A DNA stretch of 64,000 bases, taken from the NCBI GenBank assembly GCA_013115125.1, contig JABANN010000009.1, forward strand, positions 1 through 64,000, written 5' to 3'. The notes beneath the pieces were generated by a model. It worked only from the letters and a program-made list of their open reading frames with translations. It made no database searches and was not told the origin of the DNA. The stretch comes from Perkinsus olseni. Lineage: Eukaryota. Below are positions 1 through 64,000 of the stretch, in pieces (the stretch's first letter is position 1; every line of letters starts with the position of its first letter). Both the position numbers and the translations under genes were made by a program.

Positions 1-659
1 GGAGGCAGAGTGCAAGTGCATTTTCCCCACGAACTCATCACCTGTGGCGTTCGAGGAGTAATGGCGGATAAGTCGTACGGCCTCCACGCTGTTGATGATC
101 CGCAGCTCATAGACAGGTGCTGTTTTGGTTGGAATTTTCTCAGAGAAAGCCTGTTAAGATTTTTCGGAATTTTCGTCGACATTTTTAGTCGCATTTTGTG
201 TCGAATTGTCGTTGCGATAGTCGCACTTCTTTCCTCTGTCTTTTTACAAAGTTTTATACTACACCAATATGAATTCACTTTTCCTCATGAGCGTTGTATA
301 ACTGGCGTGAGGTTATTCAGACACCCCTAGCTTTCATGTGCATTCTGGCATGCTCAACCCTAATGATTATAACGGACTTCAACAGCTTAAGCTTAAGACC
401 CCTCACCAGTACCCCACCTAAGCTTAGCGATCACCGCAGTGCTCGACTTGTGTGTTGCACTTCGTCGTCTCGGCTCAGCAGCTAGTATGATTGTTGTCTC
501 ATTGTAAGGAGTATAGTGTTCGCCCGTTGCATTACAGACTTGACGCACCTTCCACGCATTCAGTTCATCGCTAGGTTCGTCGATGACTTAAGAGTTGTCT
601 CTCGTGATTGTCTTTCTCTTCAGTGTTTGCTCTATTATTAGTAGTATACACTCGTCAGC

Positions 660-2279
660 ATGTCGTCCGCTGCAACAGAAGCTCGATGCGCCGCCGCCGT
701 TAACGCCGCGGCCGTAACCCGTGACTACACCATCAACCCCCGAGTCGAGTACCAGACCATTACCGGTGTTGAGGTAGGGCCGCCGATCATCATCATCAGT
801 ATCACCTTGCTCACGTTTTCTTCTCTCTCAGGGTCCCTTGGTCATCCTTGATAATGTCAAGTTCCCCCAGTACAATGAGATTGTCAACCTGACTCTCGCT
901 GATGGCTCTACCAGACAGGGTCAGATTTTGGAGGTCAACGGCTCCAAGGCTGTCGTTCAGGCAAGTTTCACTGTGGTCTTCAATAATCCTTCTAATGATT
1001 GCTCTTCGCTTGTCAGGTTTTCGAGGGTACCAGCGGTGTCGATAACAAGAACTGCTACATCGAGCTCACGGGTGATACCCTTAAGATGCCCATGTCCGAT
1101 GAGATCATGGGTCGTTCCTTCAACGGTTCTGGTCAGCCCATCGATAAGGGTCCGCAGGTCTTGGCCGAGGAGTACTTGCCCATCAACGGTTCTCCCATCA
1201 ACCCCAAGTCTCGTCAGTACCCTAAGGAGATGATTCAGACTGGTCTCTCTGCTCTCGATACCATGAACTCCGTGGTCCGTGGTCAGAAGTTGCCTTTGTT
1301 CTCCGCTGCCGGTCTTCCTCATAATGAGATTGCCGCCCAGGTGTGCCGTCAGGCCCAGCTTGTCCAGGGTAAAGATATTCACGATCACTCCAAGGAGAAC
1401 TTCTCCATCATTTTCGGTGCCATGGGTGCTAATATGGAGACTGCCCGATTCTTCCGTAACGATTTCGAGGAGAACGGTTCTATGGAGAATGTCGTCCTGT
1501 TCATGAACCTCGCCAACGATCCCACTATCGAGCGTATTGTCACTCCTCGTTTCGTGCTTACCGCCGCCGAGTACTTTGCCTACGAGCGCGAGCAGCATGT
1601 CTTCGTCATCTTGACTGATATGTCTTCGTACGCCGATGCTCTTCGTGAGGTTTCTGCTGCCCGAGAGGAGGTCCCCGGTCGTCGTGGTTATCCCGGTTAC
1701 ATGTACACCGATCTTGCCACCATCTACGAGCGTGCTGGTCGTGTCGAAGGTCGTAACGGTTCTATCACCCAGTTCCCCATCCTTACCATGCCTAACGATG
1801 ATATTACTCATCCTATTCCCGATCTTACCGGTTACATCACTGAGGGTCAGGTGTTCGTCGATCGATCCCTTCACAACAGACAGGTGTATCCTCCGATTAA
1901 CGTCTTGCCTTCGCTGTCCCGTTTGATGAAGTCCGGTATTGGCCGCGGAATGACTCGTGAGGATCATCCTAGTGTGTCCGATCAGCTTTACGCTAACTAC
2001 GCCGTTGGTGTCGATACTCGTGCCATGAAGGCTGTCGTTGGTGAGGAGGCTCTTAGTGAGGAGGACCACTTGTACTTGGAGTTCTTGGATAAGTTCGAGT
2101 CCAAGTTCTTGAGCCAGGGTCCCTATGAGAATCGTGATATCTTCCAGTCCTTGGATATCGCCTGGGAGCTCTTGCGTCTCTTCCCCGAGACTATGCTCAA
2201 GAAGGTGCCCCAGAAGATCAAGGACAAGTACTATCCTCGTGATCGTGAGGCGCAGAAGGCCGCTCAGGAGTCGAAGTAA
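660..2279 (+). CDS. VMA2: Vacuolar H+-ATPase V1 subunit B; exons 660-773, 832-960, 1017-2279
   Basis: Spliced translation reads ...[20 protein letters not shown]...[12 protein letters not shown]...; hallmark motifs [53 protein letters not shown]. Intron 774-831 is GT-AG, intron 961-1016 is GC-AG. Confidence 0.97.
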
Positions 2280-2720
2280 AAAGACGAGAGCGTCTTCTAC
2301 CATTGATATCATTCATCTTCATCACCATTGCTTTCGTCAGTGTGGGGTCCTTTAGAGGGACGCCGGCTGTGTGCAGTGCGGTGTAGTGATAAGTGTTTAA
2401 AATTGCCAAAGATGATTCTCATTCACCGACTGACAGGCCGTCATGGCCTCATGTTTAGAGATGATAAGGCTGAGCGTTTCTTTGAACCATTGTCCTACAG
2501 GTCTGATTGTGTTGTTAGTCAAGTAGAGGATAGATTATCGGCAGGACTGCAAATTGCGACCAGCTTCAGTCCACTGCAATACTAACTCAACCATGGTCCA
2601 GTGGTTTAACAAATATAGGAGATAATGCACTCCGTAAAAAAATTTATCTAATGACATGAGACTAACAGAATTGTGTTTCTTCCACCGCAAAATTAGCTGC
2701 ATGACACCAATAAACGTCAA

Positions 2721-5511
2721 TTACTCGTAGATGACCTCCGTTCCCTTCACACGAGGCAGCGCCGAGACACCAACCTCCGACAAGCAAACGCCAAACTGGC
2801 CTTGGGCTGGCACGCACGTCATCCCGTCGGGGCACTTGAGATCACCATCAGCCTGAAAATACGAAAAAAGTCTGTCCGACCTCTTCAAGCAAGTCTTACC
2901 ATGCAAATGAGGGCGCAATGGTCAGCCTTGGGTGGGTGTGTTGACAACACGCACATCTCCCTCGCGTCAACTCCAGCCGGTTTCGGTGGGCAACTGTTGT
3001 CCGGGCCGCAGGGCGGGGAGCAGAGCTCGTACGTATCTACGAACAGAACTGCCAGTGCGAGGCGAATCAGTGGGCATCAATTACGGTCGTGTAATTTGAT
3101 CTGGGCTTGGGCGTCGCCTTCATCACACGGAGGCGCGTGATAGTGACCAGCATTTGACGAAGATTCCATCAGAATAGGTAGAGTGAGATCCTCGGGGATG
3201 ACAACTTCTAGTGACTGAAAGGAGAGTTCATCTTCAGGTCGAGCCAGAACGAATCCCAAACCAAGGCGGAGCGAAGCTCGTACAGCCTGAGGGTTTTACT
3301 TCAGCCATTGCAGGAGTTGTCCTCTCGTTGATGTCCTCGCGGAACTTCGGATAGCTCCCTTGGAGTAGTATGCCGCATTCGTCTGAAAGTAATGGAAAAG
3401 ATGGTAGGAACTTACACATTAAATATGACACACGCGAAGCTGGATTGCTCACCTTCATCAGTGCCATCGGCTCTCTCCCGTTCCAGCAGAATGTAGCCTT
3501 CCTTGCCCCACTCAGCACCCCAGGAGTTCTTAACTTTCCAATACCTGCAATCCGTCATCTGATAGCATTTGCAGGATCGAAGCTTACTTTGTACCATCCA
3601 TCTCGCCATAACCGACAAGAAGCACGCCGTGGTCCAAGGAGTCACCACATTCACCTGAGAGATTACAACATGACCAGCGATCGCTGCAAAAATCTTCGCG
3701 TAACGGGCGAGCGCGCGACCTCAGCACCGTGAGGTCGTGGGTACGACCCTCGGCCAACGCAAGTATACCCAAGAATCATTTTATAGATGGTAAGGTCCAC
3801 GCCCTCTCGATAACAGCTTGAATATGCTTGTAGCTTCCAATTCGTCGACACAAACTCAAAGTGATCTCGCAAGCACCTACCGGTGAGGACTCCCTCATGA
3901 TAGAATTGAAAGTCCGGCATGTCAGCTTCAATCGCCACACTGACGGGGCCAGTCTGCAGCGCTTCCTTCATCGCTGCGCCGTTCTTAGAGTCCACATCAA
4001 CGTACCCGACCACATCGTGAGGCTGAAAGTGTTATTCAACAGTTCACCATCAACTGCTGGTAACCTCACATGAAGGCGCGCCTTCTTCTTGACGGTCGAG
4101 TTCCGGCAAGGCTCATCGACGGCATCATAGCCATAGTCCTCCTCAGTGCAAAGACCGTGCTCAATAACGTACTTGAAGGCGTAGTCCATCAGACCGCCGT
4201 TGCAGCCCCTACAAGGAAACATACTTCACCATCAGGTACTAATGCAAGATGCATAACAAGCTGATAAGTTATCATCCCTAGATGTGACAACAGCAAGATG
4301 AGTTGAAGTGTCGGACAGACGGTACAAACCGGTATGAAAGTTCTCAGGAGAAGATCCTAAGTTTAGACAGATATCACGAACATCTCTGCGGCGGCACAAG
4401 GCAAACAATAAGATCGAGTAATTGTTAAAATATCATCAGAAAGTGATACAATTCATTACTATTAAAGCTAACCTAGATTACGTCTATGAGATCCCATATG
4501 GATCGGGACCAATCGGATCATAGACTACCGAAATGATTTACTGTAGTCTCAGTGAAATATATCATTCTACAAATAAAGGCAGCAAAGGTCTACAAGAACT
4601 CCCAGCGGAAGAGGAGGGCCTCACATGTTCCCTTCCTCCGTGCTGCAATCAACCAGCTGTTGCTCAGAGAACTCCACCAAGTCGTGCTTCGGATTGGCGA
4701 TTTCATAGCGACCTTCGAGAGAACCTGACGGGCACATCACCGGCGGAGCGGCGCCGCTGCACGACCGACCGGTGGCAGAGAAGGCCCAGCAGCTTCCGCA
4801 GCTTCCCTGGTTCTTCACTCGTGTCACCGCATTCAGATGGCTCCAGTCGATCTCGTCCGGTAGAGGCTTGCCAGAGTAATGATGTACTCCGAGAAACCCG
4901 GGGCCTGGCGGGAGCGCTCGAAATCAGGCATTTCCGCAGCACCTACGCTTGGCCGCCCCGAAGAAATCGCGGTAGCGCTTCCGGTAGCCTCTGGTGAGCA
5001 TGGCCGCAGCAAACTCCTCAGAGCTCTGGTCGGCGAACTTGTTAATGGCGAGCTTGTAGGGTCGACCTGAGTTCGATGATGTGGTCGAAATTGGGTATTC
5101 CGACGACCGACTCACCCTCGGCGTTGACCCTCTGAATATGACGATAATTTTCGATGAAGATCTCCTCACGCAAGGCGGCTTCTTGCGGAGTCGGGTAATC
5201 GATACCGTAACTGGCAAGCAATGAGATGCCGTACTTTTTCGAGTGGAAAACGGCAGCATACACGTTTGGCATGGTAGAGTACACGAATCACAGGTAAAAC
5301 GTTTGCCAATGGCCTTAACCAGCCAAACAGACAAGCAACAGCGCCCGCAAGCAGCACAGGAGCATAGACAGATGAGATGGCCTAGGTGAGTGAGCGTGCG
5401 TACGTACTCTTCCTTGAACTTCGCAAAGGCCTGCGTAAGTTCCATTTCGGGCACCTCGTACGAGAGGGCGACACCTGCCAGAAGGGCAAGCGGGGAGAAG
5501 GCAAGAATCAT
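2721..5511 (-). CDS. Papain-family (C1A) cathepsin L-like cysteine protease with signal peptide, I29 prodomain and Cys-rich C-terminal extension; multi-exon
   Basis: Signal-like [17 protein letters not shown]; prodomain [16 protein letters not shown]; catalytic [61 protein letters not shown], spread over minus-strand ORF fragments bounded by GT-AG. Confidence 0.93.
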
Positions 5512-6293
5512 TATGTGTTTAATAACAGTCCTGAATGTCGTTCCTGTCAAGTCGGTCCCCTCCCCAGTACTGCGGCGGCGGCGGTCGAGGGAAAATTGCG
5601 CTCGCCTCCCAATGAACAGCGCATTTTGTTTTGCGCGCGCCCAAAAATGTCCGATGCCCTTGAGCTTTTCGCTGTAGGAGCATGCACTCGATCTTGCATC
5701 ACAATCAGACCAAGATTTCCAACGGTTGCTTTGATTGCTAACTGAGCTTCAAAAGGACTACCAGAATCGTCTCTCACACATTAGATTCCATCCTCGGGAC
5801 CGTCCTGAAATTCAAGACAGCAGGCATTTGAACACCTGCGCGTTGAGAGTGCGATCATAAGTGCACGGTGATCTTTAAAATGGGGACGACTCTAGAAAAG
5901 CCGTAGAGAGCCGGGCTGTTTCTAAAGACGAATACTCCGACTTCCGCTTCGCATTAAGCGAGCAAATTCATGCTACTCACAAGTGAACGGTTTGTACTCT
6001 TCGTTTGGATGGGTGACTGAGCTTGATCGATTCATGCAGGCACCAAGCCAGACGTATGATTCGCAAAAGGGAGGAGACGAGTGTTGAACATCTCCGTTAT
6101 ACAGTCTTGGGAATCGCTCCAGGCATTCCGTGCCTGCGCTATTCCTGCCCGTAGACTCTCGTCACGATTCAACTAAAGAAAGTTTTCGCGAAAAACCGGA
6201 AGTATTCGGTAACCTTCTTTCAAAGCTCGGAATTGATTCCGGCTCTTCGCACACTACCGAGCTCTGAGTTACCTATTAAGTGGTAGCTCCCAA

Positions 6294-8852
6294 ATGACCG
6301 TCGCAGCGCCAACAAGCGGCTCCGCAGACGAGCTAGGCGGCCCGATGAATCCTGAAGACATCTATGATGCAGACACGGAAACTCTGATGGGTAAATCGAC
6401 TCCGGAAGACAACACGCGATGGCTTCTGGCGTTGCCGAACGGAACGCAAGAGGAAGAAGCCGCAGGACTAGGTTTCGAGAATGTCAGGCTGAGAAATTTG
6501 TCGTTCTCAAGGACCACACTAGAGCGCTGTGACGCTTTGAATGGTCTTGTTATGATCTGGGCCGTCTTCGTGACAACTGTGCTTTCGGAAGCCTCCGAAT
6601 CTGGACTTACTGAGAGGAGATTTCACATGCTTTCACCTTTTCAGCCCCGCGACGGGCGGCTTCGACTTGACTTTAATACTGAGCAAAATATCATTGATAC
6701 AAAATACGCATAATTCAACACTATCACTATTAACTGTGCACGTGCTTCGCTAGCCGAAACTGCGCAGAGGAGAATTTTTACAGCGACGATGCTAACGCAC
6801 GGCGACTTGGATTTTCTTGATTTTCTATGGTCAAAAAACTCAAACGTCTTGACGCCGATGCACTGCTCTGTCAGAATACCTGCTGAAAGGAGGAGAGTCT
6901 GAAGAGATGCGTTTCCTGATCGAGAGAGAAATCCAAGAACGACAACACATGGAAATCTTGCGGTCGGAGATTCTCAACAGGCGAGGCCTTCCCTCCATTA
7001 CAGTGTGTCGAATAATGAAGGCAGATTTCAGATTCGCCGGGAACCCGGAGGCCGACGAGTCCGATCCGCGAGACGTCTCAGCCTCGGCGATAGTGACGAG
7101 CGCACTGATGGATGCTTCTGTCGCTGAAAGGGTGCCTTCTAGGGTTGCACGATCAAGCCCAAAAAAAGCAACACCAAGGGAACATAGTCCCGCGCCTTCG
7201 AGGCCCCTAGGGGGACCAACATTGGGAGAGTGGAAACCGACGCCGGTTGCAGGAAAGGCTTTTGTTGTTGGCAATCCGAACGGTCGGAGGAAACCCTGGA
7301 AGAAAGTGGCGAGAAAAGTGGAAAAAGTCCGCAAGAAAGAGGCTGATCAGAGTCGACCGAGGCTGGAGCGAATGAAGGAGTATGCGGAGAAGACAAGGTT
7401 GCGCAGGAAACTTGCAGTGGAACAGCGTGAATCCCGCCGGATGGAGAAGGAGCCATTGAAAGAAATTTCGGAGCGCAAGTGCGTGGACAACACCGACGAG
7501 CCCTGCCATCAGAGTGGCTCAACTGAGGGTCTGCCACTCCGGTGCGAAGAGGACGATGAGGGCTTGAAAGACGCGAACGCGACGGAAGATCGGGTCTCCA
7601 CAGAGAGCATTTCCTCTTCGGGTCGATATAGAAGTGACGACTTCGACGGGTCATCGATCTCTCAGCCCAGTCTGGCGTCAGAGGAACCGAATAGGGAGGC
7701 GAGCATAGATCGGGCTCAGTCGAGTGTTGGGAACGAGATTAACGATTGCTCTAGCGAAGGACAGGACACAGCACTTAGTGGGAGCGCGAGCCTGGTCCCC
7801 ACTACACCTGAGGAGGAATCTCAGCATTGTAGTAGCGAAACCGTCGGTGACGAGGCACATGAACTTGCGGCGGGGGGAGCGGGAGGCGACAGGAAAGGAG
7901 GCGATGAACTAAGCGAGGCCAGCGTGGCGGTGGACGAGGAAGAAGGAGAAGGCAGTGTGACAGAATTGGATGGAGGTCTCTGTCAAGAACCTACTGTTAA
8001 AGCTAACGACGACCAGGCCTTGATGGAAGGAGGAGGAGACATAGAGCCGGAAGCTCCCGAGGGTCGGCACTTGAGGTCCCCACCGCCGTCGGAGGCCCTG
8101 GTGAAGCCACCAGGACCGGCAAGCAAGACTTCGACGCGGCGTGTTGAGCGAGTCTTCGAGTCCGCGATGATACAGGATTACAGCTCAATGTTCGGATCCT
8201 TTGCAGAGACCTTCACTTGGGGGTATGAGGCGTCGAAAAACCAAGGTGACACGAACTCGGCTGATAGGTCCCTCCTGAGTCTCGAATATTGCTGTTGACA
8301 CGTCAACTTCGGTCCTTGGAGCTCGGAGGAAGTCTATTCAATAGCTCGGCACTTTGCTGGTTTTCAGGCAACCAGACCCGGGCAACAGATGACCTAGTGG
8401 AAGCCCGTGAAAGAGCACTGCGCGAAACTTTGCAATTGTATGATGGGGCTCCCGTGTAGCTCTCGCTTGGAGACGACGCGACGTCCCTCGCTCCGGTCCT
8501 CATCTCTCGAGCTCCGCTTCCGCAACTACCGGTCCCCACTCGTCAGTCTTCTCGAATGCGGTTGCTCTTTCTCTCTTTAGAAAGCAATTGAACGCCCGTG
8601 CTCCCACGGAATTTCGAGAGTTTGTATCATTGGAGGATCTGGTGCAGCTCAAAGGCTCTTGTAACCTTACTGCTGCCTCATCTCAGGTACAAGCACTTCT
8701 GTGAAGTGTCCCGAACCTTCGAGGTCTTCGACTTCGCCGATTTCCGTCACACCCTGCTGGGCATGGCGCCATCGCTGACAACACCAACTCTCACTAGGAC
8801 CAGTCCAGATACCCAGATCTACTACAAGGCAGGCTGGGTTGAATCGAGATAG
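6294..8852 (+). CDS. Hypothetical protein, acidic/low-complexity, probably multi-exon; boundaries uncertain
   Basis: 463-aa ORF 6907-8298 (basic coiled segment followed by an E/S/G-rich region) with flanking ORF fragments 6294-6713 and 8598-8852 and plausible splice sites; no family recognised. Confidence 0.45.
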
Positions 8853-9025
8853 TGTTATAGGAGTGTACGCAGTGCCTAGCGAAGAAAACGCTGCCTGCAG
8901 AACTGCTGCCACTGCGCCACGAGCATTGCTGCTGTTGATTCTACTGGCGCGTGGCTCGGTGGCCACATTTGTACATGTTTTATTTTTCATTACATACTGT
9001 ATTATCCTATATTACGATATTTGGA

Positions 9026-12000
9026 ATGCCGGCGTTCTGCCACGTGCCACGAGAGCGGCCTCATCTGTCCACAGATGAAACTACTCACCGTTGCCAGTAT
9101 CATTCGTCCACAGTTTTCAGTGGTATACCCCAGGTGGTTCAATCTCGAGTTGAGGTTTACGACGTGGTATCGCGAAGTCTGGCTGGCAATCCCAACTTCG
9201 CGGAGCTGCCACATGGATGCCGTATCGGACCGGTAGGGAACAGGACAATTCACGCGACCGTCTGCTCGAACACCTACAGGATCTTCTGCGATATGCAGGT
9301 TTGGAACCTCCTGTGGACTTGGGGTCGACCCAACATTGACTACAGCAAGCTTTTTGTGTGGCAGAAGGTGAACCACTTCCCCGACAGCAAGTTCCTGTCT
9401 CGAAAGGACTGTCTCAAAAGATGCATCGACCGGTGAGAGACCACATGCCTTCTCGCTTTACAAAGCTCTACCGCTCCGACTACCGTTTGTGTGCAGATAC
9501 GTGAAGCGTCCCCCGGGGTCTCGAAGGTCTCAGGCGATCGAGTCCTTCCGTGTCATTCCGGAAACGTTCGTGCTGCCTCGAGACTACTGCGAGTTCATTG
9601 AAGCTTACACAAATTACAGAGATCTGTAGGTTCCCTCGACGGCTTATTCTCACTCAAAACCGAAAAGCGGCGCGCATGGTGGGGATCGTGCGCTCCTTGC
9701 TTTTGCTGCTTTCTTCTCAGGAGCCTCCCAGTGACCATGTGGATACTAAAACCTGTGTGCCTCTCGCGTGGAAGGGGAATAAGTGTCATCTCTGATCTGA
9801 GCGAAGTCAATTACACAGAGCCGACCATTATTCAGAAGGTAGGCCTTTGAGATAGCTGACGGGAGTGAACTTTCTGTATTTCTTCTGGTTCCAGCGAGGG
9901 AGTTCCCGTGTGAGGATGCAAGCGTGTTACGGTTTCAGTACATCGAGCACCCCCTACTCCTGGATGGCTATAAGTTCGACCTTCGAGTCTACGTTTTAGT
10001 GATGAGCTTCAACCCTCTAGAAGCGTAAGATCAGCTCATCAGGAGATTTTACGGATTTTTCAACGTTAGGTACATCTATAAAGAAGGATTCGCCAGGCTG
10101 GCTACGGTGACGTACTCGTCCAGCGCCGAGGATTGCAAGAATCGGCTCATGCACCTTACAAACACTAGCGTTCAGAGAAATCACGTTGACAACCTCCCCA
10201 ATGATAAACATCGTATGCTTGGAGGTGGGGGAATGAAGCTTTCAGGTCTCAGCGATTTCTCGCTCGATTTCTTGCGAGGCACCAAATTGTCATTCAAGGA
10301 TCTGAAGACTCGGCTGGAGGAACGAGATATAGGCTGGGGAATCCTTTGGGAGAAGATCAAGGATGTGATCGTGAGGACGCTTATCATGTGCGAACATATG
10401 ATAGGCTTTCAGGTAGGTACTGCGTCCAGCACACGAAGGAAAATGGTGTCAAGGAACCCGTTAGAACAACTACTGCTGAATTCATATGCCACAGGACAAA
10501 ACTCTGACAGCTGTGGGGTTCGAACCCACGCCCTTTCGGACTGGCGCCTTAAGCCAGCGCCTTAGACCACTCGGCCAAACTGTCGATATTTTTCTTGCCG
10601 ACCGGCATGCTTGTCTTCATCATACATGTTCTAGGTGAACTCATTCGAGTTGTATGGCTTCGATGTAATCTTCGACGAGTCCCTCCGTGCGTGGCTGCTT
10701 GAAGCAAACTCGAGTCCGAGCATGAACCTCGACACTCTGCTGGATGAGAGGATAAAAATCGCCTTGATACGGTGGGGAGCGGCTTCGCTGGCAAACTTGA
10801 CGCAACAGCTTAGCGAACCAGTGAGAATATCCCGTTCCGAGTCCATATCCCTGTCTTTCCCTTCGAGTTCGTGTCGCTTCTTAAGTGGCCCATTAGGCCC
10901 TCCAATTCTCTGTCAGTAGTAGGCAGCGACTTTTAAGAGTATTTTGGCCAGGGGCAATCGAGGGTCTTCTGAACGGAACAGCTCCTATCTCCACTAAACT
11001 GACCCAGTTGGGCCAGATTTGGTTCTCATCACACTTCACATTACTCAATAACTAGCGTTAGTTCAAACACGAAGGCAACTTAACAGTCTCAGATGGCAGC
11101 ACACGGGATCTGCGCATGCGTGCTGTCCGCTTCAGCGACACAATCGGCGTCGTAAACCCTGTTCCGTTCAACCGGAGAGCTGTTACGGAAGTCCTATCAC
11201 GGAAGCTCGACTCACCAACTAAGGAAGGGGCTTGTGCGAACAAGCCGAGCCGACGGCGGCGGCGGCAGAGCAAAAGCGTAGGGACTCAATCCCTCGCCCC
11301 TTGAGCAGGCTCCACCTCCGGAGACTCGGATGCCTTCTCCATGCCAGGTTTCGACCAGACAACTGAACGCTGATCTTCATGAAATACTTTGCGGTATTGC
11401 TCCCGCCACTTTAAAAGATCGAGACAGCTGTCTCATCGAAACAGCATGTAACCTCTGCCAGTAGTCGTAGGGGACGCTTACGTGGCTCTGTGTAGATAAC
11501 TTCGAGCGTATAGCCCCCGGAGAGCTGTGGGAGAAGGCCGCATCCGTGAAGAATAGGATGTTCCAGCCAATGCATGATCCACTATAGTTTCCACCTCAAT
11601 GAAGTTAACGTCGAGTTTGCTAGTCTGGAGGAGATATTCGGAAGCCTTTTGTGTGCGAGAATGATGGCCTTTGTCCCTCCTCGAGTACACCTCTCCTGTG
11701 CTTTTACGAGCCATTCAACGGACTGGAAAAAGCGCCCTTTGAAAAAACAATATGGAGAGCGATTCTCAGTATCACTCGCCACCATCGATATGGTTCAGCC
11801 TCCGATGGGGACAGCCTCTGTGTCGCGAAAATCTGTGCTCCCCAGCTCCTTCCGTCAACTGTGGATGAAGTGCCCTTCAAGCCAGACAGATCGTATACAC
11901 GGAACTCACACAACGCTGTGATTCCTAGCGAGTGCAAGCTGCACGCTGTGAAAAAATCGCCATCGGAATCACCGCAGAAGAACTCAGCCCGTCGGCTTCA

Positions 12001-12082
12001 GAAACTACGCTCCGCTTTCGCTAAGCTTCAGTGCTTAAAGTCGCTGGGCACTGGTTCAATCACCATCAATCAGTTATTCTGA
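9026..12082 (+). CDS. Tubulin-tyrosine ligase-like (TTLL) polyglutamylase-family protein; multi-exon; 3' end approximate
   Basis: Exon fragments WNLLWTW...QKVNHFP..LSRKDCL, YIEHPLLLDGYKFDLRVYVLV, YKEGFARLAT, MHLTNTSVQ, FELYGFDVIFDESLRAWLLEANSSPSM are diagnostic TTL ATP-grasp motifs. Confidence 0.88.
10505..10584 (-). tRNA. trnL-AAG: tRNA-Leu(AAG), inside TTLL intron 10413-10634, antisense to the host gene
   Basis: Reverse complement GACAGTTTGGCCGAGTGGTCTAAGGCGCTGGCTTAAGGCGCCAGTCCGAAAGGGCGTGGGTTCGAACCCCACAGCTGTCA: acceptor stem GACAGTT/AGCTGTC, anticodon stem CTGGC/GCCAG with loop TTAAGGC, long variable arm, T-loop GGTTCGAAC. Confidence 0.95.
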
Positions 12083-12103
12083 TTCGACCTTCACATTCAC
12101 AAC

Positions 12104-13363
12104 ATGCTTTCTTCCAAGCTCACTCTGAACAACATCTCCGAGGACGAGATCAAGGGCAAGAGGGTCCTCATGCGTGTCGACTTCAACGTCCCCATCAAGG
12201 AGGGCCGCGTTGCTGACAAGACCCGTATCGTGAAGACCATCCCCACCATCAAGCGTGTCATGGAGATGGGTGCTCAGAGCATCGTCCTCATGAGCCACTT
12301 GGGCAGGCCCCAGGGCCAGAGGAAGGAGGAGTTCTCCCTCGCTCCCGTTGTCCCCGTCCTTGCCGGTCTCTTGGAGCACGAGGTCACCTTCGTCCCCGAC
12401 TGTGTCGGTGATGTTGCTGTCAAGGCCTGCGCCGCCCCCGCCAAGGGCAGCATCATCCTGCTCGAAAATCTCCGTTTCCATGTCGAGGAGGAGGGCAAGG
12501 GTGTCAACGCTGAGGGCGAGAAGGTGAAGGCCACCGCTGAGAACGTCGCCGCCTTCAGAGCTGACCTTACCAAGCTCGGTGATGTCTTCGTCAACGATGC
12601 CTTCGGTACCGCTCATCGCGCTCATTCTTCCATGGTTGGTGTGCAGCTTCCCGTCCGCGCCGCTGGTCTGTTGATGGCTAAGGAGCTCGAGTACTTCGGC
12701 AAGGCCCTTGAGAACCCCGCCCGCCCCGTCCTCAGCATCCTCGGTGGTGCCAAGGTCGCTGATAAGATCCAGCTTATTAACAACATGCTCGACAAGGTCG
12801 ACCTTATGATCATCGGTGGTGGCATGGCCTTCACTTTCGCCAAGACCCTCTATGGTACCAACATCGGAGGCTCTTTGTACGACGCTGAGGGCGCCAAGAT
12901 CGTCCCCGAGCTCATGGAGAAGGCCAAGGCCAAGGGCGTTGAGATCCTCCTTCCCACTGACTGGCTCTGTGCTGATGCCTTCTCGAATGACGCCAACACC
13001 AAGGTGTGCACTCAGGAGGAGGGTATCGAGGACAAGTGGATGGGTCTTGATGTCGGTCCGGAGTCGACCAAGCGCAGCATCGCCATGGTGAAGAGGGCCA
13101 AGACCATCGTCTGGAACGGTCCTCAGGGTGTCTTCGAGTTCCCCAACTTTGCCACCGGTTCTCTTGCCGTTCTCGACGCTGTCTGTGAGGCCACCAAGGA
13201 GGGCGCCATCTCCATCGTCGGAGGTGGTGATACCGCCGCTATGGTCGAGCAGGCCGGCAGGTCTTCTGAGATCTCTCACGTCAGCACTGGCGGCGGAGCT
13301 TCTCTTGAGTTGCTCGAGGGCAAGGAGCTCCCTGGTGTTGTTGCTCTTAGTGGTAAGAACTAA
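12104..13363 (+). CDS. PGK: Phosphoglycerate kinase (419 aa, intronless)
   Basis: [65 protein letters not shown]; strong high-expression codon bias. Confidence 0.99.
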
Positions 13364-13842
13364 GTCTCTATCGCTAATACGATTTCGATAGCAGCAGTTG
13401 TCGCGGATTGCGACTATGTTCCTTTCAATACAGTTTTTTGGTGAAATGCCGTTCAATTCTGTCTGAATTGTGTTCAGTAGTATTGTGGGGGAAAGTAATG
13501 CTGATCATATTCTCAGTAATCATGGATAGTTCAGCCTGATAGTCATTCGGTATGGTATAGCTATGACCTTCGGTATACTCCAGTGTTTAGCCTTGATGCG
13601 GTGCACTGTAATTATGGTTGTGTGTGAGTTTGAAGTCCGACGCCGACAGCCGACATTTTCCGTCGTAATAATAAACACATGATGTAGTATTATCAGTTAG
13701 AATACAATGATAAAATCACTCTCCAATCTTCCTCTACAGCCAGCGAAGACACTCCTAGATTCACGCTCGTCCATTCGGAAGGCTGTACTTATATGCTCAA
13801 CACGGTGGTAATTGAAAAAAATAACAGTCATTAGTCGTCTCA

Positions 13843-14673
13843 TCATCTCTTGTCAGCCTTCTTCGTCGTCCGAGGCATGCCTCGATAGCTCTGCACTCTC
13901 GAAGGAGCATCTACAGGGCGTTCAACGTGAGTAAAGTCACTCTTCACTGGGTGCCTCAAAACTCTGTCTCCTCGCCCGGATATGTGACGTATAGCGATAT
14001 CTGGCGATGGTATCTTTCGCGATGCTTGCACAAGACAACTAGGTTACCGGCTCCTGAGTAGACAATGATGTCGGCTAATATTTCCCGATGGCACTGCCGC
14101 CAGTCGCCTTCGCTGCACAGCAATACCGTCACCCGGCCGTCCTTGAGTGATTCAATCAGCTTCAGAACCTGCCAATAGAAATTACCCCAGGAAGCAGCTT
14201 AGACGCCCTGGCCCCCGAATAAAACTCTTCAAAGCTACGTTCCCGGACCGAGTTTGCAACGCGAAGGCACATCGGTGCTAGTCCAACTAAGCCGTACCGT
14301 CGGCATTGGACTTTGAACTCACACAAACACGGAAACTCTCCCTACCATTCGACGCTCTCACCTGCTCAATACCCTCCTTCGTAGCCGTCCCGTTCCACTG
14401 ATCATCATAGACAACAGCTCGGCCCTTCCCACCGAGCCATTCGTGATGCTCGTAGTCGATACCAGCGGCCTCGAGTGATGCTTTTAGCGGCTTCGCACAG
14501 AAGTGTGGGAATCTGTTCCCTACAATTTCTCCTGTGTTCCTGCGTTGAGCCTACCTCTTTGAAAACGGGCTTTGTCTGACATCCACTACGCGGCTTACGT
14601 TGAAGGTTTTCAAAGTCTCCAGAAGGCTCTCGATGGAGCGATTAGTGTGGCCGATAGTGAACAGGGTTGTCAT
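13843..14673 (-). CDS. DUF488-family protein (4 exons)
   Basis: MTTLFTIGHTNRSIESLLETLKTFNVSRVVDVRQSPFSKR|FPHF...LEAAGIDYEHHEWLGG...|VLLCSEGDWRQCHREILAD...|IRHI; the TIGH, VDVR, LGG and CxE...CHR motifs are typical of DUF488. Confidence 0.85.
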
Positions 14674-15680
14674 GAGCTTGCTGCTTGTTATCACTGCTAT
14701 GAGTATCCCTGAGGAGAGCTTCTTGACAATCTGTCTCATTGCACTGCATAAACGCTACAGAAAGCCCCTAACAGAGCACGAGTCTAAGCCGGAACCGGCG
14801 TTGGACTATACTCTCATACACACACTACGAGTATCTTGAGTTTGCGCTACCCTCAGCCTGAGCGTTACTTTCTGTGCTCAATAAGCTTGCCTGAACTCAT
14901 CCCTCTTGAAACGAAATCGGTGCTAGTCTGACCAAGTCGATTTGCAGCGTTGGGCTCACACACTCACTATGAGTAACGCAAGATCAACAATGAGATAGGA
15001 AACACTGAAACTAGTGCGAAGAATCCATGCAGCCCAGGGCCGATGAAGTTCTTGATACAGAAACAGTGAAAACTAGCGAACAGTAGATACTGAAAGTTTG
15101 TTAAGATGAAAGTAAAGGAATACAGTCATCGCGCACTGAGTGCGAAGCTAGGGACGTCCCGCTTGGTCTTCTCAGCGAACGTGTCGCTAAGAAGGGTCAT
15201 TGATGATGATGCTCTCCACCCTAGGAGAGATGTCAACGCTAGGTTCAAACTCGAACTAACGCAGACAGGAATAGATGAGCGGCATATGGCTCAATAGGAC
15301 TCCGGTCTACTGGAGAAAAGGCGGAGAGAAACAACAGAGTAAACGATCTCTGGAAAAGATCGTAACCTACTATGCTGAATGATACGAGAATAGAATAACG
15401 AGCAATGGTTCAGTGCAAAGGCCACCGCTACGGGTGTAAATCAAACGAACAACAACAACAGAGGAAAGTCAAACACATGAGAATAGAATCTACGAACCGG
15501 CGCTGATGACGGCTGGACGCTTTCTGAAGCACCGGGCGGGAGAGGATGAGCCAAAACTCACTATGAAGACATGTATCTTATAATAGTCGGCAGCAGTCCT
15601 GAGGGAAATTATAATGAAGACGTCAGATCTCTCTGAAACGGCCAAATGTACAACGCAGGTTTGCCACAGAGGGACCTTAT

Positions 15681-16094
15681 TTATCGGTAGTAGTATATAC
15701 TTGGGGTTGAGGAAATTGTGATGGGCATGGTCAAACGCCTGAGCTCAGGGGATGTCCTCGGCTTCTCGGCGAACTCCGGCAAATTGGGCACCTCGAACTT
15801 GTTCCGGCACAGCGGGCAGGAGGTGCCTCTCAGTTTCTGTGATCTCACAGTGAGCCACTCTTGAAGGCACTCACGGTGGAAGGAGTGACCGCAACGGAGA
15901 ACGAAATCGGGGCCGTGTTCTAGACAAATACAGCAGGGCTCGAGGGAACCGGCTTCCAGTGAGGACTCGCGGCAAGGCCTGCCGTTCTGTCCGAGCAAGA
16001 TGTCGATCTTACGACCAACGCTCATGTCGCTCTTGGTCTCTCGACGGACCTTTTCTGGCGTGTGTGCTGTTGTTCTGGTGCGGAAGAAGAGCAT
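15681..16094 (-). CDS. Small RING-H2 zinc-finger protein (putative E3 ubiquitin ligase)
   Basis: CCICLE...LRCGHSFHRECLQEWL...SCPLCR (C3H2C3 pattern). Start uncertain. Confidence 0.8.
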   Translation of the reverse strand: MLFFRTRTTAHTPEKVRRETKSDMSVGRKIDILLGQNGRPCRESSLEAGSLEPCCICLEHGPDFVLRCGHSFHRECLQEWLTVRSQKLRGTSCPLCRNKFEVPNLPEFAEKPRTSPELRRLTMPITISSTPSIYYYR

Positions 16095-16236
16095 GGCAAA
16101 TCAGGCAATAACGGAGAGTGGCAAACGCTGAGGAAATGACGACTGAATAGTAGACCGACAAGTTCGATCGTCGCGGCCACGGTCGGAACCGGAAACAACA
16201 GTGCCAAGGATGATTAAATACCGTAAATTCCGCAAA

Positions 16237-19200
16237 TCACCGCTCCCTCAAGCGGGCTAGCGAAGGACAACAAGCGTTGATCACAGAAACATGGAAATTG
16301 AAACGTTCATTTGTTGGCATCATGCAGCCACTGCTCAGCAAGATACTCCAACCCGTCTTGCGACGTCCCTGTATTGAATTTTCTCGGAGGCTTCCTGCCA
16401 CGTCTCGGCCTCGGCAACTTCGAGCCAAGGACCAAATGAGGATGCACCAGCGGTCCCTGAAAGAGGTATCTCGGCCGAAGGGGACAGCGCACACAAAACG
16501 CCTAGCCTCCCACGGGCAAGAACGGGGTGGACTTACGTCTGCCGAATGAATGTCCAACCGCCGAGTCATTCGATGTTCGATCAGCATCAGCACATAAGCA
16601 TCTTCTGCTGAGAGCAGAACCGCTGCAGCGGACAGGGGCCGGAAGTCCCAGTTGATATCTCGCCGCTACGAAAACTCGAAGCTGTATTGATTGTGGCGTG
16701 CGGATGTACAGCTGTTACCCGTATCTTAGGTTCACCGGGGGTGAGTATCATTTTGGTGCTGTCCTCCTTGGCAACATAATTATAAAGAAGAGCACGAGAG
16801 CTCATCAGACCGCCATGTAGCTCTATCTCATGGGACAGGCTAGCCGGCACTGAGCTGGCTCCACGGGCGACAGCTTCATGCTCTCGGGCCTTGGCGATGG
16901 CTTCCGCTGAAACATAACACATGAGAGAGAAACTATTGTTTGCCGCTTAGATGCTCTGATACTGGCACTGAAAGACTGAGAAGCGTCACAAAAACCCAGA
17001 TAGCCGTGGTGATTTGGCATAAAATCACAGACCTCGTGGCGCAATGGAAGCGCGTCGGTTTCCGGAGCCGAAGGTTGCGGGTTCAAGTCCCGCCGGGGTT
17101 AATTTTCTCACTGATATCTTCTTGCTGTAACATCATTTCCGCGACCTCAGTCGGATCAGTGATTCCATTTTCTTTCCACCGCTCAACCTTCCGTATCCGC
17201 CGCTGACGAAGATCGACAACGTTCGTGTACCTAACAAATATTCCAAAGCAATTCGAGTCGCCACGTCACCCCAGGTCGCTCGAGTTACAAACATGAATAA
17301 AGATACGTTCGCGCCCTATCCCACTTGATCTTCCGCATATCCCCGACGTCCCTGTCCGCTGCCCAGTTCGATGCCCGTAGTTCATCATTTGCATAGGCCC
17401 GGATTTGCTCCGAGTCGTTCCAATCCAGCTGGTCCTCCTCCTCGTCGACCGCCAACTGTGTGCCACTTGGGTCCTAAAGTCCCAACCTTCATATATCGAG
17501 GCCATTAATAGACAACTTACTCCTTTAAAACCATACATGAGCGTGTTCAAGCGCTGCAACAAATTGGTAAAAACCATCTGAAAAAGTACCGCATGAAGAT
17601 GCCCAGCGGCGATACGTCCCCAATACGCAAACTTTGCGAGCGGTGGGCTCCTTCAACAGCCAGTCGAGTACGAACTTGAGCGTTGTTTGAAAACCCGCCG
17701 CAGACATGATGTCGCTGTGAAGACACGATATGTCGATGACGTAGGTAGCGCTCGGAGTCGCGATAGTGAACACAGACGGCGGGAAGGGGATATCATCTTC
17801 GGCCTCGTTCTCCTGAAGAGCTCGAGAAGTATACCCGAATCAGCGAGGATGTCACCTCGTAGTTGAGAGCAACAAGCCAATCCCGACAGGTGGGGCTGCC
17901 GAGTTCGGCCAGCTTGCGGTTATGCTCTTCGAGCTCACGCCGCATACGACGGTACATCGCCGCTAGCTGGGCCGGGCTACTAACCTGGCAGTAGCCGTGC
18001 ACGACCGAAGCAACCCCGAGGGCTGTACCAAGTAAATTCTCTCCTCCGAAAGTGGTAGAAGCTCATCAAAAGGAAGGTCTGTGTTATCGACACTCTCCAG
18101 TGCATCAGTGGTGGACTCGTCCCACACCACCATCTCCGTCTCGTGCAGCTCTTCGTCATCGCTACCCTGGAAATCTTCGTACCGCGGCGCTTCTATCATT
18201 CTCGCTTCGTTAGTCTCGCGGTCGATACCTCGTCAAAGATAATGGAAATTTCGAACGCAATGAAGACGCTACTTCCGGCTGCCTCCCAGACAATAGTCGT
18301 GACCGTCTCATAAGCCCACTGATCCAGCAGGAGCCCCGTGTCCGGATCTCGCGACCTCAGATGGCTGAGGGATGGCCTCCAGCAGCGTCACCACTCGGTC
18401 GACTCACTCGACACACTCCCGCCACACTGTCCCTTCGCTATCGCCCGGAGTTTCCGTGGCGATGTGCTCGAGAAAGTTCCGAAGCATATGAGAACTGCGT
18501 CGCCAGCAGATCTCTTCAACAGCCTGAATCTCGAGGCTTCGATCACTTTGAACCAGCGTGTTTGAATTACTCGCTTCAAACTCCACTGGCTACCCTCGGC
18601 CACTGGCTCTCTGAAGTCCGTCGGCCGCATCGCTAACAGGAGCGATACACCGTCGAACGTGACGTGGTCGTGCTTGTTCAGACGACAACTCATTATTGTG
18701 TCAAAATTCGGGCCAGTCAATTTTGTTACATCCATTGGTAACCTAAAGATACTCGCTACCCCGTTTCTGGAGAAGTTGTTCTCTCCTTACTTTTTGTAGA
18801 CCGTCATGAAGCCATACGGGCCGGCGGCCTCCAAGATAAAATTCGGGTCGAATTTCGCGATGTTGCCACTTCGATTGATGCCGAAGCTGCAGCAGGGCGA
18901 TTTTATGCTACCGGCACGACCACAACCGATTCGCGTACCGCAGCAGGGGCTGATAGACCATGTCCTTCACCAGCTGATACTGTTTCCTCTTGATCTTCGG
19001 AGCGACGCGCTTCACGAGGTCTCGATTGAGAAGGGCGAAAATGTGATGAGATTTCGGGTGGGCGAAGTGCCTGAGGCTTCGCCCACATTTTCGGAGATTT
19101 GCCACGGGGCCCTTACCGGTCGAGCATCAGACTGATCGCTACGTAAAGTTCACTTTGGAGTTGATCGACTGCGGCGACTCTGTCAATTGGTTCTTTGGTG

Positions 19201-19945
19201 CGTTGGGCATCAACCGCACGCATCACGACATTAACAACAAGGTCCTCCAGTTTACCTGCATGCCGTGGTGGAAATAAAAGGCGTTCAAAAAAGTAGAGAA
19301 AATTTGAAACTACGGCCCTCCCAAAGCTGCCTCGCAAGGACAATCGCCATCATTTCCGCGTGGAGCTTACAATTTTCCGGTAAAGTTACCCCTGAATACT
19401 AATGTTCCAGAACAAGACAATTTGAGTCGCTCGAGCGTGCCTCCGCTCACCGCCTACAGCCGATACTTATCCCTACGGGCAAATCTGCTGCCGGAATTCC
19501 CTGCTACAACAACCGCTACGAGATAGACGTATGAATCACCCACTTACCCCTGCTGCTCAGCCGGGGTACCAATTTTACAAGAGGCTCGTTCGCATAGATC
19601 GTAAATGTAGGTGCCGTACCATAGCCAGTAGTAGGGACCTCGAAAAGATACGCTAGGGCACCTTACGAACACTCATTGGGCTACTTGGGGATCGAGAGTA
19701 GGGCTGGGGTGCTCTAAAGGCGATACAACGTTAATGAGGTGATCACGCTCCTCCACGCTCAGCTTGACGTCGTCATCTGCAAGAGGTAGGGACACGAGAC
19801 CACTGCCTTCGCCTGCAGGCAAGTTGACAGCCTTTCCGGTAGGTCTTCGCAGTAGGGCCCCTGTTACCCCGCTGAACCAACGGATAGAGAGTCTCGCAGA
19901 GGGAGATCGAAAAGTAGCAGTCCCATACAACATCAAGCCTGACAA
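16237..19945 (-). CDS. Multi-exon protein with a C-terminal DEDDy-type (Mut-7/EXD/WRN-like) 3'-5' exonuclease fold and degenerate catalytic residues; ends approximate
   Basis: WLVALNYEV (ExoI-like), FTIATPSATYVIDI, LDWLLKEPTARK, and a spliced exon reading RRDINWDFRPLSAAAVLLSAEDAYVLML (ExoIII-like NWxxRPL....AxDA). The join across intron 16907-17111 (QQEDI-T-EAIAKAR) is in frame. Confidence 0.65.
17030..17101 (+). tRNA. trnR-CCG: tRNA-Arg(CCG), inside intron 16907-17111 of the minus-strand exonuclease-like gene
   Basis: GACCTCGTGGCGCAATGGAAGCGCGTCGGTTTCCGGAGCCGAAGGTTGCGGGTTCAAGTCCCGCCGGGGTTA: acceptor GACCTCG/CGGGGTT, anticodon stem TCGGT/GCCGA with loop TTCCGGA, T-loop GGTTCAAG, followed by TTTT. 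Confidence 0.93.
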
Positions 19946-20328
19946 AATAACGAAACGTCGTCAAGACTGGACAGTGGAGCGCGGCGAGCCCAGAAAGAAG
20001 CTTCGGGTGGCTTTCCGGGACGAGGATCTCGAAAGTTCTGACGAGCAAAAGCTGTTACAGTAGTATGATGGAAAAAGCATAATATCATACCAGGGAAAAT
20101 GTTTGGCAAAGCACGCTTTCCCATGATCAAAATCCGCCGGAAAAAATATAAAACGCTTTTTCATGATATGGGAGCTTGGGTTAACTGTATTGCGACTCAC
20201 CTCTAGAACTACTTTGCGACGTACATCTCCGAGCGCGCAAAAACCCACCGTCCGAAAGTACGTCGACCGGGTACTCTGCCAAACAAGCCATGACGAGGGA
20301 AATACAGATTAGCGCGAACGACGCATGA

Positions 20329-21575
20329 TCAAAACTGCTTAGGACCGGAGTGACCGCTGGACGGATGTCGCAAAGAGCAAATGATGCACAAAAACGATAG
20401 GCCTGAGAGGGAGGCCAGCAATGCTACAACTACTCTGAGAATAACAGAATCTTCCGAATCACTCCAGCCAGACACGCAGGAGAAAGATACGACGACACGC
20501 CAGAACGCTCTGTCTGGCAGGACAAATAAGTAGACTGTCGGTCTCACTAGCTCAATCGCCATCATTTCGACGACGTCCACTGGCATCAAGGCTGCGACCA
20601 AAGTCGGGTAGAAAAACGCTATGAGAGCAATCAATGACAGTCGACTACGAACAAGACTTCTCCAATAGATTCGCCCGAGTTTCGAGCGAAGGGCGAAGTT
20701 TCCACAGAACCATACAGTGAGGCAATCTTGCCGCAAAGCACATCTCGATCTGAATCAGCGGTGCACGCGAGATTGGCAGTCGAAGCGGCGGCTTGAACGT
20801 CCCTTGCAAAAGCTTGAAGATCAGGCAGCTCTTCAAGCACAACAAAGACAACACTGAGAACCACGTACAATACCCTGGCTGTCACGGTTGGGCACGCTAG
20901 CTGGAAAGCCCAATAGACCGACCTCAAGGTGCCCCAGAAGAGCAAGTGGGTGACCAAAAACTGCGGCCAAATCTCGATATTCTCATCGCTGAGGTCGTTA
21001 AGGAACACGCCCGCCTCATAGACACACCAAAGGCGTTGAGAGTACGATGCGCTCCACATTACGGCGAATCTTCGGGAGGCCGAGATAGCATGGTCGATTA
21101 AACCAATACCGATGGCACGAAGCTCTGGATCAGTCTGATGGATACAATAAGAATCGTAAAATAGAGAAACACGACTTGGATGGAAGACGCCCTCGACGAC
21201 GAAGCAAATAAGAAACGTAAACCAATTAATAAGGACACACAAGGATGGGGGTAGAAGCAGATGGTGCCGACAGAATAAACTGATAGAAAAAGCGACAAAA
21301 AATGGTGCACCCGAGGAGAACCTCAGAATCATGAAACATTCCTTCTCATAAGATCGAGCAGACCAAGCATGGCTGACGAATTAATCGATAGTTGACCGTG
21401 GATACTCAGAAGAGGTCACATGGGAAGCTTCCCCGAACTTGGTGAGGTAAAGGCACTAAGCAGTCCAAGTGCGAAGGAGTCGTCCGACTTCAACAGCCCT
21501 GACGAGACTTCGCTCAGGCTCGTTCGTTATAATGGATTTAACGCGGAGGTAAGTACAGTAATAGACGAAATGAGG
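20329..21575 (-). pseudogene. Decayed intronless TIR/HET-like-domain membrane protein gene
   Basis: One frame reads SLVRAVEVGRLLRTWTA*CLYL...STID*FVSHAWS...LFYDSYCIHQTDPELRAIGI...MWSASYSQRLWCVYEAG; in-frame stops at 21456-21458 (TAG) and 21381-21383 (TAA), and an apparent frameshift near 20700 into the hydrophobic ORF 20329-20736. Confidence 0.6.
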
Positions 21576-21925
21576 TTGGGGATACTGAAAGGAGGACCTC
21601 ATAGGTTATGAGCTATGAGTCCACCCGAGTCCTCCAGGCTTCGGGATGAGATCGGATAGTTGCGCGACTTCATAACAACAGAAAGTGGCGAGAACAGCTC
21701 AATACCACTCAGAGTAACAAAGTTTAAATATCTCGAACGTCCGACATCAACAGGACGAGAGCTGTAATCGATAAGCACGGCGACCATTTTGGGGCGAGCG
21801 AGATTTACATTCTAGCGGAGCGAAGGACTCTTTGATATTTCCATCAGCGCAAGATTCGTCGCTTGGTCGAACTGCGTGCAAGTCGCCTTATCGTCGCTTT
21901 GGCAGATTGCTCCTCTTTTGACATC

Positions 21926-23503
21926 ATGGGAGAAGGCGAAGGCGGCCTCGACAAACGAGTTGAATTCGTTCTGCGGAGAATCTACGCCGTTTTCGGGTAA
22001 GTCGACGAGTTTTGTATCTACCTATGGTCGACCTTAGATACTCCAAGTACGACAAATTCAAGTCTACCATCTTGAACCAGAAGGAAGATTCTCCCTTGAG
22101 AGCCATCGAGACCTTCTTAGATGACCCCGAGGTGCCCACCATCCCTAACAATGGTTCCATACCATAACTTTCGTTACTCTCAGTGTACAGCCTTCTTCGC
22201 CTATCAAGGCTCAGGCGAGAGTCTCGTCGCGACCACCCAGAGCCCGGGTTCGGTCGCTCAGATCAAGAAGAAAGTGCTGATCGTCTGTCGAGCTAAGGTA
22301 AGTGCCCTGGGTCAATCTGAGGCGTCGATCAGAAAACCAATTCCGAAATTTAGAGTCGCTTTGGAACTATATCATTTCGGAATTCATTCGAAAATTTGCT
22401 TTCACGCGGGAAATGCGGTTTCAGAATCGATTCTGAAGGTGCAGCAAACTAGTACTGAAACTCAGCATCGCTTGTGGACCCCTATTTCACGAGCAAAAAT
22501 CAAACTCAGAACAGAGTCTGAGTTTCGGAATTACTTATCGAATGGCTTTCTTATCAACTGGCGTTGTGTCAGGCGGAAGTTGAGATCTCCGCGGACAACA
22601 TGGTCGATTCTATCGTCGTCCAGGAGCTCTCCAAGAGGTTCCTCGAGAACATCAACAGCCTCCTTAACGGGGCGTAAGTCACGTCATCTTGATTCTTCAT
22701 GATGCTCTCGCGGGGACTAGTGTAAATTATACTTTGCATGCTAGTCTACGGAGAGAGACTCTCCCGATGGGGGGGGAGATTTTCCAATCGCGAGAAAATC
22801 TACGAGATAGCGTGGAATCCACGAACAGCGAAATTTTCCAATCGAAATTCTCCGATTTTCAATCGGCACAAAGATTTTCCATCGCGGCCTTTGAAAGGAA
22901 GCGGAAGTTCCTTTTTGGTGCATTCTCGCTCATCGCCAAAAATTTGTATTACATACGACGGTAATCGGGCTCCCGAGGGGCGTTTTAATCGGCATCATCA
23001 AAATCTGGCCGTCTAAGAAGTCGGCAGTGGGACTCGGTACGCGAGTATTCGAACTTGGAATGCTGAGCATGAGCTCAGCCACTGTTCGCTTAGAGATAAA
23101 TCGACGGTGCGCGAAATTAATGACCGATTTCCACTTCTACGGGCGAGGGGTGAGCTCGGATAGTGCCTTTCTGAACCACCTTCGTGAAGCGAGAAGCTGA
23201 CGCCTTTATTGGGAGGGTTGTTGGTGGAGAATTCATGATGACGACAGAAATTTAGTCCGGTGTGGAAACTTTGTGGCAGCGTTCGGGCTGAGTGCATAAC
23301 GCAACAGAGAACTCATCGCTCAGCCATTGGATCTGACAGCGAGACCTCGGTGCGTTCGGAGCGACTTGCGCGTCACAGTCGGGGCAAGGCTTGCTCCGGT
23401 CTTGCTAGCGACAGCGTTGGGCTCGAAACTGGTACACACTGACCTTGATGAAGTAAAAGTGGAACCGGAAACCCCGAATACAGTCTTTCTGTTCGTCAAT
23501 TTT

Positions 23504-23564
<61 letters not shown>

Positions 23565-26500
23565 GCTCGGTTCGGCTAGAGCCTGTGGGCGTATCTTAGG
23601 TCGATCATGGTCATTGATAAGGTACTGTTCTGCCCTGTCGAATCCTTTGAACCAGCGAGGTTGGTCGGACTTGATTTCCAAGGACCTCCTCGGCAAGTTC
23701 TACGGATTCCTCTCGACGCTTCACGTCACTCATGGACTGATGGAAGGAAGAACTGTAAGTTTGCGGAGTTGGCGGATTTTTGGTATGGCAAGGATTCGTC
23801 GGCACTACAATCTGAAAGGGAAAAATGCAACATGCTAAAATGAGGCCACCATGCCTAGTAGCGCAACTCTCGGCGATGGGGAGTGATGGCTGCCTCGCCG
23901 ATCGGCCTGGTGGCCCCATTTTTTGGGGAATTGCATTTTATTCGTGTAGGGTTACGTCATTATCTGGTATTCCATAGAAGGAAGACTACTCGAAAAAATT
24001 GTGGCCGCTATTCCATGTCGGAGAAAACTCAACAGCAGCAGTTATCAATTCTTCGACTGTCGTTCTCTCCTTACTTACCCTCGTCGTTGCGTGCGGCATA
24101 GTGGCCTCATTTTCCGTTACATTTTGGTATCGGTTCTCGCCAGGTTCTCCCGCTGCCCCCGAGAGAATCCACTCAGCCGTCTCCGCCGTCGGACGGCCCC
24201 GGAATGCAGGAAACGGTACGCGTCTTTTCGAATATTTTTATCAATACCAACTTTTTCGCAGATCGCGAAGGACAAGATCCACGCCCTGGAGAGCTCCCTG
24301 ATCACTTGGACGAAGCAAGTGAAGCATGTCTTGAAACAGGAGCCGGAGGCGGCTCTCAAGGACCCGACGAGAAATCCTGAACCGATGGTCGAGGTCGAAT
24401 TCTGGAAGCTCAAGGCCAACAACCTCAACTCGGTAGTATCTTAGGTTGATGAATACGTGCCACGGAATTTCGCGGCAGAGAAGGGAATTTAGGAGTTGTG
24501 GTCGTGCGAGTAGCATAAATTTTTCCTGCAGCTTTCGAAAGGAATGTCCTGCATGAGGGAGTATCGATTTTCTTGCGGAAATTCCGATTTGCAAAAAAAC
24601 ATCTTCTTTGTTTTTTGAGCTCAATTGTATCGGAAATTTCTGGAGTGAAATTGCGGTTTTGCGAGTATCTTTCTCACTTGCCCAGGTCCATGATCAACTT
24701 GAGGCGGAGGAGCTGCGCAGAGTTCTCAGCATCTTGAAGGAGAATAAGAGTACTTATGTCGAACCATTCCGGAGGCTGCAGGAGGAAGTTGAGCGTGCTC
24801 GTGACGAAGCAAATGATAATGTCAAATTTTTATCGTCATTGACGAAATATTTTGAGAAGTTGGCGAGCGACGCGGTCGACTTTGCGGATCTGGAGAAGCT
24901 GTTCGACCCAATCCTGCATACGATATTGTTGGTCTGGAAGCACTCGAAGTACTACAACACTCCGGCGCGACTGGTTGTTCTGATGAGGTAATAATAACGC
25001 GGGAATGTTTTTTAATACCAAATTTCGACGAATTCTTGACGAAAGGGAGAGATGGAATTTTTCTACGCGTAGAAACGTAAAAAGCGGCAAAAACTTAATT
25101 TTTCGGCGTGAAACTGATTTTTGTGCTCTCGGTATCACTCGAATCTGCCAGCGGTTTCTGGAGGCGAGAACAGTTTCAGAACCAAACTTCTCTGAACTTT
25201 TGACGGAAGGGGTAGACGGACTTTTCCTATACGAAACGAAGCTAGAAACGTGAAAAACTGCAAAAAGTGGAAACTCTGAAAACTGATTCTACTGGCGTGA
25301 AACTGATTTTGGTGCTCTCGCTATTGTCAGGCAAATTTGCAACAGCATCATCGCCCAAGCGTGTCGATTTGTTAACGGTCCTCAAGTGTTCGCGATGATA
25401 GCGAACGAAGAAGCGAACGAAGCTGTCGAGAAATTGGAAAAAACTTTGGAAATTTGCACGGCGTTCCGCGACAAGTACTTTTTTTACAGAGATGTTGCTG
25501 AGCAACAGGGCAAGGAAGGTGGCTGGAGAATCCAAACCAGTGCCCTCTTCGTGAGGTTGGATGCCTTCCGGGAAAGATGCCGCGATACTCTCGATTTTAC
25601 TAAGACGATCGTGCAGTTTTTCAAACTCGAACGGGTCGAAATCGGCGGGACGAAGGGCCGGGAGCTGACCGCGTCGCTACAGCAAGTTTTCGAGGAGTTC
25701 AAGCAGGCTGTGGAGGTCTTCCAGGCGGTGTCGTATGATATCATGGACGTCGGGGCGCGCGCTTTTGACCACGATTTTTACAAGTTTCGGTCTGCGGTTA
25801 AGAACTTGGACCAGCGTCTCGGTGCGGTTTTGGGCAGTGGGTTCGACGATTTGGATACCATCCCGGGTCGGCTGAAGTTGTTTGACGCTTTCGAGGGTCT
25901 TCTGGAGCGAGCGATATTACAGGATGAGCTGGAGAGGAGGTTCGCTGCTCTGTTGGGGCAGTACCATGAGGACCTGATCGAGGTGCAGAGGCTGTATCTT
26001 GATAATAAGATGAAGATTTGCTCGGCTACCGATGATGCTCCCCTGTTTGAAAATGTAAGAATCGGGCGAATTTCGGTAGGTTGGTCGTTTAATCTTGAGG
26101 GTCGTGGAATAGATTTCCTCTGTTTCCTCGTGAAAACCGTAATCATTCCGGAAATTTCCGGATTAATTCCTGTTTTTCAGATGCCTCCAGTAGCCGGTGC
26201 TATCTACTGGGCTCGGTCTCTCCGTAGTCGGGTGGCAGGACCGATGCCGAAAATATTGGTATACAGCGAGATGGTGAAGGAGCAACCGGACGATTTTGCG
26301 GAGGTTGAAAGACTGCATTCGGCGCTGTGCAAGATTTTGGACGACTTCGAGCAGCAGATGTAAGGCTGCGTTTTTTCTGTCTCTTTATGACGGTATGAGA
26401 CCTATGATAAGCGATGGCTATGAAGACGCGGTTCGGTAAAATCTTTTTGGAAGGGGGCGCTAAGTGTCTTATATCTGAGCTGGATCTCCTGCCTAGGTTT

Positions 26501-29500
26501 GAGGCTTTCAATATGGTATTTGGCTTCTCACGAGATGAAAAATACGGGTTGTCGCTTTTTTGCGGAAAACTCAACTTCACGTAAAATCCGGAGTAAAATT
26601 TCCTTGGCCTATGGATCTCGGAATTTTCTCGGAAATATCCTTTTTCGGCGCTGTGCAAGACTTTAAAGAACAGGTATGAAATAACGGTTTTCTCTTTCTT
26701 CTTTGATATGATAAAGATCGCGGTTGAGCAAGTCTCAATGATTCATGAGGTTTCATCTTATGAGTAATTTTTTCGGAATTATCTTTTTTTCCGTCGCAGG
26801 TTCGAAGGTTGGGAGGCCGACTGTGTCGACTCCGCAAAGGAGAAGCTGAAGATGCGCTTATTGAGGCGTTTGGAGAAGACTGGCACTCTCAAAGTCAATT
26901 TCGATCCTCAGCTCGTTCGGCTGCTGCGAGAGGTTCGATATTTCCTTCTTTTCGGTCTGGAGGTGCCGGAAGTGGCCTTGGAGATGTATCAGCGGGCGGA
27001 CACTTATCGAGAGTGGACGGGGAGACTCGACGTGGTTGTGCAAAAATATAATTCTGTGCTGACGGAGTTGCTACTGGTGGAGGAGCCCCTGTTTGCGGAT
27101 CGGATTCAAAAAATGGATACTACTTTGTCGCCGGGTTTGGTGGATCTACGGTGGAATCGAGAAGATCGGATACCCGATTTTATCGCACTCGCGGAGGGCG
27201 TCATTGGTGATGTGTCGTCTGTTGTGGATGTTGTAAAGTGCAACCTTCGGAAGATCTCTGCGATTTTGGCGAGGTGGTGCCAAGCGCCTCTGCTGGAGAG
27301 AAAACCGAAGCCGATGTCCGCGGAAGATTTTGATAGCGTCCATAAAGCGGCGGTTGGCGTGAGGCTTCACATGATGACGGAAGATGGCAAGGAGATTCAC
27401 AAGCTGATCAAGGACAGCTCGGAGGCGCTGAAAGTCTCAAAAACGGCGGAGACTTGGAAAAGTTACGTCGATTTTGTCAACAACATCGTCATTGAGGGCC
27501 TGGTCTCGGCTGTGGCCGTTTCGCTACAGTATCTTTGCGAGATCTTGGATCCTCTCATAATAGCTCGGAATGAAATGCAGCCTCTCTTTGATGTGAAAAT
27601 CGAACTGCAAGATTCTGAGATTGTCTTCGAACCAGCCTTCACGCTGGCAAGCGGCTCCCCAGGCGGCCTGTGTCTGAGGGGGGTTATTGACGGATGGTTG
27701 AAGGACTTCTTTGCCATCGGAACAGTTATGCAAAGGCTTGACTCAGGTAGTGGAAGGGAAGGGTCGCATCGGTTAGGACGGAGTTACACGCCCGATGGCC
27801 ACGACGGTCTGGAAATTAATAGACCGATCGAAATAGAAAAAACCTTAAAAAATCTGGTCTCGCGGTTTTGAAGAAACCCGTAAATTTTTCAGGCACTGGA
27901 GACTACCTTAACGAGTTGAAAGAGCACTTCCAGATGCAATGCCTGCTAGCTTTGGTTAGCGAATTGATCGATAATACTGAGATGAAGTGCCTGGAGTATC
28001 GACAGAAGTTCCTGGAGCACTCCTTCTTGTGGCTGGATTCAATACAAGATTCGTTTAATACCTTCCTGGCGGATGGCGCTAAGGATCTTGTGGAGAACTT
28101 CGAGGAGGAGGGGGTAAGGCTGCGCAATTAATTGAAAAATTAGAAAATTGATGCGTTTTTTTCACGATTTCGATCCTACGAGTGTATAATATTTTCAACT
28201 AAGTTTTTATGAAGAAGAACTCCCCTTGAAGCGAGAAAGTTGAAAATTTATTGCAACTTTCGCGCTACGTAAAACCTCAATCAGAGGGCGTGGATTTTTC
28301 TACCGTCATAGTAATACCATAATTTTCGTTATTCACCCTACGTGGAGCGCGTACACTCGAGCGACGATGTTGTAATATAGTTGCTCTCTCTTGGATTCCA
28401 CTAATTTATAGAAAATCGTTGCGAAAATTTGATCGAATTTCCCAATTTTCCCTCATGAATTTGAGTACAACAGAAGAAGCGCTGATGGATGATCCTTAGG
28501 TTGCCTTTAACGAGATTATGGCGATGATCGGAGTTGATTTGGGGGAGCCCATTCCTCCTATGGAAAAGTTCGACAAGGCGGTTACGCGATTCACCCAGAT
28601 GAAGACTAGCATCAGCAACTTGAAGACCCCGGTCGATATCCACTGGCTGCGAATCAACATTCAACCAGTTAAAATACATTTAGTGCAATTCGCAGGAAAA
28701 TGGGAGTACACGTATACCAACTACCTGCAAGAATTTTGCGAGGGAAGAATTGGTTCGCTGTGTCGATTTATTGACAAGGTTAATAACGGCCTGACCCAGC
28801 ACAGCCCGGCGGACGATCCGGAAAATGAGAAGCTGCTCTACGCCACAATGACGCATATTAGGGACGTTAAGTTGGCGATGGAAGCGACGAAATTGCTGTT
28901 TAATCCGATCCGGGAGCAAGTGCAAACTCTGAAGAAACACGGAGTTGTTTTGCCTGAGGAGCAGCTCCAGGAGTTGGACTTGGCCCCTGCGCGATGGGAG
29001 GAAGTTATAAGAGCGGCGTTTGATGAGAAGGAAAAGATACTGCCGTTGCAGAGCGCGGAAATGTTGAAGATACGCCGAAAAATCGACGCCTTTGCTGGCG
29101 AGGTCGCGGAGTACCGGAGTACCTTCTTGCGGGAATGCCCGTTCGCGGCGGAGCACACGTACGAGGAAGCGTACGGGAAGTTGGACGACTTTTATGAGAG
29201 GACGATGGCGATGGTGGAGAGGGCGAAGGAGTGAGTTGAGTGGAATCTTTGCTGTGCGCGGTTTTGGTATCTTTCTGTGGGGCATATTTTGCTGTGATTT
29301 GGGAATTAGTTTCAGCCGACGTTCGCCTTGTTTAATTTTGTGGTATTTTTCTTCTTTTTTTAGTTTTGTGGAAAGATACTCGTGCGGAATCTTCGCTGTG
29401 CGCAATTTCAATTCTCCTTGACTCCTATGACTTTTAAAGATACTATCGCGGAATCTTCGCTGTGCGCAATTTCAATTCTCCTTGACTCTCATGAATTTTA

Positions 29501-32500
29501 AAGATACTATCGCGGAATCTTCGCTGTGCGCAATTTCAATTCTCCTTGACTCTCGGGATTTTGACAATGGTCATCACTTCGCAGGGTATCTTGAAATCTT
29601 CACTGTGCGCAATCATTTCAGATACAACAACCTGGAGCTTCTATTCGACATGGCCATGAGTGGCTATCGCGAGCTGAAAGATTCCCAGGAGGATCTTGTA
29701 TTATTGAAGAACCTTTGGGATGCGATAGCTCTCATAAACTTTACCTTTGAGGATTGGAACTCCACCTTATGGGACCGGATCAACACTGATGACCTTCTAA
29801 TGCGAGTGAAGGAGTTGGGGACCCAAGTCAAGGCGATGCCAAAGGAAATCCGCGGGTGGAAGCTGTATGCTTGGCTACAAGATATTGTTAAGAATATGTC
29901 CACCGTACTGCCGCTGATTAGCGATCTTCACTCTGAGACGATGAGGGACAGGCATTGGAACCAGCTGATGGACGTTACGGGAACGACGTTTACGAAGGGG
30001 CCCGAATTTTGCTTTAAAGATTTACTGGATTTGGAGCTGTATAAATTCGCGGATGATGTTAGTGAGATAGTCGATCAGAGCGTGAAGGAAGCGAAGATCG
30101 AAAAGAAATTATCGACCATTCGAACGACCTGGACGAAGCTGACGTTGGAGTTCGATCATTCAAGAGAGGATTGCCCGCTGTTGAAGGAGCTTGGGGAAGT
30201 TGTGGAGATTCTGGAATCGCACTCGCTCGAAATGATGGGGATGGTGTCCCAGGGAAGATTTATCGAGTTTTGCCAGGCTGTGGTGGACGAGTGGAGTAAG
30301 AAGGGAATCTTTGGGGTATCTTAGGTTGAAGCTAGTCGGTTGTGGGAAAAAAGATTCGCGTTCGTATCATCATGATTTTCGCTTAGGGAAAATTTTCTAG
30401 GCTGTGCGTTTGAGACAAATGGAAAAAGATCCTCCCTCCTCGCCGCGAGTTACGTATTTTCAGGTACGAAACTTCGCACGGTCGATTCGGTTTTGACGGT
30501 ATGGCAAAAAGTTCAGCGAAATTGGTGTCGTCTGGAACCAATTTTTATGCTTTCTGACGATATCCGATCCCAGCTCCCAGAGGATAGTAAAAGGTTCGAA
30601 GCTCTTGATGCAGAATGGAAGGATCTTATGGTCGACGCGTCACAGTCGTCGAATGCTGTTGAGATTTGCTGTGCTGAGGGAAGAGAGGAGGTGAGTAATG
30701 GGAGGATGGAGCCACTTACTTGATGTTTTGATGTGTTGGGGATGGGGTGGTATTTGGCATCTACGCCCAACTGTTTTTTTGCAACTCAACACGCGAACCT
30801 TGTAAATTGCGCAATGTGAACGACCGTGTTAATATTCTTATGAAATGATCGGACCCATTTTCCTCCCGGGCGCGGTTCGGTTATTGAGGGTTGATGAGCG
30901 CATCCCTGTCTAAGTTTAGACGTGCTCTCAGGTCCTCCATCGGTTGAACGAAGCCATCGAAGCGTGCGAGAAGAGCTTGAATGATTACCTGGAGCAAAAG
31001 AAGAAGGCCTTCCCGAGGTTCTACTTCGTCGCCAATCAGGCTCTGCTGGATATCCTGTCTAATGGCAATAGACCATTGAAGGTGGGAGGGGAGAGGGGGG
31101 AGTTTGGTACTGAATATCCTGGAAGGGGCTGATAACTAAGGGGGGAATATCTTTTAAACTCGTGAAGGTCAAGAGTAGTTAGTATCTTGAAGATACTCTG
31201 CTATTTTTTACAGTAGTACTTTGCCGCTCCCGCGTCTTTGAGAGGGGTAGCTATCTTCCTTCGGAGTTCTATTTCTGCTCACAGCGAAGATTTCTGGTCT
31301 ATTTTACAAATTGATCATTCTCCTGAGCAGTACCAGCTCGTTTTTCGCTCGGGAAGGGAAACTCTCTAATTATATCCGAGAAGAATATCTTTCCACCTAG
31401 TATATCGTCCTTTTCGTATCTTCGAGAATCTTTCATGGTATCTTTGAACTTCGTGTGATCCCTACCACGCACCGCAAAGATTTTTGGTATCTTGTCGTTC
31501 GCATCAGGTTGCAGAGTATCTTGGAGATTGCTTTGATGGTGTCAAGAGTCTCAACTTCGAGAAAGATCCGGTCAACGGCCGAATCGGCACCGGTATCATT
31601 TCAAAAGACAAAGAATATGTGCCGTTCTACGAGGATGTCGTTCTCGAGGGGGCGGTGGAAACGTATCTTACTAACTTGGAGTCGCACATAAGATGCACGT
31701 TAAGAGATATTTTGGACAACGCCCGGGCTACTGCTGAGAATTGGGAAGTTGATAAACCGAGGGAAATCTGGTTGCAAGATTACTGCGCGCAATTGGCGTT
31801 GGTGACGACTCAATTGGTGTGGACCGAGGAAACGGCGAGGGCCTTTGACGAGCTTGAGGGCGGCAGCGAGACGGCGATGAAGGATTATAAGAGAGTTTGT
31901 GATGATCGGATTGAAAAGCTCATTAAACAGGTAATGGGGGAATAGGGGGTCGCTTCCGAGACTCAATTTCTCAATTTCCGATATTTTTCAGTGGTGTTTT
32001 TTAGCATATCTTTTCCCGTCAGGTCCAACAACCGCTCGGAGCCGACCTTCGAGCTAAGATCATCACCATCATCACGATTGATGTCCACGCCAGAGACGTT
32101 ATTGAAAAATTCGTTCAAACGAAAATTACGGATCCCACGGCCTTCCAGTGGCAAAGTCAGCTGCGATTTTATTGGCAACAAAAACCAGCGGCGGGAAATT
32201 TGGTATCTTTCACTCCCGAGGAACTCAAAACTTGCGTCATTCGTATTTGCGACTGGGCGACGATCTACCAGTACGAGTATGTTGGGAATTGTGGAAGGCT
32301 GGTCATCACGCCGCTCACCGATCGGTGTTATATCACACTGACGCAGGCGTTGAATCTTATCATGGGTGGAGCCCCGGCTGGACCGGCAGGTAGTAGTGGA
32401 GGGGGTGGTGGGGCGCACGGTGAAGAAAATTACTATTTTTTGACGTGCTAGTGAGGAAGGAATTACGTGTAAATTATTGGTAGTGGATTGGGTGATGATA

Positions 32501-35500
32501 AATTTTTGGTAATTTTCCTACAAGTATGTTTCGTAAAAATTAAAGCAGTTTGCAAGGTGAATTGGAGCAGAAGCTACGTGGAAAAATTAACGCGATTTTT
32601 CCGGAATTTTTTTCCTCATTATTTCTTGCGAAGTTTGTCTTGATGTATTTAGCGAGAGTTCTTGTGAAGTCGGGCGTGCTTGCTTAGATTCTGATTTTTT
32701 TCACAAAGTATCACGCGTTTTTACGAAGCTTGTTGTCCCGCATTTGAAAATTATTGTTGTTTCACTGAAAACCTGCGTGTTGACTAAAATGATGATTTTT
32801 TTCGGAAAAAAAATTTTCCGTCTGTGGTCAGGTACGGGCAAAACAGAAACGACGAAGGATCTCGCCAGAGCGATCGGTCTTGCTGTGATGGTCTTCAACT
32901 GTTCGGACCAGATGAGCTACCTCACGATGGCGCAAATTTTCATGGGGTTGAGCCAAACTGGAGCTTGGGGCTGCTTCGACGAGTTCAACAGGATCAGTAT
33001 CGAGGTTCTTAGCGTCGTATCGACGCAGGTGAAGACAGTTTTGGACGCGATTAAAGAGAATCTTCAGACTTATCTTTTCATGGATGAGGATATTAGGTTG
33101 ATCCCGACCTGTGGATTCTTCATCACGATGAACCCTGGATACGCTGGCCGGACGGAGTTGCCGGAAAATCTAAAGGCGCTCTTCCGATCCTGCGCAATGG
33201 TCGTGCCGGATTTGGTATTTATTTGCGAGAATATGTTGATGAGCGAAGGCTTTGTGGTGGCGAGAAGTCTGGCGAGAAAATTCGTATGTCTTTACATGCT
33301 TTGTCGGGAGTTGCTGTCGAAGCAAATGCATTACGATTGGGGCCTGAGGGCGGTGAAGTCACTTTTGAGGCAGGCGGGGACGCTGAAGAGAGCAGACCCA
33401 GATATGGACGAGTACCCGATTTTGATGCGCGCGTTGAGAGATTTTAACACGCCCAAAATTGTTACGTCGGACATGCCAATTTTCCTGCGACTCATTCAAG
33501 ATCTCTTCCCGGGAGTGACGGCGGAGGTGAAATTGAATCCGGAATTTTCGAAAGTTGTTTCGAAGGTTGTTAAGGACCGGGGTTTGCAAGCTGACGAGGG
33601 ATTTGTGACGAAGGTTGTGGGATTGCTAGACATTCTGGGCGTGCGTCATTGTTGCTTTATCATTGGTCCGACGGGCTCGGCGAAAACGGAGGTCTGGAAG
33701 TGCCTGTTAGAGTCGCTGAAGGTGATAGGAGAAGAGGGAGCGTACGAGGCTTTGAACCCGAAGGCGATTACTTCTGATGAGCTGTACGGGATAATGACGA
33801 AAACGAAGGAATGGAAGGACGGAGCGATCGCTGTTATCATGAGGAATATGAGTAAGGAAATTAACGGCTATAAATCGTCGCACAAACACAAGTGGGTGGT
33901 GCTGGATGGGGATATTGATGCGACCTGGATCGAGTCTATGAATACTGTAATGGATGATAATAAGGTAGTGAAAGGGGTTTTCGAATTTTGGGATTTTCCG
34001 GAATTTCGCGATGTCAATTTCTCAATGTCACGACAGGATTAACCTGCAAAATTCCCGAAAAGTTATTCTTTTTTCTGTCGAATTTGGAATTTTTCTCATT
34101 TTACCTTTTTTTCCGAGATTTTTTTTCGCTTTTCGACTTCGGCTGGGTGGGTCGGTCGTTTGAAAACTGCTTTTCGGAAAATTCTGCACTTGCAACATTT
34201 TCGCGGTTTGCGTTTTTTCCGCCATATTTCACGCGAAAATTTTCAAGACTGGTAATATTTCGTAAATTTTCAGGTGCTCACTTTGGTCTCGAATGAGCGT
34301 ATTCCCTTCACCAACACCATGCGGATGCTGCTGGAAATCCAAGATATGAAGTGTGCTTCTCCCGCTACGGTTTCCCGAGGCGGCGTACTGTTCATTAACG
34401 AGACGGACGTCGGTTGGAAACCTTATATGGAATCTTGGAGAGAGAAGATGGACCCGGTGGCTCAGAGCACTTTTTATCTGCTGTTTAATAACTACTTTGA
34501 GGCAAATATCGAGTAAGGGAAGGTTTGGGGTCGGAATAGGTTGTACGTGGAAAAGTAGCATAAAATTTTGAGTGAATTTTTACTCGCTATTTAATAATTA
34601 TTTTAATGTAAATAGCGAGTAAGGGAAGACTGTGGGAGATGAGGTTTAGGTCGGGATAGGTTGAACACGTGAAAGTAGCATAAATTTATCAGTGGAGGAA
34701 TTTGTGTGGTGTAGGAGAGTTGCTAGTGAGTATTGTTCGGGAATGGACGAGCGGGTATCTTAGCTTGAAGCTGGCGCGGCGTAAATTCATAGATATGCAT
34801 TGGAGGTCCACTCGCGGCAGAAAAAAATTCATTTCACATGGCAAAATTCTCATCAGCTGAAAAGCGCGTGAAGCGAGTGGTTTTCCACTCTAAGTACGGT
34901 GTAAAACGCGGGGTAACTTCACGGAAAAATACGGATTTTTTGGTTTTTTTCCGGGAAAACTCTGCTGATTCGTGCCTTATACTGGATGGTATCTTAGGTC
35001 GATTCGCCAACAATACGCGTTCTCCTGTCCCATCCTGGACATGGGCTTCGTCCAAGCTATTTGTGCGATCATCGATGCCTTATTAAAGAACAACACTAAG
35101 GAGGCCATGGACGCCCTCAGAGTGGCGAGCGCGGAAGAGCAGAAACTGATTTACGAGGCTTACTTTGTCTACGCGATGATGTGGGCTGTTGGAGGGGCGG
35201 TTGCTGATGATAAAATCACTAATCACCGGAAAAGTTTTAACAGCTGGATGAGAAGTACGAGTAAAATAAAATTCCCGGAGGCGGGCGAAGCGATGGACTA
35301 CCGGTATGATACGGTCAGCCAGTCCTGGAAGCACTGGGAAGATTTTGTGACGCCCTACGCTCCGATCGCGGAGAGAATGTTCCAGACGATTGTGGTGTCC
35401 AATACGGAGATCGAAAGGATGAAGTACAATTTGGCACTTTGCATGAAAAGGGCGAAGCCTGTGCTGTTCTGTGGTGTGGCGGGTAAGTTTGAGGTGGGCG

Positions 35501-38500
35501 GAAATTTTTTTTCGAAAATTTCGATCGAAAAATCTCCGCTGAGAAACTTTTCTTGGTGGGGATTTTTATTATTATTTGGCGCTGTTTTGTGTGATGGTAG
35601 TATCTTGGGAGTGGTCAGTAGTAAGGCTGGTATATCACTAGTATCTTTCCTTCTGTATCTTGCAAGGGTGAAGCTTGGATACGTTCATAAGGATAGCTCT
35701 TATCAATAACTTCGGGTTTCCTACCAAATTTTTCGCTGTTTTCCCCTCAAGGATTTTTTTATTATTTCCGGGGTATTTTGTGTGAGCATTAGTGGTGGGA
35801 TAGAGTAAGATATCGCTAGTATCTTTCTCTCTGTATCTTACTAGGGTGAAGCTAGGATACGATAACGCATTTTGCGTAGGTACCGGAAAAACAACGATCG
35901 TTAAGGACTACCTGTCTGAGTTGGGCGAAGAGATGCTTAGCGCTTCACTAAACCATAACAGCTACACGGACAGCTTCTCGTTGCAGCTTATTGTGGAGAG
36001 CTATCTTGATAAGAGAACTGGGAGAACCTTCGGGCCGCCGGGAAATAAGAAATGTGTTTACTTCATCGACGACCTCAACATGCCCTATGTAGACGAGTAT
36101 GATACGCAGAGCGCTATCATGCTCCTGACGCAGGTGAGGGTATCTTTTTTTTCTGTGAAGTACTATGATCGACCTCCTTTTTCAGTTGATATCATATGGT
36201 ACGTTATTTGATCGATTCCATCTTGAGGAGAAGAAGGATATTGTGGACATTCAGTACTGTGCTTGCATGAATCCGAAGGCGGGAAGCTTTATGGTTAACG
36301 CGCGGCTGCAGCGACACTTCACTGTCCTGACGACCTTCGCTCCTACCGGCGATTTAATAACGCAAATTTATTCTCAAATTTTGGGTCAGCATCTGCTCCA
36401 GTTCGAGGCGAGTGTTCAGAATCATCAAGAAAATATCGTCAATGCGACGACGGAGGTCCTCAACCGAATTCTGGCTCAGCCGTGCTTCCTGCCGTCTGCT
36501 AAGAAGTTCCATTATCAATTTAACTTGAAGGACATCTCTAATGTCTTCCAGTCCCTGTTGAACACAACGCCGGCGCTGTTCCGAGGCAGCCCGGTGAAGT
36601 ATCTTAGGGTGTGGTTACACGAGTGCGAGAGGGTCTTTTCCGATCGGTTGGTGAGCGAAGATGATATGAAGGAAATGAAGACGATTTTCGAGCAGGCTGC
36701 AAAGAAGCATTTTACGGGAGTAAATATGGAAGAACTTTTTGCGGAAAATCTTTTATTCACGTCATTTATTTCGGTCCACGGCGGGAATGACAAACAATAT
36801 ATGGCGATAAGGGACCAGGAGCAGCTGAATCATGTTTTGACAGAAAAGCTGGCAGAGTATAACGAGACCTTCGCGGAGATGAATTTGGTCTTATTCGAGG
36901 ACGCGATGGCTCATGTGTGTCGGATTGCGAGAATTATCGACCTGCCCTGCGGCAATGCTCTGCTCGTCGGAGTGGGTGGCTCGGGCAAGCAATCGCTGTC
37001 AAGATTGGCCTGCTTTGTTATGCAAACTGATGTGGTTACTATCCTGGTTAACATGTCCTATGGACTTGCGGACCTTAAGGTCGATCTACAGGAGATGTAT
37101 AAAAAGGCAGCGGTTAAGCCGGGAACGCCGCACGCGTTTTTGTTGACGGATGGTCAAATCGCGGATGAAAGATTTTTGGTATTTATTAACGATATGTTGG
37201 CTACTGGAAATATTCCGGATTTGTTTACCAGGGAGGAGTACGATGCCTTGTTGGGAGCTGTGAGGAATCAGGCGAAAGCTGCTGGGGTGAGTTGGGGGAT
37301 TCTGATGAAAATAGCGGATTTCGAGCGCTGGCGACGCTGTTGACAAATTTTGGGAGTGGTCACGGAGTTCCAATTTTATCCGTATCTTTGGGTTACGCGT
37401 GCAGATCTCGGAATTTCGTGGCGCAGTGACGCGGTTCTTTTCGTTTTTCAGTACCCAGACGAGCGTTCGTCCCTCTTCCAATTCTTCCTCGACAAGGTCC
37501 GCAAAAATCTTCATCTCATTCTGTGTCACTCCCCCGTTGGTGACACTTTCCGAATCCGCGGAAGAAAATTCCCGGCCTTAATTTCGTGCATGACGGTCGA
37601 CGAGTTCCATCCTTGGCCGCGGGCTGCTTTAACGTTCGTGGCCTCGAGATTCCTGCAAGATATTACTCTCCCGGAGGAATCTTTGTATGATAAGCTCGCG
37701 TCGAATATGGCCGAGGTTCACTTGTCGATTGACGTGGCGAACGCAAGATACCTGGCGGTTGAGCGAAGATATAACTACACCACACCGAAGAGCTTCCTCG
37801 AGCTCATTGCGTTCTATAAACAACTTCTGGAAAAGAAGCGCTCGAAGGTGGAAATTAATATCGAGCGGTTGGAGAAGGGCTTGACGATCATGGAGCAAGT
37901 CCAGGCCAAGGTGGAGGGACTGAAGGAGGATCTCAAGGTCAAGATGGTTCAAGTTGAAGAGAAGAAAGCGGCGACCAACGTGCTGATTGATGAGGTACTA
38001 ACGGAGGGAAATTTGGATTCCTTGCGGAACGGCGGTGGAAATTGGGGATTTTCGAGCGCCCGAAAAAGTAGAGTTGAACTTTGCTCCTGTGTGTCTAACG
38101 AGAAAAGATTTGATCAATTTTATTTAATTTTTGGAATCTTGAATTTTCGGCGAAAAAAATAATTTTTCGAGCGACAATTGCGTCGGAAAATCAGGCGTAT
38201 TCAACTCTGTTTATGTGTGTCGAAATATTTCTTCAGAAATCCTTAAAATGAAAATTTTCCCGAAAAATTTTGCTTTTGTCGCTTTTCACTTGACAGGCTT
38301 CGTTTTCCTCGTTATCAGGTTACAGTAGCGTCCGAAAAAGCTGCAGCTGAGAAGGCGGTCGCCGACGAAGAAGCCACGAAAACGAACGCGCTCGCCGAAG
38401 AAGCGAGTAAGATCAAAGCGCAGGCGGACGGGGAGCTGGCTGAAGCGATGCCGGCGATGGAAGCTGCGAAGGAGGCTGTGGACTGTCTGACGAAACCGGC

Positions 38501-41500
38501 GATTACGGAGTTGAAGTCGCTCGGAAAACCACCGCCGGATTGTGTAGAGGTCACAAAGGCGGTTATGATTTTACTGAGGAATGAGAGGAAGAATTTGGAC
38601 TGGAAAGCGGCACAGAAAATGATGAACAACCCGCAGGCGTTCTTGGACGAAGTTATGTCGTTTAACGCTAATGAAATTCCGGACTGGGTGTTGGATATGA
38701 TAGACCCGATTCTGCAGAAAGATTTTTTCAACTACAACTCTATGAAGTCAAAATCGGTGGCTGCGGCATATCTTTGTAACTGGGTGGTGAATATCGTGAA
38801 GTACAATAGAATTTACGTAAAGGTCGCTCCGCTGATGGAAAAAGTTAAAGAATCTACGCAGCAAAAAGAAGAGGCTGAAGCGGCTCTGGTGATTGTAATG
38901 ACGAGGGTTAAGGAAGTTGAGGAGAGAGTTGCAAAGTTGGAAAAGACTTTGAGTGATGCGGTGACGGAGAAGGAACAAACGGAAGCGGAAGCGAACGCTT
39001 GTTTGGCGAAATTGGAGCTCGCGCAGCGTCTGGTGGATGGCCTGGCGGATGAGTATGCTCGGTGGACGCAGACAGTGAAGGAGTTGAAGGAAAAGAGTTT
39101 GACGCTGATCGGAGATTCTATGCTTGCCTCAGCATTCGTTGGGTAAGGGACTGGTGGTGGGAATCTTTATAGTGCGTTCGGCGAGGGTGTGGTAGCGATT
39201 GATTTTATTGGCGTTGCATTTTTGGGGAAAATTCGTCGGAAAATTTGTGGTTGGAATCGGAATCTTGCGCAATTGACAAAGTAGATTTCAGGAGTCGCAA
39301 GAGAGACGATCATCAACAAGCAGAGGAATCTTGAGAATCTTTATAGTGCGTTCGGAGTGGGCATGATAGTTCTTGAGAGAATCTCTAAGGGAGTTTCTCA
39401 GACCTCCCCTGGATTTCACAGGCTCTCCCAGGATTGAATTAGACGTGTGAAAGACGACTTTGTGAGGGGCTGTTGAACCTTAGGAAAGGCAGTCTGTTCA
39501 AAGTCGAATTGAATATATTATTCAACAATTTTCGACGTCTCTGGGGCAATTTCGTGGCGCGCGAGAAATCAGGCAGGTTTGTTGGTGTTCAGATACATCA
39601 GTCCCTTCTCCGCCGCTTTCCGTCTCGATCTGTGGAGCAACGTCTGGACGGGAGATATCAAGGAGAAGGGCATTCCCTTCACGGAGGGCGTCGACCCGCT
39701 CACTGTGCTGGCCTCGGAAGCAGACATTGCTATGTGGAAGAACGAAGGGCTGCCGGCGGACAGGATTTCTGTGGAGAACGCAGCGGTTGTGACAAGCTGC
39801 GCTCGATGGCCGTTGCTGATCGATCCGCAACTGCAAGGTGAGGGAGAGGAGATTGGCGCGTTGTAAAATGGTGGAAATTTTCACTTTTCGAGCGCTGGAA
39901 AATTATCGGCGGAAACCTTGCTCGGAGATTTTCGTATTTGATTATGGAGAGAAGGCATTCCTAGTAATTGGCTTCTGGATGAAAATTATTTTTTGGTAGA
40001 ATTTTTGATTAATCATCTTCCTGTTATCTTTAGTGCTTTGTCTGAGTGTGACTCAGTATCAATCTTGTACTACACTCGGTATCTTTTATTCTGTGAAGTC
40101 CATGCGTCAACCTCGATGAAGAATCTTTCTTCCTGTGTAGGCGTTAAATGGATCAAACAACGGTTGGGCGAAGACATGACCGCCATTCAACTCACCCAGC
40201 CGAACTGGCTGCAGAAGGTCCTCTTCTGCGTGTCGATGGGCGGCCAGCTTCTCATTGAAGCGGTGGGAGAAGAAATAGACGCGATCTTGGAGCCGCTTCT
40301 TGCGAGGTCGGTCGAGCTTCTTGGGAGCAAACGGGAGGGGTTTTTTGGTCAGGCAAGTATCTCGAAGGGGACGAAGTGGGTTTGTGATCAAAATTGGAGG
40401 AGAGGAGATCGACTATGATCAGAAATTCCAACTCATTTTGCAGAGCAAGCTGCCCAACCCTCATTACAGGTAACCAAGGTTTGTGATTTTGTCACTGCGC
40501 CACGAAATTAAGTTGTGGGGAATGTAGTGGTAGAAGGTGGAATTAGTAGATTGGCTGATAGTGAGCGAGATAGAAGGGGATAGTGGAGAGACCTGGAGTT
40601 GACACGGTCGTTCGTGATTGATGTGAGGTGATTCTAAAACTCGGAATCGATTCTGAGTTTAAGAGTTGGTTTCTTGAACAGGGATAGAGAAGACGCAGTT
40701 CTATTGTGTTTATGTGGGCGGCGATATTTTTCTTGGAAGACTTGAATATCGGGCGTCTTCAGGCCGGAGATTGCAGCGCAGTGTACCATCATCAACTTTA
40801 TCGTCACGCCGGAAGGCCTCGAGGACCAGATTCTCGCGATGGTTGTTAACGTGGAGAAACCTGAGCTAGAGCAGCAGAAGCAGGAGCTGGTGAGGCCGTT
40901 GGAGGAATCTTAGGTTGATGCGTGTTGCTAGCGAATTCTTGGATATCTACTCATTTGAATCGTATCAGTAAAAAATTGGGGGAAAATTGATTTCTTGGCG
41001 ACGAAAAAGTGCCGATCTTTCACGCCTCGATAATACGATCGTCAGAATGCAGGAAACGTTTTCTCGTGTAGTTTTTGGTCTTCTAAGGTCAGCAGTGTGC
41101 AAGGTGAAATATAAGATTCTCGTCTGAAGTTCCCGATCACGTAATGATTATAATCTTCATTTTGTCGTTGTGGTAGGTGCGAAAGCAGAACGAGTTCAAA
41201 GTCACTCTGGCTAAGCTCGAGGATGATCTCCTCGCCCAGCTGGCGGCAGCAGACCCCGCCACGATCTTGGATAATGTTGCTTTGATCGAAGGGCTCGAAG
41301 TGACCAAAAAAACGGCCAATGAAATTAACGAACAGGTGGGGAGACTTTGATTTGGCGATCGAAAATTTTTCTATGCGGGAAAAGGCGAGTTAGGTGAGGT
41401 CTAATTGAATTTCGAAAATGTTATTCTTAAATTTTTGTAATTTCGTAAAATTTAGTTGATTTCGGTTGAATTTTGAGTACCATCCATCAGGGTATCTCTA

Positions 41501-44500
41501 CGCTGATTTTCCGATGGTCTTGTACGTTTCGGATTTCCTCTTAATTATATGCAAATCGATCGTCCGATCGATTTGTGAGCGCGCGTCGTTTTCAGGTCAA
41601 GCTTGCCAGCGAGACCGAGGTTCAAATTAACGAGTCTCGAGAACAGTACCGGCCAGTCAGTGCCGAGGGGTCCATGCTCTTCTTCCTCATCATCCAGCTC
41701 TGCTTTATCGAGCATATGTAACGTTCGGTCCCCTCTCGCTGGTCGCGCTTGATGGCATCATTATTTTAAGATTCAAAAATGATAGACGAAAATGTGAATA
41801 TCTTTATTTTTGTATCATACTATAGTAAACATTTATGAATAGAAAAGATATTTTAGTAAATCGGGCAGAAATTTTGCATGCGGTGCGAATGGTACTGTCG
41901 GCATTACGAAAAGGACGAGCGAGGTCATGCTCGCCCTTGAGACAGAGTAGCAACTAGATCGCCTTTCTTAGAGGCCGGGATATGTTATCATACCAAAGAT
42001 TCTTCCGATGGTTAGATATTTTTCATGCAGACTTTTATTGTTATTCCGTAATGATGTGTTTATCTGGTTGGGAGTTGCCGGTGTTCAGGTACCAATATTC
42101 TCTGGACAGTTTTGTGTCCTTCTTGTACCGAGCAATCGAGCGAACGCCGCCGGCGGAAAACGTAGCGGAGCGATGCGAGTCTTTGATATTCACGATAAGA
42201 ATTACCATTTTCCGATGGGTGAATCGTGGCCTGTTTGAACGACATAAGCTCATCTTCTGCGCGTTGCTGACGTTCAAGCTGCTTCAAAGAGGCCTGTTGG
42301 AAGAGACCTATAACGCCGCACAGTATCAGTTCTTGCTAAGAGGGCCGATAAGAACGGACGTGGAAAATCCGATAGGGGACTGGCTGCCGAATGCAAATTG
42401 GTGAGCGCAGGGAAGGGGCGGCATGATTGAATCATCGTATATTTGGGGATGGAGTGGTATCTGATGTTTACGCGTGAGAGACTTGTTGTCGCTATGTTCG
42501 GTTGAGAGAGTGTGGAACATCGTTTTCATCAACGACGTTGGCTAGCGGAATTTTTTCCCCAATATTACGTTGTGGCTTAATCGCTCCTCACGTGGGAGAC
42601 GACTCCTAGCCGTAGGACAGGTTGAAGTTGCGTGAGCTGGAGCAGCAGCGCGGTCCTTGAAAAAAGATTATTATAGCGTGAGACCTGCATTAATGGGACT
42701 GGGATACTCGATAGACTGCCTCTCCTGAGTGCCAAGGGCGCTTCCAGGATCCTTCTTTACGGGTTAATTAAATTCAACCCGAACACCCTCCTCGCGACTC
42801 GTTAATCGGTGAATCATCTCCTTGTTCAGGTACGCTGTGCAGAAGCTGATTGAGCAGGAAGGCTTCGAGTCCTTCGCGCAGAACATGGAGAAAGATGCTC
42901 CCAATCGGTTCAAGGAATGGTTTAACGAGCTAGGACCGGAGGACCAAAAATTGCCATTGGATTGGAAAAAACTGGACAGTCAGCCACTTCAGAAAATGCT
43001 GGTTTTGAGGTGCCTGCGACCAGATCGAATGACGATCATGATGGGTAACTGGGAAAGGAATTTTGTGGCGCGCGAGAATTTTCTGTGAGTCAGGTAACTG
43101 GATTCGCAAGGCCTTGCCACATGGTCGCGAGTACATGGACTGCGATGGCAGCAGCAGCTTTTACGAAGTTCTGTCCAATAGTTTCGAAGATTCTTCCAAC
43201 GTTACTCCGATTTTCTTTATCTTGTCGCCTGGTGCTGACCCGGTTAAGGAGGTGGAGGCTCTCGGAAGGAAGGTTATTCAACTGCAGATCAACGTCAACT
43301 ACCACAACGTGGCTATGGGGCAGGGCCAGGACGTGGTCGCGATGGCGAAGTTGGATATGGGCCACAAGGAAGGCCACTGGATTATGCTGCAAAATATCCA
43401 TCTGATGCCGCGATGGTGCGCGGAGCTCGAGAAGAAGCTCGACAATTTTGCTATTGAGGGCTCCCATCCGAATTTCCGATGCTTTTTGAGTGCGGACCCG
43501 TCTAATGGCATCCCGATTGGTATCTTGGAGAGATCTATCAAGCTCACGAATGAGCCCCCACAGGGACTTCTGGCGAATCTTCGCCGTGCGTTTGCCTTCT
43601 TCAATAAGGAAGATTTCGAGGAGCGAGATTCTAAGGTCAAGAGTATCTTGTTCGGGCTGTGCCACTTCCATGGCGTGATGCTGGAAAGAAAGAAATTTGG
43701 TCCACTTGGGTATAATATGATGTACCCGTTTTCGATTGGTGATTTGAGGGACTCGGCTAGCGTGCTTTACAACTACCTAGAGAACGCGTCTTCGGTCAAG
43801 GTGCCTTGGGATGACCTCAGGTGAGGAGGTTGAAGCGTGCTTCTTGCAGGGGAAAAGATTCCCTGTCGATGCGTATCTTACATGGGTCAACCTAAGATAC
43901 CTTGGTCGGTTTTTCAGATATATTTTCGGAGAGATCATGTACGGTGGCCATATTGTCGACGATTGGGATAGAAAACTTTGCCGAACTTATCTTGAATTTT
44001 TCATGCACGATGAGCTCCTCGATGAAACAGAGCTAGTGGGTCTCTATCAAACCCGGGGGCGCTCGTTCGTTTATTAAAGTTTCTCACGGCCTACGTGAAG
44101 TTCGATTTTTTCGCGTGATTGCGGAATTTTTCTTTCACGTCGCGGGTCAAACTCCATAGTTCGCGCGTTGCTTCAGGAGAGAAATCGACGGGAGATAGAG
44201 TTTTCCGTAGCGCTTTATCTGCGTGTGAGATATTCTGTTCGGTAAACTCGAACCCCTCTATGAATTCACTTGAGCGGATTCGTACAAATTTTCCTTTAAA
44301 AGATGACGAGTGTTTTTCACTAAGAACTCGGCCTCGTTTCTTCGGATGCTCGTTGGTGAGGAGATTCGTCATAGGGCGAATCTTAGAATTCTTCGGTACT
44401 GCCTGATAATATCATAATGCATTCCATGCGATTTTTCAGGTCCCGTTCACGGATCCGTCCAAGCTCAGTTTCCTCTCACCCGCGCCCAGTTCTCATGAGA

Positions 44501-46022
44501 AGTAAGATATCTTCGAGGTCGACCATTGTAAGATACGCTGCCGTTAGATACCTCGAGCACATCGAGCTCATGCCGGTAGAGACGCCGCAGTTCTTCGGCC
44601 TGCATCCGAACGCTGAAATAGGGTAGGGGATTCCAAGGCCGATAGCGATCGCTGAACTTCTCGCAGGTTCCGAACTGCTCAGTCGAACACCCTCTTCCAG
44701 ACTCTCTTGAATTTGGACGCTCGATCGGGAGGGTCCGGTGGAGGCGACGAGGACGCTGGCGAGGTAGGGGTGTAAAATTTTGCGGTTTTACTATGAAACC
44801 GTTGATCGATTTCAGTCGATGTCACCGCTGGCCATGGCGGAAGCTTTCTGTAACGATATTCTTGATGACGTGAGAGACATCAAATTCCCGGTGGACGACA
44901 TCAGCCGGTCCATGCCTGATGAGGAAAAAGGTAGGGGGGCATGTGTTCAGCCTATTATATCATGTGTCACCCCATGAAATTCTGGAGGATACGTTATGGT
45001 CGTGGAAGTAGCATAAAATCGAAAATCTTCACATTGATTTCATTATCACGACGCAGTGGGCGCTAGTTGGTCTAGTATGCTTTAACCCTCAGGTCCGTAC
45101 CAGTACGTCTTCCTACAGGAGTGTAGCTACATGAATGAACTCATCTTCGAGATGGTTCGGTAACACACCTCTTCAGTGTCTATTTTCGTCGACGACCCCG
45201 GCAGGTCCCTTCAAGAGCTGCAGCTTGGCTTCAAGGGAGAGCTGACCATGTCAGAAACGATGGAGAATTTAAGCAACGCTCTCATTCTGGAGATCATCCC
45301 GCCGCGCTGGGCGAAGCTGGCTTTCCCCAGTACTCGACCGTTACGCTCATGGCTGACCAACTTGAAGGAGAGGTCAGTCCTGGTGGAGCCTTTCGGCCGG
45401 TCTCAGTCCATTGCGGTGCTCTCAGGTGCGCTCAGCTCGAGGAGTGGACCAACGACCCCTCCTCTGTGCCGAAGGTCGTCGATGTGTCTAAATTCTTCAA
45501 CCCGCAGTCCTTCCTGACTGCCATCAAGCAGCTCTGTTGCCAACAGCAGATGCTCGAGTTGGATAAACTCATGGTCTTCACTGAAGTCACTAAGAGAGAG
45601 AAATCTCAAATTGAGAGTTTCAGTCGAGAAGGGGCGTATGTCACCGGAATGTTCCTCGAGGTGAGCTTGAGAGCTTCGCTGTTTTCGTGATTCGTTTTTT
45701 CAGGGAGCTCGCTGGGACATCAACGGCAACTGTCTGGACGAGTCGAAACCGAAGGAGATGTTCTGCAAGATGCCGGTCATTAACTGCAAGGCTGGCTTGG
45801 CTGATGAATCGGGAGGCGGAAAGAGCGAGAAGGGGATGTACATCTGCCCCATGTAAGTATTCACGCTCTCTGTGTGTCTGTCACGGATTTTATGTTAGCT
45901 ATTGCACACCACAAAGAAGGCCTTACTTTGTCTTCGCTGCGCAATTGCGTACGAAGCACAGCCCAGCTAAGTGGGTGCTTGCGGGTGTCGCCATGATTCT
46001 TGATATCGGTGTTGCGGTCTAA
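21926..46022 (+). CDS. Axonemal dynein heavy chain, outer-arm beta type (DNAH9/11/17-like); several dozen exons
   Basis: ATG at 21926 ([14 protein letters not shown]); DHC tail exons; P-loops [71 protein letters not shown]; stalk KSLGKPP; C-terminus [19 protein letters not shown]. Confidence 0.96.
23505..23564. repeat. (ATC)20 microsatellite in the largest dynein intron (about 22675-23599)
   Basis: Perfect ATC run; the poly-His and poly-Asp ORFs in the track are artefacts of it. Confidence 0.97.
29372..29555. repeat. 64-bp tandem repeat (about 2.7 copies) in a dynein intron
   Basis: GGAATCTTCGCTGTGCGCAATTTCAATTCTCCTTGACTC starts at 29386, 29450 and 29514; partial degenerate copies near 29242 and 29594. 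Confidence 0.92.
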
Positions 46023-46388
46023 GGCTGCTCGCCCGCATGTTGGAAGAAGGTGTTGTGAGTGATAGTACTGCAGTACTTGCGTTGGCAGTCGAGTCAGTTG
46101 GGTACGGAAATTTGGACATGCGAACATACTCTATACGAATGGCAAAGACCCCGAGATTTCAACACGACAAGGCAACTGAGCTTTGAATCTTTCATCTTTA
46201 AACCTTCCGCCAATTAGCCATTTTCACAACATATCTCGTCAGCTACCAGAATGGATCAAACAATTACGTCAGCGGGTCTTATAAGTGAGTACTAGCTTAG
46301 GCGAACATTGTCCTTAAAACCCGGACTTGAAGTGGGATTCTTTAGTAGCTATCCGATCGGGTGCCACCAGCAAGAAAATAGGACGGAA

Positions 46389-47434
46389 CTATACCAGCGT
46401 ACCGTTAACAACGACATAAACAACAAAACAAAGCTTGACAAAATATCTGATATACAGAAGTGACAGAAAGGAGCGACTCCCTAACCACGACTGAGAAGAC
46501 GCTGAGATTGCGTTGGTGCTCTGTTTCATGTACGGGACCAACAAGCACGCATCACCACCGCAATGTAGCATTACTATAAAGATATTAGATAGAGGTGTCA
46601 GTATCTGAGAAGATACGGACTGGACTTCGATGGAGGAGGGGCCGCCAGAGAGCAGTCCCCACTTACCAAGAGCTGTACGAAGATCAGTGCTCCGATGAAG
46701 GCACACGTGTAGGCCTTCCCGATGACGACCGCCGTAGTTCTCTTGCCGCCAAGAGCATCGCAATCTAGGTCGAGGAGCTCAGCTAGAAGATGGCTGGTTA
46801 GAGATGACGTTATATAGAATACGCAGGGTCCTGAAAGCGAGACGAGACGATTGAGGGGCGAACTGTCGGGACGATAGACCCGGTACGGAGCGTTGGAGAA
46901 GACTAGGGCCCGAATCTTACCGATATTAGGTAGGGGGACTTGATTAAGATGACATGCGAAGACCACCTCTAACAAGAACCCCGCGGGGGTACAGAGGAGG
47001 TCCAAGGGAGGCTTCCTAGAAAAGGCGAAGGGCTTGAAATTGTACACAATATTCAGACCGAGTCCCATCGCGAAGAAGAAGGGGTAAGATACCCAGTCTC
47101 CAGTGGCGATTGATATGATTGTAAGAGGTATTAGATTGGATATGGAAATCACTTTCCACAAGCCAGAAAACTCAGAGATTGAATCTTGACCACCAAACCG
47201 GCCGAGCGACTTCCGAGGGTTGTACTTGTCAACGTCGGTATCGGCCATGTCGTTGATACCAAACATCATGATGTTGACCGGAAAGGTGAAGTAGAGGAGG
47301 CCGAGCCAAAACCTGCACGTCGATAGAAGGTCCAATCGACCGCCAAGAGGGAAGAGATAATACGGCAGGACGGTGAACCATATAATGGGACGAGATATCT
47401 TCAGGTAGAATTTGACGCGGGAGAGGTCTAGCAT
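46389..47434 (-). CDS. UbiA-family membrane prenyltransferase, CrtEb/LyeJ (lycopene elongase)-like, copy 1; exons 47434-46921, 46830-46667, 46604-46389
   Basis: ISRPIIW, FPVNIMMFGINDMADTDVDKYNPRK (first Asp-rich motif), YNFKPFAFSRKPPLD, AELLDLDCDALGGKRTTAVVIG (second Asp-rich motif); multiple TM segments; splice sites give in-frame joins. Confidence 0.85.
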
Positions 47435-48816
47435 GGGACAAAACACGAATGGATCTATAAAACCAGTGGTCACTAAGCTCGCACAGTAGATTTCTCTTGC
47501 ATGCACCAAAAGTAGAATACGTGATAGTACCTAGAACGCTTGTGCTGTCCTGTGTACCATAAGTACGACAACTACATCACAGAGCCTTGCCAAGGCTCGA
47601 GGTCTTCGAGATGGGGCAAGGCGCGGCACCCCCTAGCGTCGGTAGGGTCGACAAGACCTCACGACGGCGAAGAGAGGATAACGCGAAGGCAAACGATGCC
47701 GAGACCGAAGGCGATGCTACACATGGCAATCGCGGGTTCGGCGGGTACGAGTTACCTCTAGTTTGCTGGCGTAGGAGGGACAACCGAGACACTAGGTGTT
47801 CCGTTGTAGACACAACATAACTCGGCATCTATTCGCGCAGGTTTTAACCTAGACGCTGGTGGGGGAGCTGTAGAAGCACCTTCGATAGTAGGACCAGTCC
47901 GCGAAAGTTGGACGCGATTTGCCGAAAAGAACCGATATATGAAAATGAGCAACTACGAGAATAGCTTACTCGTAATGATCGATCAACTCAATGTGAGAAC
48001 GCATGCACCAAATATCTCTACTGCTTACTGACTGCTAGTGTCTCGTACCATTATGCGCCGCCTCGAACTCTGATGCATGAGTATGCATTTTAGATTACAC
48101 TGAAGCTCGATCGAATTATCGATCAACGGCTCATGAGTCCGACTGTACCACTGTTTGAGCCCGTCTCAAGTAGCCCCACCGTAATGAATAATAGTGCACG
48201 CATACACCTAGGCGCGCCGATCCCTGACGTAAAACCACTGACAACTCAAACAGACGTATTCACGAGACTGTGTATGCAGCACCAGAGTTTGTGGTAAGAG
48301 AGATTGAGATTCAATGGGGCGGCGATGGAAGCTCATTCAGCTCCCTAGGAGAAAGTGGTGAAGATGAAGCCAAAATTGTTTACTCGGGGAGCTAGCCAAG
48401 ATAGGCATAAAAAACTGCAATAAACTGCAGTCTGACGTTCTCCCGGAGTGCCGAAGCAACGGACCATGCCCTAGCGCCCCTCTGCAGCTCCTACGTACCA
48501 TCAGGCCAGGACTTGACTGCACCGAGCGTAAAACATGTAGGAGACCCCGAGAATACTTCACGAACCCTGACGGCTCTACTGAGAATTCTAACGCACGTAT
48601 TCGGGAGACAGGGGGACGGTCCCCCGGGGACCATCACGGTGGGCATGCGTGCGAAGCGTTCGACTGGGTATGGTGGCAACATGGGCAGCCCATGTTCCTA
48701 GCAAGAACTAGGTAGCACACAGATTGCCTCTCTACAAGTAGGTAGCCAGGAGAATCTGGAGCCCTCATCAATGGCTCTTAGAACAGTTATATTTTCTATC
48801 TCACTCGATCTCCCCA

Positions 48817-50115
48817 TGATAGTGTCTCCCACACTTACGACCTGGAGAGCTACGTTGATGATATCTCGCCCCGGTTTGTGGTTTGTCATGGTTTGGCTTT
48901 ATCTTTGGCCAACTGGAGGTCATTGGAATGTTCTTCAGACATTCCCTTTCTACATCGGTCTTCTATCTTGTACACTTCCTTTCAATCTACTCATGTTCGG
49001 TATGAGTGATATGGTAGACTTTGATGTGGATCAATTGCACGCTCGCAAGGGTAACTACACCTGGGGTGCGAGAGCGAGCAAAGTGGAGTTAGCTCAGCTG
49101 CCCCTCATGATGGCCATCAGCAACCTCTGTCCAATGGTCATCCTCGTAGCGGCTACTGGGCACATGAGCTCACTCATCTGGGTTCTCGGTTTTTTTCTCT
49201 GTAATATCATTTACAACCTGCCCCCCATGGCAGTCGCTCGAAAGGGCCCCTGGGAATTCCCTTGTATGCTCCTCGGGATCTCCTGCATCACGATGTCTTC
49301 GTGCGATGTGAACAAGGTTCCTACCCCGTCAATTGGTAATACCATTGCACAGCTAATCTCTTGGTTCCATGCTTTACGCTGTCGTCGTTAAAGATCCTCT
49401 GGAGTTCGTCTAGGACCCCTTTTCGCTACTATCTCAGAAGTTTAGGAGCTCGATGACGGTAACGGTATTTGATACAGCAATGCCTGAGGATTAATCTGAG
49501 GGAGTTACCTTAACCTCTCTATCAATACCCATCCAGTGTCATTCACCCGACGTCTCCGTTGGTCCTACTTACGACATTTCCTCAGGCGGGTGGATGTTTC
49601 ACTGGCTGGCAATGGCGCGGGGTCAGCTGTTTGGAGAAATTCTCGATATCGAGGACGATGCTCAAGTCGGGAAGAACACTACAGCTGTTAAAATCGGCGA
49701 AATGAGATCTCAGCAACTTATGTTTGCTTTGACTGTGTGTTTAGCCCTGGTAAGGAATGATCCCTCTCCGTTGATCGGATCAACTTGATCCTTGTTGCTC
49801 GAAATCGCGGCAATTCTGCCTTTGAGCCTATCGCGCCGCAACGCGTTCACTCTCGAAAAGCCTGTGTGAAGTATGTTAAAATATCTAACAGTCTCTACTC
49901 AGGTATCCTACATTCTAGTCGGTTCCGTGGTGCTAACTGTCTACTATGTCGTAGATATGGTGCTCTCAGTCTTCTCTCTTCTGGCACCCGAGCGTATAGC
50001 TATTGACGAAGCCAGCTTCAAGTCGAGATCATATGGGCGATGTTCACCTGAACAAGTACTCACTTATAAGATTATCGTTCATGTATTGACACGACTGTTT
50101 CGCTCATCAGCTTGA
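48817..50115 (+). CDS. UbiA-family prenyltransferase, divergent paralog (copy 2); introns 49336-49585 and 49750-49902; start and 3' end approximate
   Basis: ISRPGLW, LPFNLLMFGMSDMVDFDVDQLHARK, YNLPPMAVARKGPWE, GEILDIEDDAQVGKNTTAVKIG; same two intron positions as the minus-strand copies. Confidence 0.82.
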
Positions 50116-51632
50116 TCTGGCTTCATTTTGAGAATTGATGTGCTGTGTCCGCGAAGTTGGCCGATAGGCTAGGGGCGATACCGAATAACTTTTGTAAGTC
50201 CTTCAAAAATTATTTCTCAAGCTCCGTCAGCATTGCCTGGTGGAGCGTATAGGGGATAGATACTCAACTCAACACTTTAAGGACAGGCTTGGAGAGCAGC
50301 TTATCCAAAGCTTAGTCTAATTACTTAGCATCCGCGTGGCGGTGCGACTGATAACACCGCTCATGCGAAGACATGCATGGTATTATCCAGCGTGCGCATA
50401 CTGGAGGCGGTATCCTCCACTGGTCGTGTTCCACCTACTACTGACGGGGAGCCCAACGAAAGGTCCGTGAGCAGCACGAACACGATGAGTATCTCGCGAC
50501 CCAGGATGATCTATACTTTCTATGATCTCTGTCGCTTTATTCTAAGACGGCATTAGGGATAGAATATAAGTGCGTCCTATGCTATATAATTTCCGCTATC
50601 TGAGAAAAACGTGACGTCCCGATCTACTGCATCCTAAACTACGAATAACGGATTCGGTGAACTTACCTGGCTCCCTTGTTGTGAATTGATGCTCGACTGC
50701 TCAACCGGAGTACTCATATAGGAAATTGGGGTACTGAAACCGTAACCGCTGTGATAGCTAATAGCAGCTAATAAGACGCCATCAGCCGCAGCGATGGAGA
50801 CGAGACGCGTCACGTCACGTCACGTGACGAGACGGGTGGGAGCTAGGCGTGCGCACATAGCTGTGGCGTGCGCGCACACGCATCTCACAACACTTGTTCG
50901 CTACGCCGACAGCCAGCGCGAGGAAGCAGCCCCACCCTACGAGACGCCCTAAGCCGTTGTGCTTTAGTTTAGTTTGTTCATTTCTGAACTGACAGTTTAA
51001 CGAGCAGCTCGAAAGACAGCTGGAACGCCGAGTCTATATAGGTGTAAGCCGTTAATTGTTCTGCCTATATGGGGTGAGAAAATGCATTGTGTTGACTAGC
51101 TTCGTATCCTACTAGCTTCGACCTAAGATTCCTAGAGATCTGGTTCGATGCGTAGCGGCCTCACGCTGAGAGCATTGAGCACCTCCTATCGAGAAGAGTC
51201 TCCTCAGGGGACCCGATCTTTAGCTGGAGCTTCGCACTGCTCACTCAGTCATACTGAGGGTGGGAGTCGCTAGCGGCCAGATCCAACGCTGAAAGAACAA
51301 CACGGTCTCGAGAGTTCCGATCTCAGCTGAGAAAACCGTGATGATCCGGAATGGTCATAGAAAAGGGCTAACTAATAAGCCCACGGATGCTCATCGTCCA
51401 TGATTCCACTGCGTAGAGGATACACCGTGTGAGACACACAGAAGTTAGTCTTCAAATTCTGGTGGAAATCTCCTCGGAATACAAGCAACCCAGATATTGC
51501 AACACAACAGTGACCGAACTGTTTAGGGCACGACGCTTACTTCTACGACACAACAACTCGTCGGGATTCAACCGCTAGAGTCAATGGAATCCGCAATGCG
51601 GATAACAGAGCGGATTCAAAGTGGTGACGGAG

Positions 51633-52688
51633 CTACGCCAGGATACCTTTGGCGAATGCGTAGACAACCAAAGAGAACTTGGCTGTATATCTAGCATACA
51701 TTGATAGTAAGAAAGAGCGGGACCCTTCCCATGATTGACACGCCGCTTGGCCTCTGAAAAAGCTTTGCCTTATATACGAGAGCAGGATGGACGCATCACC
51801 ACCGCAATGTAACATGGCTATAAAGATATCAGATAGAGGTGTCAGTATCTGAGAGAAAACGACCTGAACTTCGATGGAGGAGGGACCGCCAGAGAGCAGT
51901 CCCCACTTACCAAGAGCTGTACGAAGATCAGTGCTCCGATGAAGGCACACGTGTAGGCCTTCCCGATGACGACCGCCGTAGTTCTCTTGTCGCCAAGAGC
52001 ATCACAGTCAATGTCAAGAAGCTCAGCTATCATGTGGTTAGTGAGAGTTGATGACACATAAAACAAGCAGGGGCCTGAGGGAGATGACGAATCAAACAGT
52101 CGTTAGTCGACGTTCGATGGCACATAGTGGAGACACCCTCACCAGCTTGGACTTACCAGCCTTGGGTAGAGGCACTTGATTGAGATGGCATGCGAGTGTA
52201 ACCAAAATAAGGAAACCCACTGAGGTGAAGGGAAGATCCCAAGGAGCCTTCCTTGCGAAGGCGAAGGGCTTCAAGTTGTACAAAATGTTCAGACTGAGTG
52301 CCACAATGAAATAACCAGAGTAAAGTATCCAGTCAGCAGTGATGATCGACATGACGACCAGAGGTATCATATTGGATACCAATATCACTTTCCATAGACC
52401 AAACAGGTCAGACTTAGAGGCCTGGTTACCGAAGTAGTCGTGCGCCTTCCGAGGGTTGTACTTGTCAACGTCGGTATCGGCCATGTCGTTGATACCAAAC
52501 ATCATGATGTTGACCGGAAAGGTGAAGAAGAGGAGGCCGAGCGAAAACCTCCACGTCGCTAGAAGGTCCAATCGACCGCCGAGAGGGAAGAGATAATACG
52601 GGAGGATGATAATCCATATAATGGGTCGTGATAGCTTCAAGTAGAAGTTGACGCGGGAGAGGTCTAGCATGGGAAGGGGAGTACTCAT
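51633..52688 (-). CDS. UbiA-family prenyltransferase, CrtEb/LyeJ-like, copy 3 (3 exons)
   Basis: MSTPLPMLDLSRVNFYLKLSRPIIW...GINDMADTDVDKYNPRK...AELLDIDCDALGDKRTTAVVIG...MLHCGGDAS; paralogous to copy 1 with the same exon structure. Confidence 0.85.
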
Positions 52689-52770
52689 CCTGATTCGGAA
52701 AGTCGAAACGATCTCATGCACCATCCGAGGAAGCACGTCGTCTATTGACCCGCACTACAGCCAGAGTGTG

Positions 52771-53627
52771 CTTCAAGTACGAGTTGTCCAAGCCGTTGAG
52801 ACAACCAAGGCTAGCGATCATGCGAGCTAGCTGGGTGCTGCAGCCAGGCCCAGGCAGGTGAGCGTCCGCTTCACAATAGCGCTCAATCCCGAGATTAGCT
52901 GAGGAAGGATGAATCTCGCCGTTCTTTTCTTGTTCTCCACTGATGTCTGTTCACGCGTTTCGAAGATCTCCGAGGAGTTTTCGTCTGGCCCGTTCATCGT
53001 GTAGCGATCCCACCTGCCTGACCCGTCATCTAGTATCACTGTAGATGGCTGATTGAGAGCACCAACACCTGGGTTTTGCCATCTGGCATCCAACCTTTGA
53101 CCTTTGGTCCTCGCATCATCAACTATTCAGCTTAGCTTCGGCGTGTGTGTGAGTTTACAGTCCAACGTCGGTTCCGCAGAGGTCTAGCATGCCCCAACTC
53201 GAAAACGTCAAACACTCTCGTACGTCATCCGAAGGACCATCTCGTCCGTAACTCACGAAGCCGACTCGCCCTGGAGCGGGAGTATCCTTCAAGTACGAGT
53301 TGTCCAAGCCGTAGAATCAACCAACGTTGGCTATCATGCAAGCTGGCTGGGTGCTGCAGCCAGGCCCAGACAGATGAGCATCTGCTTCTTAGTGCCGCAC
53401 CGATCTTCTTGGAGATAAACTGAGCGAGGTTGGCCCTCTCCGACTTCTTGTTGTCCACAGACGTCTGGTTACGCGCTTAGAAGGGTTCCGAGGGGTTTAT
53501 CTCGCCTGGCCCGATTCTTGTGTGGTCCCGTAATCCCGCCTGCCTACTGCGTCATTTAGTATCCCTGTAAAAAGACTAATTGATTGAGAACACTTTGCAC
53601 ATCAACGATTCAGCTTAGCTTCAGCGT
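52771..53627. repeat. Diverged direct duplication (about 52771-53144 and 53287-53627) of a decayed coding-like fragment
   Basis: Both copies start CTTCAAGTACGAGTTGTCCAAGCCGT, share CTGGGTGCTGCAGCCAGGCCCAG and end ATTCAGCTTAGCTTC(G/A)GCGT; the minus strand reads WAWLQHPAS..RLGQLVLE with stops and frameshifts. Confidence 0.8.
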
Positions 53628-54116
53628 AGTTTCTTATTGAACGAAATAGAATCAGCGATAAGAACATCACATCACCGCAGTCAGGATGCATTGATGACTT
53701 GACCTTTTCTTGCAACTCAACGCGATCCCTGCCTAGTGTTACAGTCTTTCTCTCGAGTGCGACTGACGGAGTGTAACCAACGACAATCAAGCATCCCCAT
53801 GAAAACGGAAGTACCGCGGAGAATGAAAAGCCGACACCAAAGCGTCACATGACGTTCGTATTATCCGATCAAGACGTGAGGACAAAATATTTCGCCACGT
53901 GTCTTCTCACTCAGAGACCCTAACAGCTGAGCAGAAATTCCCTGAATAATAGAGCGTTGATTTTCGCGAGCAATAAGCGCATATTTATCAACTAGAAAAA
54001 ACTTATGAAAAACACCATACAGGTTGGGATTGTGGATAGACCAAAACCTGTGGCAAACCATCATGCTAAATCGAAATCGCCACGCCTGCCACTTCACTGC
54101 TCAAGCGCCTTCTGGC

Positions 54117-54383
54117 TCAAACCGCGTCATCGCAGTTGCCAGACTCCAAAGTTGCAGCTTGTCCCGAGAAATAAGTCACCATGGTGTTGGTCATATTGTT
54201 GTACAGAAATGTGGACAAGTCGTCATCTTTCGTAGTGCAACATTGGAGAAGAAGGCCATGTGATTTGAACACACAACTTGTGTGACACGAGTCGTCGTCG
54301 TAGTCAATCAGGTTGTAATACTGCCCACCCAGACCAGAGAAGCCTGTGGCTAGCGTGATGCAAAGAACAGTGAGGGCCAACAT
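54117..54383 (-). CDS. Possible small secreted protein or gene fragment
   Basis: Signal-peptide-like MLALTVLCITLATGFSGLG followed by a Cys-containing segment; no family recognised, may be a relic. Confidence 0.3.
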   Translation of the reverse strand: MLALTVLCITLATGFSGLGGQYYNLIDYDDDSCHTSCVFKSHGLLLQCCTTKDDDLSTFLYNNMTNTMVTYFSGQAATLESGNCDDAV

Positions 54384-56314
54384 GTGAGAACGGGGCGAGA
54401 CAGAGCTGACCAGTGAAGCCGTTATAGTAATGGCATTTGCAGAATTGTGAAATCAGACGCGATAGGAGCTCAGGGAGAACGTTGAAAACGAACGGCTTTG
54501 TTGATCGCCTTCTGTGAACCCTTTCGGTTAATATATATTCCACGGTCTTCCAGATTAACAACTGGAAACACTGGTCCAGACTTGTAGTAATAACAATATC
54601 AATAACCACTATGATAGAGAATACCCACTTTCTATCACAATATATAACGACGTAGGTGGTAGATGATAACCACCAATGTAATAAGTAATCACAGCTTACT
54701 TCATGATTAATGATTGAATCGGATTCAATGAATCCACAGCTTGCGTACTAGCGTCAGGAATCCTGACTCAGGATACTCAAGCCACCCACAGAGTGTCCCG
54801 AGGACATCAGAATGGGGGGAAAAGGAGACAATCTACACAATTGTCAAGACTTCATCATGTGTGTCCTTTTGGGACGCAACAGCTTCAATACGTAGCGTGA
54901 CGAGGAATCCACGCCGTTGCCGGGACAATTGGGCGCACAGAGAACAGACGTAGGTGACAACATTGGGATTTATGGTACGCAGCAGCAATGGATGTAGTTG
55001 TCACTATAGTGCACGAGCGTGGTTCGTGCTCCATGTCGTAGTTGCGCGCTAGCGCTGGCATGCAGATAAGAATCTTCTGAGATGTAGGTAATACCTAGTA
55101 CTTGAAGCGTACATACCTGGTACTAGCAGCCTGTGGTGTACGGACTTCTTACAAAAGGCCTTTGAACTGTCGTTACTTCGTTCGCCTAGAGTTCTGTGAG
55201 GCACAGCCTCAGACAAATTGAGAACTAGCGAGGGCTGTCCGGAAGTAGCAGGTGTGCTAAGAGTTGCTCGCCAACGCACGCGATGTATCACAACCTGTCC
55301 AGAGCAGATTCGGGGAATGATCAACTACGCCATAGGCGTGTGTGTGAGTTTATAGTCCAACGCCGGCTGTTCCGGCTTAGACTCTTGACGATGTGCACAG
55401 TTGGGAAATCACTGTAGCTTGATAATATCAAGTTGATATGCAGTGCAATCAGATGGCCCGTCAAGAAACCTTCCTCAGGGGTACGAACAGAGGGGCTTCG
55501 CTCCCTCCTTGCAGGATCCGCTTACACATCCGACGGGCTGTGGTGTTTCAAGCGTTTGAGGCAAACTGTCGAAAAAGTGGTACCACTTCATAGTGCGAGA
55601 TGGCGCACCCAATCCCTCGTTTGCCACACCATGCAGCCTGTACGACATATATTTCTGACTTGGACAGGTTGAATCAGAGGTTCCGAAAAACCGTGCCATC
55701 ATACTCAAGCATGAAGGTAAGTTCACCGAAACTTCACAGCGCAACGTGACACCATGTATTCTAATAATCGAAAAAACTTCGACAATTTACTCACTTGAAA
55801 GCGTGTGCAATAAGCTCAAATACTTGCACTCTCAAAGAGGTTTTTGGGACGGACTCGAAAACCCGTTCCTGCTCTATCAGGCACTCCGGCTACTTCCTCT
55901 GCTCGATCGCGGCGTACGCAGCAGATGTAGCGTTGAACCAATGTGCGGAAGCACTGCTCGCTTTGTTGTGCGCAGTTCCGGTGTAGTCCATTCTGTTGGG
56001 TCCTTCCGTTGCTTCTTCCAGTACTTTTTGAGGGCTCATCCGTCAGTCCAGGGTTCAATCAACTTCGGTGCCGATCACAGAATGTGTCAAGCCCGACGTC
56101 GAGCATTCTCATGGTTTATCCTTTTCTCGGTGACACAACAGCAGAGCGAGGAAAGACCGAGTTCATCGCTGGAGAGACAACTCTCGTTGATTTTCCGTCA
56201 CGACTGTCACTCAATTCACGAACTCAATCCAGTCGCCCTGCGCACCACGCTGTGATGAGAAGAAAGAAAGACGCCGTGGCTTCCATGACGGCATCGAACA
56301 CAGACGGCGGAAGG

Positions 56315-57487
56315 CTAGGAGGCCAAAGTACCATTGATGAGAGCGTAACCTCCAAAGCAGACTCTGAGTGCATATCGGAGGTACAAAGAAAGAAGAAAAG
56401 AGGGGCTACCCTCCCATGGCCGAGATAGCTTTGAGCTAGGGAAGAAAGTAAATTTTATATACGTTGCCAGGTTGGAAGCATCACCACCGCAATGTAACAT
56501 GGCTATAAAGATATTAGATAGAGGTGTCAGTATCTGAGAGTATACGAACTGAGCTTCGATGGAGGAACGGCCACCAGAGAGCAGTCCTCACTTACCAAGA
56601 GCTGTACGAAGATCAGTGCTCCAATGAAGGCACACGTGTAGGCCTTCCCGATGACGACCGCCGTAGTTCTCTTGCCGCTACGAGCATCACAGTCAATGTC
56701 GGCAAGATCGGCTAGCATTTGGTTGGTCACAGCTGACGCTACATAAAATACGCAGGGGCCTAAAGAAAAATATACGGGAGGATGTGCTGATCAGCTGCTC
56801 CTGGTTCAAGGCTCCGCAAGATGATTGTACCGCCTGATTCTGATTTTTACCGATTCTGGGTGACGGGATGCGATTTAGATGGCATGCGAATAAAACCAAA
56901 GTGATCATTCCCGCTGGGTTAAAAGGAAGATCCCATGAAGCCTTCCTTGAGAAGGCGAAGGGCTCAAAGTTATACAGAATATTCAGGCCAAGAGCCACAG
57001 CCAAAAACAGGGGGTAGAGGACCCAGTCACCAGTGATTATTAATATGATGAGGATAGGTATTAAGTTAGATACCAATATCACTCCCCACAGACCGACGAG
57101 CTCAGATTCAGTGGCCTGGTTGCCATAGTAGTTGATCGATTTAGTGGGGTTGTACTTGTCAACGTCGGTATCGGCCATGTCATTAATGCCAAACATCAGG
57201 ATGTTGACCGGAAAGGTGAAGTAGAGGAGGCCGAGCCAAAACCTCCACGTCGCCAGATGGTCCAATCGACCGCCGAGAGGGAAGAGATAATACGGAACGA
57301 TGCGGAACCATATAATGGGCCGTGATACCTTCAGGTAGAAGTTGACACGGGAGAGGTCCAAAATAGGAAGAGGAGTATTGACAGAAATACGCTGTAATCG
57401 GTATTGAAGCCCATTGAACGGGAGCTCACTTCTATAAAGAAACGGTAATCTAACGCTGCTGACACAAACGGTTGCGCCGCACCTCAT
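56315..57487 (-). CDS. UbiA-family prenyltransferase, CrtEb/LyeJ-like, copy 4 (3 exons); start uncertain
   Basis: VSRPIIW...GINDMADTDVDKYNPTK...ADLADIDCDARSGKRTTAVVIG...MLHCGGDAS; the Met residues of copy 3 (MSTPLPML) read VNTPLPIL here, and the nearest upstream in-frame ATG is at about 57487. Confidence 0.78.
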
Positions 57488-58095
57488 GTGAAACAATTTA
57501 GACGAAGTTGTATGAATGTTGGTGCTGCAGTGAATTTGACTTCGATGAGATTCCAGGCCTGGGGGTGGCCCAGTGAACTGCTCTCGAAGCGCAGGACAGA
57601 TCCTGGAATGCTCAGTAAGCATCTTCTGGAGAAGAATCACTGGTTCCGATGAGAGCTCTCCTCGCTAGGCCTAGGGACGATTCGCTAGCCAAATAATCCC
57701 TTATTCTCTTCGTCAGGCCTAGCGACACTCGTGTAGCTCAACTGACCCCTAACTGATCTCGTTCTCAGAGCCTCGTTGGAAGATCCGTTTTTGGCAACTC
57801 GTCCATGTCGGACGTATTCCCACGCCAATGGGGCATAGGCTATGGCTGTAGGCTACAGGCACGTTCTCCTGCTGCTCCTGCGGCTAGGCCTCCACCGACC
57901 TCCCGTGGTTCACAGGTACTGGTCGGGCCCCTTTTTCGGAGTACCCATGGCCGTGAGCTCGACCAACGAGCTGTGGACACTCGCTATCCTTCAAACGTTT
58001 CAACCAAGGGCCAGGCGTTACAGCAAGATGGGTAAAGGAGTTTACGGATGCTACATCAGCACGATACTACATGGATCGCTGCAGAAGAGCACAAG

Positions 58096-58175
58096 TGACA
58101 GCTGTGGGGTTCGAACCCACGCCCTTTCGGACTGGCGCCTTAAGCCAGCGCCTTAGACCACTCGGCCAAACTGTC
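58096..58175 (-). tRNA. trnL-AAG: tRNA-Leu(AAG), identical to the copy at 10505-10584
   Basis: 80/80 identical to 10505-10584; same cloverleaf. Confidence 0.95.
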
Positions 58176-58806
58176 GATGATGCAATGCTTAAAACTGCAC
58201 CTTCCATCTCCCGCAAGACCTGTTACCTGCAGAATGAGTATGCGAGATGCAGACAAGTAAGACAGGAGAGCGACGACACGCATGCACAGTCCCACTGTAC
58301 ATGCGTGCTGACAACTTGAACGTGCGAAACGAAAGTGACTGTCGATGAAGTCGAAAGAGCTCTGGCTGATTCGCCTGGCCTCGCAGCGGTAGTTACATTC
58401 GCTTCCGCCACAACCCGGCGAGGTGCTCGTGCTACTATCCTAGACCAACACAACCACCAGAAGGGTCTTACGGGTAGCGGAGTGCCGACGCCTCTCGAAC
58501 GTACAGGCAGGTAGTTCCTAGCCCGAATGCATCAGAAATGGAAGTCGGTTCGTGAATTCTTGAGTAGCGTAACGCACGGCTTCGATCCTCTTTCATTCAC
58601 GGAGTTGGAGAAGACATTCTCTAGCGAGAGGCGTCCGAGAACTTCGAACGAAGAACACCACCATAGCCAGCGAATGTAGAACTAGACCCACGTTCTCTCG
58701 CATCAAGTAGTCAATAGACACTCGAAATTTGACGAGAAAATCCTGAAAGAAATTTGAAAGAACACAACATCGCCCTGTGACAAGAAACAAGTAACATCAA
58801 CAGTTT

Positions 58807-60790
58807 CTAAAGCTCCTCTCTGTCGGCCTGTCCTCCTTCCTCCTGCGCATCGAAATGGGAGCACCATTCTTCCTCAGCTCCGAGGCTCGCCACGCACCAC
58901 TTTCTCCACTTCTGCCGGAGTTCAGGCAAACCTGCTAAATCCACTTATCGCATTACTACCGCGCTAGCCTACCTGTCCGCAATTCCACCATCGGGGGTTC
59001 CTCACTAAGGCCAGCCGCGGCCTCCAAAAACTCGATAACTCGCGAGGATTCGTCGAGAGAGTAACCCGACTGGTCAGACATCAGTCCCTGCGCCAAGTCC
59101 CGTACCGCCAAAATCTGACGAAGAGCGGTCTATCGATATCACTGTACTCATCCTGGCCGTTCCTTTCTTGTGCATGCGTGCATTAGTTGATAGTATCAAC
59201 TTGATACCCCTCCAGAAAATAAACTTGAACAACTCTATTCATTCTTCCTCATGATACGTTGCTCGATCAGCGACAGGCTTCGATAGCATACCTGGTCCTC
59301 GCCCAACCACTGAATGATGGTAGTGTTGTCATGAGAATGACTATCCTGTTGCTGCTGCACAACTGTGCTCAACAACGTCGCCACCTTCGACCCGACCGCC
59401 GGTCCATATTCACCTAGGAGCCAAGACGTTCAAAAGCCGCCAAGGAGGGCTGCATAATGGGTTGAAGCACGACACGAAGGGAGATCCGGAGACGATAGAA
59501 GGCGACATTACTGAATGCCTTTTAGGACTCCATGTCGAGTAGATAGATGGAAAAGGAGTATTAACCGAGGATTATAAGAGCTACGCCAAATGTGTGCTCC
59601 GTCGACAAGGTCCAATAGAACCGAGTGCGTCATCAACAGCAGTACTCCGCGTAGCTGACTCGCATAACGCAAACAATTTTACCCTACGTGGCTAGGTGAT
59701 AATGACCAACTATCGCGTCTATGAGACGTCAACAACAGCCAATCGAACCGTCCGTTCACCGGCTCTGTCACACTAGCTGCGCGCCATTTCGTCCACTCAA
59801 TCTACTCATTTACGTTCTAGTGCTACATTATTTACAACAAGATAGAGTGAGCCCTGGAACTTACCAAAATGGTCCAACAACTCCTTGAAGCGGCCTCCCT
59901 CCCCAGCAGTCTCTTGAAGAGCCAAGTTGTTCCGGAGCAGCGCCGAGAGACAAAACGCAGCTTTGCTCGCCAAGGAAGTCTCGCCACTTCGAACGGAATC
60001 ATACAGCGTGTCAAACCTATCAGGAAATAGTCAGCATCAGCTCCGCAGAGCCGAAAAGCCTACATCACGTCGAGTGCCCGGGGGAACTCCTCCAGTAGAG
60101 TTGCCTGCACCACTTCGTTGTTGCTCATGGCCGTTCCCAACACCCAGCCAGCCGCCGTCCGCTCCTGCAGAGTCACACTCCCAGCGCGATGATGGTTTCA
60201 CGCTGGTCACCTCGGTAGTAGCATTCCTTTCATCACCGTTAAAGAGATGAAACAGGGGCCTCAGCCCACCCATGGTGTTGAGGTTGACAGCGTTATCGAC
60301 TTGCGAGACGAAGTCCACCAGTTGCTCCAGCCATTCCACACGCTGCCCGACCGTTTGATTCACCGGACGTTCAACCTGAGCGAAGCGCGATGAACTGAAG
60401 GCCATCAGTACCGCACGCTCACCAAAACTTGAGTGACGATAGTCTGCATAACAGTAGCAGGGTCGGTCATGAAGTCACGAATGAAGTCCTCGCCGAAAAC
60501 GTCCGCTATTGTCTTGCCCGACTTCCTGTACTCTTCCGCGAGCTGAAATTTCAACTGTCACCAAGAGCCCGCTTTCGAAAAGATACCTCTTTCATCCGAG
60601 CTGGGTCGGAGTACCGGATCGAGGCATGCAGGAGATCTTCGAGACCTTCAGAGTCCTTGCCCTGCTGCAAAGGGACGCCGGGCTCCTCTTCCTCGTCTCC
60701 TTCGACGGGAACGAGCTGGAGCCCTCCGGTCTCCGCTTCGCCGAGTGACAACAGGGAGACCAATAAGAGTAGTATACAGTGAGTTCGCAT
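58807..60790 (-). CDS. SIL1: SIL1/Fes1/HspBP1-like Hsp70 nucleotide-exchange factor, ER-type; multi-exon
   Basis: Signal peptide MRTHCILLLLVSLLSLGEA; LLHASIRYSDP; LEQLVDFVSQVDNAVNLNTMGGL; AAGWVLGTAMSNNEVVQ; KAAFCLSALLRNN (armadillo-type NEF motifs); last exon ends GQADREEL* (KDEL-like). Confidence 0.8.
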
Positions 60791-60946
60791 GAGGGGTAAC
60801 TGCTAGGCAACCGAGGTCAACACAGAATAAAAGATTCCCCAACGCAAGTCTACAGAGACTGCGATGAATTGGAGCGACAGTCGGTGGTCTCAGTAGTGAG
60901 AGACGTGGCGATTGTAGCGTGTACAGCATGATGCATAACTTATGCA

Positions 60947-63093
60947 GCATAAGGAGAGGAGGAGAGGCCAATCACTCGCCGTTCTTGAGGATTCCCAGCG
61001 CCACACCAGCAGTGACGCGGCGCTCCGGGCGATAGCACAGCAGTCGAAGCAGGACCGTCTTCAGCGGGGGCTTCAGACACGCTCGACTTTTCCACGATCG
61101 CGCGCTGCTCTTGTATATAAACCTAGCAGGCATGCGGTTCGAAAGAAGGTTATGACGACTTGCCCGTTGCCATCTTCGTCCTCGGTCACCGAAATGGTAG
61201 CGTTACACAGAGCTCGAGCTTCCTGGCCAACGATGCTAGCGGGGATGAGTGGTGCGACGAAGACGAGGTCGTGCCTGTGACCAGTCTGGCAAAGTACGGG
61301 AGGACTTTACTCACACACAGAACGCTGCCGCAAGAAAACATATCGGCCTTCAGCCAGTCGACTTTCGAGCTCTTCTGCAACACCTCGGGAGCTGCATAGC
61401 CGATCGTTCCGCATCGCTCCTGTGCTGACCGAACGTCGGTGAGCTTTAGCGCGTATCCAAGGTCGCAGAAGGTCAAAGACGGAAGAGGTCCGAGTGCTTT
61501 TAGGAGAAGATTCTCCGGTTTGATATCCCGGTGAGCGATCTCCAAGGCGTGGATTGTTTCCACTGCCTTCAACAGCGAAACCAGCAAGGACCCGATCGTC
61601 CTTTCATGAAGACCCTGATTGTGATGTGACATAAAAGCATGCAGATCGCCATGGACCATCAGCTTGGTGACCAGGAAGAGACGACGGTCGAGTCGCCATA
61701 CTCCTCTGTACTCGACCACAGACTCAGGCAAGGCTTTTGCGAGTAAGGCGTGGATCTCCATTTCGCGGCGTAGTCGTTCAAGGTCGTCCTCTCTTGACGA
61801 AAAATGCAAGGCCTGGCGGTCCTCGAGCACCTGCACAGTGGCTTCTGGCAGGAGGACTCTCCTCGGTTTACCTTTTGCATTTGGTTCCTGTTGGCAACGA
61901 GGATAGCACCACAGGAGACGAAGAGCCTCGCAAGCTCGATCGCACTGGGTGCCGAGTTACAGCGCAGAACCCACTCCCCAAGCTGGATTCGATCAGGAGC
62001 AGGGAAGGTAAGGTCTAAGGGGACGGAGAAAGCATTCGGTCGGCCATGAATCGCCTCCTGCTGGATCGAGCACGCTAGCAAGCCGCTAGCTGTATTCCGA
62101 TAATGGTCGGTTGTCAGGGGCTTTTCATGCAAGTTATCCGCAGACAAAAAGCTGGTATGAATTAATAATAGTTTAATCCTAGTGATGGTTATCACAGGTT
62201 AGAACCACTTCAATCGTTTTCTGGTCACCAGCAGATGAAAGACCAACCGCAACAGGAAAGAATTTTCTCTTTTTTCCATACTCAGAACTTCTGAGTAAGA
62301 ATTGTGTCCAATGTCCCCCTTCCGAGTCAGACGGGCTGCTCGAAAATTACGTGAAATTAATGACCCGTGAACGGCCTTCGGACATACATCGGAGCACACA
62401 TGACGATGATGATAATTATGTTCATCTAAGGATTATATTCACGCTCTCTTGGCTTCCGGGTGGTTACACTCAGTAGCCACAGAACCCATCAAAACTCCGC
62501 CGAAAGCAGCAAGAAGGGCAACGGCCACCTTGTGTTGGTATAGAGATGACCGTCTGCACTGTCTCACGATCATCTCCGACCACCAGGAAAAAATCGCCGT
62601 TCTCGCGGAGAAGTCTGAGGCAGCAGCATGTGTACGGCAGTAGTCGTTGGCTCTATACAAAGGGGGACGACAGGGCGACGGAGCGATCGGAAAAGTTTGG
62701 TGATTTCGACCGAATAGAATTTTTCACGGGAGGAGCTCGGCGAAAAAAGAGATAACACCAGCAAGAAAAGCTCTACAGCCATAATTACACAGCGCATTGA
62801 GGGATCCAAGTTTTTTGAGAAAAGCGGACGGAAAGGTATTCATGCCCATCGAAGGCTGACCTCAAGGAAAGTACAGTCTGTCTGTTGTACAGCAGTCCTT
62901 TCAAGGTGGCACTCCTCATGGTGATGACCGATCCAAAGCAGTCAGGCCTCTCTGAGTCATCAATCATGGGAGCGGCTCTGAAATGCTGTCGAGGCAGCAG
63001 TTTCCTGAGCATCCCCTCCTGCACGAGTACTTCAACCACCGGTCTCGAGAAAAGAATCTCGCCTCTGGCTATTCGACAAGCTCTGAAACCCAA
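60947..63093 (-). CDS. Ser/Thr protein kinase (CAMK-like) with an N-terminal extension; multi-exon; ends approximate
   Basis: ORF 61186-61836: REMEIH, HGDLH, IAHRDIKPENLLL, CDLG (DFG variant), CGTIGYAAPEVL, ADMFSCG. Confidence 0.82.
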
Positions 63094-64000
63094 TGCCCCC
63101 TGAAGAACTCATTCGTTGTTCGATCGAACAACGGTCAAGCCAGTCAATATAGATGTGTTCCTCGATGTTAACGTAGATAGAGCCTCAGGCTGGAAGTCCA
63201 GCTACAATAACACTGATGAAGCCATCAGCTAGGGCTAGGGTTCCATAGTTGTGAACCGCCAAGACTGCAGGGCTGGACTAACTGTAGAGGACTCAGGAAG
63301 GTTGCAGCCAGGTTCCCCACCATGTTAACGATCAGGAAGCTCAAGCGGTAAATGCTTAGGGGAATCGAGAGATCCTATCTATCGTCACACTGATAAAGTC
63401 AGCAACTAGCGTCAGGCCAAGCTTAGGTTTCATAGTTGTGCGCTTGCACGTGCACTACCTCATGGCGGTAGGTGTAGTTATGGGACATAACATAACTATT
63501 AGGCCCACAGTGAACTAGATAGAGCAGATAGAAAGTAGAGTAGTTGAGAGAGTAGATTGACAATACAAAGCTAGTATGGGCACAGCTAGATTGTGTTATG
63601 TGGACAGTGCACACAACTGCACTGGTCAACGGCTACTTCAACCCAAGGGCCCGACTCGAACCCAAGACCGGCTGGTGATGGTAAAAGACTCAGAGATTGT
63701 TGTGGTTGTTATTATTGTTGTTGTTAAGATTGTTAAGCAATGGTCATCAGTAAATTGAAAGACAATCGCTCTCCATCGGTTACGAAGTCAACGTGATAAC
63801 CAACACTACGGCTCATCCTTCTATAATGTACAAGCTACGATGACTGTGTGATGAGGGATGGGCAGGGAAAGGCTCAGAGTCAACAATGAGGGCAGCATGA
63901 CGAAAATGAGGACAACAGAATTCACTGCGACTGCTGATCTTGGCTTGACTCCCCTTGCGAATCTTTCTCAGGATGTCTGTTCTCGAACGGGTGGACCTGG

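Follow-up and report, generated by a model that had tools for sequence, protein, structure and literature searches.

The DNA analysed here, a single window of 64 kb to which all results refer, contains on its plus strand an axonemal outer-arm-type dynein heavy chain gene (22100..46010). The Pfam domains DHC_N1, DHC_N2, AAA_6, AAA_5, AAA_7, AAA_8, MT and Dynein_heavy were recognized in it, and its nearest named relatives are Symbiodiniaceae ODA4-type proteins (cluster of P0002, 76% identical). The gene has more than 30 introns, and the gene model was built from 15 listed GT..AG joints in RNA contigs of run X1, the introns of the model with RNA support, together with tblastn comparisons using five near-full-length homologues. 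On the sense strand of the locus G exceeds C and T exceeds A, and A/T-tract words are enriched relative to the rest of the window.

The same interval is dense in a seven-letter word. Among the 91 copies of GWATCTT in the window, 66 lie within 22.1-46.0 kb (2.76 per kb), compared with 1.60 per kb in the neighbouring 14.0-22.1 kb (13 copies), 0.61 per kb at 46-64 kb and 0.07 per kb in the first 14 kb, which makes the dynein locus about 40 times denser than the latter and bears out the preliminary description, where the core was said to recur dozens of times at 22-45 kb. With 50 copies, GTATCTT ranks first among the window's 7-mers, both by count and by z-score. An order-3 Markov background predicts 11.3 copies, and although an order-5 model predicts 34.5, this expectation is circular because the hexamers used in the model already contain the word. 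The core is sharply bounded and can be written [G>A][T/A]ATCTT: G outnumbers A at the first position (50 to 20), T and A are both accepted at the second (50 and 41), any single-base change within ATCTT lowers the 50 copies to 13 or fewer, and one-letter neighbours are 4- to 25-fold rarer except for the accepted G/A and T/A alternatives. Sites recognized as DNA typically show this kind of T/A ambiguity. No helical or nucleosome-scale periodicity was observed in the spacing of the copies. Literature searches returned no paper on the word and none describing such a word for Perkinsus, and we know of no protein that binds it.

The exonic copies were compared with a null distribution obtained by synonymous-codon shuffling (3000 shuffles) of a conservative, stop-free exon set of 11,877 nt. 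The word occurred 13 times in sense orientation, compared with 1.24 ± 1.08 expected (about 10-fold; 0/3000 shuffles reached 13), and 7 times in antisense orientation, compared with 2.84 ± 1.50 (about 2.5-fold; 36/3000 shuffles). TATCTT was the strongest outlier among the 4096 coding-sequence hexamers (14 versus 2.85, z 7.4), and 60 permutations of the same letters stayed at or below 4.1 times expectation in coding sequence versus 15.3 for GTATCTT. Tyr-Leu is written TAT-CTT in 8/15 cases and Asn-Leu AAT-CTT in 6/20 in the dynein gene, and the corresponding numbers in the remaining ORFs of the window are 2/15 and 1/19. Within this one window the gene specificity is shown only against a few other ORFs, some of which may not be genes. 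Fourteen copies were initially counted as exonic. Homologue alignments cover 13 of them, several inside invariant blocks (e.g. PIGILERS), and 13 of the 14 stay exonic, the copy at 37382 being intronic. Judged from their coordinates, the exonic copies are spread from 8 to more than 600 nt from the junctions and are not concentrated near them. When 80 homologous dynein loci from other organisms (986,907 nt) were examined, no excess of the word was found (sense 129 versus 155.5 expected; antisense 198 versus 240.7). The word is not imposed by the dynein protein sequence.

Both strands are used. The dynein gene contains 47 sense and 18 antisense copies, the latter compared with about 4.1 expected, and its introns contain 33 sense (2.6-6.0 expected) and 11 antisense copies (1.2-1.6 expected), a ratio that the T-rich composition predicts. 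The plus-strand majority described earlier is correct (over the window, GTATCTT 33 plus and 17 minus; GAATCTT 26 plus and 15 minus). It is accounted for largely by base composition and coding constraints, and is thus no necessary sign that the transcribed strand is preferred. At the positions where the protein permits the word, it is present in 13/39 on the sense strand (33%, versus 3.3% from independent codon use) and in 7/23 on the antisense strand (30%, versus 12.4%), although, with 13 and 7 events behind it, this equality may have arisen by chance. Pairs of copies within 80 nt are raised alike in the same orientation (23 versus 9.4 ± 3.0) and in convergent orientation (9 versus 4.1 ± 2.0). 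The exonic fold-enrichments, about 10 for sense and about 2.5 for antisense, speak against strand-blindness.

A longer form of the word, the 14-mer, was found as exact GWATCTTAGGTYGA at seven sites (23591+, 24436+, 30316+, 34989+, 40905+, 43887- and 51118-) and never in 100 dinucleotide shuffles. When up to two mismatches to GTATCTTAGGTTGA were allowed, 12 sites were obtained versus 0.36 ± 0.54 expected, including 16721, 22028 and 34755; the near-exact copies are thus far above chance, as had been proposed, and every 14-mer named in the preliminary description is present at its position. The 12 also include two sites, 33088 and 36599, that were absent from that list. Seven of the ten occurrences of TAGGTYGA are preceded by GWATCT. 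The 20-nt long form had no exact match among public metagenome contigs, and the long form resembles the heads of a second repeat family.

Five exact 14-mers can be assigned to an intron, and each of them is at most 20 nt away from a splice site (two of these sites are RNA-verified and three predicted). The copy GTATCTTAGGTTGA at 24436..24449 (+) begins 3 nt into the RNA-verified intron 24433-24685, which has a second GTATCTT at 24665, 21 nt upstream of its 3' end, and the copy at 30316..30329 (+) lies 20 nt into the RNA-verified intron 30296-30463, with GAATCTT upstream at 30305 and AAGATTC closing a 53-nt inverted pair at 30351. In the GAATCTT form, the copy at 40905..40918 (+) lies 15 nt into the predicted intron 40890-41176. 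For GTATCTTAGGTCGA at 34989..35002 (+), the AG at 34996-34997 is the predicted acceptor of intron 34513-34997: it is the only in-frame, stop-free acceptor of the searched interval, and the peptide joined across it gave one continuous HSP to each of P0131, P0134 and P0121. Since the 14-mer contains CTTAG|GT, it is able to act as a 3' splice site, and judged from sequence it appears to do so in at least one intron. The earlier placement of the motif at splice junctions is therefore supported for 34989, and 24436 and 30316 lie inside their introns, away from the junction. The exact copy at 23591..23604 (+) follows an (ATC)n run, 8 nt upstream of a possible start ATG (23607), and is a putative cis or trans acceptor. 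Among the copies with mismatches, GTATCTTAGCTTGA at 34755..34768 (+, one mismatch) sits in the middle of intron 34513-34997, whose 3' end is 242 nt away, the one at 16721..16734 (+, one mismatch) lies in the region neighbouring the dynein locus (14.0-22.1 kb), and the one at 36599..36612 (+, two mismatches) is exonic, coding K-Y-L-R in a stretch that aligns to homologues with small gaps.

In verified or predicted introns, sense copies of the core are also found 3-20 nt past the 5' splice site (24436, 29243, 30305, 30316 and 40905) and 20-21 nt upstream of the 3' splice site (24665, 31487 and 40121). The branch-point window, chosen after the data had been seen, was 15-24 nt upstream of the 3' splice site, and a WATC core whose A falls in it occurs in 9/25 introns (2.9 matches expected) and in 7/15 RNA-verified introns (1.85 matches expected). 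The full word is present in only 5/15 RNA-verified introns. All 15 listed RNA-supported introns open with ordinary U2-type GT donors (e.g. GTAAG, GTGAG, GTAGT), which rules out the word as a 5' splice site.

Both palindromes of the preliminary description were recovered. The perfect palindrome GTATCTT-G-AAGATAC (31182..31196) lies in intron 31082-31507, which has four further sense copies at 31416, 31426, 31438 and 31487. The 28-nt unit at 43873..43900 consists of GTATCTTA, 12 nt and TAAGATAC, with perfect 8-bp inverted ends; its 14-mer (43887-43900) reads on the minus strand, and the unit ends 17 nt before the 3' splice site of the predicted 97-nt intron 43821-43917. A further 28-nt unit, GAATCTTAGGTCGAAGCTAGTAGGATAC, lies outside the dynein gene (51104..51131, minus strand), with no alignable paralogous region found for it, and a variant, GTATCTA...GGTCGACC...TAGATAC, lies between the dynein gene and neighbouring minus-strand ORFs (22014..22041). 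Two copies of a 52-nt repeat within 35632..35861 (+; 35632-35683 and 35810-35861, 88% identical) each carry two GTATCTT 14 nt apart and each hold a 28-nt unit (35655-35682 and 35833-35860). The variant unit ATATCTTCGAGGTCGACCATTGTAAGATAC nearly fills a 46-nt intron (44502..44547, +) predicted from sequence and tblastn, and within intron 29231-29621 a 64-nt unit is repeated three times in tandem (29372..29563, +), each with AAGATAC and GAATCTT 14 nt apart. Short intronic repeats that are in part palindromic form a loose family, of which the long form is a member. Only the long form, not the core, behaves as a short dispersed repeat, in that it occurs in 28-nt units whose inverted ends measure 8 bp and in local duplications.

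The word packed into this flagellar motor gene of a shellfish-parasite-like protist is probably read by some component of the cell. That it is sharp, and enriched about 10-fold where codons are synonymous, points to selection for being read, which supports in kind the sequence-specific binding site proposed earlier, for a factor that may bind DNA or RNA. Since the exonic word arises by silent codon choice, it is kept by selection (or strong drive, although we know of no drive mechanism for it) and not inserted. The approximately equal use of the two strands per permitted position, together with the introns enriched on both strands and the pair orientations raised alike, makes reading as double-stranded DNA the most likely, and we put the probability of a selected recognition word of this kind at roughly 0.4. 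The word is kept dense throughout the dynein gene and the regions directly beside it, exons as well as introns, where a sequence-specific protein may read a same-site cluster packed along the gene; such a cluster could mark or regulate a stage-specific flagellar gene, possibly by acting on transcription near splice sites. The 14-mer (the word plus AGGTYGA) would be a second layer, the conserved head of 28-50 nt partly palindromic intronic repeats that may multiply through local duplication. Placement of the 14-mer within 20 nt of splice sites is not predicted by a DNA-only reading.

A splicing signal read in the pre-mRNA is a close rival, given the position of the long form at intron ends and its predicted use as an acceptor in one case. 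The word would be a splicing-factor site (an intronic and exonic enhancer, or part of a branch point or pyrimidine tract) for a gene with many introns, and antisense copies would be pairing partners forming small hairpins with sense copies. We consider this possible, though somewhat less likely than the reading as DNA. The sense majority in the gene, the sense copies near both splice sites, the branch-point-window matches and the acceptor at 34997 all fit it, as does the exonic excess, since splicing enhancers are known to produce an excess at synonymous sites. In our reading of the coordinates, 8 of the 11 antisense copies in introns have a sense copy within 50 nt, and in our reading of four 28-nt units all five transition mismatches would be G-U pairs on the sense strand, although mutation bias on this G+T-rich strand could suffice for the latter. 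The antisense enrichment is not predicted, however, convergent pairs are raised no more than same-orientation pairs, exonic copies do not cluster at junctions, and 10/15 RNA-verified introns lack the word. In addition, the usual branch-point pattern has a U two bases before the A, which the word does not match, and a U-or-A ambiguity at one position is less usual in RNA recognition.

That the copies are a decayed MITE-like, foldback or Introner-like element with GTATCTTA ends and local duplications, the heptamer excess being a by-product, seems improbable. It would account for the 28-nt units (22014, 35655, 35833, 43873 and 51104), which have related interiors between 8-bp inverted ends, a 23-nt, 87% identical inverted repeat pair 622 nt apart (43871-43893 / 44516-44538), the word inside tandem and dispersed intronic repeats (D4, D10 and D14), and a downstream closing arm (at most one mismatch) for 9/90 copies compared with 2-4% in controls; the window also records cut-and-paste activity as seven exact 22-bp scars (0 in shuffles). 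These scars lie at 47.5-62.3 kb, beyond the motif-rich domain, and the word was found in 0/7 exact scars, 0/1 with one mismatch and, over all scar-like sequences with up to three mismatches, 1/19. The Introner-like origin suggested earlier is not supported for the core, given that the 15 listed introns have their own U2-type donors, the RNA-verified splice sites are not motif-derived and conserved exons hold 13 sense copies that result from silent codon choice. An inverted partner is lacking for about 90% of copies, the flanks of 14 sites share nothing past 15-25 nt, neither target-site duplications around copies nor intron-long copies were found, and the metagenome search gave no exact 20-nt match. 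Least probable is a functionless origin, by local mutational or compositional bias or by codon-pair preference in translation. The locus-specific composition and the order-5 expectation point that way, but the latter is circular, codon-pair effects would not touch introns or the antisense strand, and neither the rarity of one-letter neighbours nor the low counts of the permutations agree with it; to our knowledge no mutational process is specific to a seven-letter word.

The word can be compared with several known systems. Exonic and intronic splicing enhancers are short words bound by SR-type or hnRNP-type proteins; they share the clustering, the enrichment at synonymous sites and near splice sites and the sense majority, but typical enhancers show a much weaker and less sharply bounded excess than the one seen here (about 10-fold), which extends to the antisense strand and has no concentration at exon ends. 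Introner elements, which occur in Micromonas, Aureococcus and dinoflagellates, are MITE-like transposons that generate introns. For Amoebophrya, invasive intronic elements are described in PMC7789003. As with Introners, a short repeat occurs here in many introns of one dinoflagellate-related genome, some copies have inverted ends and one supplies a predicted acceptor; unlike Introners, the copies share only 7-28 nt and not entire introns, the verified 5' splice sites belong to the host, target-site duplications were not found around copies and the core is also selected within conserved exons. Bacterial DNA uptake sequences (USS/DUS) are genome-wide 'genome words' kept by uptake bias, and they too are sharp and short, occur at about 1-3 per kb on both strands, in coding sequence wherever the protein permits, and form inverted pairs in non-coding DNA, but the word here is regional and eukaryotic.

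The evening element AAAATATCT is given in PMC3060684 as the site of single-repeat Myb (CCA1/LHY/RVE-type) proteins. Such sites have the core [A/T]ATCT with the same A/T ambiguity directly before ATCT and are read as double-stranded DNA, but they are plant promoter elements in few copies, not dozens within a gene body. A related AATCT-type CCA1 site is also known. The resemblance may serve as a lead only. The 22-bp hAT-type excision scars belong to the same genome and, like the units described here, are small palindromes in non-coding DNA, but their geometry is 7+8+7 with any 8-mer. The U12-type 5' splice site consensus is /RTATCCTT, and GTATCTT equals it minus one C, although the word opens 0/15 RNA-verified introns. 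For GTATCCTT, the window has a single occurrence.

The 14-nt motif, a heptameric core (G or less often A, then T or A, then ATCTT) followed by AGGTYGA, recurs in the window far above chance, as the preliminary description had claimed: seven exact copies of GWATCTTAGGTYGA were found compared with none in 100 dinucleotide-preserving shuffles of the window, and 12 sites matched GTATCTTAGGTTGA with at most two mismatches when 0.36 were expected. The claimed recurrence of the core was likewise borne out, since GTATCTT was the commonest 7-mer of the 64-kb window and also had the top z-score (50 copies on both strands versus 11.3 expected from an order-3 Markov model), and GAATCTT ranked second by z-score among the 7-mers (41 versus 13.0, same model). 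When every single-letter variant was counted, the first position was G (50) or A (20), the second was T (50) or A (41), and altering any letter of ATCTT gave a count of 13 or fewer. The heptamer is a sharply bounded word, and no general flanking consensus was found beyond its seven letters in 91 aligned copies (at most 0.15 bits per column). The dynein locus (22100..46010, plus strand) carried 2.76 copies of the word per kb, compared with 1.60 between 14.0 and 22.1 kb, 0.61 between 46 and 64 kb and 0.07 (one copy) between 1 and 14 kb. All results concern one locus within one 64-kb window, where the original observation was confirmed and extends further: the heptamer underlies the 14-mer and, within a single region of the window, is selected even where the codon choice in a conserved gene is silent.

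The plus strand between 22.1 and 46.0 kb encodes an axonemal outer-arm-type dynein heavy chain with Pfam matches to DHC_N1, DHC_N2, AAA_6, AAA_5, AAA_7, AAA_8, MT and Dynein_heavy. The nearest relatives that carry a name are ODA4-type proteins from Symbiodiniaceae; they belong to the cluster of a protein that shares 76% identity with the query. The window is eukaryotic, and these data are compatible with a perkinsid or dinozoan source. Contigs from a public run showed at least 15 GT..AG joints over the gene, indicating that the run contains spliced RNA, and the gene model was extended by five near-full-length homologues. In-frame stops in the model led us to add an intron at about 37287-37451 and to re-set an acceptor near 26.8 kb. 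The former is a predicted 165-nt intron (GTGAGT...TTTTTCAG) that best removes the in-frame stop at 37341, in a stretch that falls on gaps of the homologues; the copy of the word at 37382, first classed as exonic, is intronic. A length of exactly 46 nt recurs in four introns, two of them RNA-verified and two predicted (24216-24261, 40307-40352, 44502-44547 and 45853-45898), and suggests that a minimal intron length is preferred. An (ATC)n microsatellite with about 20 repeats (23505-23565) directly precedes the 14-mer at 23591 and a possible dynein start codon at 23607. The neighbouring minus-strand ORF at 20631-21380 had no homologue among longer proteins.

Introns (8.7 kb, including verified, predicted and ambiguous stretches) contained 33 sense and 11 antisense copies of the word, compared with 2.6-6.0 and 1.2-1.6 expected from strand-specific Markov models, and the 15 RNA-verified introns by themselves contained 17 and 5 copies (1.2-3.8 and 0.5-0.7 expected). 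In the first classification of the exons there were 14 sense and 7 antisense copies, with about 3 of each expected. In 11,877 coding bases that were chosen conservatively and contain no stops, the number of sense copies was 13 versus 1.24 ± 1.08 after synonymous-codon shuffling, a value reached in none of 3000 shuffles, and the number of antisense copies was 7 versus 2.84 ± 1.50, reached in 36 of 3000. Within the dynein gene, Tyr-Leu was written TAT-CTT in 8/15 cases and Asn-Leu was written AAT-CTT in 6/20, when codon frequencies predicted about 6-7% for each; in other ORFs of the window the corresponding numbers were 2/15 and 1/19. TATCTT was the single top outlier among the 4096 hexamers of the coding sequence (14 versus 2.85, z 7.4), and GTATCTT occurred there at 15.3 times expectation compared with at most 4.1 times for 60 permutations of the same letters. 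Silent codon choice creates the word in exons. Homologue alignments cover 13 of the 14 copies first called exonic, several of them within invariant blocks, so these copies are not insertions; the copy at 32203 falls in an RNA-verified exon, inside an insert that is specific to the lineage.

Among 80 homologous dynein loci from other organisms (986,907 nt) there was no excess of the word (129 sense copies versus 155.5 expected and 198 antisense versus 240.7), and the highest sense density in any of them was 0.64 per kb. The word is imposed by this genome and not by the dynein protein. As a mark of flagellar genes in general it was rejected, because a tubulin-tyrosine-ligase-like ORF at 10.0-10.6 kb carries no copy. 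Several A/T-tract words were also far more common in the dynein locus (22100-46010) than in 1-14 kb plus 46-64 kb (AAAATTT 39 versus 2, GAAAATT 38 versus 6 and TTTTCCG 25 versus 3), in part because the introns of the locus are T/A-rich, and some of these words are palindromic, e.g. TTTTTTC-G-GAAAAAA at 32797.

The best reading, to which we assign a probability of about 0.4, is that the word is a recognition site read as DNA by a putative protein. Where the protein sequence allowed it, the word was used at 13 of 39 sense positions (33%) and 7 of 23 antisense positions (30%), compared with 3.3% and 12.4% expected. This usage looks strand-blind, as do the pairing of copies and their ratio in introns given below, and the three results together with the T/A ambiguity at the second position favour recognition of double-stranded DNA. 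Pairs of copies at most 80 nt apart were similarly raised in the same orientation (23 versus 9.4 ± 3.0) and in the convergent one (9 versus 4.1 ± 2.0). A sharp word, orientation-independent use and local clustering, i.e. the properties of a homotypic cluster of double-stranded DNA sites, were all found. No helical or nucleosome-scale spacing of the copies was seen. The 3:1 ratio of sense to antisense copies in introns is what a T-rich sense strand predicts, both strands being far over expectation.

Splice-site proximity and the exon fold enrichment over expectation, which was higher on the sense than on the antisense strand, pull the other way, and a close rival, somewhat less probable, is that the word is a pre-mRNA splicing signal. 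Five exact 14-mers can be assigned to an intron, and each of them is no more than 20 nt from a splice site: those at 24436 and 30316 follow RNA-verified donors, beginning 3 nt and 20 nt into the intron, respectively, the one at 40905 follows a predicted donor, the one at 34989 supplies an acceptor and the one at 43887-43900 ends 17 nt upstream of a predicted acceptor. The A of a WATC core falls 15-24 nt upstream of the 3' splice site in 9 of 25 introns, with 2.9 matches expected for a position range that was picked post hoc; the core is missing from this branch-point-type position in the other 16 introns and most copies are situated elsewhere. The word is present in just 5 of the 15 RNA-verified introns listed. 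Over the whole gene there were 47 sense and 18 antisense copies, and the antisense copies also exceeded expectation. It may be speculated that the apparent strand-blindness and the splice-site proximity would both be accommodated by a factor that binds DNA and influences transcription close to splice sites. The proposal of either a protein-binding site or a splicing element was strengthened by the selection of the core at silent sites (13 versus 1.24), with the DNA-read form ranked above the splicing signal; that the word has no function at all appears very improbable.

A more extensive form of the DNA-read interpretation would be a eukaryotic 'domain word', one heptamer kept at about 3 copies per kb over a whole 30-kb flagellar-gene domain by selection or molecular drive. 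Such a word would have entered exons via silent codon choice and introns via small palindromic repeats, on both strands, and would serve as a mark for a dedicated DNA-binding protein that switches or insulates the domain in the swimming stage of the parasite; it may also link transcription with splicing at the ends of introns. Taken as a whole, with selection or drive, use of both strands and a protein-read mark, we regard this scheme as doubtful.

The view of the motif at 34989 as a 3' splice site was supported, in that the AG at 34997 was the sole in-frame, stop-free acceptor in the searched interval; the copy at 23591 is a candidate 3' splice site. When the donor GTAAGG at 34513 was joined to this AG, the product formed one HSP to three homologues, the acceptor being assigned by frame and homology. 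In the same intron (34513-34997) the end of the preceding exon is repeated in tandem along with the donor (34471-34522 versus 34577-34628, 81% identical), leading to a second, unused GTAAGG donor inside the intron, and there is a second duplicated pair (34529-34574 versus 34649-34694, 80%). A U12-type 5' splice site was considered because ORFs stop at the TAG of the motif, and it was rejected since no RNA-supported intron among the 15 listed begins with the word (their GT donors include GTAAG, GTGAG, GTAGT, GTACG, GTGGG, GTCGG and GTAAC).

Of the ten TAGGTYGA sequences in the window, seven are directly preceded by GWATCT, which indicated that the 14-mer is a true composite. It also heads 28-nt units of the form GTATCTTA + 12 nt + TAAGATAC-like (43873-43900, 35655-35682, 35833-35860, 51104-51131 and 22014-22041), whose interiors are related and centred on GGTYGACC or GGTGAAGC and of which a few have 8-bp inverted ends. 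A closing arm with at most one mismatch was found for just 9 of 90 core copies (2-4% in controls); closing arms therefore account for little of the heptamer excess, and a terminal inverted repeat was rejected as its chief source. The suggestion that the motif is the remnant of an Introner or MITE-type element that generates introns was not supported for the core, since the copies could not be aligned over most of the intron length (mean column identity of 38% in a MAFFT alignment of eight intron segments) and blastn-short comparison of the flanks (±200 nt) around 14 sites revealed just the motif (15-20 nt) and one match of 25 nt. Nor were flanking direct duplications, as expected for terminal inverted repeats with target-site duplications, seen in the motif-flank sequences inspected. 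Splice-site supply of the Introner type was absent from the 15 RNA-verified 5' sites listed, and the AG of a 14-mer is the acceptor at 34997. Mobile-element remnants would explain the long form only and are an unlikely explanation. The 20-nt long form had no exact match in metagenome contigs, and the region of the 51.1-kb unit has no paralogue among the tandem paralogous units.

The dynein introns grow by local duplication, as seen in an array of three 64-nt units, in repeat pairs of 52 nt and of 45 nt, and in the tandem repetition of an exon end together with its donor. A second short family, ending in ...GGTCGTGGAAGTAGCATAAAAT or ...GTAGCATAAAAT, is present in five copies in introns and the neighbouring region (18889-18926 on the minus strand, 24495-24532, 34534-34564, 34654-34684 and 44987-45021); its head is a diverged 14-mer-like sequence and each copy is on the strand of the presumed host gene. 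Perfect GGTCGACC palindromes were found at 5060, 9323, 12796, 22026 and 44517, two of them within long-form units and three in the motif-poor first 14 kb; GGTCGACC on both strands plus one GGTTGACC variant gave 11 occurrences versus 3.9 expected.

Several known sequence types were compared with the word and rejected. For a tRNA-derived fragment or B box, GGTTCGAANCC with at most one mismatch occurred at 10 sites (4.59 ± 2.37 expected), none at a motif copy and four belonging to two real tRNA-Leu genes, and an Rfam scan of 21.5-52 kb with E up to 1 gave no tRNA match. The sole match to a known RNA family in introns was a sub-threshold snoRNA at 42496-42560, away from motif copies. A relict spliced leader was searched for with the Perkinsus sequence quoted in PMC9399869: there was no match to the 21-mer with at most three mismatches, and the last 15 nt had one match versus 1.92 expected, not at a motif copy. 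That the word is a product or target of hAT-type 22-bp excision scars (X[1-7] + reverse complement of X + X[2-8]) was rejected, as none of seven exact scars overlaps the word and, of 19 scar-like 22-mers with at most three mismatches, one does (31175). The exact scars (48611, 49770, 54714, 54753, 55418, 59186 and 60932; none in 20 shuffles) are confined to 47.5-62.3 kb of the window; another with one mismatch is at 54270, and several of the target 8-mers have TTGAT in common.

A literature search returned nothing on the word in Perkinsus apart from one unrelated primer match, and there was no described Perkinsus cis-element among the papers listed. Plant single-repeat Myb proteins bind (A/T)ATCT sites, which the word resembles, a likeness to be taken as a lead only. 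One plant site of this kind, the evening element, is given in PMC3060684. Little is understood of how perkinsids and the related dinoflagellates control their genes, and a sharp word that shapes silent codon choice and fills the introns of a conserved motor gene points to a putative reader with sequence specificity, which would be a protein or a complex of RNA and protein. Should the word mark genes of the swimming stage, it would provide a first regulatory code for the life cycle of this shellfish parasite, which is of commercial importance; should it be an intron signal of general use, it would nevertheless be an unusual splicing element.

Other features of the window include three units with minus-strand UbiA-prenyltransferase-like ORFs, arranged in tandem at intervals of about 5 kb (46518-47438, 51762-52674 and 56447-57368); the units share 70-93% identity over blocks of 235-300 nt. 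Two identical tRNA-Leu(AAG) genes are found on the minus strand 47.6 kb apart (10505-10584 and 58095-58175), and a tRNA-Arg(CCG) gene on the plus strand (17030-17101). Inverted repeats of 100 nt (46277-46376 and 49972-50071, 76% complementary) enclose 3.6 kb with a 229-aa ORF that had no Pfam match, and this element is possibly a DNA transposon. A further short repeat family occurs in both orientations 40 kb apart (14703-14823 and 55338-55484; also 13615-13646 and 53140-53171), and its arms are 24-48 nt long and 79-90% complementary.

Follow-up and report, generated by a model that had tools for sequence, protein, structure and literature searches.

Gene models at the locus

Four UbiA-family genes lie within 46389..57487 of the window (the whole 64,000-nucleotide stretch of Perkinsus olseni DNA that was analysed), with c1, c3 and c4 on the minus strand and c2 on the plus strand, head to head with c1. 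Each has three exons separated by GT-AG introns at identical positions (phase 1, then phase 0), and exon 2, flanked by these introns, is 164 nt long in all four copies. Identity in the alignment was 69 % among c1, c3 and c4 and 29–30 % between these and c2. Gene models and identities agree with the earlier note on this DNA, which had described three close minus-strand paralogues, a divergent plus-strand copy head-to-head with c1 and the same two introns throughout.

The c1 gene (47434-46389, 297 aa) is 99 % identical to P. olseni protein P0002. Exon 1 (46921..47434) starts with the ATG at 47434 and encodes the SRP motif, NDxxDxxxD and YN, while exon 2 (46667..46830) encodes the second acidic motif, ExxDxxxD, and KRTTA; exon 3, including the stop codon, occupies 46389..46604. 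Intron 1 (46831..46920, 90 nt, phase 1) is in frame and free of stops, so one annotation reads through it; intron 2 (46605-46666, phase 0) is 62 nt. The c3 gene (52670-51633, 297 aa) consists of exons at 52157..52670, with a second possible in-frame ATG at 52688, 51911..52074 and 51633..51848, the last including the stop. For c4 the homologous span is 57364-56315 (298 aa). The codon at its aligned start is ATT rather than ATG and the closest upstream in-frame ATG is at 57487, giving an exon 1 of 56851..57487 with homology from 57364; exon 2 (56596..56759) and exon 3 with the stop (56315..56533) follow. One contig of run X9, a run guessed to be RNA, omits precisely intron 2 of c4 (56534..56595, 62 nt), and another contig of this run passes unspliced through c4 intron 1; these observations come from the joints listed, besides which there are 16 more. 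An Rfam scan detected three tRNAs and nothing else.

On the plus strand, c2 begins at 48816 with an exon 1 (48816..49335) in which Ser replaces the conserved, Mg2+-binding Asn of the first acidic motif. Exon 2 (49586..49749) is preceded by a 250-nt phase-1 intron. Within exon 3 (49903..50115), homology to the named P. olseni protein P0289 is lost after 49977, so that 37 C-terminal residues are missing, and 45 unrelated codons follow. Part of this exon (49982-50071) resembles sequence 3' of c1 (46277-46366) at 78 %, which suggests that the true 3' end of c2 has been lost. Copy c2 is probably decaying in this genome, and a partnership between c1 and c2, envisaged in the earlier note, is weakened by its damaged appearance.

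Two DNA runs, each from a different study (one possibly the source sample), gave contigs that spanned the region 47293-50321 with no differences, indicating that the layout is no assembly slip; c2 exon 1 was covered by runs X1 and X2, also with no differences. A remnant on the minus strand (48501..48557) represents the C-terminal end of another c2-type paralogue, matching the end of P0289 at 14 of 16 residues. This c2-like tail raised a recent inversion as the origin of the head-to-head layout. However, the tail differs from that of P0289 and also lies within a contig of the divergent run X7, collinear with c1, so a deletion of the c2 end beside an older remnant would be the simpler account.

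Subfamily membership and ancestry

The spliced P. olseni relatives P0005 (36.4 bits) and P0120 (44.1 bits) passed the PF01040 gathering cut-off of 34.2 bits, while the unspliced c1 frame from the window reached 30.3 bits. The structure model of P0120, a c2-type protein, has a pLDDT of 91 and the multi-helix UbiA fold, with AfUbiA as the best Foldseek matches (TM 0.62–0.70), upholding the fold assigned previously. A sequence search of the PDB gave no matches, the ESM Atlas gave UbiA clusters only, which is a lead, and the modelled ORFs contain no N-terminal plastid leader. The active-site residues described for AfUbiA include R22, N68, D72, D76, Y139, D198 and D202 (PMC4106721). Their equivalents in our alignment are R15, N61, D65, D69, Y131, D192 and D196 of c1, all kept in c3 and c4, and the Mg2+/diphosphate site of these three copies is predicted to be intact. 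Seven residues before the first Asn, E. coli UbiA has an Arg, which we take to bind the substrate carboxylate; in the alignment this position is mostly Asn in the P. olseni proteins' subfamily, as in LyeJ and CrtEb.

The closest curated NCBIfam profiles were of elongase type (PRK12875, PRK13105 and PRK13595), far above MenA, UbiA, HPT and ChlG. The PRK12875 / NF009516 model is presumably the LyeJ lycopene elongase, which fits the Flavobacteriaceae elongase results below; its cut-off was passed by 12 of 77 scanned proteins. The best elongase-profile scores were 63.5 bits for c1 and 67.4 bits for P0005, with none of the cut-offs (205, 217 and 248 bits) passed. P0005 scored 19 bits against the menA profile PRK06080 (cut-off 277), and Coq2/UbiA, Cox10, HPT and ChlG profiles were absent among the matches listed for Perkinsus proteins.

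In phylogenetic trees these proteins grouped with others from Perkinsus, Hematodinium, haptophytes and scattered bacteria in a clade, here termed clade X, separated from CrtEb/LyeJ and a sister group with support of 100/100 (96/98 with distant outgroups, which did not resolve what is sister to clade X). The LyeJ/CrtEb references were profile- or cluster-assigned proteins rather than assayed enzymes. MenA formed a long branch of its own, and E. coli UbiA and CyoE fell outside clade X; the trees were built without eukaryotic Coq2, HPT or ChlG sequences. Rows dropped were proteins below 265 aa, six with short coverage and six bacterial paralogues whose ORF was not recovered, and subsequent trees were built on subsets of 58, 45, 30 and 36 rows. 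A single clade with CrtEb/LyeJ was rejected (AU p=9.3e-5; quick tree, LG+G4, 30 rows, as for the AU tests below). The earlier description as CrtEb/LyeJ-like stands as regards the closest curated profiles but not as regards membership, with clade-X scores of 33–67 bits against cut-offs of 205–248. Judged from sequence, the four genes belong to clade X, a UbiA subfamily that has no name and stands apart from its closest characterised relatives, the lycopene elongases. Related UbiA proteins carry automatic names only in the database records consulted, and no function or study of these genes or of clade X was found in the literature, where coverage of subscription journals was thin.

The eukaryotic members formed a clade inside clade X (96/93), in which Perkinsus grouped with GEMP01 and the EukProt protist MRDRNA2 (100/98); GEMP01 is Hematodinium, according to PMC6642578. 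Homologues were also present among named P. marinus and P. chesapeaki proteins. Recent transfer from Flavobacteriaceae had been raised by marine Flavobacteriaceae being the non-Perkinsus named matches, and fell once unnamed and eukaryotic homologues were added. Grouping with bacterial homologues was rejected (AU p=1e-5 and 5e-7), and the prokaryotic acquisition in this lineage proposed earlier is not supported, given the nesting of the proteins among Hematodinium, the EukProt protist and haptophytes. Among bacteria, clade X was detected in nine of 111 Flavobacteriaceae and, the centre genome aside, in one of 250 sampled Bacteroidota, with one copy in each bacterial genome examined; in Maribacter and Hanstruepera this gene has ftsX and leuS as its neighbours.

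An exon-1 search of this P. olseni draft genome (G000) returned 11 matches, which resolve into nine copies of the gene and a fragment in two pieces; these numbers are a minimum for the genome. Both intron positions are common to all eight gene models built, which indicates, as the earlier note had supposed, that the introns predate the expansion of the family. The trees point to an ancient eukaryotic lineage that multiplied in Perkinsus and to no recent gain from prokaryotes. Perkinsus would have inherited clade X from a eukaryotic ancestor in common at least with dinoflagellates, and duplication within Perkinsus would have produced three subfamilies, of which the fast-evolving one (c1, c3, c4 and two more copies from this contig) turned up in no species but P. 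olseni.

Candidate acceptors

The prenyl diphosphate would be ionised with Mg2+ assistance, followed by electrophilic attack on an acceptor within the membrane. The acceptor may be neutral and lipophilic, like that of the elongases, but no home-made carotenoid; clade X probably prenylates a neutral non-carotenoid lipid, and its substrate is possibly quinone-linked. The leading candidate would be a chorismate-derived naphthoquinone/menaquinone-type lipid, modified on the ring or side chain alongside the canonical MenA step. Taken whole, with inheritance through eukaryotes, this reading is preferred tentatively, at a little under an even chance. The quinone link comes from the menaquinone-pathway genes of this genome, given below, and from five proteins in four 90 % clusters (the P0264/P0122 Chrysotila cluster, P0129, P0311 and P0312), in which a clade-X domain is fused behind a chorismate-binding domain; P0129 and P0264 exceeded the cut-off of TIGR00543, isochorismate synthase. 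This fusion is limited to one haptophyte-type subclade, the Prymnesium protein being unfused, and may have arisen once. No men genes were among the frequent neighbours of the 160 bacterial homologues, and the canonical MenA genes and the missing MenB described below also count against this reading. Clade X is retained by Hematodinium, described in PMC4802802 as having lost its plastid.

It is rather unlikely that clade X comprises carotenoid elongases after all, extending lycopene-like or other polyene ends by C5 units, with Perkinsus using carotenoids acquired from its bivalve host or produced by an unrecognised route. In NCBIfam the scanned clade-X proteins match elongase profiles best, the motifs SRP..W, P.N..YG.ND and NP.K are held in common, and P. 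marinus takes up added beta-carotene; the same source, however, reports its growth as unaffected by carotenoids (PMC5573998). Profile scores are at most one third of the cut-offs, the AU test rejects the grouping, and YN and ExxD stand where elongases have YS and A/S-xx-D. An exon-by-exon search of the P. olseni draft genome for lycopene supply, covering PSY and CrtI, gave no PSY candidates, Coq2 likewise not being found, and CrtI matches covering only profile positions 1–51 of 504 that resemble other flavoproteins. The MEP gene IspH was present, in line with the retained MEP pathway expected previously. None of 160 bacterial clade-X loci (1.66 Mb) had crtB, crtI or crtD alongside, although a control Arthrobacter locus was detected, whereas the sole over-cut-off elongase among 111 Flavobacteriaceae adjoins a CrtI/D gene, the neighbourhood also reported for the C45 producer Jejuia (PMC4256183). 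Phytoene synthase occurred elsewhere in the genome in 44 of 45 clade-X Flavobacteriaceae (these 45 of the 80 loci were picked for long contigs), which would favour an elongase, but the family background of 100/111 (Fisher p=0.18) makes this co-occurrence uninformative; two clade-X genomes, G282 and G319, whose completeness is not established, lacked a CrtB match. Clade-X enzymes probably make no carotenoids, and the C45/C50 synthesis put forward in the earlier note finds no footing in these searches.

A second MenA, prenylating the ring of DHNA or menadiol, possibly with a different chain length or in a separate compartment, is quite unlikely. The isochorismate synthase fusion agrees with it, as do two genes of the P. 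olseni genome, one MenF-MenD-MenH (C2845) and one MenC-like (C110), and the fact that three of the four weak menA-profile matches there are clade-X exon 2s. Against it, P. olseni has a canonical MenA/UBIAD1-like gene (C222), on whose discovery clade X was demoted as the missing MenA, and MenA is present in Flavobacteriaceae genomes placed in the tree alongside clade X. Identity to E. coli MenA is just 14–16 %, and no true MenB was found in the draft genome, C14 and C3013 being crotonases instead. Three further candidates were set aside: a low-complexity PF01040 match (C2303), a Cox10-like gene (C2757) and a PabAB-like gene (C2792). The menaquinone-pathway genes of P. olseni are a separate lead.

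Very unlikely is an enzyme with no foreign acceptor, that is, a UbiA-type terpene synthase, a prenyl-diphosphate hydrolase or a polyprenyl-phosphate-handling enzyme. Genes of specialised metabolism typically expand in tandem, and the UbiA type does include terpene cyclases; the second motif has an extra acidic residue (ExxDxxxD), a PAP2 phosphatase gene occurs at 55 of 80 soil loci (directly downstream at 17, directly upstream at 14) and 68 of 80 genome loci have uppP close by. Loci in each set are closely related, however, so their neighbourhoods do not count as independent; uppP lies past ftsX on the other strand, and the commonest downstream gene is CutC (47/80). Most improbable is that the expansion is mainly birth-and-death turnover, with a single ancestral copy sufficing for the function while the others drift or decay: the truncated c2 with its motif change, c4 without an aligned ATG, a frameshifted copy (C3244), a fragment (C3232:67185-67386), the remnant and a near-identical tract over exon 2 and intron 2 of c1, c3 and c4 fit it, but c1-type copies keep open frames and active-site residues, dN/dS was 0.22–0.41 in all ten pairs among five of them (dS 0.4–1.0) and the spliced c4 joint is present.

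Relation to known systems

UbiA subfamilies differ by acceptor and many are without an assigned one. Clade X occurs in parasites of the dinoflagellate lineage, in haptophytes and in marine bacteria that can be cultured, whose single copy makes the substrate findable by ordinary genetics in a harmless species. The answer would name an isoprenoid end use in Perkinsus, the products of whose cryptic plastid are treated as an open question in PMC5573998, would show whether elongase-like chemistry reaches beyond carotenoids and would caution against taking weak LyeJ/CrtEb matches for proof of C50 pigments. The preferred quinone-type reading has a wider form that we consider a long shot: clade X would be an undescribed, elongase-like prenylation of a non-carotenoid acceptor in vitamin-K-type quinone or related membrane-lipid chemistry, common to scattered bacteria and to marine protists, a plastid-free parasite among them, and P. 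olseni would have multiplied its fast-evolving branch to make modified quinones or lipids for low-oxygen shellfish tissue.

LyeJ, the best or near-best profile match, shares with clade X the UbiA fold, SRP..W, P.N..G.NDxxDxxxD..NP.K and a second Asp motif, but differs in score (33–67 bits against 205), identity (15–24 %), its separate clade, YS for YN, SAIPD for ExxD and its crtD/crtI neighbours. CrtEb (PRK13105 / NF009608), a lycopene elongase in C. glutamicum according to PMC3598387, has the same motifs, and its His before the second acidic motif recurs in most bacterial clade-X proteins, c1 and c3; clade X scores 32–53 bits against its cut-off of 217, is 16–20 % identical and lies outside any operon like crtE-B-I-Ye-Yf-Eb. 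MenA/UBIAD1 is alike in the conserved Mg2+/diphosphate site, and haptophyte-type clade X carries a MenF-type domain, but the low identity and the separate C222 gene set the two apart. EboC offers a parallel, being a distinct UbiA cluster, of unknown substrate, common to Bacteroidetes and algae (PMC5133447), although no EboC model was among the NCBIfam matches listed and no ebo-like genes were among frequent clade-X neighbours. The nearest relatives are UbiA proteins of marine Flavobacteriaceae, soil bacteria, Hematodinium, Prymnesium and Chrysotila, which fall in the same clade (100/100) with 22–36 % identity to the window copies.

Structure and state of the gene array

Four UbiA-family genes were identified at 46389-57487 of the window, and gene models scored against annotated relatives bore out the earlier note's proposal that they share two intron positions. 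Each copy (c1-c4) comprises three exons with an exon 2 of 164 nt, and all introns are GT-AG, the first in phase 1 and the second in phase 0. The minus-strand copies c1, c3 and c4 are 69 % identical, and c2, which lies head-to-head with c1 on the plus strand, shares 29-30 % identity with these three. Copy c1 matches a named Perkinsus olseni protein at 99 % identity, indicating that the DNA is from P. olseni or a very near relative. Positions 47293-50321 were unchanged within one contig in two DNA runs from two studies (one may be the source sample). One contig of run X9, judged to be RNA by guess, omits precisely c4 intron 2 and another traverses c4 intron 1 without splicing. The models, which may lack an upstream exon, show no N-terminal leader ahead of the first helix.

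Copies c1 and c3 look intact. Catalytic residues are kept in c4, the aligned start of which has no ATG (nearest in-frame ATG at 57487). Homology of c2 to a named protein (P0289, 90 % match) ends after 49977, where c2 enters sequence resembling the 3' flank of c1. Its first motif has Ser in place of the Asn that in AfUbiA binds Mg2+ and is needed for GPP binding (PMC4106721), so c2 is probably inactive in this genome. The assembly contains at least nine copies and one fragment: five c1-type on the window's contig, three c2-type (one frameshifted) and one on contig C2619 with the same introns as the window copies. The frameshift is a 14-nt insertion at C3244 ~5660-5681 (L016 ~4661-4682), read by eye as 7 + inverted 8 + 7. 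A tract of ~100 nt that runs from late exon 2 into intron 2 is identical in c1 (~46645-46745) and c3 (51890-51990) and nearly so in c4 (56575-56675) despite an overall dS of 0.5-0.7, which makes gene conversion among these copies likely. As a whole, the array is a tandem expansion of an ordinary kind, partly decayed.

A long, intron-rich dynein heavy chain gene with steady G-rich skew (~25000-46000, plus strand; Dynein_C match at 45139-45690) ends just left of the array. Between c1 and c2, non-coding 47604-48004 had ~10-fold depth in DNA runs, very high summed X9 contig depth and no Rfam match, and is probably a dispersed repeat. High-copy repeats lie between c3 and c4 (53139-53176, 55338-55380 and 54400-55600; depth in thousands at 55361), as does a 310-nt direct duplication (52747-53043 and 53263-53569, 74 % alike). 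Identical tRNA-Leu(AAG) genes occur at 10505-10587 and 58096-58178, 47.6 kb apart, and tRNA-Arg(CCG) at 17030.

Family assignment and phylogeny

Pfam and Foldseek, together with an AlphaFold structure predicted for a relative of c2 type, agreed in placing the proteins in the UbiA superfamily. The top NCBIfam models were PRK12875, PRK13595 and PRK13105, presumably models of LyeJ and CrtEb. The closeness to these lycopene elongases suggested earlier thus holds as best match but not in strength, with scores of 33-67 bits against cut-offs of 205-248. Assigning these models to LyeJ and CrtEb was consistent with controls, with an Arthrobacter crt cluster read from ORFs and with a flavobacterial protein over cut-off adjoining a CrtI/D gene; LyeJ-type references were the 12 of 77 scanned proteins exceeding the PRK12875 cut-off.

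Mixture-model trees separated a clade with the Perkinsus proteins (clade X) from CrtEb/LyeJ at 100/100. With distant outgroups added, separation was 96/98 and no sister group of clade X emerged. Bacterial members were from marine Flavobacteriaceae, Kiritimatiellia and soil bacteria. A eukaryote-type clade (96/93) contained Prymnesium, Chrysotila, many environmental proteins, EukProt MRDRNA2, Hematodinium (GEMP01 prefix, PMC6642578) and Perkinsus, the last with MRDRNA2 and Hematodinium at 100/98. Genes of c2 type are present in P. marinus and P. chesapeaki; the c1-type proteins that turned up all carried P. olseni names, and their branch is long. AU topology tests, with groups chosen after inspection of earlier trees, rejected grouping of Perkinsus with CrtEb/LyeJ (p=9e-5), Flavobacteriaceae (p=1e-5) and all bacterial clade X (p=5e-7). 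These results speak against the proposed branching with elongases and against acquisition from a prokaryote in this lineage, although the eukaryote clade as a whole may have come from bacteria long ago. By profile score, tree and linkage the proteins are not LyeJ/CrtEb members; they may still have an elongase-like mode of action. In two proteins (P0145, P0147), leucine-rich repeats are fused ahead of a clade-X domain of bacterial type.

Gene neighbourhoods and menaquinone genes

In bacterial genome loci, clade X lies between ftsX (71/80) and leuS (74/80), and in soil loci ahead of CutC (47/80) or a PAP2 gene (17/80), near ftsZ. A block of GT28, PHP, PAP2, clade-X UbiA and CutC or a second PAP2 recurs in soil loci L148-L227, where the ftsQAZ cluster ends.

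Clade-X domains are fused behind a chorismate-binding domain in five proteins from four clusters, one a named Chrysotila protein, and both full-length fusions scanned exceeded the isochorismate synthase cut-off. This fusion may have arisen once. In the P. olseni assembly, MenF, MenD and MenH parts lie in a row in one intron-rich gene (C2845 ~2440-9480, minus; L251, L117), and a MenC (o-succinylbenzoate synthase)-like gene is at C110:435-1460, minus (L266; E 1e-22). The C2845 gene is PHYLLO-like, with a MenC part not seen, in a non-photosynthetic parasite; the available text of PMC6189191 deals with plant and algal Men pathways, without mention of Perkinsus. An open frame of >1030 aa without stops on C2792 (L110) resembles a PabA-PabB-PabC fusion (folate precursor synthesis), its outer parts named by reading of the sequence.

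Candidate reaction and acceptor

What the analysis shows directly is the fold, the motifs, purifying selection, the clade and the neighbours. By analogy with the family, N61/D65 and D192/D196 (c1 numbering) would hold Mg2+, which with R15 and Y131 would ionise a prenyl diphosphate, and the resulting cation would attack an acceptor within the membrane. Clade X mostly has Asn where E. coli UbiA has a carboxylate-binding Arg; this elongase-like pocket suggests, less firmly, a neutral, lipophilic acceptor. We tentatively favour a lipid other than a carotenoid, the foremost candidate being quinone-linked. The isochorismate synthase fusion and the Men genes of the assembly hint at a quinone; the MenA/UBIAD1-like gene described below, the failure to find MenB, the MenA of X-bearing flavobacteria and a possibly single origin of the fusion weigh against it.

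A carotenoid acceptor, probably host-derived, is unlikely. It would fit the motif likeness to elongases, the reported beta-carotene uptake by P. marinus and the presence of CrtB elsewhere in the genome in 44/45 X-bearing Flavobacteriaceae (background 100/111, p=0.18). However, crtB or crtI was near bacterial clade X in 0/160 loci, and an exon-by-exon search of the draft assembly for phytoene synthase (PF00494) gave no candidate, a limited search in which Coq2 likewise was not found. CrtI matches spanned the FAD-binding start only and resembled other flavoproteins. In the C45 producer Jejuia the elongase reportedly adjoins a desaturase (PMC4256183), a layout matched by the LyeJ-type flavobacterial gene found here but not by clade X. 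P. marinus growth was unaffected by added carotenoids and its two PDS candidates are said to be unexpressed (PMC5573998, also the source for uptake), and Hematodinium, which retains clade X, has lost its plastid (PMC4802802). The C50-type carotenoid pathway envisaged in the earlier note is therefore disfavoured; IspH was found, in line with its expectation of a retained plastid MEP pathway.

That clade X is a plain second MenA is more doubtful: the assembly has a MenA/UBIAD1-like gene in short exons (C222 ~24600-25850, minus; L253), its search did not find MenB, and X-bearing flavobacteria keep MenA. An acceptor-free synthase or hydrolase is quite improbable, and duplicates merely drifting very much so, with purifying selection on the five c1-type copies (dN/dS 0.22-0.41 in 10/10 pairs).

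No literature on these genes or clade X was found in a search that most subscription journals and supplements lay outside. A subfamily without assigned function, together with menaquinone genes, merits follow-up.
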